From IMG/VR virus record IMGVR_UViG_3300044510_000078: a stretch of 64,000 bases of DNA; one strand, 5' to 3'. The notes beneath the pieces are model-generated. The model did no database searches, was not told the origin of the DNA, and worked only from the letters and a program-made list of their open reading frames with translations. Source of the DNA: a virus. How positions within the stretch are numbered: position 1 is the first letter of the stretch; the number at the start of each line of letters is the position of its first letter. Below are positions 1-64,000 of this stretch, one piece after another. A program made the translations under genes and the position numbers.

Positions 1-935
1 TTATGAGCTTCTTTTTCAGATTCATATTGCTTGGAAGCTTCCTTAATTTGTTCGGCAAGGAATTCTGTTATAGCGGACGCGTTGATTTGTTTTAAAGTCT
101 CGTCGGTAATATCTTGAACTTTAGTGATTTTCATATCTCGTCTGTTTTGATTTACATTAAAATCTTGGGATTGTGAAATATTTTTTTGAGGTAATTGTGT
201 ATTTTGAGAAGAAATTCCCTTCACCTCTGCGGCGGGAGATTCTGTTAGACCTATACCCAAAGGCAGCACTTCTCCGACTGGTTGACGATAAACTTTTTGA
301 CCATTTATCTCTCCAGAGCCTCCAAATGATTTTAAATGTTTAGATATTTCGTCACAATCTCCAAGTAGGGGAACGCAATCCTCCAAGTTCTTAGAGGAAG
401 AGCCTGCGCTTGTGCTTACAATTTTAAAATCATCAAAACCAAGCTCCCAACTCGCGGAAATTGACTGAAAACTCTCATTAGCTGGGTCTGTAGAATCTTC
501 TATTTTCGTCACCACGTCAGGATTTACAATTCTCCATAAAACACCGCCCAAAGTGATATTAAAGGGCTTCTTTGAATCTTTAATATCTTCAGCTTTAAGA
601 GGTAAATCGGAACCAAATTCACTAAAACCGACATTCAAGATAACACCAATAACATTTTTTCTATTATGTTCTATGTTAATTGGTTTATTCACAAAATAGT
701 TTGCTATTGAAAGGGCTGTCTCAGTGTCAATTACGTCTCCATTTTTATTTATACGATTGACTACAAAGGCGTTAAATGCAATTGGCAATAAATCATAATT
801 TTTTGACACATCAACGTCTGGAATAAAATTAGCAACATCAAGGAATGATGCCATAGCTAAGTATTTATCTTTTTCTTCTGAAACCAATGGTCTAAGTAAA
901 GAGCTGAACGAAATTTTAAATCTAAAATCTTTCAT
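1..935 (-). CDS. Putative prohead/maturation protease-scaffold protein (runs off the window, 3' incomplete)
   Basis: Read manually: ATG at 935 opens a frame (ends inspected) that runs off base 1: MKDFRFKISFSS...NRINKNGDVIDTETALSIANYFVNKPINIEHNRKNVIGVI..., with a charged helical end. The NxNGD...KPINxEH pattern and the position in the head cluster fit phage prohead proteases. Absent from the ORF track because no stop lies in the window. Confidence 0.6.
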   Translation of the reverse strand, partial: MKDFRFKISFSSLLRPLVSEEKDKYLAMASFLDVANFIPDVDVSKNYDLLPIAFNAFVVNRINKNGDVIDTETALSIANYFVNKPINIEHNRKNVIGVILNVGFSEFGSDLPLKAEDIKDSKKPFNITLGGVLWRIVNPDVVTKIEDSTDPANESFQSISASWELGFDDFKIVSTSAGSSSKNLEDCVPLLGDCDEISKHLKSFGGSGEINGQKVYRQPVGEVLPLGIGLTESPAAEVKGISSQNTQLPQKNISQSQDFNVNQNRRDMKITKVQDITDETLKQINASAITEFLAEQIKEASKQYESEKEAH

Positions 936-943
936 ATATTATA

Positions 944-1459
944 TTATATTAACGAATCAAGCCTTGCTAAAATTTGCTTTTTTAATTCTTGTTCGTCATC
1001 AAGATAAAGGTTTAGAAAAGTTTTACAACTATTATCTAATTTAAAAGCAACAATATCTCTTTTAGCAGAAGCAAAGTCTTCGTCTAAGATTTGGAGCCTC
1101 ATTTCTGAGAGGGGTAATGAAGTTTTGTTCAGTCTTTTGGCAATACCAGTTAGATTATTTTCTATAGCTTTTAGATAAGAGTTTAGGTATGCCAATGAAT
1201 ACTCTAACAATGGAATAGTAGAATTTACTTCATTTTTCCAAAGCTCTTCCGCACGAATTAAAAGAGATTTTAATTGAGCAAGACTGACCCTTTTATTGTT
1301 TTCAGAATTATGGGATTTAACCTTTGCGTCCAAGCAAGCGACAATTTTAGAAGATAATGATATTGCCGAACATTGACATTTATCTTTTAAAGTAGAACAA
1401 TTCACACACAGGTCAATCTGTGACGCCTTTGTATATTCAAATTCAAAAAGATTGTTCAT
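944..1459 (-). CDS. Hypothetical protein (171 aa)
   Basis: ORF in operon orientation, with a GTGTAA motif 13 nt upstream of ATG. Confidence 0.7.
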   Translation of the reverse strand: MNNLFEFEYTKASQIDLCVNCSTLKDKCQCSAISLSSKIVACLDAKVKSHNSENNKRVSLAQLKSLLIRAEELWKNEVNSTIPLLEYSLAYLNSYLKAIENNLTGIAKRLNKTSLPLSEMRLQILDEDFASAKRDIVAFKLDNSCKTFLNLYLDDEQELKKQILARLDSLI

Positions 1460-1500
1460 GGCTCATTAAATATTACACGCAAATAATATAAAAAATACGA

Positions 1501-4224
1501 CTAATTAATGAAAACGAACTCATTCCCCAACAACAGGGTTTGCGAGTATTTTGTCCAAGCATTTAGTTTATTTTTAAAATCTTTTAAAGGCTCATTTACG
1601 AATGCTGTTCCTAACTTAATTTCTAATTCTGCTGGTAAGCGTTGATAGACGATTTTATATAGATAAATTATTTTTTCCTTATCTGTCTTGAGAGCTTCAA
1701 AATCTTTTGAGCTTGTGATTGCTACGGAACTTTGGATAACCAAATCTCCGTTCATTAAAAACAGCGCTTGTTTAGGAACTATCGTGCTAAAACGTTTTCC
1801 AGTTGGCATTTCTGGGGTTGCCATATCAAAAGTTGTAAAAAGGTCAGGTAAACGGCCCCTATCTATCAAACCATAAACGCTTCTTTTATACACGTCTGGA
1901 CGCATCAAATCTACTGATTGTCCGCCGCCAACGAAGTCTAGCCTTCTACTAACCATCAATAAAGAGTCCCTCATTGATTCAAAATCCAATCTAATCATAT
2001 TCATTTTCCAATACAGGGAATTTTCTTGGTCTTGAATTGCGTATTTTGTATTGTTTTTTGATGATTGTTGATAAGTGCTAGACATTACTATAAGTTTGTG
2101 AACATATTTCGTTGACCAGCCGTGCTTGATAAAGTCATTAGCTAACCAATTTAATAGATTCAAATGTTTAGGCTTTTCAGATTGAGTTCCAAAATCGTCA
2201 GGAGAATTGACAAGTCCCACCCCGAAATGATGTTGCCATAATCTGTTTACATAGACCCTCGAAGTTAATGGATTTTTTGGGTCTGCTATTGATTTTGCCA
2301 ACTCTAATCTACCGCTGCCATTTGTATAAATATTATTTGTCGGAGAAAGGACTTCGAGAAAACGTCTTGGAACAATAGACCCACGAGAATTAGGGTCGCC
2401 CTTTATAAAAACTGGCGAATTTTGCGCCGTCGGCTTATCATAAATGGCCATTGCTCTAGGGGTAGCTGCTGGATGTGATAATTCGAGGGTGACTAATTTA
2501 CCTTTTTCTCTTCTTAAATCATTGTCATATCTCATTGTCTGATTATTGTCAGACAGAAAACGAGCAAAATTTTCTCTTGTAAATTCAAGGGGTCCACTAT
2601 TCTCAAAAATTATTTCATAAAATTTCTTTTCTTCGGAGTCGGAACTTTTTTGATAGCGTTTTTGAGAATCTAAAACCGCAGCTTGATACCCATTGCATAC
2701 TTCTAAAAGAGTATTGGCATTTTTTGTATATCTAAAAATATATGAATGAATTGTTTTTTCATTTTCTTCTATGTATTTTTTGAATTCAACTCTAAAGTCA
2801 TTCGTTATTTTAATAGCTTTAAGATATGGAGAATAAATTGACGCCTCAATTTCTTGTTTTTTCGTTGTCCTCATGGCGTCAGTCCATTTTTTAATCATTC
2901 GAGGATTTAGGGAATTAGTTCTTATAAAATCTTGCTTTCCGTCTTGCTTTACTAAATCTAGCAAATAGTTGCCGTATAACCATTTTGAGGTATTGGTTAT
3001 GAAACTTAAAAATGCCTCATTATATCTTTTGGTGATAAAATCTTCAACTTCTTTTTCTATTTTTGATTTTTGGGCTACATAGTCTGGAAATAGATTTGGG
3101 AATCTGCTTTCTGAAATTATTGGTTTTTCTTCAGGAATTGTGCAACTGTTTAATATGCCATGCAGCGCATAGTAATCTTTAATAGTGATAGCGTCAAATT
3201 TATGGTCGTGGCATCTGGCGCAAACAACAGTTGAGCCAAGAAAACCCTTTGTGATTACATCAATTCTATCATCTATAACATCATTATTGTTGTTGGAATT
3301 TTTTCCCAGAGTCAAGAATCCAAGCGCCGCCAAAGATTTTTTGTCATTTGGTTTATATAAATCGGCAGCAAGTTGTTCTATAACAAATTCATTAAATGGT
3401 TTATCCTCATTAAAAGAAGAAATTACATAATCTCTATAAGTATAAGAATAAGTATATCTTCCTTCGGTGTTTGCTCTAATTGAACCAGAGGTGTCTGCAT
3501 ACCTAGCGACATCTAACCAATGTCTCGCCCATCTTTCTCCATAAAGAGGAGATTTTAGTAGTTCATCAACAAGATTTTCGTAAGCCTTTGGAGATTTGTT
3601 TTTAACAAAAGATTCCACTTCTTCATAAGTCGGAGGAATGCCTAACAAATCAAAATATAATCTTCTAATCAAAACTTCTTTGGGGGCCGATAAAGAGGGT
3701 CGCAGATTCTTCTCTTCTAGTTCTTTTAGTATAAAATTATCAATAGGGTTACTAATCCATCTGGATGACTTTACTTTTGGAATTTGCGCGTCTGGAACCG
3801 GTTGATATGCCCAGTGATTTTTCCTGTCTTCAACGACTGAAAAGATTAAATTCGTGCCGCTTCTTGGGTCTGGAGCGCCATTCTTAATCCATTTCTCAAA
3901 ATCAGCTAAAACATAATCTGGAAGCTTTTCATTTGGAGGCATCTGCAAAGAATTATCCTTATAAGATAAAGCTTTTAAAATTAAAGATTTACTCAAATCA
4001 TTCGGGACTATGGCTGGGCCAGTATCGCCGCCCTTAATCAAACCATCCTTTGTATCTAATAAAAGCCCACCTTTTATTTTTTCAGCAGTTTTGCTGTGGC
4101 AGCGATAGCAATTAGAAGATAAAATTGGTCTAATTTTTTGCTCGAAAAAAGAATAATCTTCTTTCTGAGCGCCGAACAAATTAATACTTAAAAAGATTAA
4201 AAATGTAAATATCCATCTTGCCAT
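1501..4224 (-). CDS. Planctomycete-type cytochrome c (PSCyt1) + DUF1549 + DUF1553 protein
   Basis: N-terminal signal peptide, CxxCH motifs (CYRCH, CARCHDH), NPIDNFI, LIRRLYFDLLGIPPT, GERWARHWLDVARYADT, NPLTSRVYVNRLWQHHFGVGLV. Start moved to MARWIF at 4224, 1 nt after the DUF1501 stop. Confidence 0.9.
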   Translation of the reverse strand: MARWIFTFLIFLSINLFGAQKEDYSFFEQKIRPILSSNCYRCHSKTAEKIKGGLLLDTKDGLIKGGDTGPAIVPNDLSKSLILKALSYKDNSLQMPPNEKLPDYVLADFEKWIKNGAPDPRSGTNLIFSVVEDRKNHWAYQPVPDAQIPKVKSSRWISNPIDNFILKELEEKNLRPSLSAPKEVLIRRLYFDLLGIPPTYEEVESFVKNKSPKAYENLVDELLKSPLYGERWARHWLDVARYADTSGSIRANTEGRYTYSYTYRDYVISSFNEDKPFNEFVIEQLAADLYKPNDKKSLAALGFLTLGKNSNNNNDVIDDRIDVITKGFLGSTVVCARCHDHKFDAITIKDYYALHGILNSCTIPEEKPIISESRFPNLFPDYVAQKSKIEKEVEDFITKRYNEAFLSFITNTSKWLYGNYLLDLVKQDGKQDFIRTNSLNPRMIKKWTDAMRTTKKQEIEASIYSPYLKAIKITNDFRVEFKKYIEENEKTIHSYIFRYTKNANTLLEVCNGYQAAVLDSQKRYQKSSDSEEKKFYEIIFENSGPLEFTRENFARFLSDNNQTMRYDNDLRREKGKLVTLELSHPAATPRAMAIYDKPTAQNSPVFIKGDPNSRGSIVPRRFLEVLSPTNNIYTNGSGRLELAKSIADPKNPLTSRVYVNRLWQHHFGVGLVNSPDDFGTQSEKPKHLNLLNWLANDFIKHGWSTKYVHKLIVMSSTYQQSSKNNTKYAIQDQENSLYWKMNMIRLDFESMRDSLLMVSRRLDFVGGGQSVDLMRPDVYKRSVYGLIDRGRLPDLFTTFDMATPEMPTGKRFSTIVPKQALFLMNGDLVIQSSVAITSSKDFEALKTDKEKIIYLYKIVYQRLPAELEIKLGTAFVNEPLKDFKNKLNAWTKYSQTLLLGNEFVFIN

Positions 4225-4225
4225 A

Positions 4226-5617
4226 TTATGCGATGATGTCTTTGACAACATTGCCGTGAACGTCTGTTAGACGGAATTCGCGGCCATTGTAATTATATAC
4301 AAGTTGAGTATGGTCAAATCCAAGTAGCGCTAATATTGTAGCGTGCAAGTCGTGAACGTGGACTTTATTTTTTACAATTTTAGCTCCAAAATCGTCAGTT
4401 TGTCCATAGACAGTTCCCCCCTTTATTCCTCCACCAATTAAAACAGAGCTAAAAGCCTGACTCCAGTGGCCTCTTCCAAATCCATCTTTCCCACCCTGAC
4501 CATCTCTTTGAGGAGTTCTTCCAAATTCGCCACTCATAACAATAAGAGTGCTATCAAGTAGTCCTTTTTCTTTTAAGTCTGCAAGAAGAGCGGCAATTGG
4601 CTTATCAACCTGATTCGCCGCGCTTCTTAAAGAGCGAGAAAGTCCATCGTGCGTGTCCCATCCACCCGTGAACACTTGAACAAATCTTACGCCTCTTTCT
4701 ACAAGCCTTCTTGCTAGCAGCATTTGCTTGCCTTGAGCCGTGTCTCCAAATTTTTCTCTTGTTTCTTTTGACTCTTTTGAAATATCAAAGGCGTCGGTCG
4801 CTTCAGACTGCATCCTAAATGCGACTTCAAAAGATTCTAGTCTTGCTTCCAAATCGGCCTCTTTTTGTAGGTTTTGGCCATGAATAGTATTTAGTTTTTG
4901 CAGCAAATCTAATTGCTTTCTTTGTTCTTCGATGGAAACATATTGAGATTTAATATTTTCAATCATTTTATCTACAGAATTCAAAGTCGTATTTACCGAA
5001 GTTCCTTGATAAACGCCCGGTAAGAAAGCTGAACCAAAATTTTGCGTGCCTCCAAGCGGAATCCCCCCCGGCCTTAAAGAAACAAAGGCTGGCATATTTT
5101 GATTAATTCCGCCTAATCCATAACAAACCCATGCGCCCAAACTTGGTCTTACGAATCTGGCTGACCCAGTATTCATAATCAATGTTGCTAATTCATGGGC
5201 TGGAATATCGGTGTTCATTGACCTAATAACAACAGCATCATCAATAAATTTACCAATATTTTCAAAAACTTCACTAACTTCAATGCCACTTTTACCCATC
5301 TTATTAAACTTGAATGGAGAACCACAAGCCAAGCCATTCATTCCAGAACCAAGTTGTGAACCGTCAAGTTTTATGAGTTCTGGTTTATTATCCCAAGTAT
5401 CAATATGAGATTGTCCGCCTCCGAAAAAGATATGAATAACCCTCTTGGCTTTGGCAGGAAAATGTGAAGATTTTGGTGAAAGTCCGTCGGCCTGAGCAAG
5501 AAGCGGTGCAAGACCCAACATTCCCATTCCCATACCCATTGTTTGCAAAAATTCCCGGCGAGTTTTTAGAAAGTCTTTTGCAGATAATTCGTTTTGGTTG
5601 CAAAATAATTGTTTCAT
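4226..5617 (-). CDS. DUF1501 family protein with Tat-type signal
   Basis: TRREFL twin-arginine motif, AKRVIHIFFGGGQSHIDTWDNKP, LLARRLVERGVRFVQV, GWDTH, SGEFGRTP, GRGHW, VHDLHATILALLG, RLTDVHG. Start moved to MKQLF at 5617. Confidence 0.92.
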   Translation of the reverse strand: MKQLFCNQNELSAKDFLKTRREFLQTMGMGMGMLGLAPLLAQADGLSPKSSHFPAKAKRVIHIFFGGGQSHIDTWDNKPELIKLDGSQLGSGMNGLACGSPFKFNKMGKSGIEVSEVFENIGKFIDDAVVIRSMNTDIPAHELATLIMNTGSARFVRPSLGAWVCYGLGGINQNMPAFVSLRPGGIPLGGTQNFGSAFLPGVYQGTSVNTTLNSVDKMIENIKSQYVSIEEQRKQLDLLQKLNTIHGQNLQKEADLEARLESFEVAFRMQSEATDAFDISKESKETREKFGDTAQGKQMLLARRLVERGVRFVQVFTGGWDTHDGLSRSLRSAANQVDKPIAALLADLKEKGLLDSTLIVMSGEFGRTPQRDGQGGKDGFGRGHWSQAFSSVLIGGGIKGGTVYGQTDDFGAKIVKNKVHVHDLHATILALLGFDHTQLVYNYNGREFRLTDVHGNVVKDIIA

Positions 5618-5630
5618 ATCTTTAAAGATG

Positions 5631-6092
5631 TTACACTCCATTCAAGAAGACAAGTTCTGTGTCTTCGACGATTGGTTGAGAAATCTCAAATAAGTTATTT
5701 ACTGCATCCACATCTCCAACCGGAGTTTCTCTCATCACAAAATCTGCCCCAATACCTGATGAACCAGACGAACCGCTGGTTCCAGACGTTCCATCTACTC
5801 CACTGGTTCCCGAACTGCCACTTGAACCAGACGAACCGCTAGAACCTGATGAGCCACTTGAACCAGACGAACCGCTGGTTCCGTTTATGCCACTTGTCCC
5901 ATTTACTCCAGATGAACCACTAGACCCAGAGGTTGAATCTGACCCATTAATTTTATTTGCAAGCTCAAAAATAGTTACTTTTTTATTTTTTTGGCCAGAA
6001 TTGGCAGAAACATCAACAATTGGTATCAAATCTGTATCCGCCATCTCAGACGCAGAGATACTTAGAGATTTGCTTATCTTTAGACCTTGCAT
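5631..6092 (-). CDS. Ser/Gly-repeat virion-type protein, possibly C-terminally truncated
   Basis: GSSGSSG/GTSG repeats followed by RETPVGDVDAVNNLF...VFLNGV and a stop. Confidence 0.65.
   Translation of the reverse strand: MQGLKISKSLSISASEMADTDLIPIVDVSANSGQKNKKVTIFELANKINGSDSTSGSSGSSGVNGTSGINGTSGSSGSSGSSGSSGSSGSSGSSGTSGVDGTSGTSGSSGSSGIGADFVMRETPVGDVDAVNNLFEISQPIVEDTELVFLNGV
5755..5945 (-). repeat. Coding Gly-Ser-Ser/Gly-Thr-Ser tandem repeat (9-bp period)
   Basis: Repeated gaaccagacgaaccgct/gagccactt units. Confidence 0.85.
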
Positions 6093-6111
6093 AATATGTA
6101 AATTCTAATAA

Positions 6112-7458
6112 TTAGTTACACCCAGAAACATCAGAAGGACAATCCGAAGACCAAATCATTTTGAATGTCATTGTCAAGTTGTCAAATAGGTCAACATAAG
6201 GATATTGCCCAGTAATCGAGCCAGTATTATATGTATATGCTCCCGTATTAATAGAAGGCAAAAGCTCCCTTGCTTGTGTGGCAAACAGCATATCAACCAA
6301 AGGATAATAGCTGTTAAGTCCTTGGTTGTAAGCCAAAACTAAAGATTTGAGTCTCTGAGGAAGCCCTTCTGCATCTACAAAGTTATTTTGAACACTGTTC
6401 CAACTAACTTCTCTTACCAGAGAGCGAGTTCTTCCAGTAACAACAAAACTTAAAGGGGTTATTGTAATATTTTCAGCTTCATGTTCAAAAACTTCTGTAT
6501 TCGTTTCTTGCCGAAAATCGTCCTGATTTGGAATTGGAACAAAATCTTTGCGAATATTAAGAATGGACTGTTCTACAGCAGAATTATCCTGAGAAAATAA
6601 ATCGTAATGATAAGTGCAGATACCACTTCCAAATGGCTTGGCTCCAACCCCGTTATAGTATGGCTTAAATTGGGATGTAAGAATTTTCCCGCCCGAAAAG
6701 CTATTCACTAAAAATTGATAGCCGTCGGTTGATAAATAACAAACAAGCTTATCCTTTGTTGTAGATGGTTCCATCGGAGCCCCATATGGTTCTGGAATAA
6801 AACTTTCTCCATCCTCTTCTTCAGCGCCACCAACGAACATATCTTCTCCAACAATTAATTTAAGACCATGATGGACTTGAGAATATCTTCCAGACAACTT
6901 TCCCCATAAACGACAGGTAGAAGGGTCTTGATTTACTTGACTTGCATCTATAACGTTTGCGAAGTGTCTTATTCCAGTTGGAACAGTAATACCCAAACGA
7001 TAAGATATAACAGAATAGTCTCCAGATGGGATTATAAAAGATTTCAATATCCTAGAAAAAGCATATTTACTATTCGTTCCAGAAGTATCTGGGGAAACCA
7101 TAAGCTCTTCAATATCTAAAGGCTCAGTTAAATAGCTTACATCTGGAACTCTCCAACCTCTGAAAAGCCTTAACCCGCTTGTTAACTCATTGTATCCACA
7201 AGCGCCTCCAACATAATTATTTAAATAAGAATATTCTGGATATGGATATTCAAGTCCAGTTGTGTATAAAGTATTTTGTCCAGTTCCACTTCCAATGGAC
7301 AAAAACTTAAAAGTATCAGCAAATCCAGTGCTATAAATGTAACTAAGTCCGGTTGAAGTTATGAAATTATCAAAAAAATCCGTAGTTGAGACTAATTCAT
7401 CTTTAGAATTAAATACATCAATTTTAAATTGCCCGCGAAGTTTTATGTCTAGTGCCAT
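6112..7458 (-). CDS. Putative virion structural protein (448 aa), paralog of 7470-10130
   Basis: Shares GxFKxDxF...TTDxFxNFITxTGL N-terminus, KYAFSR, ISYxL and IWSxxC...GC C-terminus with its neighbour. Confidence 0.7.
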   Translation of the reverse strand: MALDIKLRGQFKIDVFNSKDELVSTTDFFDNFITSTGLSYIYSTGFADTFKFLSIGSGTGQNTLYTTGLEYPYPEYSYLNNYVGGACGYNELTSGLRLFRGWRVPDVSYLTEPLDIEELMVSPDTSGTNSKYAFSRILKSFIIPSGDYSVISYRLGITVPTGIRHFANVIDASQVNQDPSTCRLWGKLSGRYSQVHHGLKLIVGEDMFVGGAEEEDGESFIPEPYGAPMEPSTTKDKLVCYLSTDGYQFLVNSFSGGKILTSQFKPYYNGVGAKPFGSGICTYHYDLFSQDNSAVEQSILNIRKDFVPIPNQDDFRQETNTEVFEHEAENITITPLSFVVTGRTRSLVREVSWNSVQNNFVDAEGLPQRLKSLVLAYNQGLNSYYPLVDMLFATQARELLPSINTGAYTYNTGSITGQYPYVDLFDNLTMTFKMIWSSDCPSDVSGCN

Positions 7459-7469
7459 AGCTCATTTTA

Positions 7470-10130
7470 TTAAGGGTCTATACAACCCGCTACTCCTCCA
7501 CAATTTGCGGACCAAATTAAATCCATATACATTTCCAATGTGTTATCAAAACTTAAAGCTGGATACGTTCCTCCGAAATTGACCGGATAATTTTCTCCAA
7601 TTTGAGGATAACCATGATTAGGTAACAAACGAAATGCCTCTGTATGTAGTAATACTCCAGTAGGAGCAAGGAAGTCGGTCATTTCAACAACGCCCGTCAA
7701 ATAAGAATGTGCGTGCCAATTATATCCACCGGCTTGTGCTCCAGACATATATGTTAAATATAGAGGTAATCCAGTTCCATAAGAACCAGAAAAGAAAACT
7801 CCAAATTTTTCTCCAGAAGAAGTATTAAATCCAAGACCAGATAATCTTTCCGTTACATTAGCGAACAAACTATTTGCTCTAACGACATTGCAAGAGGTTT
7901 CGTTTAAACCACTAATATATGTAACATTTAATAATCCAGTGTTTACTGTAAATGGATAATATGTAGTTGGAAATCCACTCGTAATAGTAACTCCTTCTAT
8001 AAGGCCATTAAATCCAGTTAAAGGATAAATATATCCAGAAATTTTTCCGCTAACAAAAATGTCAGCAGAGATTTCGTTAATAAAATTATCTTCATTTAAG
8101 TTTTCTGAAGCGTCTTTTGTTCCTGTATATTTTTTATTTGTTAGAAAATACCCATCATAAATTATTGGAGAACTATTTCCAGTAAAAGCAAGCGGAGAAT
8201 CTACAGTATTTAAAAACCAATCAAGACCAGTTGGTAACAAAGTTCCAGACGCTATTGGAGAAAATATAATGTTATTGACCATCTGCCTGCTTGTTGTAAA
8301 ATACAAAGCCGGGTCCGAAATAACTCCAATACCAGTTTTTAAATACTTTAGACCGCTTACACAAAATCCTAATTGTATTTTATCCCTAGTTGTTGGCCAA
8401 TATAAAGCTCCAGACGGAGATGGAGGAGTATTGGCTGTCAAAGAATGGTCAACTATACCATATTCTATTCCGCTAAATTGTTTGTGTCCATAAACTGCGC
8501 CCCAACCATTTGAATATCCAGTAAAAGCCGTTCCAGTAGAACCATATACACCGCTATTTAGATTAACGCCACTACTAAAAGCCCCATAAGCAGGATTTCC
8601 AGAAAAGAGAATATGGTCAAACGCGCCAGAATAAGGCCCATTTACAAATCTGGCCGCAAACTCTCCAGAACCAACGGGAGAAGACGTAAAATATCCATCT
8701 ATGATTCCTGTTCCACGCTCAGTTAAATAAACGGCATTTACATTTCTATAATGCTGCATCAAAGCCCGACCAGAATTGTCATAAAGAAGACAATCTATCA
8801 TTGGCCAATAAGAGTTTCCGTTTTTAAAAGCAAAAACGAAAGAGCCAAATCGAGAATTTTTGCCTAAATTATTTACTGGAGGGAAAAATAATTTTCTCGT
8901 TAAGGTTTTCTTTCTTCCCGTAGTAAGAGAACCATAATTAAAAGGTAAATTAATTGTTAGAGACGACATGACTCTTCTATTGCCCAAATCTATAACTGAA
9001 TCATCTATACCTGTTGCTCCCGGCGTAGCGATAGAAATTGGCGTTGCCCTAGTTAGGTAATCATAAACGGTATTGTTATAATTAATTCCAGCGACAGACT
9101 GGGCATAATTAGACGTTTTAGGAACTGCAACGCCATTTAGTCTTATATCAACTTTTAATGCATTTGGGTCTGCATCATCAGGAATATCAGATGGTGTTAA
9201 ATTAAAGTTATTATAAAATTCAGCTTCAGAGAGTCCGGCGCTTTGTCTTAGATTATGTCCAACGGACAGTTGATAAAGTCCATCAGCCGCGTATGCTTTA
9301 GTAATATTATTTTGAAGTCCCCCAGTTTTAGAAACATCAAATTGACTGTTATCTGGAGAAAAATACATCTTAATCAACGACAAATCTCTTTTACCGGGCT
9401 CCATTCCGTCTCCGTATTTAGGAACAAACGTGGCCCCATCAATATCTACGCATCTTAATCCGTGATAAACTTGTCTATAATATCCAGATAAATTTTCCCA
9501 TTCTTTAACAATCGAAAGGTCATTTTCAACATTTGCGTTTCCAGTAATAAACGTTCCAGAAGTAAAATGAGTTATGCCAGTGTTTAGAAGTTTAATTTGT
9601 AGCTGATAAGAAATAATCGAACGAGTGTTAGCAGGAATAGTCACCGATTTAACGACTCTGCTAAAAGCGTATTTCCCACTTGGGTCTGTGCCAGAGCTAG
9701 GAGATACCATAAATTCATTGATATTTACTGCCGCTGTTGTTAACGCCCCACCACTAGGGATATTCCATCCTCTATACATGATTGGGCCGCTACGAGAAAC
9801 AATCGTTCCACAAGCCCCATCTACGCTGCCATGATATGAATTTTTATTTAAATAGCGTCCATCTTGGACAGATGGAGAGCCGTTTGTTTGAATTGTTGTA
9901 ATTGGAGAAACTAACCCAGTTGTATTTAATGTATTAGCTGAAGAGGAACTCCCAACCGAAAGAAAGCGAAAACAATCAGCAAATCCATAAGTTAATGGAT
10001 ACAAAAGTCCCGTTTGCGTGATAAAATTGGAAAAATAATCAGTTGTTTCCAACAACTTCCCATCCTTGTCGAAAATATCTACCTTAAAAGCTCCTTCGAG
10101 CCCATATTCCAATTGCGTTCGCATATCCAT
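7470..10130 (-). CDS. Putative virion structural protein (886 aa) with Ser/Gly-rich insertions
   Basis: Paralogous termini to 6112-7458; GTGTAA 9 nt upstream of ATG. Confidence 0.7.
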   Translation of the reverse strand: MDMRTQLEYGLEGAFKVDIFDKDGKLLETTDYFSNFITQTGLLYPLTYGFADCFRFLSVGSSSSANTLNTTGLVSPITTIQTNGSPSVQDGRYLNKNSYHGSVDGACGTIVSRSGPIMYRGWNIPSGGALTTAAVNINEFMVSPSSGTDPSGKYAFSRVVKSVTIPANTRSIISYQLQIKLLNTGITHFTSGTFITGNANVENDLSIVKEWENLSGYYRQVYHGLRCVDIDGATFVPKYGDGMEPGKRDLSLIKMYFSPDNSQFDVSKTGGLQNNITKAYAADGLYQLSVGHNLRQSAGLSEAEFYNNFNLTPSDIPDDADPNALKVDIRLNGVAVPKTSNYAQSVAGINYNNTVYDYLTRATPISIATPGATGIDDSVIDLGNRRVMSSLTINLPFNYGSLTTGRKKTLTRKLFFPPVNNLGKNSRFGSFVFAFKNGNSYWPMIDCLLYDNSGRALMQHYRNVNAVYLTERGTGIIDGYFTSSPVGSGEFAARFVNGPYSGAFDHILFSGNPAYGAFSSGVNLNSGVYGSTGTAFTGYSNGWGAVYGHKQFSGIEYGIVDHSLTANTPPSPSGALYWPTTRDKIQLGFCVSGLKYLKTGIGVISDPALYFTTSRQMVNNIIFSPIASGTLLPTGLDWFLNTVDSPLAFTGNSSPIIYDGYFLTNKKYTGTKDASENLNEDNFINEISADIFVSGKISGYIYPLTGFNGLIEGVTITSGFPTTYYPFTVNTGLLNVTYISGLNETSCNVVRANSLFANVTERLSGLGFNTSSGEKFGVFFSGSYGTGLPLYLTYMSGAQAGGYNWHAHSYLTGVVEMTDFLAPTGVLLHTEAFRLLPNHGYPQIGENYPVNFGGTYPALSFDNTLEMYMDLIWSANCGGVAGCIDP

Positions 10131-10185
10131 ATATTTTATTTACACCTAATTTTATTACAGTTTCTTTTGGGTTTTTAAGAGATAA

Positions 10186-10803
10186 TTAACCCTGATAAGA
10201 GCCAGTAAATAAAAATAAATTTAAGTCCACTAAATCTTCTCCAGTAATCGGCCTATTAAATGACATAAATCCAGATACATACGTTCCCGTAAATAAAAAT
10301 AAATCAACATCACAATTATCTCCCAAGACTCCTAATATATTGCCAGATGGAAACGTAACTGAAAAATTTCCAGTCTCCCTTAGCTCTTCTAACCAATTAC
10401 CACTAAAAGCAAAATTGACCTCATTTATGTCAGAGATAACCCCCGACCATTCTCCACTTATAATAACACTTAATCCAGATACAACATCATAAGGGGGCTC
10501 AACAATATCGCCACTTAGAATAAAATTATATATATTCGCATCTCCATCAGAAGGGAAAAAATCTCCAGTCAAATTAAAAGAAAAAATTCCACTATCTTTG
10601 GGGTTCCCAAAAAAAGAGCCGCTTTTAAAGACCAAATCTAATTTTCCAGAATCCCTTGGTCCGCCATATAAAATACCACTAAGAGAAAAATTTGAAGAAG
10701 TTACTTCACTTCCAAACGTATATGGATGGAATTTATCTACGCCAATTTCTCTTGAAGAAATATCAACAGATATTTGTTGGAGCTGGTTAAAGGGAGCGCC
10801 CAT
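10186..10803 (-). CDS. Hypothetical SG/TG-rich virion-type protein (205 aa)
   Basis: Low-complexity FSG/LSG/FTG pattern; directly downstream of the portal. Confidence 0.65.
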   Translation of the reverse strand: MGAPFNQLQQISVDISSREIGVDKFHPYTFGSEVTSSNFSLSGILYGGPRDSGKLDLVFKSGSFFGNPKDSGIFSFNLTGDFFPSDGDANIYNFILSGDIVEPPYDVVSGLSVIISGEWSGVISDINEVNFAFSGNWLEELRETGNFSVTFPSGNILGVLGDNCDVDLFLFTGTYVSGFMSFNRPITGEDLVDLNLFLFTGSYQG

Positions 10804-10812
10804 ACCTTCATT

Positions 10813-12669
10813 TTAAATTTTACTGTTGAACAAAATCGTCGCCAAGTAAAAATCTAAATTATGAGTCGCAGCAATTTCGTTTATCTCCGATAAGCGAGCT
10901 TTGTTGTTGTCGGTCGGACTTTCGCAATATTTTTCAACATTATCGGCCCACTTTTCCGGAGACTCATTTGCCATGATTGTATGCGTAACCATTTCAATAA
11001 TTTTGGCTTCTGCTTCGCCTATCTTTTTTAGTTTTGATTTTTTCTTAAAAGTTTTTGTTACCTCGTCTTCTAATCGTTGTCCTAAAATAAGATTTTCTCT
11101 AATTTTTTTGACGCTAAAATTTACTTCAGAAGCTCCGATTGGAGAGACTTTATTGGTTGACTTTGGAATACCCTTTGAGCCGGATGGACGACCAGAACTA
11201 TCACCGGGCTTTTTTTCTTCTTTTTGGGAGCCGCCAATTAAAGGAGTATATAATCCTTCGTTTTTTAGTTTTTTAAACTTGTCTTGAGACTCTAACGACT
11301 CTTCATGGTCTGGAAGTCTATTTGTTTCAATAGCTTTAATCGTTTCTTCGGAAGTTAGAATTCCTAATTCAGCTAGACGTGTATAAATTTTAGCATAAAT
11401 TCCGTCATCTTTTAAATCTATTTCTTCAAGATATGGAACTGGATAATTTTTGAATCCCATAGTTTTAGAAATCTTTTTAATTTCGGGAGCGAGAAAATTA
11501 TTTACAAAAGCTGACCTTGCTTGACGTAATCGAGATACGAATATTTCAACTTTTGCCGTTTGATTTGCAAATTTTTCGCCACCAGCGAAAACGTTATTTA
11601 ACCCAACATTTATATCGTTGTTAATTACTTCGTATTTTTTGGCGTCAAGCAGCTCTCCTATCTTTGGGATAATAAACTCAGCCTTTGTTGTATAATCTGC
11701 AATTAATACCCTTCCAACTGATTGATTTTCAAATAATTTTTGTAAAGCGGCAACGTTTTTAGGATTTACTCCTCCTTTTTCTGGCTCAGTCCCGCAAGTT
11801 ACTAATAATATGACTTGTTGCATTGTCCTCGCAAGAGCCATATCTATTTTTTTCATTTCATATTTTGCATTTAAGTCCTCAAGAACTGGAAAACCCATTG
11901 GCACTGCGAAAGGCTCATAATCCTGTTTTTTGTAAAATACAGAAACGACATTGTCAGCGGTCAAAGGAATCAATACTGTCAAATTTATATTTTTTTGTAT
12001 TGCTTGCTTGACATCTTTAGGAAGAGAAGATAAAAACTCTTCGTCTTCTTCTGTTTGCGGTTTTCTTAATCTTGCTAATTCATAATCAGACAAAATCTTA
12101 GAATAAATTCCAGAACTAAAATTAATAGTGCCAGTTAGAGCTATATCTGCTGGGTTTAAGATGACGTATTTTATCGGCAAAACTTTTTGCGATTCTTCAG
12201 CGCCGTAAACTTGAGTAATTCTGTTTACGTCTTCTGTTTTTAGAGTAGCTTCAAATCTATAAACAAAAACATTACCAGAACGATAATATTCTCTGTAAAA
12301 CCTATCTTGCAAGTCCCAACTGTTAATTTTTTTAAAAAAAGCATGGAAAAAACTACGAGATTTTTCATTTCCACCTTTAAAAAATATATCCGTAGTAGAT
12401 AATTCGGTCATCAAATCAATCACATTTCTGAAAACTGAAAAATTATAATAGGCTTTTTGACACAATACAACCGCATCTCTGACTGTTATTGTTGACGAGC
12501 CCTGTTTGGAGCTTTCTTTAAAAGGAACAAGACCATCCTGAATATTGCTAAATCTATCGGTTCTTTCTATGACACCGGCGACATTTCTCCTTGTCTTGTC
12601 AGATGCCTCAGTCATCAAGACTAAAGATTCAATATTTTTTTCTTTTTTGGCTGCTTTGTTTTTTTTCAT
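10813..12669 (-). CDS. Portal protein (putative)
   Basis: 618 aa, near TerL. AYYNFSVFRNVIDLM, FYREYYRSGNVFVY and a charged C-terminal tail with GRP are typical of large-phage portals. Confidence 0.75.
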   Translation of the reverse strand: MKKNKAAKKEKNIESLVLMTEASDKTRRNVAGVIERTDRFSNIQDGLVPFKESSKQGSSTITVRDAVVLCQKAYYNFSVFRNVIDLMTELSTTDIFFKGGNEKSRSFFHAFFKKINSWDLQDRFYREYYRSGNVFVYRFEATLKTEDVNRITQVYGAEESQKVLPIKYVILNPADIALTGTINFSSGIYSKILSDYELARLRKPQTEEDEEFLSSLPKDVKQAIQKNINLTVLIPLTADNVVSVFYKKQDYEPFAVPMGFPVLEDLNAKYEMKKIDMALARTMQQVILLVTCGTEPEKGGVNPKNVAALQKLFENQSVGRVLIADYTTKAEFIIPKIGELLDAKKYEVINNDINVGLNNVFAGGEKFANQTAKVEIFVSRLRQARSAFVNNFLAPEIKKISKTMGFKNYPVPYLEEIDLKDDGIYAKIYTRLAELGILTSEETIKAIETNRLPDHEESLESQDKFKKLKNEGLYTPLIGGSQKEEKKPGDSSGRPSGSKGIPKSTNKVSPIGASEVNFSVKKIRENLILGQRLEDEVTKTFKKKSKLKKIGEAEAKIIEMVTHTIMANESPEKWADNVEKYCESPTDNNKARLSEINEIAATHNLDFYLATILFNSKI

Positions 12670-12679
12670 ACGACTACCA

Positions 12680-14518
<1,839 letters not shown>

Positions 14519-14552
14519 TTCCCTTTTTCCAATATATAGGTATTACACATTT

Positions 14553-16403
14553 TTAAATCATCGTGGGAACAAAGGTTTCCTGTTCTTCAACTTGCGCGTT
14601 TTGCATATCAAAATAAATTTTGGTGGCCCAGTTTCCTAGTAAAAGCGCCGTATAATTGTCTTTTCTTGCCCTGTTTTCAGTAGTTTCTCTATTTAAATGA
14701 GCTGGTAAATCAAAAGTCTGCATACCTCTAGCATTAGTTCCGACTTCAATTAAAGCGCACTCTGATTTAGTTAAATCTATCATAGAATCCAAATGCTCAA
14801 TAAAATCCCCAACTGTATTTACATCATCAATAACGCCTTTAATCAAATCGAAATTAATTCCAGAAGTGATAGCTTTATCGAAGGCCATCGCGCTGCCAGC
14901 GCTTTTCGATGCAAACCAAATTCTCTTAAAGTCAATATTTCCCTGTAAATGTTCGTTAGACTTTCTTATAAATTCATTACTACCAAATACTTGCTTAAAT
15001 ACAATCCTTTTGTGTTCCAGATTGTGCTGGCGTTTGGCTGTTTTTAATTCTTTGGAATAATCTGGTTCGTCTAGGCTACTCTCAAATGTCATCCATTTTA
15101 AATTTAATTTATTTTTAACAAATAATTCATGCTCATTTGCTGCGTCAATAAAGTTATAACCAGCGTTATCAATGACAATAAAAACAATATTAAAATGTGT
15201 CAACAAATAATAAAAATATCTGATATGTTCTTTTAAATCTTTACCATGTTCTCCGTAAGCGTGGACTAGAGTTGATTGTTTATTTTCTTCGTCAAGTTCT
15301 AAGAGGGCCATACCAAAGTCGTCAGAAGTTGGGCTGTTGGAGAAGCTTGGGTCTATCGCCAAAACATATTTTTTGTCAGGAGTTCCCCTTACTAAAGTAT
15401 GTGGGCTTTGAGAATGTGGGACAGTGCAATTAAACATTTTTTTCGCAGCAAAATATCCTTCACTTCCGTCTGTAAATCTAGCACAATATTCTCTAAGGAA
15501 AACCGCATTAGAAGTGCCTCCAGTTTCAGCTTCTTTAATAATACTTTGATTTATCATGTGGGCGGGTAGCGCCTCCCAAGATAATTGGGAAATAAAATAT
15601 TTTGCATTATCTTCTTTTTCTTTTGGTTTATTTATTTTGCTTATCCATTCACAATAGGTTTCGTAAAGATTTTCAAAAGTGTATGACGCAGAAGAGAGGG
15701 CAACAAATCTTGTCGTATTTTCAAAAATGATTCTGTCTTTTTCATTTAACAATCTTTCTTTTATTAAAGAGTCTTCTATATTTCTAATTCTAATTCTTTC
15801 GTCCATATCTTGTGGAGCAGTTAAGAATGGAATAAGAACCGTATCTACAATTTCTTTACTCATTAATAAATATTCGTCAATTAACAAAACATTCGCTCGA
15901 AATCCACGAATTTTCTCTCCGTTCAATGGAATGGCAACAATAGACCCTTCGTTGATTTTTAATTCATGCAAATCATTTCGTTTAATTTTCGCTCCTAAGA
16001 CTTGAAAAAATAAAGCCGCGTCCCTTCTTTCAGATATTTCTTCAATTTTGTTAAAAATAAAACGCGAAGTTCTAAATGTTGGCCCAGCTATAAGAATTTT
16101 TGAACCGGGATAGAATATACATTGCAAAATACAAAAAACAGCAGCTATAAACGTTTTTCCACAGCCACGACCCCAAATACACATACTATAGTTTCTATTT
16201 AACATCCCACGTAAAGTAACCTCTTGGAAAGGGGCGATTTTAATACCAGTTAATAGCTCTACAGTAAAAGTTAAATTATGACGTAAAAATTTAATCAAAG
16301 TTAGCCTAGCTTCGTTATCGCTAAGTTCTCCAACTAAAGTATTTAAATAGACTTCATTTAAATCTTCTAATTCTGTTTCGTATTTTTGAGGACACGTCCA
16401 CAT
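14553..16403 (-). CDS. terL: Terminase large subunit
   Basis: Walker A GRGCGKT, Walker B LLIDE, motif III ALSSA, RNase-H-like LAIDP and C-terminal RKDNYTAL. Start moved to MWTCPQ at 16403, abutting the upstream stop. Confidence 0.9.
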   Translation of the reverse strand: MWTCPQKYETELEDLNEVYLNTLVGELSDNEARLTLIKFLRHNLTFTVELLTGIKIAPFQEVTLRGMLNRNYSMCIWGRGCGKTFIAAVFCILQCIFYPGSKILIAGPTFRTSRFIFNKIEEISERRDAALFFQVLGAKIKRNDLHELKINEGSIVAIPLNGEKIRGFRANVLLIDEYLLMSKEIVDTVLIPFLTAPQDMDERIRIRNIEDSLIKERLLNEKDRIIFENTTRFVALSSASYTFENLYETYCEWISKINKPKEKEDNAKYFISQLSWEALPAHMINQSIIKEAETGGTSNAVFLREYCARFTDGSEGYFAAKKMFNCTVPHSQSPHTLVRGTPDKKYVLAIDPSFSNSPTSDDFGMALLELDEENKQSTLVHAYGEHGKDLKEHIRYFYYLLTHFNIVFIVIDNAGYNFIDAANEHELFVKNKLNLKWMTFESSLDEPDYSKELKTAKRQHNLEHKRIVFKQVFGSNEFIRKSNEHLQGNIDFKRIWFASKSAGSAMAFDKAITSGINFDLIKGVIDDVNTVGDFIEHLDSMIDLTKSECALIEVGTNARGMQTFDLPAHLNRETTENRARKDNYTALLLGNWATKIYFDMQNAQVEEQETFVPTMI

Positions 16404-16405
16404 AC

Positions 16406-17350
16406 TTATAATAAATTTGTATCGTATAATAGCTGTAAATCGGCTTTTTTCCATAAGCCCTTGCTTGTTAATACAATTTCAGCTATTCTTGCGGCCTCGG
16501 TTCTACCATCAACGAATAAAAATTGTATATCTTTAAATTGATAAATTAATTCTCTCATATTTCGTAGGACAAATTCGGGAGAGGCTTTTACATTAGAATA
16601 TGCTGGTCTTAGGTATTTGAACCTTGCTACATTATTAAAGTCACTTTCTACGAGAATAAGCATTCCCGCGCCAACTTCTTCTGCTTTTTTTAATTCTTTT
16701 TTAAATCTTTCGAGCCCGCCGCTCATTGTCCCATAAAAATCTGCTAATGATTTTCTTTCTATAAAACTATTTTCACAAAGCTCTTTATTATCCAAAGTAT
16801 AATCTCCAAATTTAAGCGCGGCTTTAATGATTGGTAAATTATTGAAGCAGAGTGGGGCTTGTTCTCTTGTGTCTATATAAATAGAAGAATTATTTATTGC
16901 TGGACTTTTAGGTAATTCTATTTTTTTATATTTTGCGGGAACACCAATCTGTTCGCATAAATCATAATAGCTCCCAAATAGTTCGTCGAAATAATTAATA
17001 GATGGAATAAGTAATGACCGTAATTCTACTTGACAAGGGGCGAACTTTAATTGTTTTTTTTGTATTCTTCTTTCCAGTAAATTTTTACAATATGTTTTTG
17101 CAATTTCTTTATCTTGCTTTCTAAGCCAGTAGCGCAAGTTATTTTTATTGTTAAAATCATCGTTAAAATATTGGTCTTTAGTTTTGAAAGCGATAATTTT
17201 TTTATCATGTAAATCATATCTCGGAAAGTAAGTTTGATAGTAAGAAACAATCCTATGTTTGTGGACTCTTATATGTTTGTGTAAAGATTCTTCATTTGTA
17301 AATACCTCTTTACAAATTTGACAAACTAGAGTTGTGCATACATTATCCAT
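16406..17350 (-). CDS. C2H2 zinc-finger + ERCC4/XPF-type nuclease
   Basis: CQICKE...HKHIRVH; IYIDTREQ, LKFGDY, IERKSLAD nuclease motifs. Confidence 0.8.
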   Translation of the reverse strand: MDNVCTTLVCQICKEVFTNEESLHKHIRVHKHRIVSYYQTYFPRYDLHDKKIIAFKTKDQYFNDDFNNKNNLRYWLRKQDKEIAKTYCKNLLERRIQKKQLKFAPCQVELRSLLIPSINYFDELFGSYYDLCEQIGVPAKYKKIELPKSPAINNSSIYIDTREQAPLCFNNLPIIKAALKFGDYTLDNKELCENSFIERKSLADFYGTMSGGLERFKKELKKAEEVGAGMLILVESDFNNVARFKYLRPAYSNVKASPEFVLRNMRELIYQFKDIQFLFVDGRTEAARIAEIVLTSKGLWKKADLQLLYDTNLL

Positions 17351-18446
17351 TTAGAGCTTCATTTCTTGAAAGACCCATAATTTTTCCTTTAAGCTCGTCC
17401 ATAGTCATTAGTCTTTCCACTTCTTCTTTAATTGATACTTTTTGTAATTGGGCAAGTTTTATCATTTTGTTTCTTGTTTCTTCTAATTTCCAAAGCTGCA
17501 CAAGATTTAAAATACTTGCGTTATCTTTGAGCTGTTTACTTAGTCTATCACTTCTTTTTTCTTTTAGGCTGTTTGTTAAGTCTTGCTGTCTTTTAACGCA
17601 CGCATTATATTCTACTTGAGCTTTTCCGATTGCTTCCACAAGAGACATCGCAATTCTTACATTATCTTCTCCAGACTGTGAGGATTCGTCCAATAATACT
17701 TGCAATCGCTCTGACCTTCTTTGAATTGTCGAGGCCATAACAATTTCATTAGCTAAAAGAATATATTGGTCAACCTCTTCTTGAGTTAAATCAGATTTAT
17801 CATAAGTATAACGAATAAAAGTAGATTCAAATAATTTTCTATCAGTTTCGGTTTCAAAACTATTAATCTGATGATTAAATCTAAATGTGTGTAAATATCC
17901 AATCAATGATTCTAAATCTTTTTTTTGTTTTGCGGTAATTTTATCTTTGTCAATACCCTCGTGGATGTATCTATTGACCCTAGCTAATGCGGTGACAATT
18001 GTTTTTGGAGGATTCCAATTTTCTTCCGGAACTTCATTGGTGTCTCCATAAACTATTTTTTTATCTAATGTTTTTACATATTCATTAACCGTTCTTGTCT
18101 CTTGGTTTAGATTTGTTAGAGATGGATTATTAAATAATACCTTTGCCATATCTAAAGAAGTCATAGATGACGCATTCTTTGAGACGTATTCCATTTGCTC
18201 TAAAGTTAAGGTAATTTTATCTTTCGTTAATCGTTCTTGAGAAGGTCTTGGCTTCAAGCTGTGTGTGGCTAAAAAAGCTTTGACAGCCCTGCCCTCGACT
18301 GAACGACCGTCTATTTCTTTCCCAAAAACCGCCACCGTTAAATCTTTTAGCGCTGGAGGAATTTCAGACGAATTCCATAAATTAAGTAATTTAAGTTTTT
18401 GTTCGTCAGTTAATTGTATGTCGCTTTCCATATTAAATGATGTCAA
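17343..18446 (-). CDS. Hypothetical helical protein in the packaging operon (367 aa)
   Basis: Overlapping start/stop with both neighbours; coiled-coil C-terminus. Confidence 0.75.
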   Translation of the reverse strand: MTSFNMESDIQLTDEQKLKLLNLWNSSEIPPALKDLTVAVFGKEIDGRSVEGRAVKAFLATHSLKPRPSQERLTKDKITLTLEQMEYVSKNASSMTSLDMAKVLFNNPSLTNLNQETRTVNEYVKTLDKKIVYGDTNEVPEENWNPPKTIVTALARVNRYIHEGIDKDKITAKQKKDLESLIGYLHTFRFNHQINSFETETDRKLFESTFIRYTYDKSDLTQEEVDQYILLANEIVMASTIQRRSERLQVLLDESSQSGEDNVRIAMSLVEAIGKAQVEYNACVKRQQDLTNSLKEKRSDRLSKQLKDNASILNLVQLWKLEETRNKMIKLAQLQKVSIKEEVERLMTMDELKGKIMGLSRNEALNG

Positions 18447-19113
18447 TTTGTCCTTCTGATATGATTTTTTTGGCTTTTTCTATAATATTTTTTCTAATAT
18501 TTTTTATTTGTTTGTAGCCGGGATGTCTATTCTTTTCGTTTGTTGTATAGCCTAATTTTTCTGCGACTTTCTTTTCGTCTTCATTATTTATGAACAGCGC
18601 TTCATACACTTTCCATTCTAACGGTTTGAGCGCGGCTTTCATTTTCTGATGCAAGCGTTCGGCACAATGTTCTATATTTATATTATCATCCCAAGCCTCT
18701 TTGACTTCATGCTCGTGCGTTGCCATTGGAACTGTAATTTTGATATTGTAGGCATTTTTCTTTTTTTTCTCCCAGTCTTTGTAAAGCGGACATTTTTCAC
18801 ATTGTTCTCCATAAATAGAACAACCATTGTCAGGTTGAGAGGCGGCACATTTTAGACAGGGGCGAACAAAATTGCTATAAGAATTTCGAATTATATTTCT
18901 AGTTTGATTTGTGATAATTCTATTTAGCCAAGGCTGTATTGGTTTAGAAGAGTCATACTGATTCCATTTTTTAAATATATGAATTCTAATAATTTGAGCT
19001 ACGTCTTGGAAATCCAACCATTGTAAAGAAGTTAATGTCCACTTATTTTTTCTTTTGTTTATTTCTTGGTCAATGACTGCGATATAATCATCAAACTTAG
19101 GTTTAGTCTCCAT
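18433..19113 (-). CDS. Phage-encoded sigma70/ECF-like sigma factor with Cys-rich insert
   Basis: Region-2-like DFQDVAQIIRIHIFKKWNQYD..PIQPWLNRIITNQ, CLKC...C...CEKCP insert, region-4-like LKPLEWKVY...EKKVAEKLGY. Confidence 0.75.
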   Translation of the reverse strand: METKPKFDDYIAVIDQEINKRKNKWTLTSLQWLDFQDVAQIIRIHIFKKWNQYDSSKPIQPWLNRIITNQTRNIIRNSYSNFVRPCLKCAASQPDNGCSIYGEQCEKCPLYKDWEKKKKNAYNIKITVPMATHEHEVKEAWDDNINIEHCAERLHQKMKAALKPLEWKVYEALFINNEDEKKVAEKLGYTTNEKNRHPGYKQIKNIRKNIIEKAKKIISEGQIDII

Positions 19114-19546
19114 TTATATCCTTTGAATCTCTTGTTGTCCCGGCTTCTTTTAGAAATTCAGCCCTGAAAGTTTTTTCATCATATTCAAATTTTTGCGGTT
19201 CTGTTGGATAAGCTTGAGACGTAGGGCAAGGAGATGCCATAATTTGTTTTAGAGTCTCTTTTATCGGTGGCGAAGAATTTATATCTGTTTCAAATTCTAG
19301 GCCGGTGAGTTCTGTTGTGAATTGCTCCACGCTTTCTCCATCGTCTGCATCAATTTCTTCGTATTGTTTTCCCTTATTATTAAAGGCTAAAATTTTTGGC
19401 GCGAATGTTTTTAATTTTTTTAGCTTTTCTTCTGGTTTGGGAGGCGAAGAGGACAATGAAGCTAAATTTGTGCCGCACTCTGGACAAAATTTACAGGATA
19501 CACTTGGAGCTTTTTTACCGCAATTGTGACAATAATTAACTGGCAT
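19103..19546 (-). CDS. Zinc-ribbon protein
   Basis: N-terminal YCHNCG...FCPECGT; acidic C-terminus. Confidence 0.75.
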   Translation of the reverse strand: MPVNYCHNCGKKAPSVSCKFCPECGTNLASLSSSPPKPEEKLKKLKTFAPKILAFNNKGKQYEEIDADDGESVEQFTTELTGLEFETDINSSPPIKETLKQIMASPCPTSQAYPTEPQKFEYDEKTFRAEFLKEAGTTRDSKDINGD

Positions 19547-19612
19547 ATATCCATAATAATAAAAAACTCATCATTTTTATAAACAAAACAAAAAAAACAA
19601 ACTACAATATAC

Positions 19613-19777
19613 ATGGAAGAAGATAATAAAATTCAAACCTTAAAAGAAATCTTACGTCTTTCATTTGAATACTGTGAAGACGATAATCCAAAAATTGCCG
19701 AAGAATTTTCAAAAATTAACTTGGCAGCTTATCAACTACTTAAAAATATAGAACACAAAAAATTTAAAATTGAATAA
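19613..19777 (+). CDS. Small hypothetical protein (54 aa)
   Basis: Read manually: MEEDNKIQTLKEIL...KFKIE; stop overlaps the next start. Confidence 0.55.
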   Translation: MEEDNKIQTLKEILRLSFEYCEDDNPKIAEEFSKINLAAYQLLKNIEHKKFKIE

Positions 19778-20675
19778 CGAAAATACAATTGCATTATACC
19801 GACCGGGGGCGTTAGGTGATATAATGATGACTTTAAACTGCTGTAAAAAATTAAAAAAACAATACCCAGAAATTCATTACTTTTGTCACACTTCATACAA
19901 AAATATAATTGAAAATTTTGTTAAAAACAATGATATTGTCACAGAAATATACGATTTAGCACAATTCAATCATTTAAATTATAAAAATTGGGTAAGATTG
20001 GTCGGCTACCCAATCAAAGAGGGTTATCCAATGACTCCAATGAAAAAACATCTTGTGGAGTATTTTTTTGATGAATTAAAATTAAAATGTTCTTTTGATG
20101 ATTTTGAATTAACGACCGGCGAAATTCCGGAAAAAATTGGAAGAAAAAACTATCCTTATTTTATTACTGTTCAAACAAACGCCGGATGGTCAATCTATAA
20201 AGAATGGTCTGGATGGCAAGAACTAATTAATAAAATAAAAAAAGAAAGACCCGATATTTCTATATATCAAATCGGAGGTGCGAAAGATAAAAAACTTGAT
20301 GACATTGACGGCGATTTTTTGGGAGATTCATTTGAAACAAATTTAGCCGCACAAGCTTGGTCTTTGTGTCATTTAGGTATTGATTCTGTTTTTAATCACA
20401 CTTCCAATATCTTTTGGCGGAACATAAACAAAAAAACAAAATCAATCATATTGTTTGGTTCGACACAAGCTTCCGCTTCTGGATATAAACATAACATAAA
20501 TATAACAAAAAACATCCATTGCCAGCCGTGTTTCAAAGAAAATCCGTGGATTTCCCAAAATACAAAAGGAATATGCGAAAACCCCCCAAACCAAACATAC
20601 CAAAATCCAAAACATGAATGCATGGCAAAAATTCAGGTTGAAGATGTATATAGCTTATTACTAGAAATTATATAA
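19770..20675 (+). CDS. Glycosyltransferase family 9-like (heptosyltransferase-like)
   Basis: RPGALGDIMMT, YQIGG, HLGIDSVFNH, SIILFGST, CQPCF. Confidence 0.8.
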   Translation: MNNENTIALYRPGALGDIMMTLNCCKKLKKQYPEIHYFCHTSYKNIIENFVKNNDIVTEIYDLAQFNHLNYKNWVRLVGYPIKEGYPMTPMKKHLVEYFFDELKLKCSFDDFELTTGEIPEKIGRKNYPYFITVQTNAGWSIYKEWSGWQELINKIKKERPDISIYQIGGAKDKKLDDIDGDFLGDSFETNLAAQAWSLCHLGIDSVFNHTSNIFWRNINKKTKSIILFGSTQASASGYKHNINITKNIHCQPCFKENPWISQNTKGICENPPNQTYQNPKHECMAKIQVEDVYSLLLEII

Positions 20676-21791
20676 ATGAAAAAAATAGCTTTAGGAATGA
20701 TAGTTAAAAATGAGGCCCACGTTATCGAGAGATGCTTGGATAGTGTTAAAAACCTTATTGACATGGTTGTTATAGCCGATACTGGCTCATCAGATAATAC
20801 AATTGAAACAACAAAAAAATGGCTTATTAAAAATAATATCCCCGGCGAAATATTTCTCGAAGAATGGAAAGATTTTGCCCACAATAGAAGCTCCGTTCTT
20901 GCAAAAATAAGAAACATAAAAGAAATAGATTATGTATTAATGATAGACGCTGATGAAGTTTTGGTTTTTGAAGAAAATTTTGATTTCAAAAAATTTAAAA
21001 ATGAACTTACGGACGAAGTTTATCATATAACAACAGATTTTGGAGCTACCCAATATTCTCGACCACAAATATCCAGCAACAAAAAACCATTCATATATCG
21101 TGGTGTTGTGCATGAATTTTTAGATTGTTTAGAGTCTATTAATTCTCATGGAAAAGCTATAGGATTTGTGAATCGCCCCTTTCAAGATAGCAATAGAAAT
21201 AAAATAGGTCAAAAATTTGAGAAAGACGCAGAAATTCTAAAATGCGCGCTTGAAGTTGAGAAAGATGAATTTTTAATTTCTAGGTATTCTTTTTATCTTG
21301 CCCAATCTTTAAAGGACTGTGGAAAGCGTGGAGAAGCAATAAAGTATTATACAAAAAGAATCTCCTTGGGATTTTGGGAAGAGGAAAGGTTCTGGGCCGC
21401 ATATCAAATCGCTCAACTCAAAGAAAGTTTAAAACACCCAATAGACGACATAATCCAGTCATTCCTTTATGCACACGAAATATGCCCAAAAAGGATAGAG
21501 GCTTTACATGGTGCCATGCGAATTTGTAGATTAAATAGTAAAAATAATCAAGCATATATGCTTGGTAAATATGCCATTTCATTACCCAAAATAAATGACG
21601 GACTTTTTGTAGAAAAATGGATATATGATTATGGTCTATTAGACGAATTTTCAATAGCCGCTTATTGGGCGGGTTACTATGAAGAATCTCGTAACGCTTG
21701 TTTAAATCTATTATCAACGAATACTTTGCCAGAATCATACAGGAAAAGAGTAAAACAAAATCTGCAATTCTCTCTTAATAAATTAAAATAA
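20676..21791 (+). CDS. Glycosyltransferase family 2 + TPR domain protein
   Basis: LGMIVKNEAHVIERCL, DTGSSDNT, IDADE, YRGVVHE; C-terminal TPR-like RYSFYLAQSL...AIKYY. Confidence 0.85.
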   Translation: MKKIALGMIVKNEAHVIERCLDSVKNLIDMVVIADTGSSDNTIETTKKWLIKNNIPGEIFLEEWKDFAHNRSSVLAKIRNIKEIDYVLMIDADEVLVFEENFDFKKFKNELTDEVYHITTDFGATQYSRPQISSNKKPFIYRGVVHEFLDCLESINSHGKAIGFVNRPFQDSNRNKIGQKFEKDAEILKCALEVEKDEFLISRYSFYLAQSLKDCGKRGEAIKYYTKRISLGFWEEERFWAAYQIAQLKESLKHPIDDIIQSFLYAHEICPKRIEALHGAMRICRLNSKNNQAYMLGKYAISLPKINDGLFVEKWIYDYGLLDEFSIAAYWAGYYEESRNACLNLLSTNTLPESYRKRVKQNLQFSLNKLK

Positions 21792-21793
21792 TT

Positions 21794-22261
21794 ATGCTAT
21801 TCGGACCATTAATGACCAAACAAAAAATTGATTTTTTTGCAAAATGTCAATATCTGCTTTTAAAATACCATCCCAAAAGCCGTTTTATAGTCACTTATGA
21901 AAAAATAGAAGAAAAATTATCTTTTTTTAAGTCTTTGATAGAAACATATAGTGGAGCTTTTCTCGAAACGGATTCAATGTGCCTGCTTTATAATAGAGTA
22001 AGCATCCAAAATCCAAACGATGTAATAGAAGAATACAAAAATGCAAAAAATTCTTGCTATATACAAGAAGGCAATTGTATCTCAATAAGCTTTTTAGTCG
22101 CTGACTCAACTCCAGAAAATTTTAAAGAATTTATAAAAATCTTTGAAAACATAGAATATGTAATGTTTTTACGAGGAGAAAAAGTCGCAATTCTTCCGCG
22201 CGATTTATTTCTATCTAAAGCTAATGAAGTTGTTTCAAAGCGGGATTATTTACTTTCTTAA
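21794..22261 (+). CDS. Hypothetical protein (155 aa)
   Basis: ORF continuing the glycosyltransferase operon. Confidence 0.6.
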   Translation: MLFGPLMTKQKIDFFAKCQYLLLKYHPKSRFIVTYEKIEEKLSFFKSLIETYSGAFLETDSMCLLYNRVSIQNPNDVIEEYKNAKNSCYIQEGNCISISFLVADSTPENFKEFIKIFENIEYVMFLRGEKVAILPRDLFLSKANEVVSKRDYLLS

Positions 22262-22952
22262 CTATAAATTTAACCAATTCAGAACGCTTAATGTCCTCTT
22301 CTCCAAAATTGAAAGAATATATTCCCATTTTAGCACTGAGTTCATCATTAAATAATCCTTGTAATCTCTCAAATCCGCCAACCTTTCCATTTGTTAAGTC
22401 TGTTTGCATTGGGTCAGCTAAAATAAAACATTTGGAAAAATGTCCCAATCTTGTTAATATTGTTATGATTTCCTTATAAGTGGAATTTTGGGCCTCGTCA
22501 AGAATAATTGTTTTTGCGTTCCAATTAAGTCCTCTTGCATAATTAATCGGAAATGCAGAAATTCTTTTTTCTTTTTCTAGTATTTGGAGTTGAGATTGTG
22601 GTAGTAATTCTTCTAGTTTTTCATAAAATGGCAGATTATAAAAATGCAATTTCTCTTCTGCTGTGCCGGGTAAAAATCCCAATTTCGTGTCCGCGCTTTC
22701 CACGGCAGACCTAAGATATACAATATCTGAAACTTTTTTATCTGATAAGAGCTTCAAACTTGCATATACCGCCATCAAGGTTTTGCTTGTTCCCGCTGGA
22801 CCACCTAAGAAAATTAGTTTGGCTTCTTTGTTTAGGGCAATTCTTAGAAATTCTTTTTGTTTATCTGACCAATTGAGTTCTTTTATCAGAAGTTGGTTTT
22901 TAAGCTTATCTCTTTGATGCACATGGAGAGAAACATCTTTGTGAATTTTCAT
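22221..22952 (-). CDS. phoH: PhoH-like ATPase
   Basis: GPAGTSKT, LGFLPG, YARG, IILDEAQN, LTRLG, ADPMQTD, DIKRSELVK. Confidence 0.92.
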   Translation of the reverse strand: MKIHKDVSLHVHQRDKLKNQLLIKELNWSDKQKEFLRIALNKEAKLIFLGGPAGTSKTLMAVYASLKLLSDKKVSDIVYLRSAVESADTKLGFLPGTAEEKLHFYNLPFYEKLEELLPQSQLQILEKEKRISAFPINYARGLNWNAKTIILDEAQNSTYKEIITILTRLGHFSKCFILADPMQTDLTNGKVGGFERLQGLFNDELSAKMGIYSFNFGEEDIKRSELVKFIVKKVNNPALKQLH

Positions 22953-22962
22953 ATCTTAATTA

Positions 22963-22993
22963 TAAAAAACAAAAGAGCCTATTAATAGGCTCT
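22963..22993 (-). terminator. Intrinsic terminator
   Basis: Perfect palindrome AGAGCCTATTAATAGGCTCT (22974-22993) followed on the minus strand by TTTGTTTTTT. Confidence 0.75.
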
Positions 22994-23040
22994 CAGCATT
23001 TATTATTTTTTCCCACAATAATATTTACACTAGAAAAGAT

Positions 23041-23688
23041 TTAGAATCCGAAGATTTTTGTGTTAAATTTATGCTTCTCTTCTCCCATAGCTTGATGACA
23101 ATTTAATTTTAATCCAGCAGCATAGAGAATAAATAATAAACAAGTATGAAAAGCCATGCCATTAGAAATTTTCTCAAAATGTCCATAAAAGTAAGGAGAA
23201 CTAAATACATATCCAAATAATCCAGATAATCCAACAAAATAAATTAAAGAACCTATTAACTCAAGCCTTTTATATTTTTTTTCTGTATTAAAACACACTA
23301 CTAATCCACTCAAACCTATCAAGAGAAATCCAATAAGGGTAAACAAAGACGGGAACCCGGCCCTTATTGTCTTTTCTAAATTTTCACCAAAATTAAAAAT
23401 AGAAAGTGACGCCAATCCTCCAACCATCAATAAAATCCAATTTGAGCAAATTGAAACAACAATATCACAAAACTTATTTTTAGACTGAGCAATTCCACTA
23501 GAAGCTATAAGCATTATAGCGCTTAAAACAAAAGACACGGCTGTAAATATTTTCATGCTTTCGCCCCACTCTATCCATTTTGTATAAATGTCCTGATTGG
23601 TTTCCCAGCCATATAGCGTCACTAATGCGGTAATAAGAATAGCAAAAGGGATACTTTGGGCGCAAAATTTGATTAACTTTTCTTTCAT
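23041..23688 (-). CDS. Multi-pass membrane protein (about 6 TM)
   Basis: Alternating hydrophobic segments; GYVF...MAFHTCLLF resembles membrane sensor domains of signalling proteins. Confidence 0.75.
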   Translation of the reverse strand: MKEKLIKFCAQSIPFAILITALVTLYGWETNQDIYTKWIEWGESMKIFTAVSFVLSAIMLIASSGIAQSKNKFCDIVVSICSNWILLMVGGLASLSIFNFGENLEKTIRAGFPSLFTLIGFLLIGLSGLVVCFNTEKKYKRLELIGSLIYFVGLSGLFGYVFSSPYFYGHFEKISNGMAFHTCLLFILYAAGLKLNCHQAMGEEKHKFNTKIFGF

Positions 23689-23689
23689 A

Positions 23690-23944
23690 TTAAGGAGTCG
23701 GAAGTTGAGGAGTTTTCATAATCAATAAAATTAAAGAACTCATCACCGCAAGAAGAATTGTCCCAACCATGCCGTAAACAATTGTTTTTACGGGTTTGAA
23801 TTCGTCTTGTTTGACGTAATGAAGTTCGAGCATTTCTTTAATCTGTTTGACATCATTCAAAACGGTATCGAGTTTCGCAGTGTTAATGGCTTGAGATTTG
23901 GCTTCTTCTAGTTCTTCTTTTGTATATTTTTTTGTTTCGTCCAT
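23690..23944 (-). CDS. Holin-like small protein (coiled coil + C-terminal TM)
   Basis: Charged helical N-terminus and a single TM IVYGMVGTILLAVMSSLILLIM. Confidence 0.55.
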   Translation of the reverse strand: MDETKKYTKEELEEAKSQAINTAKLDTVLNDVKQIKEMLELHYVKQDEFKPVKTIVYGMVGTILLAVMSSLILLIMKTPQLPTP

Positions 23945-23975
23945 AAGTCATTAGTTATATATTATATACTTAGAA

Positions 23976-24491
23976 TTATTTTTTAGAAAATTCAAGAAGA
24001 TTTTTAAGAAGTTCTGGGCTTCCTTTGATTCTTTTATATATTTCGGCGTCGGTTTTTAGTTGAGTTTCTAGGTCAATAGAATTATGAAAGTAATGGTGAA
24101 GTTCATGCGAAAGAACCGCTCCAAAAAATAACATTTGATTAACGTCATTCGTTTCTTTTGGGCGAGAATGGCCAATATCTAAAAGAATAATTTTGTTTGT
24201 ATAAAAAGGCGTGACATCTTTTGTAACTGTTAGTCCATAAAACGCTGGCATATCTGACCAATAAATTTGTTGGGGAAGATACGGATACACCTGAGAATGG
24301 TCAACAATTGCGACCATTTTTAGGGCTTGTTCGGCTAACTTACGTTCGGATTCATTAAATTCGCGCCCTATTTTAATTTCAATTGCTTTTTCTTTAGGTA
24401 AAAATGGAGCCAAATTTTTTGGATTTAATAGGCATCCAGACCCACACGCTCCAACGAGCGACATCATTAAGGCCAGAATCAAAGCTTTCAT
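23976..24491 (-). CDS. Putative lipoprotein with HExxH zincin motif
   Basis: Signal peptide ending LVGAC, motif HELHH; GTGTAA 9 nt upstream of ATG. Confidence 0.65.
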   Translation of the reverse strand: MKALILALMMSLVGACGSGCLLNPKNLAPFLPKEKAIEIKIGREFNESERKLAEQALKMVAIVDHSQVYPYLPQQIYWSDMPAFYGLTVTKDVTPFYTNKIILLDIGHSRPKETNDVNQMLFFGAVLSHELHHYFHNSIDLETQLKTDAEIYKRIKGSPELLKNLLEFSKK

Positions 24492-24838
24492 CTAAAGGAA
24501 TTACACTTCTTTTTAAATAAAATTTTTTATATTTTTTGATGAGATTCTTTTATTTATCTAAACAGGACTAATTTTCGGTGGGGGGGAGACAGTATAAGGG
24601 ATAATGTTTTTAGTTTTGGATTTTTTTATTTTTGTTTGTTTGGGTTTTGGAGGTTTGGGGAGACTGAACACAACCACCCTACTCGGTTTTTTGAACTGGA
24701 TTTTCGTAATTTTTTCAAAAATAGGCATACCCCCCCCCGATGTAGTGGTTTGAATTTTAGACTGCTACAATAGGTTGTGTTATCTTTTTTTAATAAAAAT
24801 CTGTTGACTTTTCTGCCGTCATAGGCTAATCTTCTCAC

Positions 24839-25042
24839 ATGGAAAAGAAAGTCATTCAATACATCGTCAGAGAGTCCTACGGAAACTCCCTCGAATACAT
24901 CGCCAATCCTGCTGACGCTCGCCTTGTCGAGCTGCTTACGGGCAGGAAAACCATCAACTCTGTCATCCGCGAGCTGATTCGTGACCTGAGTGGCGGACGT
25001 ATCCAGTTTGAGGAAGTCTGGTATCGGCACGCGAACAACTAA
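24839..25042 (+). CDS. Hypothetical protein (67 aa), leaderless unit
   Basis: Preceded by TTGACT and a -10-like box; ATG close behind. Confidence 0.75.
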   Translation: MEKKVIQYIVRESYGNSLEYIANPADARLVELLTGRKTINSVIRELIRDLSGGRIQFEEVWYRHANN

Positions 25043-25198
25043 GCGCGTCTAAGACCTTCTCTGGCAAGGAGATAGGTCGTCAAGGGGCGGACGCTCTAAG
25101 GCTTTAGCTTTCAAGGGTTTGGGACTTAATAAATCTCATGTTTTTTTGAAAATTGTTCTTGCATTTAGCGGAAAACCTACTACAATTTCCCCTAGAAA

Positions 25199-25396
25199 AT
25201 GAAAAACGAAATGAATCCAAATTCCAATCCTCAGTCTCCCTCAAATCCAGTCCCGGTTGTCAAGACCGATGCTAACCAGTTTTCCAGCCTGTTCGACGAC
25301 CCGAAGTTCAGGGCGTCGTATATCGTGATGGAAAAGCGTCGCGGAAGATTGCGTGTCAGGGCTTGGCAACGTCGCAATGGACACGACTGGCCGTAA
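25199..25396 (+). CDS. Hypothetical protein (65 aa)
   Basis: Own promoter (TTGCAT at 25159); stop TAA is the start of a dyad. Confidence 0.7.
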   Translation: MKNEMNPNSNPQSPSNPVPVVKTDANQFSSLFDDPKFRASYIVMEKRRGRLRVRAWQRRNGHDWP

Positions 25397-25464
25397 TCGC
25401 TTGAGTATCAAAGACTTGCGTTTGCGCCCGTCGCTTTTGTAAGTGTTTGCATATCAGGGTTTTG
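25393..25464. repeat. Paired-dyad element
   Basis: TAATCGCTTGAGTATCAAAGACTTG - 21 bp - TAAGTGTTTGCATATCAGGGTTTTG. Confidence 0.8.
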
Positions 25465-25527
25465 TAGCTTCACAAAAAATGTAAAATTTTTCTTGCTTTT
25501 TTGGGTAAATTACACAATAATTTAGCC

Positions 25528-25833
25528 ATGAAAACAAACACGACATTCAAAGAGATGAACACAAACCACTATGCCGTCGCTGACCCTGCTATGGTGGGCG
25601 CACTTGGAGCGTTGGTTGACGCTTACAATGATGAACTCAAAGCGTTGGAAGGCAGGTTTAATGCTCGCGCCAACGATATTCTTGTCAACGCCATTGTTCC
25701 GCGCAGGGAAGGAACTTGCAAGAAAGCAACCATTTTGAACGTAGCAGCAATCCACGGCGACACCGTTTTCGTGACAACCGCTGATGCCCGTGGAGTTCTT
25801 ACAGAAGCCTATATCCATGCTGGCATAGAGTAG
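25528..25833 (+). CDS. Hypothetical protein (101 aa)
   Basis: ATG at 25528 follows TTGCTT...ACAATAAT promoter. Confidence 0.75.
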   Translation: MKTNTTFKEMNTNHYAVADPAMVGALGALVDAYNDELKALEGRFNARANDILVNAIVPRREGTCKKATILNVAAIHGDTVFVTTADARGVLTEAYIHAGIE

Positions 25834-25996
25834 AGGGAAACATCAGTCTTTTACGTAACCCCCTTAATCCCGAATGGGTTACGTGGCGGCTGGGCGCTTT
25901 TATAAACGCTTCTGCATTAGGGTGTTACATATATGAAGACTTTACTTTAGAAAAAGATTTGACAATTCGCGCTTCTAGTGATAGACTTCTCCAATC

Positions 25997-26200
25997 ATGC
26001 GTTGCGAAGATTATCCTTGCTGTGGTCACGAGGACGGCGGTTGCCCGAACTCTGACGGAACCTTTAACTGCTGCACTTGCGGAGCCAAGCTCCCAATTGA
26101 TAGCACTAGCGCGATGTGCCGTCGTTGCCATCGTGAGATGGACAGGCGAGAGGACGGTTATGAGATGGGCGGCGATTATGATTACTCGATGAACTACTAA
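25997..26200 (+). CDS. Small Cys-rich protein (MRCEDYPCCGH...)
   Basis: TTGACA promoter at 25959; CxxC pairs; stop TAA begins a dyad. Confidence 0.8.
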   Translation: MRCEDYPCCGHEDGGCPNSDGTFNCCTCGAKLPIDSTSAMCRRCHREMDRREDGYEMGGDYDYSMNY

Positions 26201-26268
26201 ACCCTTCGGGAATAAGTAGTTACAGGCCCGCCCGCCGCCCTTGTAAGTCCTTGATATTCAACGTAATG
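26198..26268. repeat. Paired-dyad element
   Basis: TAAACCCTTCGGGAATAAGTAGTTA - 21 bp GC-rich - TAAGTCCTTGATATTCAACGTAATG, 16 bp before TTGCAA. Confidence 0.85.
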
Positions 26269-26320
26269 TAATTGAAGATTTTTCTTGCAATCCCTGATAA
26301 ATGTGGTAAAGTCTTAACTA

Positions 26321-26476
26321 ATGAAACTCTACACGCTCACTTTCGAGAACAATGGTCAAACCCGCAAAGAGCAAGCTGCGGCAACTTCGCTTCTTCACGC
26401 TCTTGACAGGCTTTACACTTTCAACAGAATCACTGCAACGGACAAACTTCTCGATTTTTCGATGGAAACGCTTTGA
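26321..26476 (+). CDS. Hypothetical protein (51 aa)
   Basis: Read manually: MKLYTLTFENNGQ...; own promoter. Confidence 0.7.
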   Translation: MKLYTLTFENNGQTRKEQAAATSLLHALDRLYTFNRITATDKLLDFSMETL

Positions 26477-26483
26477 CTGGTTT

Positions 26484-26557
26484 TGGCCCTTAGCTTAATT
26501 GGTTAAAGCAGCGAACTCATAATTCGCCGAGTGTCGGTTCAAATCCGACAGGGCCAA
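26484..26557 (+). tRNA. tRNA with CAT anticodon (Ile2-like)
   Basis: TGGCCCT/AGGGCCA acceptor, GCGAA-CTCATAA-TTCGC, GTCGG-TTCAAAT-CCGAC; resembles bacterial tRNA-Ile(CAU). Confidence 0.9.
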
Positions 26558-26624
26558 CCCTCTCATATTCAACAACTTACAAACGTCGCGGCCCGCACCT
26601 AAGTCTTTGATAATCAACTAAATA
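26555..26624. repeat. Paired-dyad element
   Basis: ...ATTCAACAACTTA - 20 bp - TAAGTCTTTGATAATCAACTAAATA, 17 bp before TTGAAA. Confidence 0.85.
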
Positions 26625-26675
26625 AACTTTAGTTTTTTTTCTTGAAATTTTGGACGTTTGTGGTATCTTCTATTC

Positions 26676-26813
26676 ATGGACGACAGATTCGAGCAACAGG
26701 ACAACGAGCAACCTTACGACGGCGCGGGCTTTCCCGGCTGTGGCGATGGTTCCGATGACTTCGCAGACTGCAACGCGAATGAGGCGGACGACTATCGCAA
26801 CGAAGGCGAGTAG
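26676..26813 (+). CDS. Very acidic microprotein (45 aa)
   Basis: Read manually: MDDRFEQQDNEQPYDGAGFPGCGDGSDDFADCNANEADDYRNEGE; leaderless promoter. Confidence 0.7.
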   Translation: MDDRFEQQDNEQPYDGAGFPGCGDGSDDFADCNANEADDYRNEGE

Positions 26814-26940
26814 TAGCCTCGGTTGAGGCGCATACTACCTGTAGTAGTCGGCGGGGCGGCGCTGTAAGTCTTTGATTATCAAGTAAATTGAAATGAAGAT
26901 TTTTCTTGTAAATTCCTGAAAATATGATACTCTTTTGAGT

Positions 26941-27186
26941 ATGGAAAAGACAATGACTCACGTTGAAGCCAATCAACTCGCAGAACGCGGCTTGACGGTT
27001 TCTGACAATCTTCTTTACGCAACGGCTCGCAAAGGCCCATTTACCTATGGCGTGAGCTACATCGAAGGGGCAAACCTTCCGTGGCGTTTCACAATGAAGG
27101 GGCCAAAAATTCACAACGTCAAGACTTGGGATTTTTCCCATTTCTGGAAGATTCTAAACCACATGGAAAAGTTTTACATTCTGTGA
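26941..27186 (+). CDS. Hypothetical protein (81 aa)
   Basis: TTGTAA...TGATACT promoter; ATG at 26941. Confidence 0.75.
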   Translation: MEKTMTHVEANQLAERGLTVSDNLLYATARKGPFTYGVSYIEGANLPWRFTMKGPKIHNVKTWDFSHFWKILNHMEKFYIL

Positions 27187-27341
27187 GCGCAAAAGTTATC
27201 AAAATCACCATCCTTTATGTCGTCACGTTGACGGACGGGCGCGTTATCCAATTCCAAAGCAAGGACGACGCCGAGCGATTCATCAACACTATGAAAAACA
27301 ACGTGGAAAGTTTTCATTTTAGGGCTTTCGAGTCCGTGTAA
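27183..27341 (+). CDS. Hypothetical protein (52 aa)
   Basis: GTGA start/stop overlap; stop TAA begins a dyad. Confidence 0.65.
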   Translation: MSAKVIKITILYVVTLTDGRVIQFQSKDDAERFINTMKNNVESFHFRAFESV

Positions 27342-27409
27342 GCCTTTACCGCTTAGGGACTTATAAATGCGCCCGCCGTCTCTGTAAGTGCTTGATAATC
27401 AAACAAATT
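27339..27409. repeat. Paired-dyad element
   Basis: TAAGCCTTTACCGCTTAGGGACTTA - 21 bp - TAAGTGCTTGATAATCAAACAAATT, 27 bp before TTGCTT. Confidence 0.85.
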
Positions 27410-27476
27410 CAATTAAAGATTTCCCAAAAATACTTCTTGCTTTTTTAGGAAAATGTGATACACTTCTTTTAAGAAA

Positions 27477-27701
27477 ATGAAGATGAAAAACACAATCTCC
27501 GAAGTGATGAACGAAATCGAAACCTCAATCGGCATAAAGCTGGATTGGGCGCGGGTGACAAACCCGAAGTGCGACAACCGCACTTTCGAGGAATGGGTCG
27601 CCAAGTGCGAACTCGAAAAGAAGTTCCCGCGAACACCGCGAATCTGCGCGGTGACGGGTTACGTTGAGCCTCGCTTCCGTTGTCCTTCCGTTCTCGCATA
27701 G
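27477..27701 (+). CDS. Hypothetical protein (74 aa)
   Basis: Own promoter; ORF track. Confidence 0.7.
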   Translation: MKMKNTISEVMNEIETSIGIKLDWARVTNPKCDNRTFEEWVAKCELEKKFPRTPRICAVTGYVEPRFRCPSVLA

Positions 27702-27732
27702 TTCCCAAAAACCAACAAACCCAAAAATCAAA

Positions 27733-27927
27733 ATGACGAAAAAACACTTCATCGCCATCGCCGCCATCATCAGTCAGACTCCAATGCCGCCGCAAACTCG
27801 CAATGAGTTGGTGGCGAAAATTTCCAAAGTCTGCAAAACCGAGAATCCGCGCTTCGACGTTGCGCGATTTACGGTCGCCTGCCTACCTACGGGGAAAAGT
27901 TTGACTTTGAGCCATAAGTGGCTCTAG
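27733..27927 (+). CDS. Hypothetical protein (64 aa, MTKKHFIAIA...NPRFDVARF..AC)
   Basis: ATG at 27733; motif pattern of small phage proteins. Confidence 0.75.
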   Translation: MTKKHFIAIAAIISQTPMPPQTRNELVAKISKVCKTENPRFDVARFTVACLPTGKSLTLSHKWL

Positions 27928-27991
27928 TCTAACGGGTTGGAAAGGGCGGGCCGCGCTCTGTATGTCCTTGATGCTGAGAGTCTTAGACAAC

Positions 27992-28267
27992 TCAGCAATA
28001 CAAACTCAACGAATTCAGTCTCCCCATGTGGTTGTCAATGGTGCAATGCAGTTTTCCACCGTTGCGCGACAACCGAAGGAAAGAGTAGCTCCCGCAATAT
28101 TCGCAGGAATCGTATCCATAGGATTCGACGCGAAAAGCGCGGAGCTTCCATCGCTTTCCCTTTTTGAAAGAGAAAGAAACCTTGTCACCGGGATTAACGC
28201 CCTTTTGCTCAAGGATGCGGCAAATGGCGGAAGTGTAGTTGTTTGATTCGGTAATTTTGATGACCAT
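27992..28267 (-). CDS. Hypothetical protein with CxxC (91 aa)
   Basis: TTGACA-17-TAGTGT-6-ATG promoter on the minus strand. Confidence 0.75.
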   Translation of the reverse strand: MVIKITESNNYTSAICRILEQKGVNPGDKVSFSFKKGKRWKLRAFRVESYGYDSCEYCGSYSFLRLSRNGGKLHCTIDNHMGRLNSLSLYC

Positions 28268-28318
28268 AGAGAAACACTATCACGACTACTGAAAAATGTC
28301 AAACTTTTTTTACAAATA

Positions 28319-28384
28319 AATCTCATTGATATACAAAGCTTTACAAAACCCCCCACCCGCAAGTCTTTGAAAGCGAGCGACTTA
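28319..28384. repeat. Paired-dyad element
   Basis: Left dyad 16 bp from the minus-strand -35; right dyad begins with the minus-strand TAA of 28382-28576. Confidence 0.8.
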
Positions 28385-28576
28385 ACGCCACGCCAATTCG
28401 GGCATTGACTCTACGCGCACGATTGCCGAGCGTCCAACCTGCCGCTTCAGCATCTCAATCTGCACGGTGGCGAGAGATTCCGCCCGAATGACGGCGGCGT
28501 AATTCACGCCGTCTTTGGCGTAAATGACACGGCGAAGGGTAGAGTTGCGGTGACGTGGGTTGATGTGGACTTGCAT
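28382..28576 (-). CDS. Hypothetical protein (64 aa)
   Basis: TTGCCT...TGATACT promoter; leaderless ATG. Confidence 0.75.
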   Translation of the reverse strand: MQVHINPRHRNSTLRRVIYAKDGVNYAAVIRAESLATVQIEMLKRQVGRSAIVRVESMPELAWR

Positions 28577-28679
28577 GGTGTAAAAGTATCACAAGAATTC
28601 CCCAAAGGCAAGAACTTTTTGAAGTTTTTTTACAAATAAATCTTTGACTTTTCAGGACAATTGTGATAGGATTTCTCCT

Positions 28680-28850
28680 ATGCGAATCAAAATCACATAC
28701 TTAAAAACCGGCAACGAATATATTCAACAGGCCGAGGAGGTTCATTTCAACAAGGGTAGTATCGCTCTTTTTGGGGAAAAGTATGCCACTTTTTTCCGTC
28801 CGCAAGACGAAGTGAAAGTCGAAATTCTGGACGATACACGGCAGTCGTAA
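28680..28850 (+). CDS. Hypothetical protein (56 aa)
   Basis: TTGACT promoter; ATG at 28680; stop begins a dyad. Confidence 0.7.
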   Translation: MRIKITYLKTGNEYIQQAEEVHFNKGSIALFGEKYATFFRPQDEVKVEILDDTRQS

Positions 28851-28919
28851 AGCTTTCTTTCTGAAGGACTTGAGGAGTCCGCAGAGCCAGTTTGTAAATC
28901 TTTGATATTCAGGTTTTAG
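28848..28919. repeat. Paired-dyad element
   Basis: TAAAGCTTTCTTTCTGAAGGACTTG - 22 bp - TAAATCTTTGATATTCAGGTTTTAG. Confidence 0.75.
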
Positions 28920-29017
28920 CCTAATCCCATGTCACGCCCCAAAGAAGTCCCCTGAGTGGAACGAAAAGTGACTGAAATTGTTTGACTTTTATTGAGTTTT
29001 CGGCTATCATCATTTTA

Positions 29018-29224
29018 ATGAATACCTCCCTCAAATCCGCGCAATATAGACTCCGTTCGACTCTCGAAGCTAACGGAATCAAAGTCGGCACGAAGAAAGC
29101 TCAAATGGCCGAATTCTTTTTCCTTCAGGGAGCATTGGCTGCCGCTGATAAGGAGTTTCCGTCCACTTCCGCAGCAATTTGTATGCTCTCTGGTCGTTCG
29201 ATTCTGACTCTCAAAAATGAGTAA
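29018..29224 (+). CDS. Hypothetical protein (68 aa)
   Basis: TTGACT-17-TATCAT promoter; ATG at 29018. Confidence 0.75.
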   Translation: MNTSLKSAQYRLRSTLEANGIKVGTKKAQMAEFFFLQGALAAADKEFPSTSAAICMLSGRSILTLKNE

Positions 29225-29294
29225 GAGGCTGTAAATCAGATACTTACAAAGCCCGCCCCGCCGCCCCCGTAAATCCTTCTCCACCAACGAAATA
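29222..29294. repeat. Paired-dyad element
   Basis: TAAGAGGCTGTAAATCAGATACTTA - 23 bp - TAAATCCTTCTCCACCAACGAAATA, 16 bp before TTGCCA. Confidence 0.8.
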
Positions 29295-29344
29295 AAAATA
29301 AGGAAAATCCTTGCCATTCCTGCAAAGTCTGGTAATATCTTTGC

Positions 29345-29977
29345 ATGATGAATCGTGCAACCGCCCTTGAAATTGTTGGCGGACTTTCCACTCCCTCAAA
29401 AATGCCGTGTCACTCTTTTTCCATTCCGGCGCGACATTGCCTTGTCGGGCAAAAGTTGCGTGATGTCGAGGGGTCAATTTGTTCCAAGTGTTACGCTTTG
29501 AAGGGGCGTTATGGATTCAAAAATGTTCAAACCGCGCTAGACCGTAGGTTTGAAAATTTGAATCACCCACTTTGGGTTACGGCAATGGCTTGGCTTTTGA
29601 ATAACGTCGAGAAAAGCGGCTTTTTCCGTTGGCACGATTCCGGCGACTTGCAAAGCGTTGAACACTTGGGGCGAATCGTTGAAGTGTGCAAACTGACTCC
29701 CGGCGTGAAGCATTGGCTTCCCACCCGTGAGTTTGGGATTGTTGGGGACTTCATCCGTGGCGGTGGTATCATTCCTGATAATCTCACAGTCCGTTTTTCC
29801 GCTTTGATGTTTGACGGTCAACCGCCCGTGACTGCGGCTCGCAATCTTGGCGTGCAAGTGTCGAGCGCAAGCAAAGAAAACTTTACTTGCCCCGCCTCAA
29901 AACAGCAAAACCAGTGCGGCGACTGTCGCGCTTGTTGGGATAAGTCGCGGTTTGACATTTCCTATAAGAAACACTAA
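29345..29977 (+). CDS. GP88-like Cys-rich protein (radical-SAM-like)
   Basis: SKMPCHSFSIPARHC...SICSKCYALKGRY, FRWHDSGD, HWLPTRE, CGDCRACW. Confidence 0.75.
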   Translation: MMNRATALEIVGGLSTPSKMPCHSFSIPARHCLVGQKLRDVEGSICSKCYALKGRYGFKNVQTALDRRFENLNHPLWVTAMAWLLNNVEKSGFFRWHDSGDLQSVEHLGRIVEVCKLTPGVKHWLPTREFGIVGDFIRGGGIIPDNLTVRFSALMFDGQPPVTAARNLGVQVSSASKENFTCPASKQQNQCGDCRACWDKSRFDISYKKH

Positions 29978-30057
29978 AAAATATGGCCATTCTAATCACG
30001 GCATTAGTTTTCGGCGTGTTTGTTTCTTTGTTTGTTGGAGCAATAGTCAATCCGCCA

Positions 30058-30129
30058 TAAGTCATTGGCTGCTAAGGACTTAGAAGGGCGGGCGGCGAAA
30101 TCCGTAACCAATTGAAATTCAATTGATTA
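30058..30129. repeat. Paired-dyad element
   Basis: TAAGTCATTGGCTGCTAAGGACTTA - 22 bp - TAACCAATTGAAATTCAATTGATTA. Confidence 0.85.
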
Positions 30130-30593
30130 CAAATTATCAGCAAGCATGGTCAACCACTCGCATCCCACCATCGTATCGCTCAGTCCGTTTGCGCGGAAGG
30201 TTCGCCCGACGCCTTAGCCTTGTCCGTTGTTGCTTGCTAAAAATGTGACGGCAGGCGGACATCGCACCCGCTTGGAGACTCGCCAACAGCTACCCTTGCT
30301 GCCGTCAGAAATTTAATGGGGCGCGTATCGCTCTCCCCCTCGCGCTAACCTTATATTGTTTGAGCGGTGGTTACAGCACCCGCTTTTGCCTCACTTTACT
30401 TGGCTCTCGGCTTCAGCTACTCGATACGAGGTCAGCTTTCGCTGGTGGTGTCGCACTTTGGGTTCTGCCACTGGCCGTTTAGTAAAGGCTCTTTGATATG
30501 TTCCGTGACTTTTGAGAGTTTAGCGTCAAACATTTTGCGAATGACGCCGCGAAGTAAGTCTCGCTCTACGTAACACACCAAAGAACCTTCAAC
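30130..30593 (-). ncRNA. Candidate large structured ncRNA (about 460 nt)
   Basis: TTGCAT-17-TATTCT promoter (30629-30601) with no nearby start codon; GC-rich, multiple inverted repeats. Confidence 0.55.
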
Positions 30594-30655
30594 TGTTAAT
30601 AGAATACCATAAAACGAAAAAAAATGCAAGCACTTTTTTGAACTTTTTTCCATTT

Positions 30656-30726
30656 TAAGCCATTGAAACTCAAGAACTTACGAGGCGAACGGGCGGCGGC
30701 GTAAATCCTTGATAGATAACAGTTTG
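30656..30726. repeat. Paired-dyad element between divergent promoters
   Basis: TAAGCCATTGAAACTCAAGAACTTA - 21 bp - TAAATCCTTGATAGATAACAGTTTG. Confidence 0.85.
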
Positions 30727-30791
30727 TAAAATCTCACTTTTTTCAGAAAGAAAGTTGTTGACCTTTTGCGGCTTTGTGATACTCTTTTTAC

Positions 30792-31034
30792 ATGATGAAC
30801 GACTTCACCGCCCTAAACGCAGAAACCGAAACGTCCGCCTTCGCCAAGTTCACTACCGAGGAACACGCCGAATATCAGGCGTGGCTCGACGAGCGTGAGC
30901 AGGAAACACTTGAAGAAAAGCAGCAGCGTAAGCTCGACGCATGGCGCAAGTGGGGCGAAAAAATGGCATTTCTCCGTCAAATTCACGAGGAAATTGCGCC
31001 CCTCATCGCAGCGCGCAAGGCCGCACTCGAATAA
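30792..31034 (+). CDS. Hypothetical protein (80 aa)
   Basis: TTGACC...TGATACT promoter. Confidence 0.75.
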   Translation: MMNDFTALNAETETSAFAKFTTEEHAEYQAWLDEREQETLEEKQQRKLDAWRKWGEKMAFLRQIHEEIAPLIAARKAALE

Positions 31035-31050
31035 TAGTTCAGTTCTCGCG

Positions 31051-31121
31051 CAAGTCTTTGGGCAATAGGGGCTTACGCTGGGCGGGGGCGTTTTTGCAAG
31101 TCCTTGTTAGTGAATAACTTA
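31051..31121. repeat. Paired-dyad element
   Basis: CAAGTCTTTGGGCAATAGGGGCTTA - 21 bp - CAAGTCCTTGTTAGTGAATAACTTA, 7 bp before TTGACT. Confidence 0.8.
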
Positions 31122-31165
31122 AAAATTCTTGACTTTTGAAATTTTTATGCTACAATAAGAAACAA

Positions 31166-31324
31166 GTGGATAAATCATTTTCAAACCTATCTCTTGACTC
31201 TGCCGCCGATGCTGTTGACATTCTCAGGGCAATGCAATCTCTTGATAATCAAGAACTTACGCAGTTTGAAACTTGGCTTGAGGCAATAATGGTTCCAACT
31301 GAGCGACCTATTTGCCACGAATAG
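31166..31324 (+). CDS. Hypothetical protein (52 aa, GTG start)
   Basis: TTGACT-17-TACAAT promoter. Confidence 0.6.
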   Translation: MDKSFSNLSLDSAADAVDILRAMQSLDNQELTQFETWLEAIMVPTERPICHE

Positions 31325-31428
31325 GAGGGCTATTTAGCGAAGTGGGTGTTCGTTTTTGGAATGCTATTTCGAGTGCCAGATGTTCATTTTTAAGTTGACT
31401 TTTTAGAGTTTTCTGATAATATCTTTTC

Positions 31429-31683
31429 ATGCTTAGTGAATACGATAAGACTCACCTCGACGAAATCCTCTGTGGTCATGGAGATTGGTTCACAGCGCAG
31501 CTTTTGCGTTTGATTGCGAAGTCTGACTTGAGCAATCGAGCGCGGCTGACGAAGGGTTTTCCTGAAGAAGTCGCCCTTGTCAACAAATATCAGTTTGGCG
31601 AGCCAGAAGATTCAACAGTCATGTGCGAAAATTGCCATTCTGCCGTGCATCACACGAACGAGTGCATTTATTCCCGACGCTAA
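31429..31683 (+). CDS. Hypothetical protein (84 aa; DWFTAQLLRLIAKSD..NRARL..GFPEEV)
   Basis: TTGACT-17-TAATAT promoter; leaderless ATG. Confidence 0.8.
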   Translation: MLSEYDKTHLDEILCGHGDWFTAQLLRLIAKSDLSNRARLTKGFPEEVALVNKYQFGEPEDSTVMCENCHSAVHHTNECIYSRR

Positions 31684-31690
31684 CAACATT

Positions 31691-31897
31691 ATGAATGACG
31701 AAACAAAGTATTTTCAGTGTCCAGCTTGCGAACAAGAAAGTGGTATGCCACTGCGTCAACTTCATCAATACATTCTTTGCCGTTGCACTTCTTGTAATTG
31801 GGAATGGGTATTGAGTGAAATTGAAGATTTACGCACTCCTCGTTTGGGAGTCGGTGATTTCGTTGAGTCTCGGGGCTATCGGAAGGGCTTTCGATAG
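31691..31897 (+). CDS. Zinc-ribbon protein (68 aa)
   Basis: CPAC...CTSC; ATG at 31691. Confidence 0.7.
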   Translation: MNDETKYFQCPACEQESGMPLRQLHQYILCRCTSCNWEWVLSEIEDLRTPRLGVGDFVESRGYRKGFR

Positions 31898-31978
31898 CGT
31901 TCTCTATTTTGAATAGAGCTTTCGGCCTAAAACCTTTCTAACTAGGGAGTTATGCAAATCGGGGACCGAAATTAAAAA

Positions 31979-32299
31979 TCACCCGCGAAGATAAATAACA
32001 TGGCCGCTCTTGCCAATACCTTCCATCCCGAATAAAGGAGATTTCACGTTTCCCCTTGCGTGTTTCGCTGGCGCATTAAAACTTGCGGGCTTGAAAATGT
32101 CTCCAGTTAAAATCTCGACAAAAGCCACAAGTCGGCGGTTGTTTTCAGAGCCATCGTGATTGATTTCAATACTAAAAACTTTCACGAACCTACGTCCAAC
32201 GGTCATTTTAACTATTGACTCTTTGAAGTAAGTGTAGCCCATTTCATTCTTATATTCATTCAAGCGTTTAGTAAGGGCAGTTGCAAAGTCGCAAATCAT
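31979..32299 (-). CDS. Conserved phage protein (GDIFKPASFNAPAKHARGNV), 5' end abuts a dyad
   Basis: Motif seen in small phage proteins; ATG overlaps the end of the dyad TAAGCCTTAATAATCAACGCCTTA. Confidence 0.7.
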   Translation of the reverse strand: MICDFATALTKRLNEYKNEMGYTYFKESIVKMTVGRRFVKVFSIEINHDGSENNRRLVAFVEILTGDIFKPASFNAPAKHARGNVKSPLFGMEGIGKSGHVIYLRG

Positions 32300-32330
32300 A
32301 AGGCGTTGATTATTAAGGCTTACCAAGATG

Positions 32331-32696
32331 TCACACGGTAAATTTGCACATTTCGTCTCGCACAACAGGGTCAAGACGAAAACACGGCGGCGGAAATTTG
32401 ACTCGTGCCGCCAAATTTTCAGGAGAAATGACTGCGCTGCGAGATTCACCCGTATCCTCATCGCAGCCAAGCACAAGACCATTGCCCATCAGCAAACGCC
32501 CATCGAAAAAAAACGCCTTCTCCGTGCCGTTAATCAAACCCTCATCGTCAACATAAAGGGTGTCGCCGTCCTCAAGATACCCACCCACGCAGAACAAATC
32601 GCAGCCAATCAACTTCCTAATTTCTCCGTCCGAAACGGAGACTTTGGAAATGGTTCGGTCAGTTGCGTTGATGAGAAAACCAGCGTTCGATTTCAT
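32331..32696 (-). CDS. DUF3846-like protein
   Basis: LIGC...DTLYVDDEGLI...LMGNGLVLG. Confidence 0.7.
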   Translation of the reverse strand: MKSNAGFLINATDRTISKVSVSDGEIRKLIGCDLFCVGGYLEDGDTLYVDDEGLINGTEKAFFFDGRLLMGNGLVLGCDEDTGESRSAVISPENLAARVKFPPPCFRLDPVVRDEMCKFTV

Positions 32697-32737
32697 AAAA
32701 GAATCTTATCAGAAGTTTGTGCAGGCGTCAAGATTTT

Positions 32738-33010
32738 TTAATCACTCGAATCGGTTTCCGTGTCCACGTTATACACGAAAAACTTATTGTGAGAGTCCAC
32801 GCTCTCGACCGTGCTGGACACAATCCTCATTGACTGCCCAAAGAACCCAGCCATTTTGACCAAAGTGAGAATTTCCTCCAAGGCTAGAGGAGCGTTGAAA
32901 CGCTTCACTGTCCAACCATGAGAAGTTACACACCCAAACGGAGAGTGGCCGGAATTCAGGGTCACAGAAATTCGAGGATTCGTTGGGCCATTAGAAAGTT
33001 GATTTGCCAT
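32738..33010 (-). CDS. Hypothetical protein (90 aa)
   Basis: TTGCGT...TAGTAT-6-ATG promoter; dyad 16 bp upstream of the -35. Confidence 0.7.
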   Translation of the reverse strand: MANQLSNGPTNPRISVTLNSGHSPFGCVTSHGWTVKRFNAPLALEEILTLVKMAGFFGQSMRIVSSTVESVDSHNKFFVYNVDTETDSSD

Positions 33011-33108
33011 GTCCAAATACTATCACAACAAACAAAAAACGCAAGAAATTTCTACATCTTTATGTTCTTTAGGCTCAAGGATTTATAAATCCGGCCCCCC
33101 CCGATTTT

Positions 33109-33306
33109 TTAATCGGACTCTTGCTCTGGATGAGGAACTGGCTTACCAGAGTAATGAGGATTTCTTTCCCACGTATCGTAATCAGTTAAAATCCAAGCTC
33201 GGTTGGGTCGTGTGGAACCATAATTGCGGGTGAACTCTCGACAGGCTTCTTGTTTGGTCGCAATTTGGTCTTCTCGTTCGTAGAAATGATTAGCAAGAGC
33301 ATCCAT
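33109..33306 (-). CDS. Hypothetical protein (65 aa; WILTDYDTWERNPHYSGKPVPHPE)
   Basis: Conserved-looking small phage protein motif. Confidence 0.75.
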   Translation of the reverse strand: MDALANHFYEREDQIATKQEACREFTRNYGSTRPNRAWILTDYDTWERNPHYSGKPVPHPEQESD

Positions 33307-33856
33307 AATTAAAATCGTCCAAAGTAACCTTTTTGCCAAGCACGACCGATAAGTGGAACATCAGTTCTTCCGCGCTATCCAGTTCGTCAATGGAGTGTAA
33401 ATCGTGACCCTGATAAACAATATCGCCATTATAGGCATTGTCAATCAGAGTTTCGTATGCGACTCGCGGACTATTGTAATTGTCATGGCGTCTTGCATAA
33501 TCCCATAGCCAGTTTTGAGAGATTTCTTTTTGCGTAGATTTATTAACAAAATTTTCTTTGTCAAGGTCTGGATGACTCCAATCATGGCGTAAATTTGTGA
33601 CTGTCTTTGGATACAGAAATAACCAACACGCTGAATTTTTGGAAGTGTATAGCTCCTTCAAAAACGGGTCAATGATACCGATTTTTGTTTTGGCGTTTCT
33701 ACTGACTTTGACCCCCATGCTCGACATTGACACAACTCCAACGTGCGCTCCTGCGCTCAAAACTTCATCAGAAATAACCGGAATTATAGCAACGTGAATT
33801 GCGTCACGGTTGGCGTTTGGAGTGGTGAGTTGTCCGATGTTTGGTTCATTTTTCAT
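33290..33856 (-). CDS. Hypothetical protein (188 aa), paralog of 57848-58393
   Basis: RDAIHVAIIPV, GIIDPFL, WLFLYPKTVTNLRHDWSHP, YGCSC. Confidence 0.85.
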   Translation of the reverse strand: MKNEPNIGQLTTPNANRDAIHVAIIPVISDEVLSAGAHVGVVSMSSMGVKVSRNAKTKIGIIDPFLKELYTSKNSACWLFLYPKTVTNLRHDWSHPDLDKENFVNKSTQKEISQNWLWDYARRHDNYNSPRVAYETLIDNAYNGDIVYQGHDLHSIDELDSAEELMFHLSVVLGKKVTLDDFNYGCSC

Positions 33857-33859
33857 GTT

Positions 33860-34100
33860 TTAGATTTCAAAGTTTTTGAGCATACGGTCAACAGTTTCCT
33901 TTGGGACATTATGGACGCTACCAAAGTTTCCTTTGACGATGATTTCCTGAATTTGATAACCGTGATGTTCGGCAAATTCAACGTATGGCTCCATTTTCCC
34001 ACTTTTTGACGCTTGTGTTAGAAACAATTACCTGTTCGACTCCCTTAGCCATCGCTTCTTTGGCGTCCTGAATACAGCGGATGTGGCTCATCGGGATATG
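33860..34100 (-). pseudogene. 5'-truncated, frameshifted AAA_33/polynucleotide-kinase-like remnant
   Basis: VIVSNTSVKKWE (+1 in the A4 run at 33994-33997) MEPYVEFAEHHGY...SVHNVPKETVDRM; no P-loop upstream. Confidence 0.6.
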
Positions 34101-34123
34101 GGAAAATCATTGCTGATGAAAAA

Positions 34124-34618
34124 ATGTGCGCCTACAAGAAAAAACAATCAATCAATAATTCTGGACAAAAAAATAAAATGTTCGGTAAACCGTCTCCCAA
34201 TGGCTCTGGGAATGGGTGGAAAGGATGGATTGACGGAAAACATTTCAGAAGTTTAAGAGAGTTAGTGATTCTTATAGAACTAATAGATACGAAGTCTATT
34301 TTTGAATCTGGAGAACAGGCAAAATATGCTATAAACTATATTGATTGTCTTGGGGTAAAAAGGACATATTTTCCAGATTATATTGTTTTTTCATCAAAAC
34401 AAATCATAGAAATCAAACCTAAAAGACTCTGGGGAACTCCGAGTGTAAAAAGAAAAAGCTCGGTTGGAAAAATTTTTGCTGAATCTATGGGATTTAATTA
34501 CGTCTTAAAAGACCCAATTATAGAGTCCAATAAAATTAAAGCCATAATACACAGAATAAAATTTTATCCAAAATATGAAAAAAAGTTTTGGGAATGGCAA
34601 ACTATGCCCGTTCGCTAG
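34124..34618 (+). CDS. TnsA-like PD-(D/E)xK free-standing endonuclease, probably 5'-truncated
   Basis: NKMFGKP, HFRSLRE, RTYFPDYIV...IIEIKP; the frame extends upstream without a start to about 34091. Confidence 0.65.
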   Translation: MCAYKKKQSINNSGQKNKMFGKPSPNGSGNGWKGWIDGKHFRSLRELVILIELIDTKSIFESGEQAKYAINYIDCLGVKRTYFPDYIVFSSKQIIEIKPKRLWGTPSVKRKSSVGKIFAESMGFNYVLKDPIIESNKIKAIIHRIKFYPKYEKKFWEWQTMPVR

Positions 34619-35003
34619 TTGTCGGCCTAAACCAAATGCCGCGCTCCAAAGTCAAGTTTCCCAAAACAGGAAAACGCACAAATAGCTGCTTGAAAGCCCA
34701 TCCAGAATTAGCCGCGAACATTTTCAGAAGTTCTTCTCGAATCCGTTCCGTTGACACTCCAGAAAAAGAATTCAAAGAAAACTTATGAATTGCATTACTG
34801 GTTTCCCAAAGTAAGTGCATCTTCTTGGTGGCGGCAAAACGCAAAGCACGTAAAATTCTCAGCTTATCTTCGTTGAAGCGGTGAACCGGATTGCCAACGC
34901 AACGAACAACTCTCGCACAAATATCTCCCCTGCCATTATGCGGGTCAATTAGCTCATTGGTTGAGATATTCCTTGCGATGGCGTTCATGGTGAAGCGCGA
35001 GCA
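34602..35003 (-). pseudogene. C-terminal half of a CCA-adding/poly(A) polymerase nucleotidyltransferase
   Basis: (R)FTMNAIA, LIDPHNGRGD, RFNEDKLRILRALRF, VSTERIREEL. The N-terminal GGxVRD/DxD half is missing and replaced by a dyad at 35004-35028. Confidence 0.8.
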
Positions 35004-35083
35004 TAAACCCTTCATAATCATAGACTTACAAGGTAATAAAAAATGTATTGACTTTTTAATAGCCGTCTGATAATATATCCAAA

Positions 35084-36169
35084 ATGAAAATCAACCTCCA
35101 ATCTATTGACCGCTCTCAATTCCTAGTCCAAGAGCGTCTAGTGAATGGTGAGACAATGGTATTGGTTAATCCTCAACACGTTGGAGTAAAGTGGACGCCT
35201 GAAAACCTTCATTATCGTTCTTCTCTGTGGACTCTCGAAGGAGAGTTGGTTTCTGCGTCTTTCAAAAAGTTTTTTAATTGGGGAGAGCAACCAAATCTTG
35301 CACCGATTCCAAATTCTCTTGCCGGACATTCTTTGATTGAAAAGTTGGACGGTTCAACGCTAATCGTTTCCCGTTACAAGGGTAATCTCATTATACGCAC
35401 GCGAGGCACGGCAGACGCAACTGGACTTGAAAATGGCCACGAAATTGCTCTCTTGCGAAAATGCTATCCATACGCATTTAATCACGTTGACGTGAATTGT
35501 GAAAATTATTCAGTAATTTTTGAGTGGCTTTCTCCGACGAACAAAATCGTCATTGATTATGGCGCGGAGCCAGAGATTCGACTTATCGGCCAAATCAGTC
35601 ATCGGAACTATGCGCTGACTTCTCAAAAGGAGCTTGACGTGATTGCGGAAGAAATGGGAGTCAAGCGTCCAAAGCGTTTCTCGTTTGATACCGTTGAAGA
35701 AATGATTGGTTCTGTCGAAAAGCTACAAGGACAAGAGGGGCTTTGCTGCTATTCACCAGATGGACAAAACATCCGTAAGGTTAAGTCTGCTTGGTATCTT
35801 GCGCTCCACCGTTTCAAGGAAAACGCTACCCTAGACAATACCGTGGATTTGTTTTTTGAGTATGGTTGTCCGAATTTTCTGGGCTTTCAAGGTAAGTTGG
35901 TGCAAACTTTTGATTATGAATGTTGGAACATGGTTCAGGGCTTTGCGTCTTGTGTGGTTGACGCTTACGAGCAAGCAACCCGAATCGCGTCGGGTATGGT
36001 TCGATTTGTAGAACCTCTGAAGTCTGTCTCGCGTAAGGAAGCGGCGCAAAAGATTCTCGCCTCTTATGGACAAACGAATCGGGCGTCGTTTTGTTTTCAA
36101 ATCTTGGACGGTAAGACTTTGGACATTGACGCACAAAAGAAGCTCCTTTGGCAATGCCTGAAAAAGTGA
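35084..36169 (+). CDS. RNA ligase, T4 Rnl1-like
   Basis: FKKFFNWGE, motif I EKLDGST, IFEW, EGLCC, KVKSAWY. Confidence 0.85.
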   Translation: MKINLQSIDRSQFLVQERLVNGETMVLVNPQHVGVKWTPENLHYRSSLWTLEGELVSASFKKFFNWGEQPNLAPIPNSLAGHSLIEKLDGSTLIVSRYKGNLIIRTRGTADATGLENGHEIALLRKCYPYAFNHVDVNCENYSVIFEWLSPTNKIVIDYGAEPEIRLIGQISHRNYALTSQKELDVIAEEMGVKRPKRFSFDTVEEMIGSVEKLQGQEGLCCYSPDGQNIRKVKSAWYLALHRFKENATLDNTVDLFFEYGCPNFLGFQGKLVQTFDYECWNMVQGFASCVVDAYEQATRIASGMVRFVEPLKSVSRKEAAQKILASYGQTNRASFCFQILDGKTLDIDAQKKLLWQCLKK

Positions 36170-36292
36170 ACTCCTATAAGTATTACAACAACAAAGCGGG
36201 TCGCGCGCTTCATAAGTGGTTGATTAATAAAGGGTTATGTTTTTTTAATTTTTGGGATTGACATTACAATAAAGTAATGGTAATCTATTCTT

Positions 36293-36410
36293 ACCTGAAA
36301 TCCTCAAGGGGTTGGAAAGAGTTGAATAAAGCATTGCCCCTAAGAAGCCTGACGGTAAATCTTTAGAGAACGTAAAACTGGGCTGAAAAACTTAATGCAA
36401 GTCAAGGGGC
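36293..36410 (+). ncRNA. Candidate small RNA
   Basis: TTGACA-17-TAATCT promoter; no ORF; AGGGG/CCCCT and AGCC/GGCT stems. Confidence 0.4.
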
Positions 36411-36454
36411 GAGGACGACTTGACATTCTTTTGAATGTGCGATAGTATAGTTTC

Positions 36455-36525
36455 AGCGTAAGGTTCGGGGTCGTCGGCGGTTTTACGCGACGTTAATAAC
36501 CTGTTCCCAAAACCCCATTGACAGG
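36455..36525 (+). ncRNA. Candidate small pseudoknotted RNA
   Basis: TTGACA-17-TAGTAT promoter; no ORF; CGTCG/CGACG, GGTTTT/AAAACC and CCTGT/ACAGG pairings. Confidence 0.45.
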
Positions 36526-36551
36526 CAGAAAATTTACTGTAAAATCTAATC

Positions 36552-36707
36552 ATGGCTAATGAACAAAAAACTGGGAATTGTCCAAAGTGCGGACGCCGTT
36601 ATCCTTTGAACGAAAACGGCCTTTTGCCCCTTCACAAAGTTCTAAAAGGAAACGGAAGTCGAAGTATCCTTTCCTGTAAGGGCAAGGGAGCAAAACCAGT
36701 TTCTTAA
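36552..36707 (+). CDS. Small zinc-binding protein (51 aa), paralog of 54048-54224
   Basis: Read manually: GNCPKCG...LHKVLKGNGSRSILSCKGKG. Confidence 0.75.
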   Translation: MANEQKTGNCPKCGRRYPLNENGLLPLHKVLKGNGSRSILSCKGKGAKPVS

Positions 36708-36710
36708 AGT

Positions 36711-36932
36711 ATGGTCGTCAGACAATGTTACTACTGCGAAAAGGAATTTGATATTCCAAACTCTCAAGGAGTATCTCATGGAGTTTGTAAAAGACATTCG
36801 ATAATGTTGTTTGATGACCCTTCCACAATTGCAATTGTAGGGAAAGTGGTTGCGGAGGAAACAAAGGGCTTACTTTTATCTCACCCAGATAGATACTTTT
36901 GCCCAGATATGTCTCAAATCTTTGATGGCTGA
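36711..36932 (+). CDS. Small CxxC...HGxCxxH protein (73 aa)
   Basis: CYYC, SHGVCKRH. Confidence 0.7.
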   Translation: MVVRQCYYCEKEFDIPNSQGVSHGVCKRHSIMLFDDPSTIAIVGKVVAEETKGLLLSHPDRYFCPDMSQIFDG

Positions 36933-36934
36933 TT

Positions 36935-37114
36935 ATGCCAATGCTTCTTAAAACTTTTAAGTCCATTAAAGCATACGCCAATTTTAATGGCGTCAACGTA
37001 GAAAAAGTTGGTCGTAAGTATCATTCTTGGCGTAAAGATGACCACTCAGTTATAGCAGAGTCAAAGACTTTGATGGAACTTTTGTGCGATATTGACGATT
37101 TAATTGCGGGCTGA
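36935..37114 (+). CDS. Hypothetical protein (59 aa)
   Basis: Read manually; continues the operon. Confidence 0.55.
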   Translation: MPMLLKTFKSIKAYANFNGVNVEKVGRKYHSWRKDDHSVIAESKTLMELLCDIDDLIAG

Positions 37115-37168
37115 AATTTTCGGCCCACCGGAACCGCAAGCCCCTAAACCGCAGGAGCTTGCGAAGTT

Positions 37169-37468
37169 TTAGCTGTTCGGATAAACCCAGCCCTTTTCGG
37201 GAGTGTAGTAAGGCCGACCCTTATAAATCGGCTCATGGACAGTGCGAGAATCGCCGGGATTGCGAAGAACGCGCATCTGCATATTCTTCTTCTCGTTGCA
37301 CGACACAACTCCGTCCTTGTTCATCTGAGAAACGGGAACGGAAATAGCCTGACTCTTTGCGTCGGAATAGTAGTTGGGAGAGTTGACAACACGAACAACG
37401 AAGCTGTCGCCATTCTTAATTGCACGCGCAACCGCAATCCGAAACCGCTTGGTGTTTTTGTTTGCCAT
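37169..37468 (-). CDS. Basic hypothetical protein (99 aa)
   Basis: TTGACA promoter upstream; ORF track. Confidence 0.7.
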   Translation of the reverse strand: MANKNTKRFRIAVARAIKNGDSFVVRVVNSPNYYSDAKSQAISVPVSQMNKDGVVSCNEKKNMQMRVLRNPGDSRTVHEPIYKGRPYYTPEKGWVYPNS

Positions 37469-37527
37469 AGTTTTGAGTTGTTTGATTGTTACGAGACTAC
37501 TTTAGCACGGAAAACTGCATTTGTCAA

Positions 37528-38544
37528 TCACTTTTTGACGCCGAAATTCGGATTGATTACCTTGACCGATTGACGCTTGCCGAGTTCGGATGAATAAGCC
37601 CCGTCCAGAGAACGGATAACGATTCCCTCTGCGGGAGAACCATTCGCATACTTTTGCTGACTGGCAAAGTCAATGAGTTGTTCAATAGACTGCTCGCATT
37701 TGCCAGAATACAAAATCGGCACAGACTTCAATCCCGTCGCGTCACAGAACATCTTGACCCGAATCGGCGAAAAATACACTCCAAGTTTCGAGTCATAGAC
37801 ATCAAACACAAACAAATCTTCTTCCGTGAGTCCGAGTTTGTTGCCATTGAATTTTGGCCCGACAATCTCTCCCTGAACAATGAGTCCAGAGTTTGCAATC
37901 GTAGTTGCGAGTTTATACTTCGCGGCCATTCGATTCCAGCCGTTATCTGCATCTGACTTCAAGCATTGTCCGCGAGAACAAGCGCGAAAGCCTACGTTTT
38001 CCTTTTCAAAGAACGTGCCGCTAGAGCCGTCCATTTTCAAGGTAATAACAATATCCTTGCCACGCAATTCCTCCAAAACTTTCGGATAGCTCAAAAGATT
38101 CAATTCATCTGTGCGAGAAATCAAATGAGCCGGGAAACCGCTTTCAGCTTGCGGATTATTCGTAAGTTCTTCGGGCCGGACATACTTTTGCGTCTTAGTG
38201 AATACGGAAACGTCCATTCCCTGAAAGATGGGAGGCACTTCACCCCAATAGGCGAGACTTTGCACTGGCATTAAAAGACCCTGAGAAAGCTGCTTCTTAA
38301 ATCGGCAAGGCCAAACGTAACTTTTTCGCTCTGCCATAAATGCCAAAGCGGGATTGCTTGAATCAACAATGGTGTCTGGACAGATATAGACGGCAAGGCT
38401 ACCAACCTGAAATTCGTCCTTTTTGACAACGACTTGCCAAGCGTTATCTTCCATTTTAGCAACAACAATCCTGTCCGCGCCTTCAATTGGAAGGATTTCC
38501 TTAATGCGGACAATCGTTGCAAGCCTATCGCTTTGAGTCGTCAT
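37528..38544 (-). CDS. RNA ligase, DRB0094/Rnl2-like with N-terminal OB-type domain
   Basis: ILPIEGADRIV, QLSQGLL, motif I TLKMDGSS, VQGEIVGP, FVFDV, EGIVIR, SVKVIN; ATG at 38544. Confidence 0.88.
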   Translation of the reverse strand: MTTQSDRLATIVRIKEILPIEGADRIVVAKMEDNAWQVVVKKDEFQVGSLAVYICPDTIVDSSNPALAFMAERKSYVWPCRFKKQLSQGLLMPVQSLAYWGEVPPIFQGMDVSVFTKTQKYVRPEELTNNPQAESGFPAHLISRTDELNLLSYPKVLEELRGKDIVITLKMDGSSGTFFEKENVGFRACSRGQCLKSDADNGWNRMAAKYKLATTIANSGLIVQGEIVGPKFNGNKLGLTEEDLFVFDVYDSKLGVYFSPIRVKMFCDATGLKSVPILYSGKCEQSIEQLIDFASQQKYANGSPAEGIVIRSLDGAYSSELGKRQSVKVINPNFGVKK

Positions 38545-38549
38545 ACTTT

Positions 38550-38966
38550 TTAAATAGTAGCAGATTTTTGAGGTTTCGTCAAGCAAAGACTTGAAAGTTT
38601 TCGCACTTCCTTGCGGTTTTGCAGGACGTGTTCTTCGTCGAGAATGACGGCTTGCGAACTACCAACCAAAACGTCGGCGTCGTAAATTGCAAGCTTAAAT
38701 CCTAACGCCTCAAGAGCCAAAAGGATTTTATCATCATAAAACCACGCCCTAAGCTGTTCAATGCTCTTGAACCCAAATCGAAAGCGAGGAAAATAAGGCT
38801 CCGAAAATCCATCCTTCCTCAATGACTCCATCAAAAGAGAATCGTCTTGCGGGACAGGATGGCGGGGGCTAGACGAACTCTTACCTTTCAACCACTGACG
38901 GATTGCATCATACCCATTTTTATATGGGCCGTATCGCTTTTTATCTTCAATCCTGTAAAACAGCAC
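38550..38966 (-). CDS. Hypothetical protein (138 aa; YRIE..GPY..HP.P..D...FGF.S..QL..WF)
   Basis: TTGACT...TATATT-6-GTG promoter; dyad 17 bp upstream of the -35. Confidence 0.8.
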   Translation of the reverse strand: MLFYRIEDKKRYGPYKNGYDAIRQWLKGKSSSSPRHPVPQDDSLLMESLRKDGFSEPYFPRFRFGFKSIEQLRAWFYDDKILLALEALGFKLAIYDADVLVGSSQAVILDEEHVLQNRKEVRKLSSLCLTKPQKSATI

Positions 38967-39078
38967 GCGACAAATATACCAGAAAACCCTTCAAAGTCAA
39001 CAAAAAAAATAAATTTATAATTCCTTTATAGGCAAAGACTTACGTAGCCCGGGCCGCGCTCGACGTGCTCGACGACCC

Positions 39079-39380
39079 TTAATCGTCATACGCTCGAACA
39101 ACTTTTATGCGCCACTTACCTTCGCCGATTTTTTGAATAGACTCAAGATAAGGTTCGTGCCAAGCTGGATTTTCATTTTTTTCTTTGAATGGACAAAGAC
39201 CTTTGGCGTGGTTCAAAATTACAGACTCAATCCATTTTACAGGTCGGAAATCGTTTCCCTCAAGGCTACTATACGGAATTTCCTCGGCGGTTAAAATAAA
39301 CTGATAAACCGTATCAGAGTAAGGGCGAATTTGCCCCCAAATTTCTCGTTCGACAGTTAATCGGAAATCTCCTTTTTCAT
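39079..39380 (-). pseudogene. Frameshifted hypothetical gene (about 100 aa)
   Basis: ATG AAAAA GG gives MKKEISD*; one more A would give MKKGDFRLTVEREIWGQ...VVRAYDD*. Confidence 0.55.
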
Positions 39381-39381
39381 T

Positions 39382-39789
39382 TTAGGGTTTGATATTTTTC
39401 TGGACTTTCATCCAATAGGATTGAGTTGACGATTTGGACGCGCCTTTTGGCCCGCCATTCCAAATTTTAGCGAGCGTTTCGTAATCCTTTGAGACGATTG
39501 CAGGCTTGCCATAGCGATTCAAATAAGCAGACATGATTTTCTTTGAGTAGTCAAGTTTGGAACAATCCGAATAGCTACCGCCAATTGACTTGTCAAACTC
39601 TACTGCATCGCGCCAACAACCATGATGAATTTGGAAAGGCCCAAGAGCCTTACCGCCATCTCCATAAATTGTTCCTGTTTTGCCGCCGGTTTCTACTTGA
39701 TGAATCGCCGTGACAAATTTAGAGTCAAGCTCTGCCGCATAAAAAGAAAACGGCAACATCACCAAAAGGATGATTAGTTTTTTCATCAT
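39382..39789 (-). CDS. Secreted lysozyme-like (destabilase/transglycosylase fold) protein
   Basis: Signal peptide; AIHQVETGG, GDGGKALGPFQIH, WRDA, KIWNGGP, YW. Confidence 0.8.
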   Translation of the reverse strand: MMKKLIILLVMLPFSFYAAELDSKFVTAIHQVETGGKTGTIYGDGGKALGPFQIHHGCWRDAVEFDKSIGGSYSDCSKLDYSKKIMSAYLNRYGKPAIVSKDYETLAKIWNGGPKGASKSSTQSYWMKVQKNIKP

Positions 39790-39935
39790 CGAACGCCAGA
39801 AACATCTACATTGTCGAGGAAAGCCTCGAATTCATTTTTAGGAACTCCAAGAGCTTCGGCGAATTGCTCGACCATTTCTTCGTCTGCCGCAATAGTTTGG
39901 AGTAAATCCTCAAGAATTGTTGCGTTGTCGTTCAT
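39786..39935 (-). CDS. Acidic microprotein (49 aa)
   Basis: Read manually; ATGA overlaps with both neighbours. Confidence 0.65.
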   Translation of the reverse strand: MNDNATILEDLLQTIAADEEMVEQFAEALGVPKNEFEAFLDNVDVSGVR

Positions 39936-40672
39936 TGTTTGTTTTCGTTTGTGTTACGTTCGATAGTTAAGACTTTACCAAACTCTTTGGAAGGAGTCAA
40001 CTCCAAAACGTCGAGTTTGCCATTTTCAATGATTCCGCAAAGTCTTTGATTTGCGTCAAGACAGACGCCAGAGCCGTTAATTCGCAACTTGTTTCCCTGA
40101 GTGTGACCACAAATTTGTGGAAAGCTAGGCGGACTCACAAACTCAGACTCAAAATCGCACCATGTCAAACCACCGATTCCTTTTCCGCCTCGCGCCGTTC
40201 CGATGTTGAACATCCAATGATGCTTTTGTGCTAAAATTGCAGAGTAAGCCTTGTCTGCTTCATCCTTTAAGCGATGGACGTTACCGCCAATCTGCAAAAA
40301 ATAAGACAAGTCAAGCCCCGCATGGCTCAAAAACCAGCCGTCAACCTCAGTATAGAACTGAAACTTTTCCCAATGACGTAGCGTAATGAACTCGCTGATT
40401 TGCTCATTGTTCCAAGCAGAATAACCAGATGCCCTCAAATACTTGAATCCAAAGGCATAATGAATATCATGGTTTCCCCACAAAAACGTGAAACGATTGT
40501 CATTTATCTTTGAACGCAGCCACATTGCGGTTTCCCTTGCACCGCAAAGCCGTCCCGAAAAAGAGTCAAAAAAATCGCCCAAAAAGACAACCCTATCAAA
40601 CGTCACAGACTTCAAAAGGAAGTCAACCCTTTGAATCTTATCGTGAACGTCTGCGATAACCAATGTTCTCAT
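39932..40672 (-). CDS. Calcineurin-like metallophosphoesterase
   Basis: DVH, LGDFFD, GNHD, SHAG, GHT motifs; ATG at 40672. Confidence 0.9.
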   Translation of the reverse strand: MRTLVIADVHDKIQRVDFLLKSVTFDRVVFLGDFFDSFSGRLCGARETAMWLRSKINDNRFTFLWGNHDIHYAFGFKYLRASGYSAWNNEQISEFITLRHWEKFQFYTEVDGWFLSHAGLDLSYFLQIGGNVHRLKDEADKAYSAILAQKHHWMFNIGTARGGKGIGGLTWCDFESEFVSPPSFPQICGHTQGNKLRINGSGVCLDANQRLCGIIENGKLDVLELTPSKEFGKVLTIERNTNENKQ

Positions 40673-41034
40673 GGCTTTAATACTACCATAAAAACTTAAA
40701 AAGTCAACAACTTTATCTTGTTGATAGTTAAGGACTTGAAGAGGCGGGGGCCCATTTTTTATTTGCCGAGAAGTTTGGTCAGACAATTCTTGTGAAAAAC
40801 AGCCCAATTTCCACCGGGGATATTTTCTTGAACTAAAACTGAATCTTCAACTAAATTTATTAGTTCGTTACATCGCAAGCATTTACATGGAAGCATACTA
40901 GCTAATGGAACAAAATATTTAAGTTCTCTCATTTTTTACTTATGATTTTTGCCAATGAAATGCGTCGTAAAAACCGCAATGAACAATCCCGCTGTGATAA
41001 TTAAAATCCACATTAGTTTTCACAAGTAAGGAAG

Positions 41035-41301
41035 TTAAATCTTTACGCCAAGCTCTGATGCCAAGACAGCGGCCCTAGCCTGCATTTGTTTCTGACGGTC
41101 AACTGGCGGAGAGTCGGCCAACTTCTTAACAAGACGCTTCAAACGATTGCGTTTCGCGTGCAGTTCTCGCCACTTTCCGCGATTTGGATTTTTTAACGCA
41201 GCATTACGCTTTGCAAGTCTGCGAGCCTTGTTCGCGGCTGTGTGGGCTTTACGGATTACTTTTTCTGCCGGTTTGCGGAGGTTTTTGGTTTTGTTAGGCA
41301 T
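41035..41301 (-). CDS. Highly basic small protein (88 aa)
   Basis: MPNKTKNLRKPAEKVIRKAH...; Lys/Arg-rich. Confidence 0.7.
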   Translation of the reverse strand: MPNKTKNLRKPAEKVIRKAHTAANKARRLAKRNAALKNPNRGKWRELHAKRNRLKRLVKKLADSPPVDRQKQMQARAAVLASELGVKI

Positions 41302-41338
41302 AGTATCACCACTAATATACCAAGTTTTTAGAAAAAGT

Positions 41339-41968
41339 TCAATGCTTTTTGTAGGAAATGGAAAAAACTTCTTTAGACCAACAGGAGCGACAAGTTCCGC
41401 ACTTGTTTCCCTGATTTGAAGCCGGACAAGTGAACGAGTCTTTTGACGCTCCTGAAACTTGCAAACCAAAACGATTCGCAATTGTAACCGGCGCAGGGCC
41501 ATCAAACATCAGAGCCGACAAGCGAACGCAAAGGTTTTCGGGAATTGAATTTCCGGCATTGACATATTCTGCTACAATGGAAAATTCACGAGTCGGCAAC
41601 CAATGTTTGACTTGCGGAGTATGTTCCGCAATGGCGCAAATTCTCGAAAGATGCTCAACGCTTTGAATGTCGCCGCTGTCGTGCCAGCGAAAAAAGCCAC
41701 TTTTCTCCATTGTGTTCAAAAGGAAAATCATAGCCTCTACCCATTTAGGATGATTCAACGCGACGAATCGCTTCTCTAGTGCGGTTTGAACATTCTTAAA
41801 AACATAACGCCCCTTTAGAGCGTAGCACTTTGAGCAAATAGAATTTTCCACAGCACGAAGTTTTTGCCCCGTGATACAATACCGCGCAGGGATTGAATAC
41901 CCATAACACGGCATCTTAGATGGGGAAGAAAGTCCGCCGACAATTTCCCATGCGAGGTTTTTATTCAT
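41339..41968 (-). CDS. GP88-like Cys-rich protein, paralog of 29345-29977
   Basis: SKMPCYGYSIPARYC...SICSKCYALKGRY, FRWHDSGD, HWLPTRE. Confidence 0.8.
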   Translation of the reverse strand: MNKNLAWEIVGGLSSPSKMPCYGYSIPARYCITGQKLRAVENSICSKCYALKGRYVFKNVQTALEKRFVALNHPKWVEAMIFLLNTMEKSGFFRWHDSGDIQSVEHLSRICAIAEHTPQVKHWLPTREFSIVAEYVNAGNSIPENLCVRLSALMFDGPAPVTIANRFGLQVSGASKDSFTCPASNQGNKCGTCRSCWSKEVFSISYKKH

Positions 41969-42454
41969 TTACGCCTCTCGCGCTTTCAGTCCATTAGAAA
42001 TGAACATATCTTTCAGACTTTCATCAGGCTTCTCTGCCTTGTCGGACGCAAGAGAAAACGTCTCAGCAAAGCCGCCAAACTTGACTTTGTTGACTTTGAA
42101 ATCAGTCTTGAAATTCGCCTTGAAATTGTCGAATTGCTCAGAACCAACCTTGTCTGCAATCTCAAAAATGCGATTAACCTTTTGAGCGCGAGTCATTCGG
42201 GCCTTGTTTTTGATTGCCTGCCAGATTCGAGAATCTTCTGCGGTGAGGATGAACTTGGCACGATTCACGAAATACTTTTTGAGCTTGTAAGCGGAAGTCC
42301 AAAATTGTGCCGTTGTATCAGAAATCCAGTCAAGCTCGCCATTCGTCGCGCCGTGATTCCAAAAAGAATTGAACGCAAGATTGATTTCCTCTGCCTTGCC
42401 AGTGAGAATCACGAGCCAACCAGAGCCAGCATTTTGATAGGAGACTTTAAGCAT
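41969..42454 (-). CDS. Hypothetical protein (161 aa)
   Basis: TTGACG-17-TACACT-7-ATG promoter. Confidence 0.75.
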   Translation of the reverse strand: MLKVSYQNAGSGWLVILTGKAEEINLAFNSFWNHGATNGELDWISDTTAQFWTSAYKLKKYFVNRAKFILTAEDSRIWQAIKNKARMTRAQKVNRIFEIADKVGSEQFDNFKANFKTDFKVNKVKFGGFAETFSLASDKAEKPDESLKDMFISNGLKAREA

Positions 42455-42467
42455 GAGAAGAAGTGTA

Positions 42468-42620
42468 TCAGTTCGCGCCCGATTCGTCAAGAAAATTCTT
42501 ACGGAACTTGTCGCGGCGACGATAACCGTTTCGAGGCGATTCAATGCGTCCGCAAGTGAGGTTTGAAGGCAACATCTTGCGAACTTTGACCTTGCGAGGA
42601 GGTTTCACAGAAAATTTCAT
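42468..42620 (-). CDS. Basic microprotein (50 aa)
   Basis: Read manually: MKFSVKPPRKVKVRK...GYRRRDKFRKNF; TTGACT promoter with a dyad 16 bp upstream. Confidence 0.6.
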   Translation of the reverse strand: MKFSVKPPRKVKVRKMLPSNLTCGRIESPRNGYRRRDKFRKNFLDESGAN

Positions 42621-42673
42621 GTTGGTAAATCTTACTCCTTTTACCTTACAAAGTCAAATAAAAAATCAAAAAA

Positions 42674-42744
42674 TATCTCCTTCACTATCAAGGACTTACG
42701 AGACGGACGGGCGCTTTTATAAATCCCTCTGGCAAAACCTATTG
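42674..42744. repeat. Paired-dyad element
   Basis: ...CTATCAAGGACTTA - 21 bp - TAAATCCCTCTGGCAAAACCTATTG. Confidence 0.8.
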
Positions 42745-42810
42745 GAACTTATTTAACTTTAAAGATTATTTGCGGGTATTTGATGTATTTTATACTTATT
42801 TTGGGAAAGG

Positions 42811-42888
42811 TGGGGTGCTAGACGGGACTTGAACCCGTATAAACCAGACTCACAATCTGGAGCATTCGCCAATTATGCTACTAACACC
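42811..42888 (-). tRNA. tRNA-His(GTG)
   Basis: G-1:C73 eight-bp acceptor, CCAGA-TTGTGAG-TCTGG, encoded CCA. Confidence 0.93.
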
Positions 42889-42897
42889 ATTAAAAAA

Positions 42898-42973
42898 TGG
42901 CGAGCCATGCCGGAATCGAACCGAGCCTTTCTCGATAGACAGTCGAGACGATACGCCTGCTTTTCTATGGCCC
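42898..42973 (-). tRNA. tRNA-Asp(GTC), weak D-arm
   Basis: CTCGA-CTGTCTA-TCGAG, T-loop TTCGATT, G73, CCA. Confidence 0.8.
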
Positions 42974-43087
42974 AAGCGTCTTATATTACACTAGCCTTGT
43001 AAAAATGTCAATCAGATTCTCCGAAGATTGCGATTCCAAAAATGACACCAAAGAGGGCAACTACAATTAGTGCAATCATCATAAAAA

Positions 43088-43165
43088 TGGCACGAGGAGT
43101 CAGAATCGAACCGACCACACAGAGATTTGGAGTTTCCGTCGCCTATCCTTGGAACATTCCCCCGT
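43088..43165 (-). tRNA. tRNA-Trp(CCA)
   Basis: CTCCAAA loop, T-arm, CCA; acceptor has G-T pairs and possibly one extra G. Confidence 0.75.
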
Positions 43166-43169
43166 ATTT

Positions 43170-43244
43170 TGGTGCGCTCGGCAGGACTTGAACCTGCAAC
43201 TAACTGGTTAAAAGCCAGCTACTCTGCCATTGAGTTACGAACGC
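43170..43244 (-). tRNA. tRNA-Lys(TTT)
   Basis: GCTGG-CTTTTAA-CCAGT, canonical cloverleaf, CCA. Confidence 0.93.
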
Positions 43245-43290
43245 AACTACCCTTATCTTACACAAAAACCCTACGTCCGTCAAGCAGAAG

Positions 43291-43614
43291 TTAGAAAGGA
43301 ACAGATTTGTGGTAAAGCTCGTAAGCCCTCATCAAATCTTCGACAAGATACTTCGCTTCTATCAAACCAAGACCGGGGCAAATTTCCCGCGCCCGCTTGA
43401 TATAAAGAATCTTTTGAGAAGAATTGCAGCGTCCATTACGAATGTCTTTGGCGAATTGAGCAAAATGCGACGCATTGAAAGTTCCCGGCACAGGAACTTG
43501 AGACTCGGCCTTATCCAGCAGTTCCGTCAAAATAACCATTCCAAGCCCCGTCTTAGGATTTGAAAGGATTGTCGTGATAATTTGCTGGCGGCTCATGTCG
43601 AGAGTGATTTTCAT
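43291..43614 (-). CDS. Protein with ribosomal L7/L12 C-terminal-like motif
   Basis: QKILYIKRAREICPGLGLIEAKYLVE matches the KIxxIKxxRExxGLGLxEAKxLVE pattern. Confidence 0.65.
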   Translation of the reverse strand: MKITLDMSRQQIITTILSNPKTGLGMVILTELLDKAESQVPVPGTFNASHFAQFAKDIRNGRCNSSQKILYIKRAREICPGLGLIEAKYLVEDLMRAYELYHKSVPF

Positions 43615-43655
43615 TTTTTAATTATAGGACAGGTTTGACCGCAAAGCAAGTTCGA

Positions 43656-44162
43656 TTACTTGCAAACTTCAAAAACTTTACCACTTTGAATCTTATCCTT
43701 CAGGAAACACCGATAGGCGTTGCGGTCTAGGTCAATTCCAGAAATGTAATTTTCGTCTTCTTCTTTAACAGAAAGTCGTCGTAGTTTCGGAGATTCGCGC
43801 CTCGACGATAGATAAAAAAATTCAACAATACGCTCGCCCGAATCTAGGCTAGTTTGCTCGACCAAAGAAATAACGTGATTCCCGTTGTCACTGTTATCGC
43901 CGTCATTTTCGTCTGCGCCAAGATAGAGGTTAGAAAAAACCCTGTCCATTCCACTTGTCAAGTGACGAATGAAATCAACCATCACGGTTTCCGGCTCCAT
44001 CCTGTCAAGAGGATAAAAAGAATTGTTAAGCCTAGAGCTTTCTCGCAAAGCGCGAACATAATCCTTCGCTTCTGTGACTAGCCCCATTCCGCTCGAATGG
44101 GCAAAAAGAGCAACACTTTTACGTTCGCCGTTTGAGAATTGAATTGAGATTCTATCGCCCAT
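43656..44162 (-). CDS. Hypothetical phage protein (168 aa, MGDRISIQF...LFAHSSG)
   Basis: ORF with conserved-looking N-terminus. Confidence 0.75.
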   Translation of the reverse strand: MGDRISIQFSNGERKSVALFAHSSGMGLVTEAKDYVRALRESSRLNNSFYPLDRMEPETVMVDFIRHLTSGMDRVFSNLYLGADENDGDNSDNGNHVISLVEQTSLDSGERIVEFFYLSSRRESPKLRRLSVKEEDENYISGIDLDRNAYRCFLKDKIQSGKVFEVCK

Positions 44163-44195
44163 AGTTTGTTTTGTTGTGATGATACTAACAGGAAA

Positions 44196-44396
44196 TTAGT
44201 CGTTTGTCAATTTCAAAATCGCCGCAATGTCTTTTTTGTTAATGAAAGCCGGATACACAAAGCCCCTTTCCAAATTAACATAAACATCTTCAAATTTATA
44301 AGAAGATATTTCTCCAGAAGAAAGAGTATCGCCTTTGAAGTTTTTGCAGGAAACCTTAAATTCTACACCGCTTTTGAGGATAACTTTAAGAACCAT
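44196..44396 (-). CDS. Hypothetical protein (66 aa)
   Basis: Promoter-like upstream sequence; ORF track. Confidence 0.7.
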   Translation of the reverse strand: MVLKVILKSGVEFKVSCKNFKGDTLSSGEISSYKFEDVYVNLERGFVYPAFINKKDIAAILKLTND

Positions 44397-44439
44397 AGAA
44401 TTAGTCTATCACGCCTCTGTTAGAAAGTAAAGAAAATTT

Positions 44440-44514
44440 TGGCTGGCCTCAAAGGATTTGAACCTCTAATCTTGACGTTCAGAGCGTCTTATGTTGCCGT
44501 TACACCAGAGGCCA
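44440..44514 (-). tRNA. tRNA-Gln(CTG)
   Basis: TGGCCTC/GAGGCCA acceptor, GACG-CTCTGAA-CGTC, G73, CCA. Confidence 0.88.
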
Positions 44515-44518
44515 AAAT

Positions 44519-44596
44519 TGGTGCAAGCGGTGGGAGTCGAACCCACTTTCTCTCGATTATCAGTCGAGTGCTTGACCGTTAAGCTTCTCCACTGAC
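44519..44596 (-). pseudogene. Degenerate tRNA-Ile(GAT)
   Basis: D, anticodon and T arms intact; 5' acceptor strand mismatched, with about 3 extra nt. Confidence 0.7.
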
Positions 44597-44604
44597 TTAA
44601 AAAG

Positions 44605-44680
44605 TGGTAGAGCTAGGGGGAATTGAACCCGCCATCCCTGAGTTGAAAGCCCAGAGTATTAGCCATTATACGATAGCTCC
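44605..44680 (-). tRNA. tRNA-Glu(TTC)
   Basis: GGAGCTA/TAGCTCT, CTGGG-CTTTCAA-CTCAG, CCA. Confidence 0.88.
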
Positions 44681-44685
44681 ATTCT

Positions 44686-44770
44686 TGGTGGTAGCGGCAG
44701 GAATCGAACCTACTACCTATGCGGGTTAGTTGGGTTACGGCCAACCGAGCACCATTGCACGTCAAACTTT
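44686..44770 (-). pseudogene. tRNA-Tyr(GTA) lacking its 5' acceptor strand
   Basis: GTTGG-CCGTAAC-CCAAC, long variable arm, T-arm and CGCTACC-A-CCA present; no complementary GGTAGCG upstream. Confidence 0.7.
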
Positions 44771-44989
44771 GTAGCTTTTATAGTTAATTATATTTATTTG
44801 AATATATTACACCAAAACCGAACCTATATGTATTTTGTTTTACATTTAGGTTCGGAAAGCCAACTGTATGTTATGTGTTTGTTTTTTTAAAAAAAAAAAA
44901 AAAAGAAGATAAAACAGTCACAGATTTTCAATGGTTATTGTTCCTTTTCAGACCTTTTACCAAAGAAACATATATGTGCCTCTGTCATT

Positions 44990-45394
44990 TTATCTCTAAC
45001 GACACTTTTATGCCGAGTATGTAACTATCAAGCCATGCGCTACTGCCCATTTTTCCAGAGCGGCGTCCAAGCCACGCTTCGCTTCATGCAGGCGATTGCA
45101 TTAGCTCCCGGTTAAGGAGCGGGAATCTTCAAAGAACAACTAAAAATTGGGGCGGGTTTTTGTCGTTTTTCACGAAAAAGTTGACCCGCCAAAACCTCAG
45201 TGTTTCTCGTCGAACACCTAACGAATTTATCTAATTTATTACTCTAATAAAAGACGTTGACTGTCCGTTTGCCAGCCACGGCAGCTATTATTGCCCAGAC
45301 AGCTAGGGAGGAGGCTAATGCCCGATTCGAGCCGTCGCTCTTTTGAATCGTCTGCTTAGGCTTTTCTCGCAGCATCCAATTTAGCACCAACGCC
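44990..45394 (-). ncRNA. Candidate structured ncRNA / tRNA-operon leader with boxA-like site
   Basis: TTGACT-17-TATTAT promoter (45429-45401), no credible ORF, several hairpins, GTTCTTTGAA at 45137-45128. Confidence 0.5.
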
Positions 45395-45500
45395 AAAAAC
45401 ATAATACATCCATTCTACTAGAAAGTCAACAAAAAGTTACGCCTATAATAGCTTGATAATCAAAGACTTGCGACGCGGGCCGACCGAATTTTAAAAATAA

Positions 45501-45605
45501 AGTGCGCGGCAGGATTTGAACCTGCAATAAATAGTCAGACTTAACCCATGCAGGAGATACCTGCCGCTGGGAGTCTCTAGCGTCTTTACATTCCGCCACG
45601 CGCAC
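45501..45605 (-). tRNA. Leu-type tRNA-like gene with a 27-nt hairpin insert in the anticodon loop
   Basis: GTGCGCG/CGCGCAC acceptor, GCG..CGC D-stem, GCAGG-TTCAAAT-CCTGC; insert CCCAGCGGCAGGTATCTCCTGCATGGG (45571-45545). Confidence 0.75.
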
Positions 45606-45738
45606 TCAAACGAAAAACTTTTCAAAACTTCTCGACGGCTTTTATCAGTTTGTGATTAGTTGGCGTTCCAAGCGAGCTTTCGCTCTTTAGTTGTTTGGAC
45701 TCTCTTATGGCTTATTCAGCCACTCGGAACAAATAAAA

Positions 45739-46623
45739 TTAGTTATTCGCCAAAACCACGGCTTTTGCAGGTTGAACAATGACGGGCTTCAAAAGGGCGT
45801 CCATCACATTCTGCGAACGCGCAGCGCGATTCAACTCAAACAAGACACGGCCATTCGTGCGTTGAGCGTATTCAAATCGCTCGCTCTCAACTTGGTGAGT
45901 GAGATAATCAGTCGCCGCATTGTAAAGATTAAACAAGTTTCGAGCCTTGTCCTCGTCGCGCTTAGGAGCAAGCCAAAGACCCTCAACGCCTTCGCGCACA
46001 GAGTCAGAAAGAATGTCCTTCTCCGTCAAATTGCGAAGAACAGTCTTACCCTGCTCGTCGCTCAAAGACTTCTCCGCTAAGAGAGAGAAAATCTCGGCTG
46101 ACTTCTCGAAACCATTAACTGCACGGTCAAGAGCGTCGCCAATGAAGTCGAGAGACATCTTAGTAGAGTGCTTCTTTGTCAAAGAAAACTCCTTTTCCAT
46201 TGTCACCATACCGTTAGAGCAAACAAGACGCAGAAAACCCAACGCCCACGACGCTCGCAATGAACGGTCAAAGGAATTTTGGAGAGTCAGACGGAAACCA
46301 AGTTCGTCGCCGACCTTCGGAACAGGAATGGTCTTGTCCTTGAAGTCAAATGTCGCATAGAATCGCTCGCCGTTACCAGCGACAACCAACTTCTGCGAGG
46401 ACGGAGTGAGGCCGCGAGAAGTCATTGCTTCATTAGCCTTGTCCATCAAATCCTTATTCTGAATCAGACCGTAGTATTCGGTGCAAACACCAAGAGGCGC
46501 ATCAACACCTTCGCGGAAGTTACCAAACCAGCCAGTTGTGCGACCGTCCTTAGTAAAGAGAGGTTGCGTAGAGACGTTGTAATCCCAATTTGCGTTAACG
46601 GATTGAAGTGTGGGGCGAGCCAT
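45739..46623 (-). CDS. DUF932-like protein
   Basis: LGVCTEYYGLIQN, GNGERFYA, LQNSFDRS, LRLVCSNGM, NLFNLYNAATDY. Confidence 0.8.
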   Translation of the reverse strand: MARPTLQSVNANWDYNVSTQPLFTKDGRTTGWFGNFREGVDAPLGVCTEYYGLIQNKDLMDKANEAMTSRGLTPSSQKLVVAGNGERFYATFDFKDKTIPVPKVGDELGFRLTLQNSFDRSLRASWALGFLRLVCSNGMVTMEKEFSLTKKHSTKMSLDFIGDALDRAVNGFEKSAEIFSLLAEKSLSDEQGKTVLRNLTEKDILSDSVREGVEGLWLAPKRDEDKARNLFNLYNAATDYLTHQVESERFEYAQRTNGRVLFELNRAARSQNVMDALLKPVIVQPAKAVVLANN

Positions 46624-46693
46624 AGTTTGTTTGAGTTTGGGTTGTTTTTGTTACTGTGAAAAGTATAGCAAAGACTTGGTTACTTGTCAAGCC

Positions 46694-46936
46694 TTACTTA
46701 ATACGCGACTTCAATTCCGCCTTAATCGCACGAGCGACATCGCCGCGCCAGCTTGACGCATTGCAAAGAAAGTAACTTACGATTGAGCGTCCATCGTCAA
46801 GTCCGTAGTTGTCATCCACGGAATTCAGACAGTGCATCGCCAAAAGGTAGGGCTTCGCTCCAAAATACACATTGCGCCAGTCACGCGAAATGAGGGCTGC
46901 GATTGACGCGAGGTTCATGCTTTTAATGTCGGGCAT
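46694..46936 (-). CDS. Conserved phage protein (80 aa; DWRNVYFGAKPYL.AM...YFL.NA..WRG)
   Basis: TTGACA promoter; recognisable small phage protein pattern. Confidence 0.85.
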   Translation of the reverse strand: MPDIKSMNLASIAALISRDWRNVYFGAKPYLLAMHCLNSVDDNYGLDDGRSIVSYFLCNASSWRGDVARAIKAELKSRIK

Positions 46937-46978
46937 GATTTAATTCTAGCACGTTTTTCTAAGATGTCAAGCTCTTCG

Positions 46979-47048
46979 TAAGTGCTTAATCATCAAACTC
47001 TTGCGTGGCGTGCCATCGGAATTATAAATCCTTAAAAATCAACAACTT
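46979..47048. repeat. Paired-dyad element
   Basis: TAAGTGCTTAATCATCAAACTCTTG - 20 bp - TAAATCCTTAAAAATCAACAACTTA. Confidence 0.85.
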
Positions 47049-47123
47049 AAAAAACATTTTAATTACTTGAATTGATTATTTGGAAGCTTATTTGATAGGT
47101 ATAGATTCTGAGGGGATTATTTG

Positions 47124-47199
47124 TGGCCGGTCAAGTCCGAATCGAACGGACACCCTCGCTTCTTCAGAGCGTTGTGCAGACCACCTACACCATTGACCG
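47124..47199 (-). tRNA. tRNA-Phe(GAA)
   Basis: CGGTCAA/TTGACCG, CGCT-CTGAAGA-AGCG, CCA. Confidence 0.88.
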
Positions 47200-47205
47200 T
47201 TTATT

Positions 47206-47287
47206 TGGCGCACCGAGAAGGAGTCGAACCTTCATGTAATTCCAATTAGCCTTTCTATCGGTTCGTAGCCGAAGGGCATACCGGCGC
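47206..47287 (-). tRNA. Atypical tRNA-Arg(ACG)-like RNA without a normally placed D-arm
   Basis: Acceptor, TCGG-CTACGAA-CCGA and T-arm present; TAATTGGAATTA hairpin lies 3' of the anticodon arm. Confidence 0.6.
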
Positions 47288-47294
47288 ATATTTC

Positions 47295-47370
47295 TGGTCG
47301 CAACGGCAAGAATCGAACTTGCGGAAGCTTCCTTATGAGAGAAACCTGAGTAACCAACGCTCTCGCTGCG
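47295..47370 (-). tRNA. tRNA-Met(CAT)
   Basis: CGCAGCG/CGTTGCG, CTCATAA loop, GCAAG-TTCGATT-CTTGC, CCA. Confidence 0.8.
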
Positions 47371-47418
47371 CTCTTAGTCGTATTACACTACAAAACATTA
47401 TAGCAGAAAAATAAACAA

Positions 47419-48327
47419 ATGTCAACAAATTATCCATATCGAACCTTAATGCGCGTATTGTCTATTATGAACAGAAAACATTCATTAGAAACCCGTCAAA
47501 AAATTCGTATCGCTAGAAAAGCCTACCTTGCCGGGACAACAAAAAGGTCATGGCAAGTTAAACAAGCTGGCAAATCTATCCCTTGCGAAAAATTTAAAGA
47601 AATCTTAAATAAAAACAAAATTAATTACATTCCAGAATTCGAGCCCCTTCGTGAAATGGGTAGATATTATTCGATTGACGTGTCATTTCCAGACAAGAAA
47701 ATAGGAATAGAAATAAATGGAAGACAACACTACGACTCTTATGGAAACCTCGCTCCTTATTATCAACTCAGACACGACCTAATTGAAGCCTTTGGTTGGA
47801 AACTATACGAAATCCCATATCACATGGCCTTCGACGAAGAAAAAATGATGAATCTTGTATTATTAATCCTTAATTCAGAAAATAAAATTGAATTTAATTA
47901 TAAATGCTACTCTCCACCCAAAAAGAAAACCTACATTGCAAAACGCCCAAATAACATTAAATATAATTACCCACCTTACGAACAGCTTAAAGAAATGGCA
48001 GAGTCTATGTTTTTAAAAGAATTAGTCGTTAAACTAAACATTCCACAAAAGGCTCTGTGGTTGCATTTAGCAAAACGAGGAATAAAAACAAAAAAATACA
48101 CAAAGCCTATCAAATTCAAAAATCCAAACAAAAACAGGCCATCACAAAGAAAAGTCCCAAGACCTTCCCCAGAGGAACTCCAAGAGCTAATAAAAAAACA
48201 TCCAATGACTGTTCTCGGGAGAAAATTCGGAATATCTGACAATGCAATCAGAAAATGGTGTAGGTCTTACAACATAGACCTACGCAAGAAAAAATTGGTA
48301 GTTCCGACGGGACTCGAACCCGTATAA
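47419..48327 (+). CDS. Free-standing homing-type endonuclease (NUMOD3-like + DUF559/Vsr-like + HTH)
   Basis: RKHSLETRQKI, YSIDVSFPDKKIGIEINGRQHY, GWKLYEIPY, C-terminal LGRKFGISDNAIRKWC. Antisense within the tRNA array; true start may be 47467. Confidence 0.75.
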   Translation: MSTNYPYRTLMRVLSIMNRKHSLETRQKIRIARKAYLAGTTKRSWQVKQAGKSIPCEKFKEILNKNKINYIPEFEPLREMGRYYSIDVSFPDKKIGIEINGRQHYDSYGNLAPYYQLRHDLIEAFGWKLYEIPYHMAFDEEKMMNLVLLILNSENKIEFNYKCYSPPKKKTYIAKRPNNIKYNYPPYEQLKEMAESMFLKELVVKLNIPQKALWLHLAKRGIKTKKYTKPIKFKNPNKNRPSQRKVPRPSPEELQELIKKHPMTVLGRKFGISDNAIRKWCRSYNIDLRKKKLVVPTGLEPV

Positions 48328-48398
48328 TTCCCACATCTAGGGAGAGCTTTCGCTTGCTGATTATAAGTCAGCTATGTTACCAATTACATCACGGAACT
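48296..48398 (-). tRNA. tRNA-Ile(TAT) with about 31-nt expanded variable region
   Basis: AGTTCCG/CGGAACT, GCTGA-CTTATAA-TCAGC, then AAGCGAAAGCTCTCCCTAGATGTGGGAATT before the T-arm. Confidence 0.8.
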
Positions 48399-48406
48399 AA
48401 TAAACT

Positions 48407-48480
48407 TGGTAGCGGATTCTGGACTCGAACCAGCCCTTGAGCTTATGAAACTCAAATGCAACCTCTTACACCTTTCCGCA
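48407..48480 (-). tRNA. tRNA-Met(CAT), 1:72 mismatch
   Basis: TGAGT-TTCATAA-GCTCA, T-arm, CCA. Confidence 0.8.
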
Positions 48481-48487
48481 AATCATT

Positions 48488-48561
48488 TGGAGCAGTATGC
48501 CGGAATCGAACCGGCACATAAACTATGGCAAAGTTTCAGGCTTCCACTACATCAATACTGC
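48488..48561 (-). tRNA. tRNA-Gly(GCC)
   Basis: GCAGTAT/ATACTGC, AAACT-TTGCCAT-AGTTT, U73. Confidence 0.88.
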
Positions 48562-48567
48562 ATTATT

Positions 48568-48643
48568 TGGTGGAGCCGTGGAGAGTTGAACTCCAAACCT
48601 TCTCGGTGCAAACGAGACGCTCTGCCAGTTGAGCTACGGCCCC
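48568..48643 (-). tRNA. tRNA-Ala(TGC)
   Basis: G3:U70, TCTCG-TTTGCAC-CGAGA, CCA. Confidence 0.95.
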
Positions 48644-48654
48644 AAAAAAGAACA

Positions 48655-48730
48655 TGGCTGCTAGAGCAGGAGTCGAACCCGCACCGTTTCCGTTAACAGC
48701 GGAAAGGACTACCAATTATCCCACCTAGCA
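48655..48730 (-). tRNA. tRNA-Asn(GTT)
   Basis: TTCCG-CTGTTAA-CGGAA, G73, CCA. Confidence 0.92.
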
Positions 48731-48735
48731 ATCTT

Positions 48736-48810
48736 TGGAGCCAAATGGAGGAATCGAACCCCCGTTTCAAAGATACAAACCTCGCGTAATAGCCACTATA
48801 CGAATTTGGC
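48736..48810 (-). tRNA. tRNA-Thr(TGT)
   Basis: GCCAAAT/ATTTGGC, TTTGTAT loop, CCA. Confidence 0.85.
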
Positions 48811-48889
48811 GTCTGTGAATATACTACACTACCCCTAAACAAAAATCAAGAAAAAACAATCTAATCTCTTTCTTATCTATTCCTTTTCC

Positions 48890-49327
48890 CTATTCACAGA
48901 AGTCAATAATCACAGGTTTTCCATCGTGGAAACGGACATTGGAGCGGCGAATGTCGTCAATCAAATTGTATCCATTTTCTTCGCAAAAAAACTCAATTTC
49001 TTTCAAGGCTTTTGCGCTTGAACCACCGATTCCATTGGCTTTTATTTGAACGAAGAAAAACTTCCGTTCGTAAATTGGCCACAAAAAATACTTTTGAAAT
49101 TTTGGAGATATACTGGCGCGAGCCGTTTTGAAACAGTCAACGTCACGGTCGTTTTCATCCTTCCAAACCTTAAAAACATATTCAGGAAAATCTAGATGAT
49201 AATACACCCACTTGAATGCACCAGAAAACAAAAACTTAAATCCTAATTTTTTACACTGTTGTCTTACCTTAATTGGCGAATCCAAACAAGGAAGACTCAA
49301 CAGAGCAATGGCGGATTTGAATTTCAT
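48890..49327 (-). CDS. Small protein-kinase-like (APH/RIO-type) protein
   Basis: SGAFKWVY, YVFKV, DDIRRSNV...PVIIDF catalytic-loop and DFG-like motifs. Confidence 0.6.
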   Translation of the reverse strand: MKFKSAIALLSLPCLDSPIKVRQQCKKLGFKFLFSGAFKWVYYHLDFPEYVFKVWKDENDRDVDCFKTARASISPKFQKYFLWPIYERKFFFVQIKANGIGGSSAKALKEIEFFCEENGYNLIDDIRRSNVRFHDGKPVIIDFCE

Positions 49328-49404
49328 CTATTTAATAGTATCTTGATTTTTCGGGAAAAGCAAGCTCCAACACTTTAAGCAAAACCGCTGATATTCAAGG
49401 ACTT

Positions 49405-49773
49405 CTACTTCAAAACACAGGAGACACCATTTCTTATGATAGATGGGTTTTTGGGTGTCGTATTTAGATTTATGAAACATACGGTAATATGCAACGGCCA
49501 AAAAGGATTAGAAGAAAGGCCCAATTCGCGTCGTATTTCGGCGACTTCTGGACACTCTATCACAATCCAAAAATACCCGTCGTCATCACACCGTATTACA
49601 CCGTCATAAAAGAATGAGAGTTTTTGTCCCTCAAATTTTCCCCAAGAGGGATGGGAAGAAACATTGTCGTATTTGCCCGCTATTAAGGTAGCGTGTGAAC
49701 CGTGAAGGGGTAGCGTAGCTTTCTTCCAAAGAAATTTCTCCACCCACCATTTATAATACTCGCTTTTTGCCAA
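49405..49773 (-). CDS. 2H phosphoesterase-like protein (N-terminus uncertain)
   Basis: Two HxT motifs (GSHATL, PLHITV), YYKWW, IRRELGL; may be joined to 49683-49964 through a frameshift. Confidence 0.65.
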   Translation of the reverse strand: MAKSEYYKWWVEKFLWKKATLPLHGSHATLIAGKYDNVSSHPSWGKFEGQKLSFFYDGVIRCDDDGYFWIVIECPEVAEIRRELGLSSNPFWPLHITVCFINLNTTPKNPSIIRNGVSCVLK

Positions 49774-50004
49774 AAGATTCTTTTATTGATTTCGTCTTTG
49801 AATTTTCCGGCGTATTGGTTCGGAGCAACCTCTAAGAGAGTCCATTCGCTTAGGACATCAAACTCAGAAATAAGAAGTCTTTTTCTTATTAAATTTTCCC
49901 AATTTGCTTCAATCATAATTAACTTGTAAAAAAATGTGAACCACCAATGATAATCGTTAGCCATAGCGCGTCACGTATAACACTTACATCTTTTACAAAA
50001 CACG

Positions 50005-50283
50005 CTAATTTGTCATGGAAATACCAAAATCCCTGACCTTAAATTCGGGCGAAAGGGAATTGGGTAGATGCACTTCAAATGGAATATTTTCATTGCCAGC
50101 CGCAACATGAGCGTCCCAAGCGTTAGAACAAAGCTCCCGAATGGCTGTTTGGATTTTGTTGGAATATAGCTTGGAACTGAGTAACCCTAAAATGTGCGCC
50201 GTTTCTTCCCGGTCAATGCGAAAAGCGGCGGTATTGATGGTGCCGCTTTGCTCAACCTCGTTGCGACGTTCTTCAATAATCAT
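50005..50283 (-). pseudogene. N-terminal fragment of an rIIA-like HSP90/GHKL ATPase
   Basis: LLSSKLYSNKIQTAIRELCSNAWDAH...EFKVRDFGI, then a stop after 92 aa. Confidence 0.75.
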
Positions 50284-50624
50284 AAATGAAGAATAGAGAA
50301 TTCCCCGTGCGTTGTCAAGGATTTACTTTTCAATTCGTAAAGTGAGATATACTAAAAATCCGAAAAAACCACCGAGCAACACGGGAGAAAGCGTAATGAG
50401 TGTTCGGTTTTTGAAAATCATGGCTAAACCGAGGGTGATTAGCCAACAAATCAACAGCCCAAGCAAAATTTTGTTCTCTTTTGTCATGTAGTATATCCTA
50501 TCAAGATTTTAACCGCCGTCAACTAAAAAAAATCAAGCCCCTTCGCTTATTAAAACTTTCGTGCCGCGTTTCATATCTCTTGATTAGAGTATAGGGGAAT
50601 TCTCTAAGAAAAGCAAGAAAATTT

Positions 50625-50700
50625 TGGAGCAGTATGCGGGACTCGAACCCGCTGTCTTCACGTTGGAAGCGTGATGTGTGGCCAGTTACACCTATACTGC
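50625..50700 (-). tRNA. tRNA-Gly(TCC)
   Basis: TCACG-CTTCCAA-CGTGA, U73, CCA. Confidence 0.93.
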
Positions 50701-50704
50701 ATTT

Positions 50705-50780
50705 TGGTGGGCAAGGCAGGATTTGAACCCGCGACTTCTTCGGTGTAAACGAAGCACTCTGGCCGCTGAGTTACTCGCCC
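50705..50780 (-). tRNA. tRNA-Val(TAC)
   Basis: CTTCG-TTTACAC-CGAAG, CCA. Confidence 0.95.
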
Positions 50781-50783
50781 AAA

Positions 50784-50861
50784 TGGTCTGAATGGAGGGA
50801 TTTGAACCCACGTTATTCTACGCCCCAAACGTAGTGCCATGCCAAGCTAGGCGACACTCAG
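50784..50861 (-). tRNA. tRNA-Pro(TGG)
   Basis: CTACG-TTTGGGG-CGTAG, CCA. Confidence 0.92.
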
Positions 50862-50873
50862 ATAAAAGAACTT

Positions 50874-50959
50874 TGGCGGAAGCAGAAGGAATCGAACCCT
50901 CGACCCACATAGGAGCAACTGTTTTCAAGACAGCATCCTCGACCAGCCGGACTACTTCC
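50874..50959 (-). tRNA. tRNA-Ser(TGA)
   Basis: GCTGT-CTTGAAA-ACAGT, long variable arm, G73, CCA. Confidence 0.93.
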
Positions 50960-51005
50960 AATTGATATATCTTACACAAAATTTTGAGATTTGTCAAGAA
51001 AAACG

Positions 51006-51142
51006 TGCGGGAGGTGGGACTCGAACCCACAAGCCTTTTAAGGGGCGACGGATTTTAATGGTTAGGACTTTCGAGAATCGAACTCTTATGCGCCTTTACG
51101 CTCGCCCTCGTCCATTGTGTCTGCCAATTCCACCACTCCCGC
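51006..51142 (-). tRNA. tRNA-Leu(TAA) interrupted by a 51-nt insert between positions 32 and 33
   Basis: GCGGGAG/CTCCCGC, ATGGA-C[insert 51109-51059]TTAAAA-TCCGT, long variable arm, T-arm. Confidence 0.85.
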
Positions 51143-51145
51143 GAA

Positions 51146-51224
51146 ATTTGGTTTGCGCCAATTTTTAGTTAAAGCATGACAATTACAACAAAGCAATTGT
51201 AAATTTGTCTTTTCATTATTTGTC
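51146..51224 (-). pseudogene. C-terminal remnant of an HNH endonuclease
   Basis: NNEKTNLQLLCCNCHALTKNW matches the HNH N...NL..LC.NCH motif. Confidence 0.7.
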
Positions 51225-51262
51225 CTTAAGGCGTTTGTCTCCTGCCATTGGACTACACAGCC
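51224..51262 (-). pseudogene. 5' half of a tRNA-Leu(TAA)
   Basis: GGCTGTG-TA-GTCCAATGGCAGGAGAC-A-AACGC-CTTAAG, then an abrupt switch to HNH-coding sequence. Confidence 0.8.
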
Positions 51263-51264
51263 AT

Positions 51265-51342
51265 TGGTGGTTCGGGAGGGAGTTGAACCCACACTGTTTT
51301 GCTTCTAAGGCGAACGTCTCCTGCCAGTTGGACTACCGAACC
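51265..51342 (-). tRNA. tRNA-Leu(TAG) with a short variable loop
   Basis: GGTTCGG/CCGAACC, CTTAGAA loop, variable region ACAGT only, CCA. Confidence 0.8.
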
Positions 51343-51429
51343 ATAAACTATACTACAAAAATTTTCTTTTTATGTCAAGAAAAACCATTCTCACCCCAAA
51401 AACTTCATTAAATTCTTAAAAAATAATGG

Positions 51430-51546
51430 GTTTTCAGAACAAAAGTAGCGGATACCCGTTCTCTGGATTACCCTAAACCACCCGACTTTTCGTTGGACGC
51501 CCGCGCAACGAGCAAAAGCCGAAAACCAAGTCCCCGTTCCCACCCC
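51430..51546 (-). ncRNA. Candidate ncRNA of about 115 nt inside the tRNA array
   Basis: TTGACA-17-TAAGAT promoter; starts GGGGTGGG; CGGCTTTT/AAAAGTCG, CGTTG/CAACG and AGAAC/GTTCT stems; no ORF. Confidence 0.5.
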
Positions 51547-51577
51547 AAAAGTATCTTACACGAATTTTTGTTAAGTG

Positions 51578-51820
51578 TCAAGGGTTGAAGTTAAGTTTTT
51601 TAAGGCGTCGCTTGAGCTGAGTCCTAGAACCTAAAGCGTCCCAAGAAGTTTTGCGTCCAAGAATCTTCCTGACGCAAGCCATCGCGTCATAGTTTAGAAA
51701 CTTTTTAACTTGAGTTTTAGAATCAAGCGCATCCAAAATTGTGACCAAATCTTCAATCTTTTGAAGAGTTTCAAGTCGCGCCTTAACTTCTTTTTCAGGT
51801 ATGGTAGAAAGGTCAATCAT
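51578..51820 (-). CDS. Hypothetical protein (80 aa)
   Basis: ATG at 51820; ORF track. Confidence 0.65.
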   Translation of the reverse strand: MIDLSTIPEKEVKARLETLQKIEDLVTILDALDSKTQVKKFLNYDAMACVRKILGRKTSWDALGSRTQLKRRLKKLNFNP

Positions 51821-52048
51821 ATCTTTTAAGGAGATTATCGCTCGATTAGTTCCCAATCTTGGAAATCGTAGTCCATTTCTTTGTCGGTTACTGGATGGAT
51901 AATTGTCAGATTCATGTCTTCCAAAACCTCCAAAGCGGCGTCGTAATTTTCGGCCTCAATTGGGGTGGTTATTGTGATTTTTGCGATGAATTGCATGGGA
52001 ATATCTTAACGGAAACTTGGAAACAAGTCAAGAAAAATCAATTAAAAT

Positions 52049-52124
52049 TGGCGCAGCCGGTAGGATTCAAACCCACATTTATCTCCTTAGAAGGGAGGAG
52101 CCTATTCATTCGAGCCACGACTGC
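52049..52124 (-). tRNA. tRNA-Arg(TCT)
   Basis: CTCC-CTTCTAA-GGAG, CCA. Confidence 0.88.
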
Positions 52125-52133
52125 CTTATTATT

Positions 52134-52212
52134 TGGTGCTTCATTCAAGATTTGAACTTGAAACCTTGTCTTTAGGAAAGACTTGCTCTTAATCCAATTG
52201 AGCTAATGAAGC
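52134..52212 (-). tRNA. tRNA-Arg(CCT)
   Basis: GCTTCAT/ATGAAGC, GTCT-TTCCTAA-AGAC, CCA. Confidence 0.9.
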
Positions 52213-52215
52213 GTT

Positions 52216-52293
52216 TGGCTGGGACGGCAGGACTCGAACCTGCGAATGACGGAGGTTCAAAGCCTCCCGCAATAGCCGCTATGCGACATCCCA
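52216..52293 (-). tRNA. tRNA-Gln(TTG)
   Basis: TGGGATG/CGTCCCA, GGAGG-CTTTGAA-CCTCC, CCA. Confidence 0.93.
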
Positions 52294-52351
52294 ATACTCC
52301 ATTATACACAAAATTCATAAAATGTCAAAGAATTATCTTTCCTTCTTTGAG

Positions 52352-52723
52352 TCAACCCTTGGGTATATCCACCCGCTTCCCCTTGCTATCAAAGCCACAA
52401 ACTACCACCCTATCCCCTTGCTTGCAAACATGATAGGTGAATTCCTCCCAAACATTCTTCGTGTTCGGCGGGTAGAGATAGATATTGCCAATCTCACGCT
52501 TCAATGCCCCGACGATTTGGGCGGCAGCGCAACCCATCCCGTTAGCGTGCGTTCCGGCCCGCGCACCGCTGCCAATACCATTGATAACCTTCATCTTATC
52601 CACAATGGCCCGCAAGTCTGCCCCCATCCCTTCGGGATACCCGTCCATTTGGCGGTAGATGGTAACAATGACGGGCGCATCCATGTCGCCGTCGTGAATG
52701 TGAGTTAGTGAACGTGTTCCCAT
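52352..52723 (-). CDS. Conserved phage protein (MGTRSLT...IYRQMDGYPEGMG)
   Basis: Promoter TTGACA-17-TATTCT-6-ATG. Confidence 0.85.
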   Translation of the reverse strand: MGTRSLTHIHDGDMDAPVIVTIYRQMDGYPEGMGADLRAIVDKMKVINGIGSGARAGTHANGMGCAAAQIVGALKREIGNIYLYPPNTKNVWEEFTYHVCKQGDRVVVCGFDSKGKRVDIPKG

Positions 52724-52754
52724 GTAAAAAGAATAGGTTTTTTTGTTTGGTTTG

Positions 52755-52994
52755 TCAAGCGGGTATCAGATATTTGCTTGGGATTTCAAAGAAGGGCGGT
52801 TGGTTCGGTTTTAGGGTGTAATCCCCCTCTTTGCAAGAGCCGTAGGCGGGGCCACGATAGAGATAAACTGTTTGCCCCTTACGCAAGGGCTTATCAAGCC
52901 AAAACAAAGTCTTGCGCCCCAAGTATTTGCGCGTTTTGTATTTTTCGGGCACGATGGTATTTATGCAAGTTTTAATCTTCGTCGCTCGTATCAT
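52755..52994 (-). CDS. Hypothetical protein (79 aa)
   Basis: ORF in operon. Confidence 0.6.
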   Translation of the reverse strand: MIRATKIKTCINTIVPEKYKTRKYLGRKTLFWLDKPLRKGQTVYLYRGPAYGSCKEGDYTLKPNQPPFFEIPSKYLIPA

Positions 52995-53325
52995 CGCTCA
53001 ATCGCAACGCGCCGGATAGTCCCTTACCGTCCTGCCTTACCATTGTCCACACCGACGCGGTAACGGTTTTCTTTTTCAAATCATACAAAACATCATCACC
53101 ATAACTATTCCCATCGCCCGCGCCAGAATACTCATAAACGCGCCAAACCCAAGATTCAAGGCGCTCGTTAAGGAGTGAATCAAATACACTCCTACCATTG
53201 GCATTACAACACTCAATATCCAAATATCCTTCATCGCTGCCGCCAGAAAAGGAGAGTTGAATGGTGGCAATGTCCAGAGCAAGGGCGGCATCAAACAGGG
53301 CGCGGGGCAGGGGTTGGATTTCCAT
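52972..53325 (-). CDS. DUF6878-like protein
   Basis: IQLSFSGGSDEG motif; typically paired with the DUF6915-like neighbour. Confidence 0.65.
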   Translation of the reverse strand: MEIQPLPRALFDAALALDIATIQLSFSGGSDEGYLDIECCNANGRSVFDSLLNERLESWVWRVYEYSGAGDGNSYGDDVLYDLKKKTVTASVWTMVRQDGKGLSGALRLSDDTSDED

Positions 53326-53352
53326 AGATTTTGTTTGTTTTTTTTGTTGTTT

Positions 53353-53712
53353 TTACTGCGTTTCCAGCGCAAAAACATTGCTTTTCTTACCTACGCGAAG
53401 CATCCAGCTTTTCGGCTTCTCTTTCAAGCATAAAAGCCAATCTTGGGGCGTTGGGACAAAGCCACAATCCTCGGTAACGTGTTCTTCGGCAAGGGTTTTC
53501 GTCGGAATGAGTTGGCCCGAACTATTTTGAATGGAGTGTCCAAAGCGTTCAATAGCCCATTGAATACCCGCTGAATGGTGACGTAAAGCACGGTGCGTCC
53601 AATTTCCAGTAAATTGCTTCGTTTCGTCCAGCCAATCGTGCAGGGCGATATAATCAAGCGGTTTGCCGCCCCACTTGCGAGCCGAGCTTTCGGCGTGTTT
53701 GTAAGGCGTCAT
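53353..53712 (-). CDS. DUF6915-like protein
   Basis: HAESSARKWGG..DYIALHDWLDETK...HRALRHH...EEHVTEDCG..P...DWL. Confidence 0.75.
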   Translation of the reverse strand: MTPYKHAESSARKWGGKPLDYIALHDWLDETKQFTGNWTHRALRHHSAGIQWAIERFGHSIQNSSGQLIPTKTLAEEHVTEDCGFVPTPQDWLLCLKEKPKSWMLRVGKKSNVFALETQ

Positions 53713-53756
53713 AGATGAAGAATAAAAAATTTGCTGGATATTGTCAAGGGCTGGCC

Positions 53757-54008
53757 TTATTTATCCGCGCTATTCCCTTCATCGTTCAAGTTGAAAAATC
53801 CCGGTTCGCTGCCTGCGGCATACAAAAGTTTTGCCATTTTGCGCCCCGATACTGTCTTTTCGTGCGCCTTATTATTCGCCAAAACCAAAGCCCCCTCATT
53901 TACTTCGCGCCACAAGTTTTCCAATCCGATGCCCGTGCCGATAATGGAGGATTCCGAAAGAACGGTGAAGGTGAAGGTATTGATGTAGTATTTTTTTTTG
54001 TTGGGCAT
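53757..54008 (-). CDS. Hypothetical protein (83 aa; GSEPGFF)
   Basis: TTGACA promoter; leaderless. Confidence 0.75.
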   Translation of the reverse strand: MPNKKKYYINTFTFTVLSESSIIGTGIGLENLWREVNEGALVLANNKAHEKTVSGRKMAKLLYAAGSEPGFFNLNDEGNSADK

Positions 54009-54047
54009 GGAATAAGAATAAGGGATTTGCCGGGCGTTGTCAAATGC

Positions 54048-54224
54048 TTACTTACTCGCCTTTTGCCCGCTCCCCTTGCAAATAATCACCACCCGGCTGC
54101 CCGCGCCCTTCATTACCTTATGGCGGGGCATCGTGCCGCCATCCTCGCACTCGTAAGTATGTCCACATTTGGGGCATTGGCCGTGAATGTTTTGGGAGGA
54201 TATTTGGGTTTCGTTTTTTTTCAT
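54048..54224 (-). CDS. Small zinc-binding protein (58 aa), paralog of 36552-36707
   Basis: GQCPKCG...PRHKVMKGAGSR...CKGSG; ATG at 54224. Confidence 0.75.
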   Translation of the reverse strand: MKKNETQISSQNIHGQCPKCGHTYECEDGGTMPRHKVMKGAGSRVVIICKGSGQKASK

Positions 54225-54307
54225 AAAATATAATTCCCCACCTGATTCCGCACCCGATTCCACATCTGATTCCGCACCGTTTGCTGTATTTTGGAAACTT
54301 TCTTCAT
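54221..54307 (-). CDS. xNQV-repeat micropeptide (28 aa)
   Basis: Read manually: MKKVSKIQQTVRNQMWNRVRNQVGNYIL; ATGA overlap. Confidence 0.5.
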   Translation of the reverse strand: MKKVSKIQQTVRNQMWNRVRNQVGNYIL

Positions 54308-54516
54308 CTTAAAGGGGAGCCGCCAGAACCCGCGCTTTTTTAACTTACCTCGTAACGGTGCACTTCCCCTCTGCTATGGTCTTGCTTTGAGAGGCGTTAC
54401 TAGGCGCGCGTGAGGGGGATGTTGGACTTTTGCCAACCTCACCCTTTAGGACAAAACGGAGTTACCCCCGCCCCATCCCTTATCGTCCAGTTTCCCGACG
54501 CTTGGCGGCAAAAGTA

Positions 54517-54705
54517 TTATGCAACGACCAAATTCGCACCCACACCCTCAATGGGCACTTCCCGCACTTGCACTTCTTCCCCCGGCTTCGGGCGTCCGCG
54601 CCCACGGGGAACCCAAGTGCCGTCCCGCAGCACGAAGCTGACTGAACGGGTGAACTTTGTGCGCGGGCGTCCGGGCGGCTTCGGGATTACAAGGGTATCA
54701 CTCAT
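54517..54705 (-). CDS. AT-hook-containing microprotein (62 aa)
   Basis: PGRPR and PRGRGRPK motifs; TTGACA promoter. Confidence 0.7.
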   Translation of the reverse strand: MSDTLVIPKPPGRPRTKFTRSVSFVLRDGTWVPRGRGRPKPGEEVQVREVPIEGVGANLVVA

Positions 54706-54743
54706 GGGATGATGATAGGTGTTTTCAGGGTCTTTGTCAAGGG

Positions 54744-55073
54744 TTAATCACGCACGGGCGTAACCATATCCTTGAGATAATCGAATTCCCGAACGCGGCC
54801 AATCTCCCAAATCCCCGCTTCCAGCTTAATCGGGCCATGTTCTTCATGGACAACTGTTGCGGGCTTGGCGAGCGAGAGAAGCATTTTCTCGCCAATTTGA
54901 ACCAATGCCGCTTCATCATCCTCAACGACGTGAGCGTGGCCGGTGGCCTCACCCTCCGCCAACACGCAACGACGCTTTGAAATCGGCGTTTGCTTGCCTT
55001 CAAGTGCGGTGGCGTCCACCGGGATAAGGAGAACGTCACCTTGCTGTTTCGGGAGTCTATTGATGTTTTTCAT
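54744..55073 (-). CDS. Conserved phage protein (QQGDVLL...LAEGEATGHAH...HEEH)
   Basis: Recognisable motif; leaderless promoter. Confidence 0.85.
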   Translation of the reverse strand: MKNINRLPKQQGDVLLIPVDATALEGKQTPISKRRCVLAEGEATGHAHVVEDDEAALVQIGEKMLLSLAKPATVVHEEHGPIKLEAGIWEIGRVREFDYLKDMVTPVRD

Positions 55074-55104
55074 AAGAAAAGGATAAAGAAAAATTGAATG
55101 TTTG

Positions 55105-55272
55105 TCAAGGGCTTTTTGCGCCCTTAATCCCCGTTTCGCCCGCCCGACCCGCCACCTGATTCCACACCTGATTATCTACCTGATTCATTACCTGATTCTT
55201 CACTTGATACCCCACCTGATTCCACACCCGACCCCGTATCTGATTTTCTACCTGATAAAAAATTGAATTCAT
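55105..55272 (-). CDS. xNQV tetrapeptide-repeat microprotein (55 aa)
   Basis: Read manually: MNSIFYQVENQIRGRVWNQVGYQVKNQVMNQVDNQVWNQVAG...; TAATG coupling. Confidence 0.65.
   Translation of the reverse strand: MNSIFYQVENQIRGRVWNQVGYQVKNQVMNQVDNQVWNQVAGRAGETGIKGAKSP
55155..55258. repeat. 12-bp tandem repeat (CCTGATTCCACA-like, about 8-9 copies)
   Basis: Visible periodicity; encodes the xNQV repeat on the minus strand. Confidence 0.85.
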
Positions 55273-55616
55273 TAGTTCAACCTTACCTTTTCTGCAAATG
55301 CGGGCTGTGTCAAACCAAGTTGTTCCACACGTCTTTGTTCTTGCGCTTTATCAATGGCCGATTGCACGGGGGCGGGGCACTCCTTTTCGAGCTTTCCCAA
55401 CAAATAAGCCGCCTGCACAAGTCCGTGCAGTTCAACCATGCGCCAAGTAAAATTAGGGTCAAAGGAGGAAGCCTGAGCCAAAAGTGTCAAATCATCCACA
55501 ATGGGGTGATTCAAGGGCTTTTGCGCCGACAACGCAATCCATTCGTCGGCGCGGGCCATAGATGCTTGCACCGTGGGCTTAACCTCGTCGGGCCTCAAGG
55601 AAATGAAATACTTCAT
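55272..55616 (-). CDS. Hypothetical protein (114 aa)
   Basis: TTGCTT-17-TATGCT-6-ATG promoter. Confidence 0.75.
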   Translation of the reverse strand: MKYFISLRPDEVKPTVQASMARADEWIALSAQKPLNHPIVDDLTLLAQASSFDPNFTWRMVELHGLVQAAYLLGKLEKECPAPVQSAIDKAQEQRRVEQLGLTQPAFAEKVRLN

Positions 55617-55666
55617 GCTTAGAGCATACGGGAAAGCCAAACCAAAAGCAAGAGAATTTGGCTCGT

Positions 55667-56200
55667 TTATGCGACTTCTTCCTCAGGTTCCCACCCAAAC
55701 ATTTCCGCCAACTCCCTATATTGCTCGGAATCAGCATCTTCCGTATAATCGTCATTCTCCACGCCGTTCTCGGCGGTGAACGTGCCCGCAAAGCCAATAC
55801 CCGGCTCAAAATAATGAAGGGCGAAGCAAGGGGAGGGGAAAAGCCGCGATAGCTTCTGAATTACAGGAATGGGCGGACTCCATGCCGTATCAAAGGCAAT
55901 ATCAAGAGCTTCGGGCGTTCTAGTTTTTACGTTGAAATCACCCTTGGCGGGATTACCAGCATCCCATTTCGTGCCCCAATTCTTTTGCGCCCATTCATAC
56001 CAGTCGGAGGCACCATACTTTGCAAGCATTTGCGCGGCAAGGGCTTCATCATTGACGGGGGAAGGGTGCGCCAACAATTCTTCGGGCATTGGCGTAACCC
56101 GCGCAAAGGAAAAGTGCGGGGTGCAGTATTGAGCGTCAAAGGCGTCCAATGCAGCCTTGTCGCCCGTTACCGTGAGATGATTTGAGCACCAATTTGGCAT
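55667..56200 (-). CDS. DUF1281/Api92-like ferredoxin-fold protein
   Basis: MPNWCSNHL, WYEWAQKNWGTKWD, FDTAWSPP, YFEPG..FAG. Confidence 0.85.
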   Translation of the reverse strand: MPNWCSNHLTVTGDKAALDAFDAQYCTPHFSFARVTPMPEELLAHPSPVNDEALAAQMLAKYGASDWYEWAQKNWGTKWDAGNPAKGDFNVKTRTPEALDIAFDTAWSPPIPVIQKLSRLFPSPCFALHYFEPGIGFAGTFTAENGVENDDYTEDADSEQYRELAEMFGWEPEEEVA

Positions 56201-56224
56201 ACCAGAAGCGTAAATGTTTTTGCT

Positions 56225-56524
56225 TTAATTGTCAAGGGGCTTCAAGCTATAAAGCCCAATATCCACCAACTGCCCTTCATTATCCATCATTTGAAGAAAA
56301 TGGCCTTTGATGCTGGCTTCTTTCATGGCCTTTTCGGTAAAGGCAAACTCAAAAATGTAGCCCTCATCATCCGTATAGGAACATTCAAAAACGACTTCAT
56401 CATCCTCGCCATTCATGGCGTCCAGTTGCCACGAATGAAGCAAATAACCGTTAATCTCAATGATGCTCGCCCGCGCAAGCAAGTCCATCGCGGGGCACAA
56501 AATTTCTTGGGTTTGGGTTGGCAT
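56225..56524 (-). CDS. Acidic hypothetical protein (99 aa)
   Basis: Own promoter. Confidence 0.75.
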   Translation of the reverse strand: MPTQTQEILCPAMDLLARASIIEINGYLLHSWQLDAMNGEDDEVVFECSYTDDEGYIFEFAFTEKAMKEASIKGHFLQMMDNEGQLVDIGLYSLKPLDN

Positions 56525-56571
56525 AAAAGAGAGGATAACTTAAACGGTGAGAAAAGTCAAGCCCTTAAGCC

Positions 56572-57042
56572 TTACCAGCTTGCTTGATACTCAAAATCCC
56601 AATCCTTCAAAAAGGCGGGGCAAGTCAAGATTGCCGTTAATTGCTTGACGGTGGATTCCAAATCGGCCTTGTAGCATTCGCCATAATCGGTATCACCAAA
56701 AAAGAAACCGTTTTGAGTGGGCAAATCTTCCGACCCCCTAACGCCTTTCAAAATATCCTGACAAAGCCCAAGCAAAACCCCCAACTGCTCGCGGCTGACG
56801 TAATAAGGCTTGCAATCGTCCTTACCTTCCTGAACATTATCCACGAACCACTTATGTATGGCGTTGGCCTTGCGCCAGTAGGCAACATTGATGGTGATGG
56901 TGCCGTGGGGATACGGCACGGGAACATCCTCTGCCTTCACACCCGCCAAAGAGCGCAGCTTGGCATACGTTTTGCCGTTGTCACTCGCCCATTTCGCACT
57001 ACTCACATAGCGGCGAGCGTTCAAATAGGAATCGAGGCCCAT
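56572..57042 (-). CDS. Conserved phage protein (MGLDSYL...YWRKANAIHKWF...GFFFG)
   Basis: Recognisable motif; leaderless promoter. Confidence 0.85.
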   Translation of the reverse strand: MGLDSYLNARRYVSSAKWASDNGKTYAKLRSLAGVKAEDVPVPYPHGTITINVAYWRKANAIHKWFVDNVQEGKDDCKPYYVSREQLGVLLGLCQDILKGVRGSEDLPTQNGFFFGDTDYGECYKADLESTVKQLTAILTCPAFLKDWDFEYQASW

Positions 57043-57087
57043 GATGAAAGACTAAGGGTTTTTCAAAGCGTTGTCAAGGCGGGTGTG

Positions 57088-57447
57088 TTAAAAACCGCTG
57101 TTCCACCCGTTATCCACAACCGCACGGGCAAAGTCCGCCCAATCATCAAAAATATATAATTTGACTTCGCCACCCGATTGAAGGGTGCGCTCCATTACCC
57201 TCTGTTTTGTGATAGATGCTGTATGGTATGCTGTTCCACCCTGATAAAAAGCCGCACGTTCGTTACCTTGTGTTTTCTCTTGATAATCAGTTAAGACAGC
57301 AACGCGACGCAGATACACGGCGGCAAAAATTTTGAATGGTTTATTTAGTGCCTGCGCTTCGTGTAGGGTGAGTGTATGGGTTGTTGGGGTAGGAACGATT
57401 CTAAGGGACGCCCCCGTGCGCAACGTGATTATTTGGGGTCGCATCAT
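57088..57447 (-). CDS. Hypothetical protein (119 aa)
   Basis: ATG at 57447. Confidence 0.6.
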   Translation of the reverse strand: MMRPQIITLRTGASLRIVPTPTTHTLTLHEAQALNKPFKIFAAVYLRRVAVLTDYQEKTQGNERAAFYQGGTAYHTASITKQRVMERTLQSGGEVKLYIFDDWADFARAVVDNGWNSGF

Positions 57448-57638
57448 ATATTTCGGGCTTTCGAAACTCGTCCCAAATACACGGCAAAGGCACATCATCA
57501 TCTTTCAGGCAAAACATTGGGGCTACAGCCCCATTCGCCTGCACAATGCCGGGAATGGAAATGCAAATAATGGGTTTATCCCCGTATTTGACATACGCTC
57601 CGTTTGCCGCCGTTTTTCGCAAACGGACGCGCGGCATA

Positions 57639-57809
57639 TCATCGGGAAGCATATTTCTCGTGCGTTTCCTGAATTTGGTGGGCGCAAAGCCAAAGCGCAT
57701 CAGAGGCGTCTAGCATTTCCCTTTGCTTCGCGGCATCCTCAGTATCGTAATTGGCCCTATGCCTCAAGTCGGCAATGAAGTGGAACAATTCGTGAATGGC
57801 CTTGCGCAT
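57639..57809 (-). CDS. Hypothetical protein (56 aa)
   Basis: TTGACA-17-TATCCT-6-ATG promoter. Confidence 0.7.
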   Translation of the reverse strand: MRKAIHELFHFIADLRHRANYDTEDAAKQREMLDASDALWLCAHQIQETHEKYASR

Positions 57810-57847
57810 AGGGAAAGGATAGGATATTTGAAGGCTGGTGTCAAGTA

Positions 57848-58393
57848 TCAGCACGAGCACCCATACTCAAAATCATCCAACGTGACTTTTCTGCCCAACA
57901 CCACGGAAAGATGGTGCATCAAATTTTCCGCGTCGTCCAGTTCATCTCGCCCATGCAAATCGCGCCCGTAAAAGACAATCCGACCATCGCGGATATTATC
58001 AATGAAATTGTCATAAGCTGTCTGGCCATTATGATAGGGATTATGCTTCCGAGCGTAATTACGGAGCCATGCCCGCGAAGCCTCCTTATCCTCCACGACA
58101 ACCTTATCAAATGCCGGGTGACTCCAATCGTGCCGCAAATTCGTCACGGTTTTGGGATACAGGAAAAGCCAGAATTTATCCCCCTTCTTGACGGTATCAA
58201 CACCCTTTAGGAAAGGGTCCACAATGCCCACGGGCTGTAAGCCACCGTGGGGCGTTACGGCCAAACCATCCCTGAGAGCCACCACGTTACCGGGACTCAA
58301 AAGCTCCTTTGCTACAACCGGAATCACAGCAATATGGATTGCATCGCGGGCGGTTTGGGTAGTAAGTTCGCCAATGTTTGGTTCGTGCTTCAT
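57848..58393 (-). CDS. Hypothetical protein (181 aa), paralog of 33290-33856
   Basis: MKHEPNIGELTT...RDAIHIAVIPV...YGCSC; true start 58393 (the track ORF is over-extended). Confidence 0.85.
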   Translation of the reverse strand: MKHEPNIGELTTQTARDAIHIAVIPVVAKELLSPGNVVALRDGLAVTPHGGLQPVGIVDPFLKGVDTVKKGDKFWLFLYPKTVTNLRHDWSHPAFDKVVVEDKEASRAWLRNYARKHNPYHNGQTAYDNFIDNIRDGRIVFYGRDLHGRDELDDAENLMHHLSVVLGRKVTLDDFEYGCSC

Positions 58394-58424
58394 AGGTAGA
58401 AGATAAAGGATTACAAAGCGTGTG

Positions 58425-58750
58425 TCAAGAGCATTGGGACAACAATTCATCCTCTGGAATATCAGAAACATTACTATCCAATTTCCAATGATATTTCTGA
58501 GCATCCTCAAGATGTTTGCGCCCCCTCTCAAGTTCGTCCATATCCCCAATGAGTGTCGCGGAAATACGTTCTCCCTTGGTAATACAAGACAGCATTTCAT
58601 CAATGGCGAAACGCTTATACTGGTAAAGTGGACCGGGGGATTCACCCGTTCGCACAACCGAAAAACGTGAAAACCCAACCACGGACGCCACCACCAAAGG
58701 GTGCCCCGCCATTCCTCACCATTTTTCAGTTTGATATGAGTGGTATGCAA
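58425..58750 (-). pseudogene. Apparently frameshifted hypothetical gene
   Basis: Promoter, then HTTHIKLKNGEEWRGTLWWWRP in one frame and SVVRTGES...DELERGRK in another; the switch is near the T5 run at 58661-58665. Confidence 0.5.
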
Positions 58751-58794
58751 GACGGAAAAAGTATAAAAAATTACAGGGTGCGCGTCAAAGAATC

Positions 58795-59017
58795 TTATGC
58801 ACCCTGCCAATTATACGGCACGGTTAAATCACCCCATTTATCACACGGGATGGTTTCATCCCGTTCCCCATAAGTGGGGGGGACAATATTCATAACATTG
58901 CGGACAATTTTCTCCGCTCGGTGAGGAAACGTCACGGCATGGCTATCGCCATTTATACCCACAATCGGGACAGTCAAAGTGCCGCCAGCCACGACGGATT
59001 TGCGAGGAATTATTCAT
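58795..59017 (-). pseudogene. Zinc-finger gene with internal TAG and +1 frameshift
   Basis: FDCPDCGYKWR*PCRDVSSPSGENCPQC (TAG at 58945-58943), then a C7 run at 58876-58882 shifts into PPTYGERDETIPCDKWG. Confidence 0.65.
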
Positions 59018-59100
59018 CTTCTTTGCCCCTAATTACGGGTGCTTCCGCCATTACCGAAGGGTTTAAGAAGTTTCATAGAAGAAGGATAACTGATTTCCCC

Positions 59101-59376
59101 TCATTCTGCAAGCTTTATTTCATCCGCATATTTCGCCAAAATATCCCCATGACAGGCCAGCGGCGCGCACCAACAGCCCAATGCTTTACCTTTTAATTCA
59201 TGCAGAGCGGCTATCAGCACGGGGGTTGAAAGCAAATACGCTTCATATTTAGCGATAACTTCCTCCCTTGTGCCATCTTTACCAATCACGAAGGGGTTTC
59301 CCCACTTGCCGGGACGCCCAATATAAATGTCGAACGGGGCTTTCTTACAATGAACAACGGTAGTTGGCGCGGACAC
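59101..59376 (-). CDS. DUF4326 protein
   Basis: VVHCKK...IYIGRPGKWGNPF...REEVIAKY...LKGKALGCWCAP..CHGDIL; start approximate. Confidence 0.88.
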   Translation of the reverse strand: MSAPTTVVHCKKAPFDIYIGRPGKWGNPFVIGKDGTREEVIAKYEAYLLSTPVLIAALHELKGKALGCWCAPLACHGDILAKYADEIKLAE

Positions 59377-59444
59377 AATCAAAGCAAGTTGCTGGCGAAT
59401 TATAGGAATAGTATATTCCCTTTGTTCCCACAAGTCAAACAAAA

Positions 59445-59789
59445 TTATTGACTTATGAGATACGCGCCAAAATACGTCAGGGCAAATGCACTCCCCGACA
59501 TGAGCAAAGCGCACCAGACGTAGGCAACCCATTCGCGCCACGACGCGGGCTTTGCACCTGACGTAACGATTCCGTAAGGCGTCAAAAACACCTTATCCAC
59601 CAGTATTTGCAATCCCGCAATCATCAAAAGCAACACGAATGTTCCCACCGTCAGCCCCATCACAAAAGTCCCGACGAAACAAAAGAAGCAAAACTCCCAA
59701 AAATTTACGTCATTCGCGCGATATTTGAGGAAAACGGGGCGAATATCATCGGCGCGCATAGCATAGAGCGTATGATTACGGATAAACAC
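59445..59789 (-). CDS. Small membrane protein (2-3 TM)
   Basis: Hydrophobic segments; start uncertain. Confidence 0.6.
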   Translation of the reverse strand: MFIRNHTLYAMRADDIRPVFLKYRANDVNFWEFCFFCFVGTFVMGLTVGTFVLLLMIAGLQILVDKVFLTPYGIVTSGAKPASWREWVAYVWCALLMSGSAFALTYFGAYLISQ

Positions 59790-59831
59790 ACGTCTCTAAT
59801 CGGTTTTACACGATGCCCTTTATTTGAGAAG

Positions 59832-60170
59832 TCAAGCCTTAGAAATACGCGCATTGGGAAAGGCCAATTTAACCGTTTCCTTATTCAACACAACGCGCCC
59901 GCTCGCCTTATCAACGAACGCTTCCAAAATACCGATGCGTTCCTTCATCATGGCCCGCCTGTCCTCGCCCACTTGCATCATTTTTGCCTTGAGCTTACGT
60001 AAACGGGTGGTTGCATGAGCAGCCAAAAGGCGGATAGGGCGAATCCTAAAGGGTGTGGGAGCATATTTAGCGCGGTTAGCCTCTTTGCGCTTCTGGGTCC
60101 TTGCCTCCTTATAGGCATTATTGCGCGGCGCGGCCACCTTTTGCTTTTTTGCCTGTTTGTCCTTAGCCAT
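59832..60170 (-). CDS. Highly basic protein (112 aa)
   Basis: Lys/Arg-rich; TTGACA promoter. Confidence 0.75.
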   Translation of the reverse strand: MAKDKQAKKQKVAAPRNNAYKEARTQKRKEANRAKYAPTPFRIRPIRLLAAHATTRLRKLKAKMMQVGEDRRAMMKERIGILEAFVDKASGRVVLNKETVKLAFPNARISKA

Positions 60171-60179
60171 AGAAAAAGG

Positions 60180-60920
60180 TTAATGTTTTTGCGGGTTACT
60201 GTCAAGGGCTATATTATACACTTTAACTACAAATCCTGTTTTATCATTCATTGCTCGCCCCAAAGCCCGCAAACCCACGAATACGCCCTTTTTATCCAGA
60301 AAACGCAAATCGTGTTTCGTTCCATCTATTACCTTGCGCCCTAAATATTTAGAGGGTAACTTACATCCCTTTGGAGTATCAAAAACAACCGCGACATTAT
60401 GCCCTAGTGCGCTCAACATTTCGGCTTGCGCGGCATTACTTTCGGAACGGGAAAAGGTTAAATGATAATTTGCGGGGAGAGGCTTAAAGAAGCGGGTTGG
60501 GATTTTTGTATAATCCATGAATTGAACGTCTGGAAAATGTTCAAAAATAGTTTTGCCGCCGAATTGAATGTTTTCATATTGTATGTCGCTTGTTAGGTTC
60601 AGGCGGACGACGCACCCCTTATGTTCGCGGGCGGCTTTCCTTTGCGCCGCCCGAATATCGGCAATTAAGGCATTGCCAAACCCTTCCCTATTCTCAAAAA
60701 AGAAGCGTGTTTTACGGATTCGAGCGTTTTGTGTCCTACTATAACGCCCGTGTCCCGAAGTATTAAGGCAACCCGTCGAGCAGCCTTTACTCGCCATCGG
60801 GCATACATTGTGCCCGCTCAACCTATGCGGGGCCAAGTGTAATCCGACACTCAGGAAACCATATTTTTCTCCCTTGAGAATTTTGGGATTATTCAGGGTA
60901 AGAAGTTGGAATGAAGCCAT
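60180..60920 (-). CDS. GP88-like Cys protein (second subtype)
   Basis: NPKILKG, LHLAP, VCPMASKGCSTGCLNTSG, VRLNLTSDI, FMDYTK, YHLTFS, DGTKHDLRFLD. Confidence 0.8.
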   Translation of the reverse strand: MASFQLLTLNNPKILKGEKYGFLSVGLHLAPHRLSGHNVCPMASKGCSTGCLNTSGHGRYSRTQNARIRKTRFFFENREGFGNALIADIRAAQRKAAREHKGCVVRLNLTSDIQYENIQFGGKTIFEHFPDVQFMDYTKIPTRFFKPLPANYHLTFSRSESNAAQAEMLSALGHNVAVVFDTPKGCKLPSKYLGRKVIDGTKHDLRFLDKKGVFVGLRALGRAMNDKTGFVVKVYNIALDSNPQKH

Positions 60921-61087
60921 GATGAATTTTAGCCCTTTTTACCAGCCTTGTCAACCCATAACCATAAGAGGCACAAAATCAGCCAAGCCAGCAATAGACC
61001 CATGAGAGAAGGATACCGGAAGGTTGAAAAGAAGTCAAAACGAATGTAAGGGCTGGATTATCAAGGATTTAGAGCGTGCAAATAGCT

Positions 61088-61537
61088 CTAAATTCCATCC
61101 GAAGTATTTGTAGTATAGAGAATGATGGTTGGCCGTATATCCTTTAGTGGGATGGAGTTAACCAAATCAACTAAAAATACTCGCCGTGCCGCCAGATTGT
61201 CCTGTTGAGCATTGGTTATTTGCAGCCATTTTAGGTAGCCAATCGGAATCCCAAAGGTATCTTGTATGGCGTGCAGAATCTTGTGTCCATCCCAACCCAT
61301 GAATAGGAAGGACCATATTTGCTGTTCGTTCAAAGGTTTGATTAGGCCGGGCGTATCCCAATGGGGGTGGACATACCTTAATATGCTGAAATCACTTATT
61401 TGAAGCCCCGACGCTAAAGCTAGTTCCCCAATGATATTGCGCGCATATTTATTTCCTATACGTTCAAAATGCTTGTATTGCGATAGGCACCCGCGCCGGA
61501 TTAAACGGATTGCTTTATCTCTTTGGATTGAAGTCAT
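61088..61537 (-). CDS. Hypothetical protein (149 aa)
   Basis: ATGA-coupled ORF. Confidence 0.65.
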   Translation of the reverse strand: MTSIQRDKAIRLIRRGCLSQYKHFERIGNKYARNIIGELALASGLQISDFSILRYVHPHWDTPGLIKPLNEQQIWSFLFMGWDGHKILHAIQDTFGIPIGYLKWLQITNAQQDNLAARRVFLVDLVNSIPLKDIRPTIILYTTNTSDGI

Positions 61538-61746
61538 TGCGCGCCGTTCCGCGTATCATAGTAAGCGTTGATTAACTGGAAAACCTCCCAATACTTAGCC
61601 TTCGCGTCCACATTATTTGCGTATTTAAGTTTTTGTTCGTTCGCGCCACATCTGACTGTCACCATATTGCCATTTAGGAGAATGGACGTAATATGCCGTA
61701 TGACAATCATTATATTCGGGCTGATTTCGAAGCAATGCTCTTTCAC
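61534..61746 (-). CDS. Hypothetical protein (70 aa)
   Basis: ORF track. Confidence 0.6.
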   Translation of the reverse strand: MKEHCFEISPNIMIVIRHITSILLNGNMVTVRCGANEQKLKYANNVDAKAKYWEVFQLINAYYDTRNGAQ

Positions 61747-61785
61747 GGAAGGCGGGCCGACGGGCTTAAAGAATGATTATTTATC

Positions 61786-62001
61786 TTATTTATGAAAAGC
61801 GTTCGGGTGAATCGAAACAAGGCTTATTTCCCAATTCCACCAAAGCCCTATCCTAACTGACGGACTATCAGCCCGCACCGTATCAACCCCAATCAATCCA
61901 TTTTTCCAACGCCGCCACTGAATACCCGTCCCGAAAGGCTTCCCGAAATGGTGCCAAAAAGAAAAACCAATGCAGCGCCTAAAGAGTTTGATGGGTTTCA
62001 T
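61786..62001 (-). CDS. Hypothetical Trp-rich protein (71 aa)
   Basis: ORF in operon. Confidence 0.6.
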   Translation of the reverse strand: MKPIKLFRRCIGFSFWHHFGKPFGTGIQWRRWKNGLIGVDTVRADSPSVRIGLWWNWEISLVSIHPNAFHK

Positions 62002-62011
62002 AAATGGGGTT

Positions 62012-62329
62012 TTATTTGGTGGTAGAAAGGCTTTTAACGTATTTAATCATTTTCGCGCGGCGAACCTCAAGATTAGGGGAAGAATCGTTAATCTGTTGCA
62101 AATCTGATTGGTTTTCACGGCTTAATCCAAATTTCCTCAAAATTGGTTTAGAAATGTAAGGGCGCAACCAGATACTACCATTCGTGTTTTGTAACGTTTT
62201 TTTCTCAACTCCCGCCGCCAACGCCAACCCACCTATCACGCACACCTTATCTCGGAAACAGTAATTCCACCGGATGAAGTCACCCGACCTTATTACCCTT
62301 AACGTGGCTTGTTTTTGAGCTTTTGTCAT
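62012..62329 (-). CDS. Hypothetical protein (105 aa), tandem paralog of 62340-62660
   Basis: MTKAQK..LRVI..G.FIR..Y....CVIG.LAL...LQ.INDSS. Confidence 0.8.
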   Translation of the reverse strand: MTKAQKQATLRVIRSGDFIRWNYCFRDKVCVIGGLALAAGVEKKTLQNTNGSIWLRPYISKPILRKFGLSRENQSDLQQINDSSPNLEVRRAKMIKYVKSLSTTK

Positions 62330-62339
62330 AAAGGTAGGG

Positions 62340-62660
62340 TTATTTACAAGTGGGGAGTTTTTCGATAAATTTCGTCATTCTTTTAAGCCGAATGGGGGCA
62401 TCGGCGCTAGAATCGTTTATTCTTTGTAATTGAAGTTGCTGGTAATCGGTCAACCCAAATACGCTAAAAATGGATTTAAAAATGGACGGGTAGGAGCAAA
62501 TACCGCCGCAATTTGCCCGCTCCAAAGTTCTCCAACTAACATGAGCTTTTAGCGCCAGCGCACCTATAACACACGATTCGCCATCGGAATAGTATTTAAG
62601 TCGAATGAATCCACCCTGCTTTATCACCCTCAACGCCGCCCGCTTTTGCGCCTTAGTCAT
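62340..62660 (-). CDS. Hypothetical protein (106 aa), tandem paralog of 62012-62329
   Basis: Same motifs; TTGACA promoter. Confidence 0.8.
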   Translation of the reverse strand: MTKAQKRAALRVIKQGGFIRLKYYSDGESCVIGALALKAHVSWRTLERANCGGICSYPSIFKSIFSVFGLTDYQQLQLQRINDSSADAPIRLKRMTKFIEKLPTCK

Positions 62661-63463
62661 AGAGGAATCATAATGCTTTTATGGGCGGTTGTCAAGGGCT
62701 GTATGCTCTGAACGCGCATTATTCGCAATGTCCTACCCCTCCAACACCCCTCCACAAAACCCCATTTGGGAAGCCTGAAAAATGAAAAATTGATATAAGT
62801 GGCTTATTTCTAAGCATTTGCACAAAATCTGATTCGAGTCAAAACCCCTGTCTGAAAAGTCATTACCCACTAGACAAAAACGCACCCATCGAGCCTTATT
62901 TTTCACCTTTAATGTCTTACCCCATCCATCCCGCCACCCCCTCGCGGATGGCATTATTTGACCCCCTAGAGGAAGAAAACCACACCATATCCAGCCCCGT
63001 TCCCCTGACCCCCGAAACCCCAAAAATGAAGAAATCCATAGTAGAGAGAACAACAAAAAATCATCAGGGGAATTTCGTATGAATTATTTAGGGGGAGAAA
63101 ATTGTCGCGCAACCCATTTTTGAACATTTCGAGTATGTTTTACAAATTTGACCTACTACTAACCTGTTGTTATTACTCATTCCTATCTATTGTTATATCT
63201 TCTTTATCTGGCACAAAACACCCTTATTATCAGGGGTTTATGTAGCAAAACGCATCAACCACACAACCAGACCGAAGTGGGGATATACCAGCCCATCTAT
63301 CATTATCTGGTATCACGCCAACAGGGGGAGGGAAAGGGGCGTAAAGGGGTCAAAAGTATCAAATCCATCTTATTTCACGAAAAAGGGTAAAAACTTACTC
63401 AAAACACATTAAACAAAGCCCAAAAGCGCGCGGAAAATGATTTAATGTCTTTTTAGAATATCT

Positions 63464-63682
63464 TTATTTGATAGGCTCTTGAACTAGAGCGCCACCTTCA
63501 TACGGATGATTAGCAAATTGAACAGCGAGTTCAATCCATAAGAATTGCGTTCTAAAGCGCAGCCTTGTTTCGGGGGCAATTTGCTCAGACACCGTGGCTT
63601 CAACCTGCGAAATCATATTATGCACCGCATCGTAATATTTTGTCATTCCATTATTTAATAAATATTCTTGAAAGTGGGTCAT
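63464..63682 (-). CDS. Hypothetical protein (72 aa)
   Basis: ORF in operon. Confidence 0.65.
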   Translation of the reverse strand: MTHFQEYLLNNGMTKYYDAVHNMISQVEATVSEQIAPETRLRFRTQFLWIELAVQFANHPYEGGALVQEPIK

Positions 63683-63684
63683 AT

Positions 63685-63945
63685 TTAATGATACATTAAC
63701 TTTACCGTCGAATTAACCCCTAACCGCGCGAGCAAGCGTTCGCCTACTTGCGCCCAAACCGTATTCGCAACCGACAATTCCACTTTATTTCGCACATGAT
63801 ACCATAGTTCATGTCCTACTTGAGCATCCAACGCGCTTCGGAATGGTTCGGCCACCCCAATTAACACCCCTCGACAGTTCTGACTCATCCCGTGATATCC
63901 TACCCAATTTCTAATAATTTGTAGTTGAGTGTCGGTCATTTCCAT
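63685..63945 (-). CDS. Hypothetical protein (86 aa) with xxQV-like periodicity
   Basis: DAQVGHELWYHVRNKVELSVANTVWAQVGERL. Confidence 0.65.
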   Translation of the reverse strand: MEMTDTQLQIIRNWVGYHGMSQNCRGVLIGVAEPFRSALDAQVGHELWYHVRNKVELSVANTVWAQVGERLLARLGVNSTVKLMYH

Positions 63946-64000
63946 CCCTATCTAACTTTTTAGTTCGTTTTGATGCCCCATTTTCCAAATGAAAAGTTGC

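Follow-up and report, generated by a model that had tools for sequence, protein, structure and literature searches.

A gene pair within the head-gene block of a lake phage

The DNA analysed here, a stretch of 64,000 nucleotides referred to below as the window (IMG/VR record IMGVR_UViG_3300044510_000078), comes from a large uncultured lake phage and carries, inside its block of head genes, an intact pair of genes for a DUF1501 protein and a partner with haem motifs. The features of the locus are as follows.

3..935, minus strand: first part of a conserved head-block gene of ~470 aa, 3′ end beyond the window; homologues in the IMG/VR contigs L004, L062 and L065
1501..4224, minus strand: PSCyt1/PSCyt2(DUF1549)/PSD1(DUF1553) gene, 907 aa plus stop; putative Sec-type signal; two CxxCH motifs
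4226..5617, minus strand: DUF1501 gene, 463 aa plus stop; putative Tat signal; Pfam DUF1501
5631..5636, minus strand: GTGTAA element resembling a promoter, 13 nt ahead of the DUF1501 start
5631..6092, minus strand: small collagen-like (Gly-X-Y) ORF; Pfam Collagen, 7.4e-09; PHROG tail-fibre families
10813..12669, minus strand: portal-like protein of 618 aa in the same head block, from atlas features and structure
14553..16454, minus strand: large terminase subunit TerL; Pfam Terminase_6N, 3.2e-06; PHROG 2 at 7.6e-22
22221-22952: PhoH-like gene

The pair had been proposed in a reading made from the letters of the window (the sequence-only reading), and the Pfam matches and the start and stop positions confirmed it with small corrections only. 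The two genes are co-oriented on the minus strand, DUF1501 first and the PSCyt partner downstream. The DUF1501 open reading frame covers 4226-5641, and the ATG at 5617 is the most probable start codon, since the gene call of the public collection (P0001) and the homologue in L001, the closest relative, both begin at this place. The partner starts at the ATG at 4224, one base past the DUF1501 stop codon (TAA, 4228-4226), and so the 1-nt gap that had been reported is correct. The pair is also AT-rich like its phage neighbours, as had been said of it; the GC content of the two genes is 0.35 and 0.405, within the 0.31-0.43 of the surrounding genes.

The order of the head block is TerL, the portal-like gene, fibre-like genes, the DUF1501/PSCyt pair and then head genes. 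TerL is at most 27% identical to that of any GenBank phage. The portal-like protein has an atlas feature score of 0.99 for “Portal protein family” and a structural TM of 0.6-0.74 to Portal_Mu clusters. Searches of the downstream head genes with PHROGs and Pfam gave almost no matches, and seven proteins compared with NCBIfam matched none of its families. The gene at 3-935 had been called prohead-protease-like, a label that the searches did not bear out: it has a weak atlas lead to Peptidase_S77 (0.93, below the atlas trust level) and no Pfam or PHROG match. Its homologues, 45-55% identical, occupy the same place in L004, L062 and L065, and it may be a protease or scaffold candidate. Downstream in L001 come a cement-like protein and a protein of 374 aa, the latter, at a guess, the capsid protein. 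The collagen-like ORF directly upstream of DUF1501 is missing in L001 and is variable cargo. Further away, the region from 25 to 64 kb holds many small genes and tRNAs; an alternative genetic code was considered for its short ORFs and rejected, as recoding of stop codons gives no coherent picture.

A GTGTAA motif had been noted ahead of the pair, as before the structural genes, and a copy does lie at 5636-5631, overlapping the stop codon of the collagen-like ORF. The motif is enriched in the window (32 copies against 22.5 +/- 4.5 expected), and of the 23 copies on the minus strand, 10 stand 9-24 nt ahead of an ORF start or the 5′ end of a tRNA, compared with 0.41 expected. In L001, GTGTAATATAAGAT precedes the DUF1501 ATG by 8 nt.

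The pair is continuous with the phage genome and adapted to it

Continuity across the junctions of the pair had been named as a check, and single contigs from three lake runs cover both of them, spanning window 1-8000 with 0 differences. Collinearity with L001 extends over window 1-15980, with a nucleotide identity of 75-78%, and the more distant relatives L004, L062 and L065 have the pair at the same head-block site; the portals of L062 and L065 are 44-58% identical to that of the window. Minor contigs in runs X1-X3 link window ~5970 with ~1560 through an intervening 34 letters of other sequence. They were considered as a cassette-less variant and rejected, the matched parts being only 21-27 nt of AT-rich sequence and the 34-mer absent from IMG/VR; these contigs are probably spurious. 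Separately, a tandem duplication of 47 nt splits the PSCyt gene of L001; as both halves are still conserved, this is probably an artefact of assembly and not decay.

Codon usage was compared with that of the phage neighbours and of the cellular homologues. The GC3 of the pair is 0.29-0.30, against 0.23-0.30 in the neighbours and 0.58-0.83 in the cellular homologues, and its RSCU correlates with that of the neighbours (r = 0.87-0.88) and not with that of a cellular pair (-0.23); the pair therefore matches the phage in the codon check that had been proposed. Against L001, dN/dS is ~0.02 for DUF1501, the same as for TerL, and ~0.09 for PSCyt. The pair is thus intact, embedded in the phage, codon-ameliorated and under strong purifying selection. 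Three outcomes had been set beforehand as refuting a phage-borne pair (a chimera, a near-identical host locus and host codon usage), and none of them applied.

The 50,697 phage records of GenBank, which represent cultured or deposited phages only, contained nothing similar to window 1-12000 at the DNA level, nor any DUF1501 homologue by tblastn.

Phage-only clades of both proteins lie within Verrucomicrobiota

Phylogenies of both proteins placed them in phage-only clades. The DUF1501 tree has a phage clade of 26 rows (SH-aLRT 91) and the PSCyt tree a phage clade with support of 100, both nested in Verrucomicrobiota; in either tree the phage clades could be inflated by the AT-rich composition of their members. 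All 11 clade members that were looked up or syntenic are phage-like contigs. The closest cellular relatives are Limisphaerales, at 54-63% identity; the identity to any cellular copy found is at most 63% for DUF1501 and ~45% for PSCyt. These sequence comparisons suggest that both proteins belong to an old phage-only branch that originated in a verrucomicrobial-type host. The pair is not a single case: at least 66 protein clusters at 90% identity carry the signature of the phage clade (clade A, below), and IMG/VR contains 39 DUF1501 loci of several lineages. The DUF1501-PSCyt pairing is present in all clade-A loci.

In clade A the family-wide GRDH becomes GR[S/G/A]H; the window protein reads GRGHW where the cellular proteins read GRDHN. 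Asp383 is found in none of 25 clade-A sequences, which have S, G or A at this position (Gly in the window protein), as against D in 71 of 78 non-phage sequences. Asn385 is mostly replaced by Trp, with His in many clade-A clusters, and R373G and one inserted Gly also mark the clade. Since Asp383 is lost from the phage clade, the activity of the enzyme may have changed, or catalysis may even have been given up.

It had been suggested that the pair predicts the phylum of the host, and this can be kept tentatively, the nearest cellular relatives being Verrucomicrobiota. BLAST of window 5700-24500 against 301 Limisphaerales-type genomes gave no spacer-grade match, the only matches being to collagen repeats and over 26-34 nt at E ~1e-3. 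The description of the pair as late-expressed fared less well; it was drawn from position alone, and in sister phages early-type genes surround the same pair, in some cases away from glycan genes or at a distance from structural genes. Among RNA runs, none contained the stretch.

A second group of IMG/VR phage DUF1501 proteins (clade B) is likewise found in large AT-rich uncultured aquatic phages and has a Tat-type signal; these are 38-53% identical, however, keep GRDH and Asp383, and many are without a PSCyt partner. They look like separate acquisitions.

The DUF1501 protein models as an alkaline-phosphatase-superfamily fold

The DUF1501 protein matches the full length of its Pfam profile (PF07394; E 3.5e-134, 448 bits where the cut-off is 27, covering profile positions 1-390 of 390). 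Export motifs had been reported for both proteins of the pair, and by inspection they are present. In DUF1501 a putative Tat motif, T-R-R-E-F-L, occupies residues 19-24 and is followed by a hydrophobic stretch and AQA; across 51 homologues the conservation of R21, F23 and L24 is 90% or higher.

Sequence searches of solved structures with DUF1501 gave no significant match, and its profile gave marginal matches to sulfatases and LtaS only, around GEFGR. The AF2 model is of moderate confidence (pLDDT 71). Its VIA structural matches are NPP/ENPP (Z 16.7), PafA (Z 16.1) and sulfatases (Z 15.3), the best of them (Z 16.1-16.7) aligning ~220-245 residues with an rmsd of 3.1-4.3 Å and 11-16% identity. 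The protein therefore models as a member of the alkaline-phosphatase superfamily, within which the Z scores of the model do not separate phosphoesterase from sulfatase, sulfatases lying within ~1.5 Z units. A type I (formylglycine, S1) sulfatase was rejected, since only the superfamily fold is in common; the formylglycine motif C/S-x-P-x-R is absent, and there is no C/S-x-[PA]-x-R anywhere in the protein.

NPP and PafA-type alkaline phosphatases are thus the closest known enzymes by modelled structure, and their defining features are a Thr nucleophile motif and two-metal ligands (D, T, D-x-x-x-H, D-H, H). T136, P139, H141, T150, G151, D321, H323, H422 and H425 of DUF1501 are conserved among homologues, and the Thr-x-x-Pro-x-His...Thr-Gly stretch recalls, by analogy, the NPP nucleophile motif. 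The low identity sets DUF1501 apart from these enzymes, as does the D-H metal pair, which reads E364-F365 in DUF1501 (GEFGR), with Phe for His. Asp383 aside, the family-invariant residues D76, K78, H141, T150, G151, D321, H323, E364, R367, R382, H384 and D423 are kept. PADLOC showed a sub-threshold similarity of DUF1501 to DpdI.

The partner carries a predicted c-type cytochrome domain

The partner has Pfam matches to PSCyt1 (PF07635, 1.3e-14), PSCyt2/DUF1549 (2.3e-74, 250 bits) and PSD1/DUF1553 (3.7e-75, 253 bits), the last two above the Pfam cut-offs. Its N-terminus, MARWIFTFLIFLSINLFGA|QKED, looks like a Sec signal. The two CxxCH motifs lie at 39 (CYRCH) and 335 (CARCH); C39, C42, H43, M95, P96 and P97 are invariant in 50 homologues, and in the second motif, CARCHDH, so are C335, R337, C338, H339, D340 and H341 among homologues.

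In the AF2 model (pLDDT 85) residues 23-120 match the dihaem cytochrome FoxE (Z 9.3, rmsd 2.8 Å over 93 residues, 25% identity), and the N-terminal domain models as a monohaem c-type cytochrome; the second CxxCH falls in the large helical body. Sequence searches of solved structures with the partner found nothing significant, and Foldseek with the whole model gave no match at E <= 0.001. A wide VIA search returned the cytochrome domain only, the other rows (Z ~6-7) being generic helical hairpins. Because the query was the undivided model, the failure to match residues 130-907 does not establish a new fold.

Discussion

The domains of this module were first defined in Rhodopirellula baltica, and DUF1501/PSCyt-PSD modules are among the largest orphan gene families of Planctomycetes and Verrucomicrobia, with dozens of paralogues per genome. 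DUF1501 with PSCyt1/PSCyt2/PSD1 is a conserved genetic module in Planctomycetes, Verrucomicrobia and Lentisphaerae (Kamneva 2012, PMC3542564; He 2017, PMC5615132), in agreement with the background given in the sequence-only reading, and the cellular paralogues are predicted to work in the periplasm as enzymes on substrates that have been imported (He 2017, PMC5615132). Neither the sequences of solved structures nor the literature yielded a structure or activity for the family, and a literature search found no paper linking DUF1501, DUF1549, DUF1553 or PSCyt to phages; the sole match for DUF1501 and phage was a weak CDD annotation of an ORF of 61 aa in a Pseudomonas phage. The phage pair resembles the cellular module in both Pfam architectures, both CxxCH motifs, the Tat-type signal on DUF1501, the signal peptide on the partner, the DUF1501-then-PSCyt order of the nearest Limisphaerales and Chthoniobacter loci, and an equally orphan function. 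It differs in being phage-encoded, in its phage-only clade, AT-rich codons and distance from cellular copies, in the replacement of Asp383 and Asn385, and in being a single copy, whereas three Limisphaerales/Pedosphaera genomes have 49-63 DUF1501 matches each.

The explanation that we favour as a whole, and hold to be slightly better than an even chance, is an old, phage-adapted auxiliary module from a verrucomicrobial-type host that encodes a periplasmic enzyme pair; our best guess is that the two are exported auxiliary enzymes acting in the host periplasm and not part of the virion. During infection the pair would be transcribed from the phage GTGTAA-type promoter and/or with the surrounding head operon. 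The host Tat system would export folded DUF1501, which would be a metallo-esterase of the alkaline-phosphatase superfamily, probably with a Thr nucleophile as in NPP/PafA phosphoesterases, while the host Sec and haem-maturation systems would export the partner and load its N-terminal cytochrome domain with haem. Once in the periplasm, the two proteins would work jointly, with a phospho- or sulfo-ester as their substrate. The phage could thereby gain one specialised activity independent of host regulation, an activity that the host controls among about 50-60 paralogues, and the benefit might be that nutrients (P, S or C) are released for phage replication where the lake water is poor in them. 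Phages do carry auxiliary genes for nutrient acquisition, such as pstS and phoA of cyanophages and the PhoH-like genes of aquatic phages; these too are host-derived, exported or envelope-related and selected in lytic aquatic phages, but their known substrate is phosphate, whereas the present pair co-inherits a cytochrome partner. Several points count against this explanation: simple ester hydrolysis leaves the role of the cytochrome partner unexplained, and the position of the pair among late head genes here would be a poor time for nutrient scavenging; the loss of Asp383, the moderate DUF1501 model with its close Z scores and the possible effect of AT-rich composition on the trees weigh against it as well.

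A phage retains only what pays within one infection, and a phage-only clade with a dN/dS as low as that of terminase argues that the pair performs a discrete, valuable periplasmic reaction. The pair offers a single-copy, compact version of an orphan family for expression, assay and crystallisation. It is also a tentative marker of host phylum for diverse large uncultured lake phages without cultured relatives, and an exported redox/hydrolase pair may join the candidate auxiliary genes of freshwater phages. It is possible, with a probability well short of even, that the phage enzyme system is neofunctionalised, its active site having been rebuilt after capture and then frozen, with its haem partner, by strong selection. 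Large aquatic phages would then have a periplasmic activity without equal among the cellular paralogues and, the pair being single, minimal and highly conserved, it would perhaps be the most tractable entry to the orphan DUF1501/PSCyt chemistry.

Alternatively, the pair could remodel the envelope or exclude superinfection. A phosphate or sulfate ester carried by a glycan or lipid head group, in the periplasm or at the surface, would be removed or oxidised, so that the infected cell loses its receptor or progeny escape retention on debris. We regard this as unlikely. The predicted export of both proteins, the adjacent fibre-like and collagen-like genes in this lineage and the late-gene placement, which suits a role at the end of the cycle, are in keeping with it; furthermore, the cargo site of L004 also has glycosyltransferases, two sulfotransferases and methyltransferases, and in L066 an alginate lyase and a sugar epimerase adjoin the pair. 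The early-type setting of the pair in other sister phages, away from glycan genes, speaks against it, as does the prediction that the cellular paralogues act on imported substrates and are not envelope builders (He 2017, PMC5615132).

Less probable again is a module re-purposed for a non-catalytic role, a binding, decoy or regulatory complex that would, for example, titrate a host periplasmic partner or signal. The clade-wide loss of Asp383 and Asn385, R373G and the inserted Gly would fit such a role, together with very strong conservation despite these changes. All other family-invariant polar residues are kept, however, which has the look of an active enzyme with shifted specificity, and the related variants GRGHQ and GRAHQ of L073, L074 and L103 suggest tuning and not decay.

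The pair lies inside the head block between portal-proximal and other head genes, and the sequence-only reading had allowed that it might be packaged; an enzyme in the virion or on the head or fibres could act on the envelope of the next host at entry. This is very improbable, since every phage copy retains the Tat- and Sec-type signals, which would direct export from the cytoplasm. Virions of tailed phages assemble in the cytoplasm and c-type haem is attached in the periplasm, and in sister phages a long distance separates the pair from the structural genes.

Finally, the families are typical of cells and went unmatched in the GenBank phages, but an assembly chimera or a recent, roleless insert of host DNA can practically be set aside, and the proposed host-derived exported module fixed in a phage stands, given the contigs of three runs that cross both junctions, the same site in L001 and in more distant relatives, the phage-like codon usage, dN/dS of 0.02-0.09 and identities to cellular homologues that do not exceed 63%.

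The gene pair and its setting

The window comes from a large tailed phage: its DUF1501 protein is found on a 164-kb public contig, and the longest contigs with the partner protein reach 198 kb. No GenBank phage has a TerL more than 27% identical to the window's, and the lineage is therefore one without cultured relatives. There is a sharp step in GC at ~24,500, from about 0.33 in the structural/late block (1-24,500), where the genes are dense and mostly on the minus strand, to about 0.45 in the block from 25,000 to 64,000, where small genes are numerous and T4-type RNA ligases and 20 or more tRNA genes are found. The features of the first block are as follows.

1501-4224, minus strand, partner protein with PSCyt1, PSCyt2/DUF1549 and PSD1/DUF1553 domains (ATG at 4224, 907 aa)
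4226-5641, minus strand, DUF1501 ORF (full-length Pfam match, E 3.5e-134)
10813-12669, minus strand, portal-like protein
14553-16454, minus strand, large terminase (TerL)
within 1-24,500, collagen-like fibre proteins, a sigma-70-region-2 protein and PhoH

The real start of the DUF1501 gene is most likely the ATG at 5617 (463 aa); the public gene call uses this start, and so does L001, the closest relative (IMG/VR contig IMGVR_UViG_3300020193_000059). The statements made in the sequence-only reading all hold at this level: there are two genes, with the partner ATG one base past the DUF1501 TAA stop, a twin-arginine motif in the DUF1501 protein (T-R-R-E-F-L), and a Sec-like N-terminus and two CxxCH motifs (residues 39 and 335) in the partner. 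The AT-richness noted for the pair is likewise shared with its phage neighbours, in both GC and GC3. The pair had also been placed in a head-morphogenesis cluster beside a prohead-protease-like gene; the setting is otherwise sound, but the protease label is a weak lead only. Downstream of the pair, L001 has counterparts of ORF 944-1459 and ORF 3-935; beyond these come a cement-like protein and a 374-aa protein, for which a capsid identity is only a guess.

At 16406-17350 (minus strand), a gene overlapping the start of the terminase gene encodes a protein with an N-terminal C2H2 zinc finger and an ERCC4-type nuclease domain. Two minus-strand Rfam tRNA matches were not called by ARAGORN: one of 100 nt at 48299-48398, with a possible intron or long insert, and a truncated one at 44529-44587 (model positions 7-64).

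The pair is long resident in the phage

A chimeric assembly or recent host insertion is contradicted by spanning contigs, syntenic relatives, phage codon usage and low dN/dS. Window 1-8000 is covered with zero differences by single Logan contigs of three runs on lake water, dated 2018 and 2025, which may include the source sample. L001 aligns collinearly over window 1-15980, pair included, with 75-78% nucleotide identity, and lacks only a small collagen-like ORF (5631-6092); amino-acid identity is 92% for DUF1501 and 78% for the partner. DUF1501 ranks as the region's most conserved gene in the comparison with L001 (dN/dS about 0.02, with TerL at 0.026) and the partner, at about 0.09, is similar to the structural genes, although saturation of dS makes these values rough. 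The codon usage of the pair is that of the phage: GC3 is 0.29-0.30 versus 0.58-0.83 in cellular homologues, and RSCU correlates at 0.87-0.88 with neighbouring genes and at -0.23 with a cellular pair.

The pair occupies the same head-block place in three more distant relatives, L004, L062 and L065, all of which have homologues of ORF 3-935; the portals of L062 and L065 are 44-58% identical to that of the window. In L004 the pair adjoins a 6.5-kb stretch of cargo (glycosyl-, sulfo- and methyltransferases), and L065 has an inverted gene order. It follows that the site is a cargo hot-spot in which the pair is a long-term resident.

The L004 cargo, at 3469-9961 just upstream of the pair, comprises a glycosyltransferase, a capsule-synthesis-like enzyme, two sulfotransferases and two methyltransferases. 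In L001 a 47-nt tandem duplication (12960-13060), probably an assembly artefact, splits the partner gene into two frames. Low-depth contigs in three lake runs match short AT-rich stretches at ~1560-1580 and ~5944-5970 with 34 unrelated letters between them; such contigs may come from a distant relative that lacks the cassette, or the matches may be fortuitous.

Origin and host

A tree of 104 DUF1501 sequences places the window's protein within a clade of 26 rows (SH-aLRT 91) nested among Verrucomicrobiota (Limisphaerales/Pedosphaera and Chthoniobacterales). The partner tree has a matching 26-row clade with support of 100, all cellular sequences lying on the opposite side. Every clade member whose context was examined (11/11) is on a phage-like contig, of up to 249 kb, with neighbours that include YopX, DHFR, ThyA, ClpP, HNH, rIIA/rIIB and structural genes. 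The phage clades may be overdrawn by AT-driven bias in amino-acid composition; despite this, they are backed by discrete shared residue changes, such as that at Asp383 (see below). Limisphaerales supply the best cellular matches of the two proteins, at 54-63% identity for DUF1501 and about 42-45% for the partner, and the order DUF1501-then-PSCyt is common to the pair and the nearest cellular loci. The pair is a host-derived candidate auxiliary gene of the phage, and is most simply read as captured once, long ago, and then spread among phages.

The pair is common in uncultivated viral contigs. IMG/VR has 39 DUF1501 loci on 38 contigs. Among them are at least one further lineage in which the cellular motif is kept and the partner often missing, and a separate pair, L003, that is 41% identical. 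Capture therefore happened more than once.

The pair had been expected to predict the host phylum. Verrucomicrobiota is indicated, tentatively and at phylum level only; a DNA search of 301 genomes of the Limisphaerales-type order gave no spacer-grade match.

The cellular DUF1501/PSCyt module is known but uncharacterised (PMC3542564, PMC5615132, PMC2754498). No report of the module in phages was found in the literature searched. The points of interest are the phage-only clade, its altered putative active-site residue and the access that the pair gives to an orphan family.

DUF1501 has an altered putative active site

The DUF1501 model (pLDDT 71) has an alkaline-phosphatase-superfamily core whose best structural matches are effectively tied: nucleotide pyrophosphatase/phosphodiesterases (NPP; Z 16.7), PafA alkaline phosphatase (Z 16.1) and sulfatases (Z 15.3). 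A classical sulfatase was rejected because the C/S-x-P-x-R formylglycine motif is absent from the protein. A conserved stretch, T136-x-x-P139-x-H141...T150-G151, recalls the Thr-nucleophile motif of NPP enzymes.

All of the family-invariant polar residues are kept but one, Asp383 of the GRDH motif. This position is Asp in 71/78 non-phage sequences from several phyla, and Ser, Gly or Ala in all 25 sequences of the phage-only clade (Gly in the window), where the change is accompanied by Asn385 to Trp, Arg373 to Gly and an inserted Gly. The signature is present in 66 of the best 120 protein clusters at 90% identity. The GEFGR strand aligns to sulfatase GDHGR; position 383, from its distance to this strand, should line the active site.

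At 13458-15318, L063, a sister phage, has a second, very divergent DUF1501 gene (34% identical) that lacks a partner and adjoins a metallophosphatase, with an APS-kinase-like gene and a pyrophosphatase upstream.

The partner model (pLDDT 85) has a match to the dihaem cytochrome FoxE over residues 23-120 (Z 9.3, 25% identity), where CxxCH and Met-Pro-Pro are invariant. The remaining roughly 790 residues, mostly helical and including an invariant CARCHDH motif, gave no solved-structure match in a whole-model search. At 6994-11846 of L066, another sister phage, the partner is without the N-terminal cytochrome (PSCyt1) domain, and the pair adjoins an alginate-lyase-like gene and a sugar epimerase/dehydratase.

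A promoter-like element precedes the pair

The GTGTAA motif reported before the DUF1501 gene is indeed present, 13 nt upstream of the start. Minus-strand copies lie 9-24 nt upstream of ORF starts or tRNA 5' ends in 10/23 cases against 0.41 expected (binomial P about 3e-12), and GTGTAA has the look of a genuine signal. In front of the three tRNA genes for Asp, Lys and Ser, and also at 51556-51561, it occurs as TTGACA-N16-17-GTGTAA(G/T)AT, which resembles a promoter; GTGTAA is the core of a promoter-like element.

Minus-strand copies are at 42986-42991, 43258-43263, 50972-50977 and 51556-51561, and further copies at 1473, 10140, 14543 and 24501. The copy preceding tRNA-Met at 47383 is without TTGACA, and those preceding late genes lack a -35 box. 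Two late genes have their ATG 9 nt past GTGTAA, which suggests leaderless mRNAs.

Proposed role of the pair

In the phage the pair is intact, exported-looking, co-inherited and strongly selected. On balance, it is probably an auxiliary periplasmic enzyme system. Expression would be from the phage's own promoter-like element and/or the head operon, and the host Tat, Sec and haem-maturation systems would place both proteins in the periplasm, where the predicted metallo-esterase and its cytochrome-bearing partner may process a phospho- or sulfo-ester substrate. DUF1501 matches above the Pfam cut-off number 49-63 in each of three Limisphaerales/Pedosphaera-type genomes (5.7-6.4 Mb). Since such host paralogues are numerous and presumably under conditional control, the phage would supply one specialised, unregulated activity, and nutrient release for phage replication is the favoured benefit.

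Envelope remodelling or exclusion, akin to what the sequence-only reading had entertained, seems unlikely, and re-purposing as a non-catalytic complex is less probable again. The suggestion that the pair is a virion component has its head-block location in its favour; the export signals of both proteins speak against it, and we regard it as very improbable. An artefact or passenger is scarcely credible for a pair so conserved and so placed. In sister phages the pair lies among early-type genes, and its head-block position in the window thus probably reflects cargo tolerance rather than function.

Follow-up and report, generated by a model that had tools for sequence, protein, structure and literature searches.

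Paired 25-bp dyads resembling mirrored IHF sites punctuate the early-gene region of an uncultured phage

The early-gene region of an uncultured phage is punctuated by 25-bp palindromes, which raises the question of what reads them and what they do. The window, that is, the whole stretch of DNA analyzed here, covers 64 kb of a genome of over 170 kb. The initial annotation had counted at least 20 intergenic copies of an imperfect palindrome; a scan of positions 25,000-49,450 with a symmetric, iterated position matrix (31 columns, cut-off of at least 15 bits) bears this out, with 39 dyads from 25,047 to 49,408 (Table 1), far above the 0.09 seen in 100 block shuffles. At least 26 of the 39 fall outside ORFs, even though ORFs cover 78% of the region in a greedy ORF model. 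Four further matrix sites lie in the remaining 39.5 kb of the window, a contrast that is very large, though somewhat circular in that the matrix was trained on the same dyads. Information is highest at TAA, (C)TTG, CAA(G) and TTA; the element is so degenerate that the literal consensus, allowing three mismatches or fewer, picks up only 6 sites (0.01 expected). No published description of the element was found in the literature.

Table 1. Dyads and dyad units of the early-gene region (gap, bp between the end of the 25-mer and the -35 hexamer).
Unit or dyad	Dyads	Spacer or box	Promoter	Gap	Context
25050..25121	25050-25074, 25097-25121	22 bp, G-rich	+, from 25159	37	
25394..25464	25394-25418, 25440-25464	21 bp, C-rich	-35 TTGCTT at 25493	28 (by eye)	TAA of distal dyad is stop codon of ORF 25199-25396
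25903..25927	single	behind GC-rich box	+, from 25959	31	
26198..26268	26198-26222, 26244-26268	21 bp, C-rich	+, from 26285	16	dyad TAA is stop codon of ORF 25997-26200
26555..26624	26555-26579, 26600-26624	20 bp	+, from 26642	17	3' end of tRNA-Met (26483-26560) abuts distal dyad
26848..26889	26865-26889 (single)	G-rich box	+, from 26906	16	
27339..27409	27339-27363, 27385-27409	21 bp, C-rich	+, from 27437	27	dyad TAA is stop codon of ORF 27081-27341
27915..27985	27915-27939 (weak), 27961-27985	G-rich	none		convergent genes
28319..28384	28319-28343, 28360-28384	16 bp	-, -35 at 28302	16	dyad TAA is stop codon of ORF 28382-28576(-)
28848..28919	28848-28872, 28895-28919	22 bp	+, 28982	62 (outside classes)	dyad TAA is stop codon of ORF 28644-28850
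29222..29294	29222-29246, 29270-29294	23 bp, C-rich	+, 29311	16	dyad TAA is stop codon of ORF 28982-29224; promoter drives GP88 gene
30058..30129	30058-30082, 30105-30129	22 bp, G-rich	none		convergent junction; 25-codon ORF (29984-30061) stops at dyad TAA
30656..30726	30656-30680, 30702-30726	21 bp, G-rich	-, 30629; +, 30758	26 (-); 31 (+)	divergent promoters on either side
31051..31121	31051-31075, 31097-31121	21 bp, G-rich	+, from 31129	7	
31235..31259	unpaired (25.3 bits)		none		probably within small gene
31928, 32299, 33061, 37137	weak, single				
35004..35028	single		+, 35048	19	promoter drives RNA ligase gene
36213..36237	single		+, 36258	20	promoter heads ORF-poor transcript
39018..39042	single	GC-rich box toward higher coordinates	-, -35 at 39000	17	
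40714..40738	single	GC-rich box	-, -35 at 40707	6	
42674..42698	single, plus decayed second dyad	GC-rich box	-, -35 at 42657	16	adjoins tRNA array
45446..45470	single	GC-rich box	-, -35 at 45429	16	
46979..47049	46979-47003, 47025-47049	21 bp	-, -35 at 46970	8	
49381..49405			-, -35 at 49363	17	last dyad of the region

The core module consists, in order, of a GC-rich box, a dyad, an A/T-rich stretch, a sigma70-type promoter with an extended -10 and a small gene that is leaderless or nearly so, and the distal dyad often provides the TAA stop codon of the gene upstream. A unit directly 3' of one gene's stop codon and 5' of the next promoter has the layout of the PeSLs of T4-type phages, and in Bacteroidota chromosomes one dyad arm forms the 5' side of a tRNA terminator hairpin, as would suit hairpins formed in RNA to end or process the preceding transcript within a PeSL-like terminator-plus-promoter cassette. 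Such hairpins are nevertheless highly improbable. Arms pair no better within dyads (mean 6.62 of 12 positions) than between dyads (6.75 of 12), none of 48 covariation tests in 12 related contigs passes multiple-test correction (lowest p = 0.047), and excess RNA folding is absent from 13 whole units (mean z-score about -0.4), 11 of which fold indistinguishably from shuffles. Furthermore, the dyads carry no U-tract, terminator-like sites are not enriched over shuffles (23 versus 25), and degeneracy is highest in the promoter-side halves. These sequence properties support the original proposal that the dyads behave like DNA sites for a protein, not like RNA hairpins.

Twelve dyad pairs with GC-rich spacers of 16-23 bp, as first described, were recovered. 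Spacers measure 16, 20, 21, 22 or 23 bp, mostly 21 (58-86% GC), with start-to-start distances of 41 (one pair), 45 (one), 46 (six), 47 (three) and 48 bp (one). The idea that paired dyads sit two turns apart did not survive: the dyad centres lie about 46 bp apart here and 42-50 bp apart in other phages, so the two sites keep no constant helical phase relative to each other. The reported dyad-to-promoter gaps were reproduced by program scoring (6, 7, 8, 16 six times, 17 three times, 19, 20, 26, 27, 31 twice and 37 bp), with a gap of 28 bp (25464 to 25493) read by eye rather than scored. The centre of the promoter-proximal dyad falls near -54 or -64 and, in fewer cases, near -75 or -85. The claimed helical phasing of these gaps is only partly confirmed: the window does show a best period of 10.6 bp (p = 0.02), but it comes mostly from the modal 16-17 class (p = 0.09 once removed), and phasing beyond the 6-8 and 16-17 classes is weak. 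Both classes recur in G006 and in many independent IMG/VR contigs, and the 16-bp gap in the close relative G414; the coupling of dyad to promoter at preferred distances holds and is shared with other phages. Promoter control, as initially proposed, cannot be the sole role of the dyads, since some units, such as 27915-27985 and 30058-30129, lie between convergent genes and have no promoter. Dyads accompany only about 20 of about 35 promoter-like sites of the region.

Each half of the dyad has the form YAA-N4-TTGATW, which is the IHF consensus, WATCAANNNNTTR, in reverse complement, and the whole forms a symmetric IHF site, YAA-N4-TTGAT-W-ATCAA-N4-TTR, in which both strands carry WATCAA-N4-TTR about one shared central base, with TT/AA steps 9 bp apart. 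In IHF sites, WATCAA starts near the site centre, TTR follows 4 bp beyond, and the prolines intercalate at two AA steps 9 bp apart (PMC1874591; bioRxiv 10.1101/382655). The dyad centre TTGATWATCAA shows exactly this published geometry on both strands. The window contains 24 exact copies of WATCAANNNNTTR where 6.9 +/- 2.7 would be expected; dyads account for 16 of them. Also in favour of this likeness, TAANNNNTTGATWATCAA exceeds its reversed control by 23:3 in Planctomycetota and by about 82:10 in Bacteroidota. The initial annotation had matched the motif to no named system and had proposed a dedicated dimeric regulator or else a recombinase; the mirrored IHF consensus argues instead for a general host architectural protein. 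The dyad is a candidate binding site of a DNA-bending DNABII (IHF/HU) dimer, most likely supplied by the host, a reading to which we give about an even chance.

Several features sit uneasily with a DNABII protein. The likeness is to a consensus defined for the heterodimeric IHF of one species, E. coli. The dyads are palindromic, unlike classical asymmetric IHF sites with an A-tract half; mild conservation extends to the N4 (GTCC/GGAC) and the flanking G/C, for which IHF has no need; IHF biology offers nothing comparable to the conserved GC-rich box; and out-of-phase gaps of 19-21 and 31-32 bp are also recurrent. The variable dyad-to-dyad distance between phages likewise means that no fixed two-bend geometry is conserved. 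The corresponding enrichment in Pseudomonadota (18:4) compared with Bacillota (19:9) comes from counts too small to tie the motif to IHF-bearing phyla.

The same sites could instead be operators of a dedicated dimeric regulator, either encoded elsewhere in the phage genome or an unrelated host transcription factor, which would switch all early promoters together and make the likeness to IHF a coincidence. This is somewhat unlikely, although the strongest palindrome columns lie 9-10 bp apart, as suits a helix-turn-helix dimer, positions near -54 and -64 are like those of class I activator sites, the mild N4 conservation and phage-specific GC boxes and spacings could mean a phage-specific partner, and the search covered 64 kb only of the larger genome. 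The initial statement that the window has no obvious cognate protein is supported: no helix-turn-helix or other DNA-binding family was found among 142 window ORFs. A search for DNABII, helix-turn-helix or recombinase genes found none in the window or in three dyad-bearing phage records (77-88% complete), which argues for a host factor. A private phage regulator is also hard to square with the promoter-less units at convergent gene ends and with the spread of the same 19-mer, which is common to phages with terminase identity down to 40-55% and occurs in bacterial repeats of several phyla. Planctomycetes are indicated as the host group by auxiliary genes characteristic of them, and the host is probably a member of the Planctomycetota or another PVC bacterium. 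DNABII homologues occur in all 41 sampled Planctomycetota genomes, and none of the 41 encodes a protein above the IhfA equivalog cut-off; the binder would consequently need to be a different DNABII paralogue.

In bacteria, the dyads adjoin tRNA genes, one lies 750 bp from an integrase gene, and in a Bernardetiaceae MAG, where it is present more than 100 times, the dyad stands at the centre of REP doublets and subterminally in a MITE. These locations match places where E. coli uses IHF.

Cassette content differs between related phages at the dyad units: colinearity with a close relative stops at the start of the dyad region, and the cassette 26863-27283 is triplicated in tandem behind dyad pairs in G414. 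Together with the MITE and REP copies, the inverted arms around an asymmetric spacer (found in both orientations within one contig) and the stop codons fused to dyads, these changes would fit a recombinase or transposase site, or a self-spreading REPIN/BIME-like repeat, for which the promoter link is secondary. We consider this distinctly unlikely. No integrase, transposase or RAYT-like family was found in the window, the 16-23 bp spacers exceed tyrosine and serine recombinase cores, and neither an attC-type GTTRRRY core nor hairpin covariation is present, as single-strand recombination requires. Mobility also leaves the preferred dyad-to-promoter distances common to phages unexplained, whereas homologous recombination of 70-bp repeats suffices for the shuffling, as in PeSLs.

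Among known systems, IHF sites of E. coli and its phages (the lambda H' site; Mu and lambda early promoters) share WATCAA-N4-TTR with AA/TT kink steps 9 bp apart; they likewise precede sigma70-type promoters at positions related by the helical repeat, and occur at transposon-like ends, at tRNA and integrase loci and within REP doublets. The dyads inside REP doublets parallel the IHF-binding RIB elements (Boccard & Prentki 1993, cited in PMC4550694). Unlike IHF sites, the dyads carry the consensus in both halves rather than consensus plus A-tract, are paired across a conserved GC-rich spacer in a dozen or more copies per genome, and belong with a likely host phylum without an IhfA equivalog. 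The promoter-early stem-loop (PeSL) cassettes of T4-type phages (Arbiol et al. 2010, PMC2839356) are likewise short repeated regulatory cassettes among small non-essential genes, with a strong sigma70-like early promoter and seams for modular shuffling, and the initial comparison with them is apt for this last role. However, the PeSL stem-loop terminates transcription, whereas what recurs here is a pair of protein sites that precedes the promoter, lacking pairing selection, U-tract and excess folding. REP/BIME/REPIN elements and integron attC sites are similarly extragenic imperfect palindromes in inverted pairs about a short linker, located at gene 3' ends and delimiting cassettes, but the dyads lack hairpin covariation, a GTAG head or RAYT gene, and an attC core or integrase, and the cassettes here have their own promoters. 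TF1 of Bacillus phage SPO1 is a DNABII protein that favours certain sites within early promoter regions, akin to the DNABII-type bender proposed here for a cluster of single-gene early transcription units. TF1 is, however, phage-encoded and prefers hydroxymethyluracil DNA, and no DNABII gene was found in the window or in the three related phage records.

Which protein binds, that it bends the DNA, how transcription is affected and that the units act as boundaries is what we infer. A DNABII dimer would bind the promoter-proximal dyad and bend the DNA upstream of the promoter; the sharp bend near -54, -64, -75 or -85 would bring the DNA farther upstream back against RNA polymerase on a single helix face. 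The distal dyad would close the upstream cassette, often with its stop codon, and together with the stiff GC-rich spacer would bend the DNA a second time, so that a compact nucleoprotein boundary separates adjacent transcription units. At about 70 bp and about a dozen copies, the unit would also offer a foothold for homologous recombination, and we propose that it is through these repeats that cassettes are duplicated, lost and replaced there.

The 25-bp imperfect palindrome (dyad) that recurs in the small-gene region of the window is a real element, arranged as units of two dyads around a GC-rich spacer. Because its literal consensus proved too strict, matching only 6 sites at up to three mismatches (0.01 expected), a symmetric 31-column matrix was built by iteration and applied at a threshold of 15 bits. 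The matrix finds 39 sites in 25,000-49,450 and 4 elsewhere in the window, against 0.09 in block shuffles, in agreement with the many intergenic copies reported in the initial annotation; at least 26 of the 39 lie outside any ORF, even though 78% of the region is assigned to ORFs by a greedy model. Twelve pairs have start-to-start distances of 41, 45, 46 (six pairs), 47 (three pairs) and 48 bp, reproducing the spacers of 16 and 20-23 bp first measured by eye, and the spacers in these pairs are 58-86% GC. In each pair the better-conserved dyad halves point inwards to the spacer (TTGAnnnTCAAgGACTTAC, then a GC-rich box, then GTAAGTCyTTGAnnnTCAA), and conservation is lower in the outer halves. This GC box is GGGCGG-like, occurs in both orientations and has no fixed relation to gene direction. 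At four sites on the minus-strand side, the distal dyad (farther from the promoter) has decayed while the GC box and the proximal dyad are kept, which defines the core module as GC box, dyad, A/T-rich stretch and promoter. In seven units the stop codon of the upstream gene is exactly the TAA of the distal dyad, and two units, located between convergent genes, carry no promoter. No published description of the element was found in the literature, where searches by motif string returned chance matches only.

The dyads behave as DNA sites rather than as RNA structures. Selection for pairing was assessed by comparing the arms of one dyad with arms drawn from different dyads: complementarity is 6.62 of 12 pairs within a dyad and 6.75 between dyads, and the 48 tests made with four pairing schemes on 12 contigs all fall short of significance after multiple-test correction (lowest p = 0.047). 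Folded as RNA, 13 whole units average a z-score of about -0.4 (range -2.2 to +0.6). Terminator-like sites show no excess (23 observed, 25 in shuffles), and the units lack the GC-rich stem and U-tract of an intrinsic terminator. In the absence of any excess of pairing, folding or terminators, the palindromy derives from the shared consensus, as expected of a site bound by a symmetric protein. The unit is thus predicted to be a pair of protein sites and not a hairpin, in line with the initial annotation, and an RNA role is highly improbable. Between the ORF at 25501-25833 and a GC box with its dyad lies a perfect 8-bp hairpin (CGTAACCC ... GGGTTACG), which, unlike the dyads, may be a genuine terminator.

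The element is coupled to promoters. About 20 dyad-linked promoters share the form TTGACx, 16-17 bp, TGnTAnnnT, and promoter-like sites number 50 as against 27 in shuffles. Start codons lie 6-12 nt past the -10 element and have no Shine-Dalgarno sequence; from this distance, the early mRNAs appear to be leaderless or nearly so. Gaps from the end of the 25-mer to the -35 hexamer, scored by program, are 6, 7, 8, 16 (six cases), 17 (three cases), 19, 20, 26, 27, 31, 31 and 37 bp, and the earlier description of these distances was accurate. The best period in the window is 10.6 bp (p = 0.02 after maximizing over periods); without the modal 16-17 class the same test gives p = 0.09. The full ladder of 6 + 10.5n bp proposed in the initial annotation is not established. 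Pooling the window with G006, a dyad-bearing relative, and 48 IMG/VR loci yields gap classes of 6-8 (28 cases), 16-17 (14), 26-27 (3) and 37-38 (3), together with out-of-phase classes of 19-21 (4) and 31-32 (8). What holds of the phasing is a pair of dominant positions, one helical turn apart, common to unrelated contigs and to G414, a close relative with a gap of 16. Downstream of two dyad-linked promoters lie stretches devoid of a convincing ORF; these candidate non-coding RNAs have no Rfam match at gathering thresholds.

Although the motif had initially been matched to no named system, each dyad half reads YAA-N4-TTGATW, which is the IHF consensus WATCAANNNNTTR in reverse complement, and the most informative matrix columns are those of TAA, (C)TTG, CAA(G) and TTA. 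The exact IHF-consensus 13-mer occurs 24 times in the window (6.9 expected), with 16 of the 24 in dyads. In an IHF site, WATCAA starts near the centre with TTR 4 bp beyond, and two AA steps 9 bp apart are intercalated by the prolines of the protein (PMC1874591; bioRxiv 10.1101/382655). The dyads likewise carry WATCAA with TTR 4 bp on, and TTGATWATCAA places TT and AA steps 9 bp apart, symmetric about a central W common to both strands. The consensus match and the 9-bp step geometry together make the dyad a symmetric version of the IHF site, such as a homodimeric protein of the DNABII family (IHF/HU-type DNA benders) would be expected to prefer. The asymmetry of IHF sites, in which an A-tract or A/T-rich 5' half lies opposite the consensus half, is not found in the palindromic dyad consensus; a decayed, A/T-rich promoter-side half occurs in promoter-proximal dyads only.

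Other site classes resemble the element in part. The likeness to the PeSL (promoter-early stem-loop) cassettes of T4-type phages drawn in the initial annotation extends to a strong sigma70-like early promoter in each cassette but not to the terminating stem-loop, since the dyad units show no covariation, U-tract or terminator excess. Integron attC sites have a GTTRRRY core, fold as single strands and lie near an integrase; the dyad consensus has no such core, the dyads show no pairing selection, and no integrase family is found in the window. REP/BIME/REPIN elements, which are GTAG-headed palindromes in inverted doublets moved by RAYT, are similar to the units in form; unlike them, the dyads show no selection as hairpins, and the window yielded no RAYT-like family. 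Fur box, FNR/CRP, Fis, hix/gix, dif and loxP-type sites do not match the dyad in spacing or flanks.

No obvious cognate protein is encoded in the window, as had been noted from the sequence: a survey of 142 ORFs of 70-260 aa in 19-64 kb detected none of the DNABII, HTH and recombinase families, and PF00216 has no match in three dyad-bearing phage records (77-88% complete). DNABII homologues are present in all 41 sampled Planctomycetota genomes (one to ten each), none of which reaches the IhfA equivalog cut-off. Judged from these homologues, a host DNABII paralogue would be a plausible binder and the classical IhfA/IhfB heterodimer, which binds canonical IHF sites and bends them sharply, would not. 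A host bender of the IHF/HU type is the most likely binder, a reading in which we place about even confidence. A dedicated regulator is a rival reading, for which the ORF survey offers no HTH family; we regard it as rather unlikely.

The window belongs to a phage. Alongside a large terminase (TerL) and tail fibre genes, it encodes two RNA ligases, a metallophosphatase, PhoH and three GP88 paralogues; its tRNA genes number about 20 (see table). Megablast of 20 kb returns no cultured-phage match and the identity of TerL to cultured phages does not exceed 27%, so no cultured phage is close. A unique 40-mer had no counterpart in IMG/VR or among the metagenome contigs. Within the structural module, a PSCyt1/PSCyt2/PSD1 protein is paired with a DUF1501 protein, a combination typical of planctomycetes that hints at a PVC host and possibly serves an auxiliary function. 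A protein with a weak Sigma70 region 2 match may be a phage sigma factor for later genes. Two of the GP88 copies form an inverted duplication (about 75% DNA identity), and a GP88 homologue in G006, 56-60% identical, adjoins that phage's own dyads. The RNA ligases, of different families, and the metallophosphatase adjoin the tRNA array, which gives the group the appearance of a tRNA repair module. The first ligase has relatives in unrelated phage contigs that have neither dyads nor common synteny, which makes these contigs useless for junction mapping. Rfam at gathering thresholds detects only tRNAs in the window, including one match uncalled by ARAGORN that is perhaps a tRNA with an insertion.

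Coordinates of features in the window
Feature	Position	Strand	Details
Structural genes	1-24,000		GC 32-40%
PSCyt1/PSCyt2(DUF1549)/PSD1(DUF1553) and DUF1501 proteins	1501-5641	-	916 aa and 471 aa
Large terminase	14553-16454	-	
Sigma70 region 2 match	18433-19113	-	226 aa; E = 1.3e-5
Small-gene array	from about 24,700		GC 42-47%; each gene with its own promoter
Start codons near -10 element	25199 onward, e.g. 26321, 26650, 26935, 29345		
Stop codon fused to distal-dyad TAA	25394, 26198, 27339, 28384, 28848, 29222, 30058		28384 on minus strand; 25-codon ORF at 30058
Perfect hairpin	25852-25886		
Cassette triplicated in G414	26863-27283		
GP88 (PF17338), duplicated copy	29345-29977	+	
GP88 (PF17338), duplicated copy	41339-41968	-	
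GP88 (PF17338), third paralogue	60180-60920	-	
Candidate non-coding RNA	30130-30629	-	
Candidate non-coding RNA	36290-36540	+	
Two RNA ligases and metallophosphatase	35084-36169, 37528-38586, 39932-40807	+, -, -	
Sites whose distal dyad has decayed	39018, 40714, 42674, 45446	-	
tRNA array	42811-52293		
Partial Rfam tRNA match	44529-44587	-	model positions 7-64
Rfam tRNA match uncalled by ARAGORN	48299-48398	-	100 nt; 61.5 bits

The element also appears to be a seam of cassette variation. G414, whose TerL is 86% identical to that of the window, is colinear with it (~74% identity) as far as window position ~24,735 and then carries different cassettes. One window cassette is present there in three tandem copies, each lying behind a dyad pair spaced 48-49 and repeating both the stop-codon fusion and the gap of 16. 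PeSLs allow exchange and duplication of gene modules via repeated copies (PMC2839356), and by analogy the G414 pattern fits exchange and duplication through repeated units. Recombination as the primary role of the units would accord with this pattern, and no recombinase family was found among the ORFs surveyed; it is quite unlikely. The onset of the dyad region coincides with a GC jump of ~10 points in the window (~24,700; 32% to 42-47%), in G006 (~110,000; 28% to 39%) and in G414 (L206); a few GC-rich spacers are insufficient for such a jump, so the cassette genes themselves are GC-richer than the rest of the phage. G006 (118 kb) has 15 of its 16 dyads in the last 8 kb, at 39% GC against 26-33% elsewhere.

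The same arrangement is found in many other phage contigs. The 19-mer GTAAGTCYTTGATWATCAA is carried by 48 IMG/VR stretches and by at least 120 bacterial contigs (chance expectation roughly 17 or more), and many of the phage contigs have dyad, GC-rich spacer and dyad in the same order. Across 30 contigs, pair spacing is nearly invariant inside one contig and differs between contigs (42, 45-47, 48, 49, 50), and the spacers average 72% GC and are contig-specific in sequence, with both orientations present in a single contig.

In E. coli, IHF acts at the RIB class of BIMEs, at transposon ends and at att sites, and the dyad contexts in bacteria are analogous. A Bernardetiaceae MAG (G005; L169-L178) holds more than 100 dyad copies, many at contig ends, in the centres of REP doublets, where the dyad links true GTAG-headed REPs, and inside a MITE about 190 bp long (terminal inverted repeat CAGCAATTCCCACTTTGA, three dyad copies). 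In Bacteroidota and other genomes, a dyad copy lies directly beside tRNA genes, in Dysgonomonas 750 bp from an integrase gene. WOR-3 MAGs (L053, L095, L098, L105, L116 and others) carry the exact 19-mer in a ~150-bp conserved repeat, with at least seven copies in one genome. The perfect 25-bp symmetric pattern is absent from five bacterial genomes. Counts of TAANNNNTTGATWATCAA against its reversed control are 23:3 in about 100 Planctomycetota, about 82:10 in Bacteroidota, 18:4 in Pseudomonadota and 19:9 in Bacillota, a suggestive enrichment, on counts too low for linking the motif with IHF-bearing phyla.

In metagenomic phage contigs the dyad element offers a practical marker for locating early promoters and the boundaries between cassettes, and it suggests a concrete protein family to examine in hosts that are hard to study. 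If the IHF-type reading is true, sequence-specific bending of this type would not be confined to Proteobacteria. Many uncultured phages would then assemble their early regions from a standard part made up of a bend site, a GC clamp, a promoter and a leaderless gene, and gene cassettes would be exchanged at this same part, a counterpart of the PeSL of T4-type phages with a protein site in place of a stem-loop. Only tentatively, a large group of uncultured PVC/FCB phages may share a dedicated cassette-boundary module, in which a GC-rich clamp accompanies a symmetric site recognised sequence-specifically by a homodimeric, IHF-like host protein from outside Proteobacteria. Such a module would tune the strength of early promoters through helical register, keep neighbouring single-gene units insulated from one another and promote the exchange of cassettes. 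It would imply that an as yet uncharacterised DNABII protein binds DNA sequence-specifically and that the early regions of phages follow a general architectural rule.

Follow-up and report, generated by a model that had tools for sequence, protein, structure and literature searches.

Known IHF sites, such as H' of lambda, are single and asymmetric and are found upstream of promoters. In the BIME/RIP repeats of enterobacteria, an IHF site is flanked by REP palindromes. The attC sites of integrons are conserved in folded structure rather than in sequence, have a fixed orientation, need IntI and flank cassettes without promoters of their own, which are all read from a single one. In T4-type phages, promoter-early stem-loops (PeSLs) have been described for RB49/phi1, T4/PST and KVP40/nt-1, where units are proposed to be exchanged through homologous recombination of the motifs (Arbiol et al., 2010, PMC2839356; Comeau et al., 2014, PMC4122927).

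The stretch of DNA analysed here (64,000 nucleotides, hereafter the window) is from an uncultured lake phage that has many small genes in the region where a 27-bp dyad is repeated. With a PWM trained on 278 copies of the dyad, the window has 28 dyads of at least 10 bits, where shuffles give an expectation of 0.33, and GTAAGTCYTTGATAATCAA with up to three mismatches has 12 matches, against 0.09 expected. These approximately 28 copies span 25.4–47 kb of the window. The dyads are usually paired around a 19-bp GC-rich spacer, with start-to-start distances of 45–48 nt, usually 46 nt, and a sigma70-type promoter is usually located 3' of the pair. If D2 denotes the promoter-proximal dyad and D1 its distal partner at the end of the upstream gene, the cassette order is D1, 19-nt spacer, D2, A/T-rich stretch, promoter and ATG; D1, spacer and D2 are referred to as an element. 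Each cassette possesses its own sigma70-like −35/−10 promoter, which is A/T-rich upstream and directly follows the upstream stop, and the ATG is found approximately 6–7 nt 3' of the −10 box. Consequently, the mRNA should be leaderless. The −35 box is usually 15–16 nt from D2, or approximately one helical turn more or less (5–6, 15–16 or 26–27 nt in 12 of 17 cassettes), and the spacer is oriented at random relative to the genes, being G-rich in six, C-rich in six and mixed in six of 18 cassettes. There are dozens of module copies, each of approximately 70 bp and about 70–80% alike, and the cassette genes are ORFans on both strands. The same dyad is found at 48 IMG/VR loci of widely diverged uncultured phages, with spacer sequences and motifs that differ by phage lineage; a complete relative of 172 kb has its dyads only within approximately 17 kb adjoining the structural genes.

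The original prediction held that upstream genes stop inside the dyad, and seven ORFs indeed end on a TAA at dyad positions 2–4. On the plus strand, ORF 25199–25396 is closed by TAA 25394–25396 of the element at 25393–25465 (D1 of 22.6 bits, 19-nt spacer and D2), ORF 25997–26200 by TAA 26198–26200 of the element at 26197–26269 (D2 at 26243, 22.1 bits), whose D1 and stop are also kept in L070, the closest relative found, and ORF 27081–27341 by TAA 27339–27341 of the element at 27338–27410 (D2 at 27384, 22.8 bits). Further along this strand, TAA 28848–28850 closes ORF 28644–28850 (element 28847–28920), TAA 29222–29224 closes ORF 28982–29224 ahead of the GP88 gene at 29345–29977 (element 29221–29295), and TAA 30058–30060 closes the 25-codon ORF 29984–30060 with a PP-stop end identical to that in L070 (element 30057–30130). 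On the minus strand, the dyad TAA of the element at 28318–28385 is the stop of ORF 28382–28576 and is followed by the promoter of ORF 27992–28267, also on the minus strand. To these cases may be added the RNA ligase gene at 35084–36169, after which lies the plus-strand element 36166–36238 (D2 at 36212, 18.1 bits): its TGA stop (36167–36169) falls where dyad positions 2–4 would be, at the same distance from the promoter-proximal dyad as the TAA stops. In total, the stop is at the dyad position in 8 of the 12 cassettes with an ORF upstream (seven TAA and the RNA ligase TGA), and for four of five orthologous pairs between the window and L070 it is within the dyad in both phages. Among ORFs of at least 60 codons in relatives, the stop is at dyad position 2 in 16 cases and at position 10 in 29. 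The conserved letters of the dyad hold TAA at positions 2–4 and TGA at positions 10–12 on both strands, so an ORF packed against the dyad is closed in two of three frames. Stops in the dyad come mainly from the conserved letters of the site itself and from tight packing. Stop codons beside dyads, like the short C-terminal tails and gene remnants found there, should be annotated with caution as by-products of the site.

Other plus-strand elements are placed differently. The element at 26554–26625 (D1 of 15.6 bits, D2 of 20.8 bits) comes right after tRNA-Met (26483–26560), that at 30655–30727 (D1 of 22.8 bits, D2 of 12 bits) precedes the promoter of ORF 30792–31034, and that at 31050–31122 begins 16 nt after the upstream stop, TAA 31032–31034. 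A solo dyad of 25.6 bits at 31234–31260 lies within an ORF; it has CAA instead of TAA at positions 2–4, and the frame therefore continues to TAG 31322–31324. At 46978–47050, a dyad pair (19.6 and 22.5 bits) has starts 46 nt apart. On the minus strand, a dyad plus GC spacer is found at 39017–39062 (20.2 bits, before the promoter of ORF 38550–38966 on that strand), 40713–40758 (11.6 bits, before the promoter of a metallophosphatase gene) and 45445–45490 (21.9 bits, with the IHF consensus on both strands), while at 42673–42745 a dyad of 24.2 bits with spacer and degenerate partner precedes the minus-strand operon 42544–41339, which holds a second GP88 copy. Several elements had been claimed to retain a single dyad; those at 39017, 40713 and 45445, together with that at 42673, score 11.6–24.2 bits, those at 31925 and 37140 fall below 8 bits, and the one placed at 33061 also scores below 8 bits on the PWM but is recognizable by eye as a promoter-proximal dyad with a G-rich spacer at 33070–33111 on the minus strand, where it serves ORF 32738–33016 of that strand. 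The proposal that gene 31979–32299 starts in a dyad is not borne out: the dyad at 32299 scores no more than 9.4 bits, and ORF 31979–32482 has a DUF7717 match that begins upstream of it.

Each dyad can be read as two overlapping, back-to-back matches to the IHF consensus on opposite strands, YAA-N4-TTGATW and WATCAA-N4-TTR. The nine specified letters of the consensus as quoted, WATCAANNNNTTR (PMC8942017, PMC10380432), coincide exactly with the conserved columns of the PWM, and its N4 with the variable ones; the sequence columns of the dyad are 85–99% conserved. The window contains 24 exact consensus matches, against 6.9 ± 2.7 expected, and most of them are in dyads. D2 in the window keeps one oriented consensus. 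Of 18 cassettes, nine have a perfect one that faces away from the promoter and two have a perfect one that faces toward it, with an A/T-rich flank on the promoter side of D2, 5' of the consensus. Most D1 copies are poor matches, with two to five mismatches. No phage-encoded member of the HU/IHF family (PF00216) was found in five relatives, and no Sigma54_activat gene in the relatives searched. Judging from the consensus match, we infer that the binder is host IHF or a protein of similar specificity. Our preferred reading, to which we assign a probability of roughly 55%, is that the repeat is a protein-bound boundary module before early-type promoters, that it is no site of a dedicated recombinase and that it gives homology for PeSL-like cassette exchange. 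The homology between modules would let the general recombination of the phage delete, duplicate or swap promoter-gene units, by a route like that described for the PeSLs of T4-type phages.

Comparison with relatives bears on this reading. Approximately half of the window cassettes are common to the window and L070, three of them in a different order, and orthologous elements stay in place between the two. In the window, elements mark the ends of some clean indels and of one replacement. The further suggestion that the element is a recombination site stands in so far as promoter-gene units have been gained, lost and reordered among related phages, but its integron analogy fails on all features tested except stop position. 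Synteny breakpoints, predicted to be enriched at the dyad or spacer, are no denser at elements (3.79 per kb) than in other intergenic DNA (3.70 per kb) across the relatives, while block ends between the window and L070 fall at elements in 7 of 24 cases against 16% expected (p = 0.085), a weak enrichment. The modules may also be purely regulatory or architectural, with the cassette-sized differences reflecting selection that keeps only rearrangements between genes. The equal breakpoint densities are in keeping with this explanation, as are the 23 of 40 replacements and 6 of 15 clean indels that touch no element and the lack of joints from excised or rejoined cassettes in the contigs of four lake metagenomes, which as contigs drop rare forms. 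We nevertheless regard it as unlikely, albeit with appreciable weight, given that in L001/L005, L013/L030 and L009/L019 an element present once in one genome is present twice in the other, flanking an extra unit, and given the two observations at 33.1–35.0 kb that follow.

The segment at 33.1–35.0 kb is replaced in L070, and its borders, the dyads at 33070–33111 (left) and 35003–35029 (right), are at dyads in both genomes. It carries a remnant of a tRNA nucleotidyltransferase (CCA enzyme) gene, which had been predicted to lose its N-terminal half at a dyad. This is the case: ORF 34602–35021 on the minus strand matches only residues 120–248 of a 248-aa phage tRNA nucleotidyltransferase, and the N-terminal half has no match elsewhere in the 64-kb window. 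The first codons of the ORF overlap the plus-strand dyad 35003–35029, the CCA homology begins a few bases away at 34994, and no promoter of its own is present in the sequence. The dyad itself is a solo promoter-proximal copy of 18.4 bits with neither spacer nor partner, followed after 18 nt by the −35 box of the promoter of the RNA ligase gene. A run that belongs to another study also yielded a contig with this junction (X4, 34808–36208). This gene, cut at the dyad edge, may be one product of cassette rearrangement.

Another explanation is that the dyads act in RNA, as terminators or 3'-end stabilising hairpins corresponding to the stem-loop part of PeSLs, with stops in the stem by packing only. 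D1 is located exactly at gene 3' ends, and its place is taken by an unrelated hairpin in three plus-strand elements: a 9-bp-stem hairpin at 25860–25933, a variant with a G-rich spacer and degenerate D2 whose upstream ORF stops 25 nt earlier (TAG 25831–25833); a GC hairpin at 26818–26890 (D2 at 26864, 20.4 bits; ORF stop TAG 26811–26813); and a short hairpin at 27914–27986 (D2 at 27960, 14 bits; ORF stop TAG 27925–27927). These hairpins suggest an RNA or structural role there. The RNA folds of D1 regions are together more stable than shuffles (approximately −3.3 combined, by our own arithmetic), although the single z-scores, −1.9 to +0.2, are weak. However, the halves do not covary in a set of 345 distinct dyads taken from the window and from relatives: at 9 of 12 pairs, Watson–Crick pairing is at the level expected for independent halves, and the excess at the remaining three is only about 0.05. 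No U-tracts follow the dyads, terminator-like sites are not above chance (10 against 14.6 expected), and the part that is best conserved in the window, D2, consists of a half dyad, which is incapable of forming the hairpin. An RNA function of the dyads is thus improbable.

Another idea, to which we give little credence, is that lytic phages possess an undescribed machinery for cassette exchange that has the double dyad as its target. The site, of IHF type and bent by a host protein, would then be cut or paired by a phage protein that is neither a tyrosine nor a serine recombinase; GP88 or another of the ubiquitous genes of the dyad region, or a TnsA-like endonuclease, would be candidates. Under this idea, a dedicated system instead of general recombination would have captured and reordered genes and truncated the CCA gene. 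Dedicated site-specific recombination of an integron-like or loxP-like kind, capturing and reordering cassettes, is very doubtful. It would account for stops at the element edge, as in attC, the asymmetric spacer between two dyads, the gene truncated at a dyad edge and the different cassette order in the window and L070. The tyrosine or serine recombinase that was expected, however, was not found among the Pfam-scanned window ORFs or in three related records, one 100% complete and two partial (Phage_integrase, PF00589; Resolvase), and what is conserved in the site is its sequence, with no covariation. Random spacer orientation, genes on both strands, a promoter per cassette, lineage-specific spacers and the joint-free metagenome contigs also argue against it. 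An integron attC is not supported, given that no integrase was found in these relatives or the scanned window ORFs and given the lack of covariation, the random spacer orientation and the promoters in each cassette. That the 73-bp unit is a MITE-like mobile element spread in the early region by a transposase or homing nuclease is scarcely credible, since its many dispersed copies with inverted ends, its lineage-specific spacer motifs, suggestive of amplification or homogenisation within genomes, and the TnsA-like endonuclease ORF in the window are countered by fixed, helically phased distances to promoters, no target-site duplications in the cases read by eye, restriction to one region and orthologous elements in place in the window and L070.

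As a proposed protein-bound boundary module, the element shows how the variable early region is organised in a large family of uncultured aquatic phages, with one putative docking site for a host factor that would combine a promoter-upstream module, a built-in stop signal and a homology patch for single-gene exchange. It would also extend the PeSL idea beyond T4-type coliphages and offers a specific candidate binder, IHF or a look-alike.

Compared with known systems, the element shares with BIME/RIP its intergenic position at the 3' ends of transcription units and the combination of a GC-rich part with an IHF-type site, but the layout is inverted, in that IHF-type dyads flank the GC-rich part, which forms no REP hairpin, and the setting is a phage and tied to promoters. 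Like attC, it separates single-gene units whose stops are often at or in the repeat edge. The likeness to IHF sites includes all nine specified consensus letters as conserved dyad columns, the A/T-rich tract 5' of the consensus at D2 and the helically phased position before promoters; unlike those sites, two predicted sites overlap back to back in each palindrome, and the palindromes are paired 46–48 bp apart. PeSLs differ in being G/C stem-loop terminators, whereas the conserved part of the element is a pair of sequence-conserved 27-bp IHF-consensus dyads without covariation, its GC spacer is not self-complementary and its dyad recurs in widely diverged uncultured phages; mini-circles are part of the PeSL picture, whereas here the four metagenomes, seen as contigs that drop rare forms, hold no joints. 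Despite these differences, both are composite intergenic motifs that begin at the upstream stop codon, include an A/T-rich stretch and a sigma70-like promoter and are concentrated among small ORFan genes, and in both cases units flanked by the motif are inserted, deleted or replaced between related phages.

Most gene junctions between 25.4 and 47 kb of the window share one layout: a first 27-nt dyad (D1) that begins at the stop codon of the upstream gene, a 19-nt GC-rich spacer, a second dyad (D2) whose first 19 nt (GTAAGTCYTTGATAATCAA) are well preserved, an A/T-rich stretch, a promoter and the ATG. The promoter consists of a -35 box (TTGnnn) separated by ~17 nt from an extended -10 box (TGnTAnnnT), and because the ATG follows the -10 box by ~6-7 nt, the mRNA should be leaderless. 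A PWM derived from 278 copies detects 28 dyads scoring 10 bits or more in the window, where 0.33 are expected, and the 19-mer with up to three mismatches has 12 matches versus 0.09 expected. The start-to-start distance of paired dyads is 45-48 nt. The exact 19-mer pattern is present in 48 IMG/VR loci, most of which hold numerous copies, frequently paired perfect palindromes GTAAGTCGTTGATAATCAACGACTTAC; in G001, a complete 172-kb relative, 24 of 28 dyads are situated inside ~17 kb adjoining the structural genes, 48 nt apart. In 12 of 17 cassettes (i.e., the promoter-gene units behind the elements), D2 is separated from the -35 box by 5-6, 15-16 or 26-27 nt, values that differ by steps of one helical turn. 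Relative to the promoter, the spacer is G-rich in six cassettes, C-rich in six and mixed in six, so its role, if any, is independent of strand. The spacer motif, found in either orientation, is GGGCGGGCGGCG in the window, GGGTCCCTGC in the group of the related locus L001, GGGGCCCC in L040, GGGGGTAGGGGGAG in L012 and GGCCCCCCC in L070, the closest relative found. Comparison of the window, the L001 group, L040/L048, L012, L009 and L070 reveals that the motif is lineage-specific, suggesting within-genome homogenisation or a lineage-specific partner.

The source of the window is a large uncultured lake phage. Its structural genes, at 0.5-19 kb, share ~65% DNA identity with L023, L030 and L035 of IMG/VR and with G001. 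The GC content of ~24-53 kb is 0.42-0.47, above the 0.32-0.36 found elsewhere in the window; ARAGORN predicts 20 tRNA genes, and an Rfam search returned tRNAs only. Megablast with 25-37 kb of the window gave no match among the INPHARED phages, and the IMG/VR searches yielded distant relatives only, with identities of at most 51% for the RNA ligase and at most 49% for a full-length match of GP88. L070, a metagenome contig, is closer, its GP88 and RNA ligase being 88 and 70% identical to those of the window at the protein level. Three paralogues of GP88, a Cys-rich protein (PF17338) of unassigned function, are encoded in the window, each downstream of a dyad, at 29345-29977 (plus strand), 41339-41968 (minus) and 60180-60920 (minus). 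GP88 is the gene most often common to the dyad regions of the relatives (14 loci) and is also present in the dyad-free loci L054-L059. As a dyad-specific partner GP88 was rejected, since the loci reached via GP88 or RNA ligase (L049-L059) are essentially dyad-free, with a single dyad match, in L053.

A hairpin under selection is expected to show strong covariation between its halves. Among 345 distinct dyads, pairing between the halves equals the expectation from independent columns at 9 of 12 position pairs and exceeds it by ~0.05 at the remaining three, and this lack of strong covariation argues that the dyad is read as a sequence in double-stranded DNA. Conservation is found in columns 2-4 (TAA), 9-13 (TTGAT), 15-19 (ATCAA) and 24-26 (TTA), and columns 5-8 and 20-23 are variable; the pattern reads exactly as YAA-N4-TTGATW and, on the opposite strand, WATCAA-N4-TTR. 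Judged from these columns, the dyad consists of two opposed, overlapping matches to WATCAANNNNTTR, the IHF consensus given in PMC8942017 and PMC10380432. Exact matches to this consensus number 24 in the window versus 6.9 +/- 2.7 expected, and most of them are in dyads. Of 18 cassettes, nine have a perfect D2 consensus directed away from the promoter and two have one directed toward it; the A/T-rich stretch is on the 5' side of the consensus directed away. No gene of the HU/IHF family was found in five relatives, which makes a host protein the likelier candidate for the binder. D1 in the window is mostly a poor match to the IHF consensus, and unrelated hairpins occupy three D1 places. The D1 regions fold slightly better than shuffled sequences, with z-scores from -1.9 to +0.2 that combine to ~-3.3 by our own arithmetic, and canonical terminators are not above chance. 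Consequently, a minor RNA-level role of D1 at gene 3' ends is possible.

Two further features were observed. In several relatives (L012, L040, L048, L002, L009 and, in L070, at 3986-4002 and 4846-4862), Sigma54-type motifs (TGGCAYG-N4-TTGC) are located at ~10-25 nt from perfect dyad pairs; they always point into the dyads, at times from both sides, and part of them sit in a GTGCCA...TGGCAC hairpin. A Sigma54_activat gene was not detected in the relatives searched. The other is a GC-rich unit of ~450 nt on the minus strand of the window (30130-30640), which has no Rfam match and short parts of which match contigs of other organisms or of relatives (loose ends at 30319, 30575 and 30609). This unit carries a promoter of its own (TTGCAT ... 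TGGTATTCT, near 30640-30605) and lacks a convincing ORF, so it may represent a cassette for a non-coding RNA.

The original prediction held that the element may also be a recombination site, likened to that of integron cassettes, in part on the basis of seven TAA stop codons inside dyads. These are genuine ORF ends, at dyad positions 2-4. The TGA of the RNA ligase gene (36167-36169) is at the same distance from its own D2 as the dyad TAA stops, and with it 8 of the 12 cassettes having an upstream ORF carry a stop at the dyad place. Four of five orthologous genes in L070 likewise end on a dyad TAA, and the fifth stops 8 nt earlier. Among ORFs of 60 codons or more in other relatives, 16 stop at dyad position 2 (TAA) and 29 at position 10 (TGA or TAA), far more than at any adjacent position. 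On either strand, one frame of the conserved dyad letters reads TAA and another reads TGA, leaving the third frame alone open, and the intergenic space of the array is filled completely by element and promoter. Because two frames hold stops and this space is fully packed, an ORF that abuts a dyad is closed by it; the pattern is therefore explained by site composition and tight packing. The open third frame is in use where the dyad at 31234-31260 lies inside an ORF with CAA replacing TAA, and the dyad at L030:10899-10925 is read through with the same replacement. Both are solo dyads that have neither spacer nor partner, and they may be scars of earlier rearrangements. The proposed start of the gene at 31979 inside a dyad did not hold up: the dyad at 32298 reaches no more than 9.4 bits, and the match to DUF7717 within ORF 31979-32482 begins upstream of that dyad; the elements proposed at 31925 and 37140 each score below 8 bits. 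On the minus strand, this ORF and ORF 32331-32696 (DUF3846) overlap by ~150 nt in different frames, for which a frameshift, a gene fusion or a pair of overlapping genes could account.

As was also predicted, a CCA-enzyme gene is cut at a dyad. ORF 34602-35021 (minus strand) matches only residues 120-248 of a 248-aa protein of Microbacterium phage Big4, Pfam and PHROGs agree with a C-terminal-only match, and tblastn with the full enzyme detected nothing else in the window. Homology begins at 34994 and the dyad is at 35003-35029. The fragment has no match in the IMG/VR searches, and PF01743 is absent from the records of five relatives. The same junction is present in a contig (34808-36208) of X4, a sequencing run from another study, and is therefore not an assembly artefact. 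The 3' end of the remnant is intact, and no promoter of its own, adjacent spacer or partner dyad is seen in the sequence; the dyad at 35003 belongs to the RNA ligase promoter, whose -35 box is 18 nt away. The same promoter in L070 lies downstream of a full dyad-spacer-dyad module that is shared with a divergent promoter. The simplest account would be that one endpoint of a deletion or exchange fell at the spacer/D2 border and the second within the CCA gene, so that the rearrangement took place at an element without being a precise element-to-element event. Nearby on the minus strand, a phrog_2071 ATPase is represented by two out-of-frame fragments (33978-34091 and 33860-34027) that miss the N-terminal part of the family, and on the plus strand is a free-standing TnsA-like endonuclease ORF (34124-34618), the 3' end of which extends 17 nt into the CCA remnant. 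The ATPase fragments adjoin the endonuclease ORF and not a dyad, so decay in the 33.1-35.0 kb segment is not all dyad-linked, and the TnsA-like ORF beside them may be a homing-type insertion.

Cassette exchange at element borders, the part of the predicted capture and reordering that stood, is real. L070 is syntenic with 25.2-41.4 kb of the window, yet mosaic at the grain of single cassettes: by hand count it has counterparts for ~11 of 22 window units, three of them in a different order (homologues of 27733-27882, of 28982-29224, and of 30792-31034 against 31429-31683), and RNA ligase 2 is absent. A tRNA-Met-like gene is found in the cassette array of the window (26483-26560) and after the RNA ligase in L070 (L070:10507-10581), so that movement as cassettes extends to tRNA genes. 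In L070 a different gene stands in place of the segment at 33.1-35.0 kb, which in the window contains an ORF pair, the ATPase fragments, the endonuclease ORF and the CCA remnant; both borders are at dyads in both genomes. Some clean indels between the related loci L001/L005, L013/L030 and L009/L019 show the element once in one locus and twice, flanking an extra unit, in the other; one small gene is placed at a different element in L001 than in L005, its stop being against a dyad each time.

A system with a dedicated recombinase is unlikely. Block ends from 20 pairwise comparisons total 408, of which 92 fall within 25 nt of an element versus 36 expected at random. The predicted enrichment of synteny breakpoints at elements disappears when intergenic DNA is the reference, as the densities are 3.79 per kb in elements, 3.70 in other intergenic DNA and 0.72 in coding DNA, all three with crude gene calls. 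Elements are untouched in 6 of the 15 clean indels and in 23 of the 40 replacements, and between the window and L070 7 of 24 block ends are within 40 nt of an element (16% expected, p = 0.085). Excised or rejoined forms had been anticipated; the contigs of four lake metagenomes are 99-100% identical to the window and collinear over many elements, and contain no such joints. An X4 contig matching 25394-25420 runs on into the sequence following the dyad at 45446-45472. A 20-kb deletion variant joining the two dyads is a possible explanation; the repeat copies are identical at 24 of 27 nt and 45.4 kb is outside the stretch compared, and the loose end at 25420 is probably a cross-match of the 27-nt repeat with no junction. 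Neither a Phage_integrase nor a Resolvase gene was detected in the complete relative and two partial ones, and no recombinase is among the window ORFs scanned.

No published description of the window element was found in the literature searched. The integron analogy fails on the features that define attC, which is conserved as structure, whereas the dyad is conserved as sequence, and which comes with fixed orientation, promoterless cassettes and an integrase, none of which was found for the window element. The nearest described system is PeSL of the T4-type phages, which begins at a stop codon, combines a sigma70 promoter with an A/T-rich region and a stem-loop, and is located in hyperplastic ORFan regions, where it mediates indels and mini-circles through homologous recombination (PMC2839356, PMC4122927). 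The window element is similar to PeSL in layout and evolutionary consequences. It differs in its core, which is made of paired dyads matching the IHF consensus instead of a G/C stem-loop terminator, and in that it also recurs across widely diverged uncultured phages.
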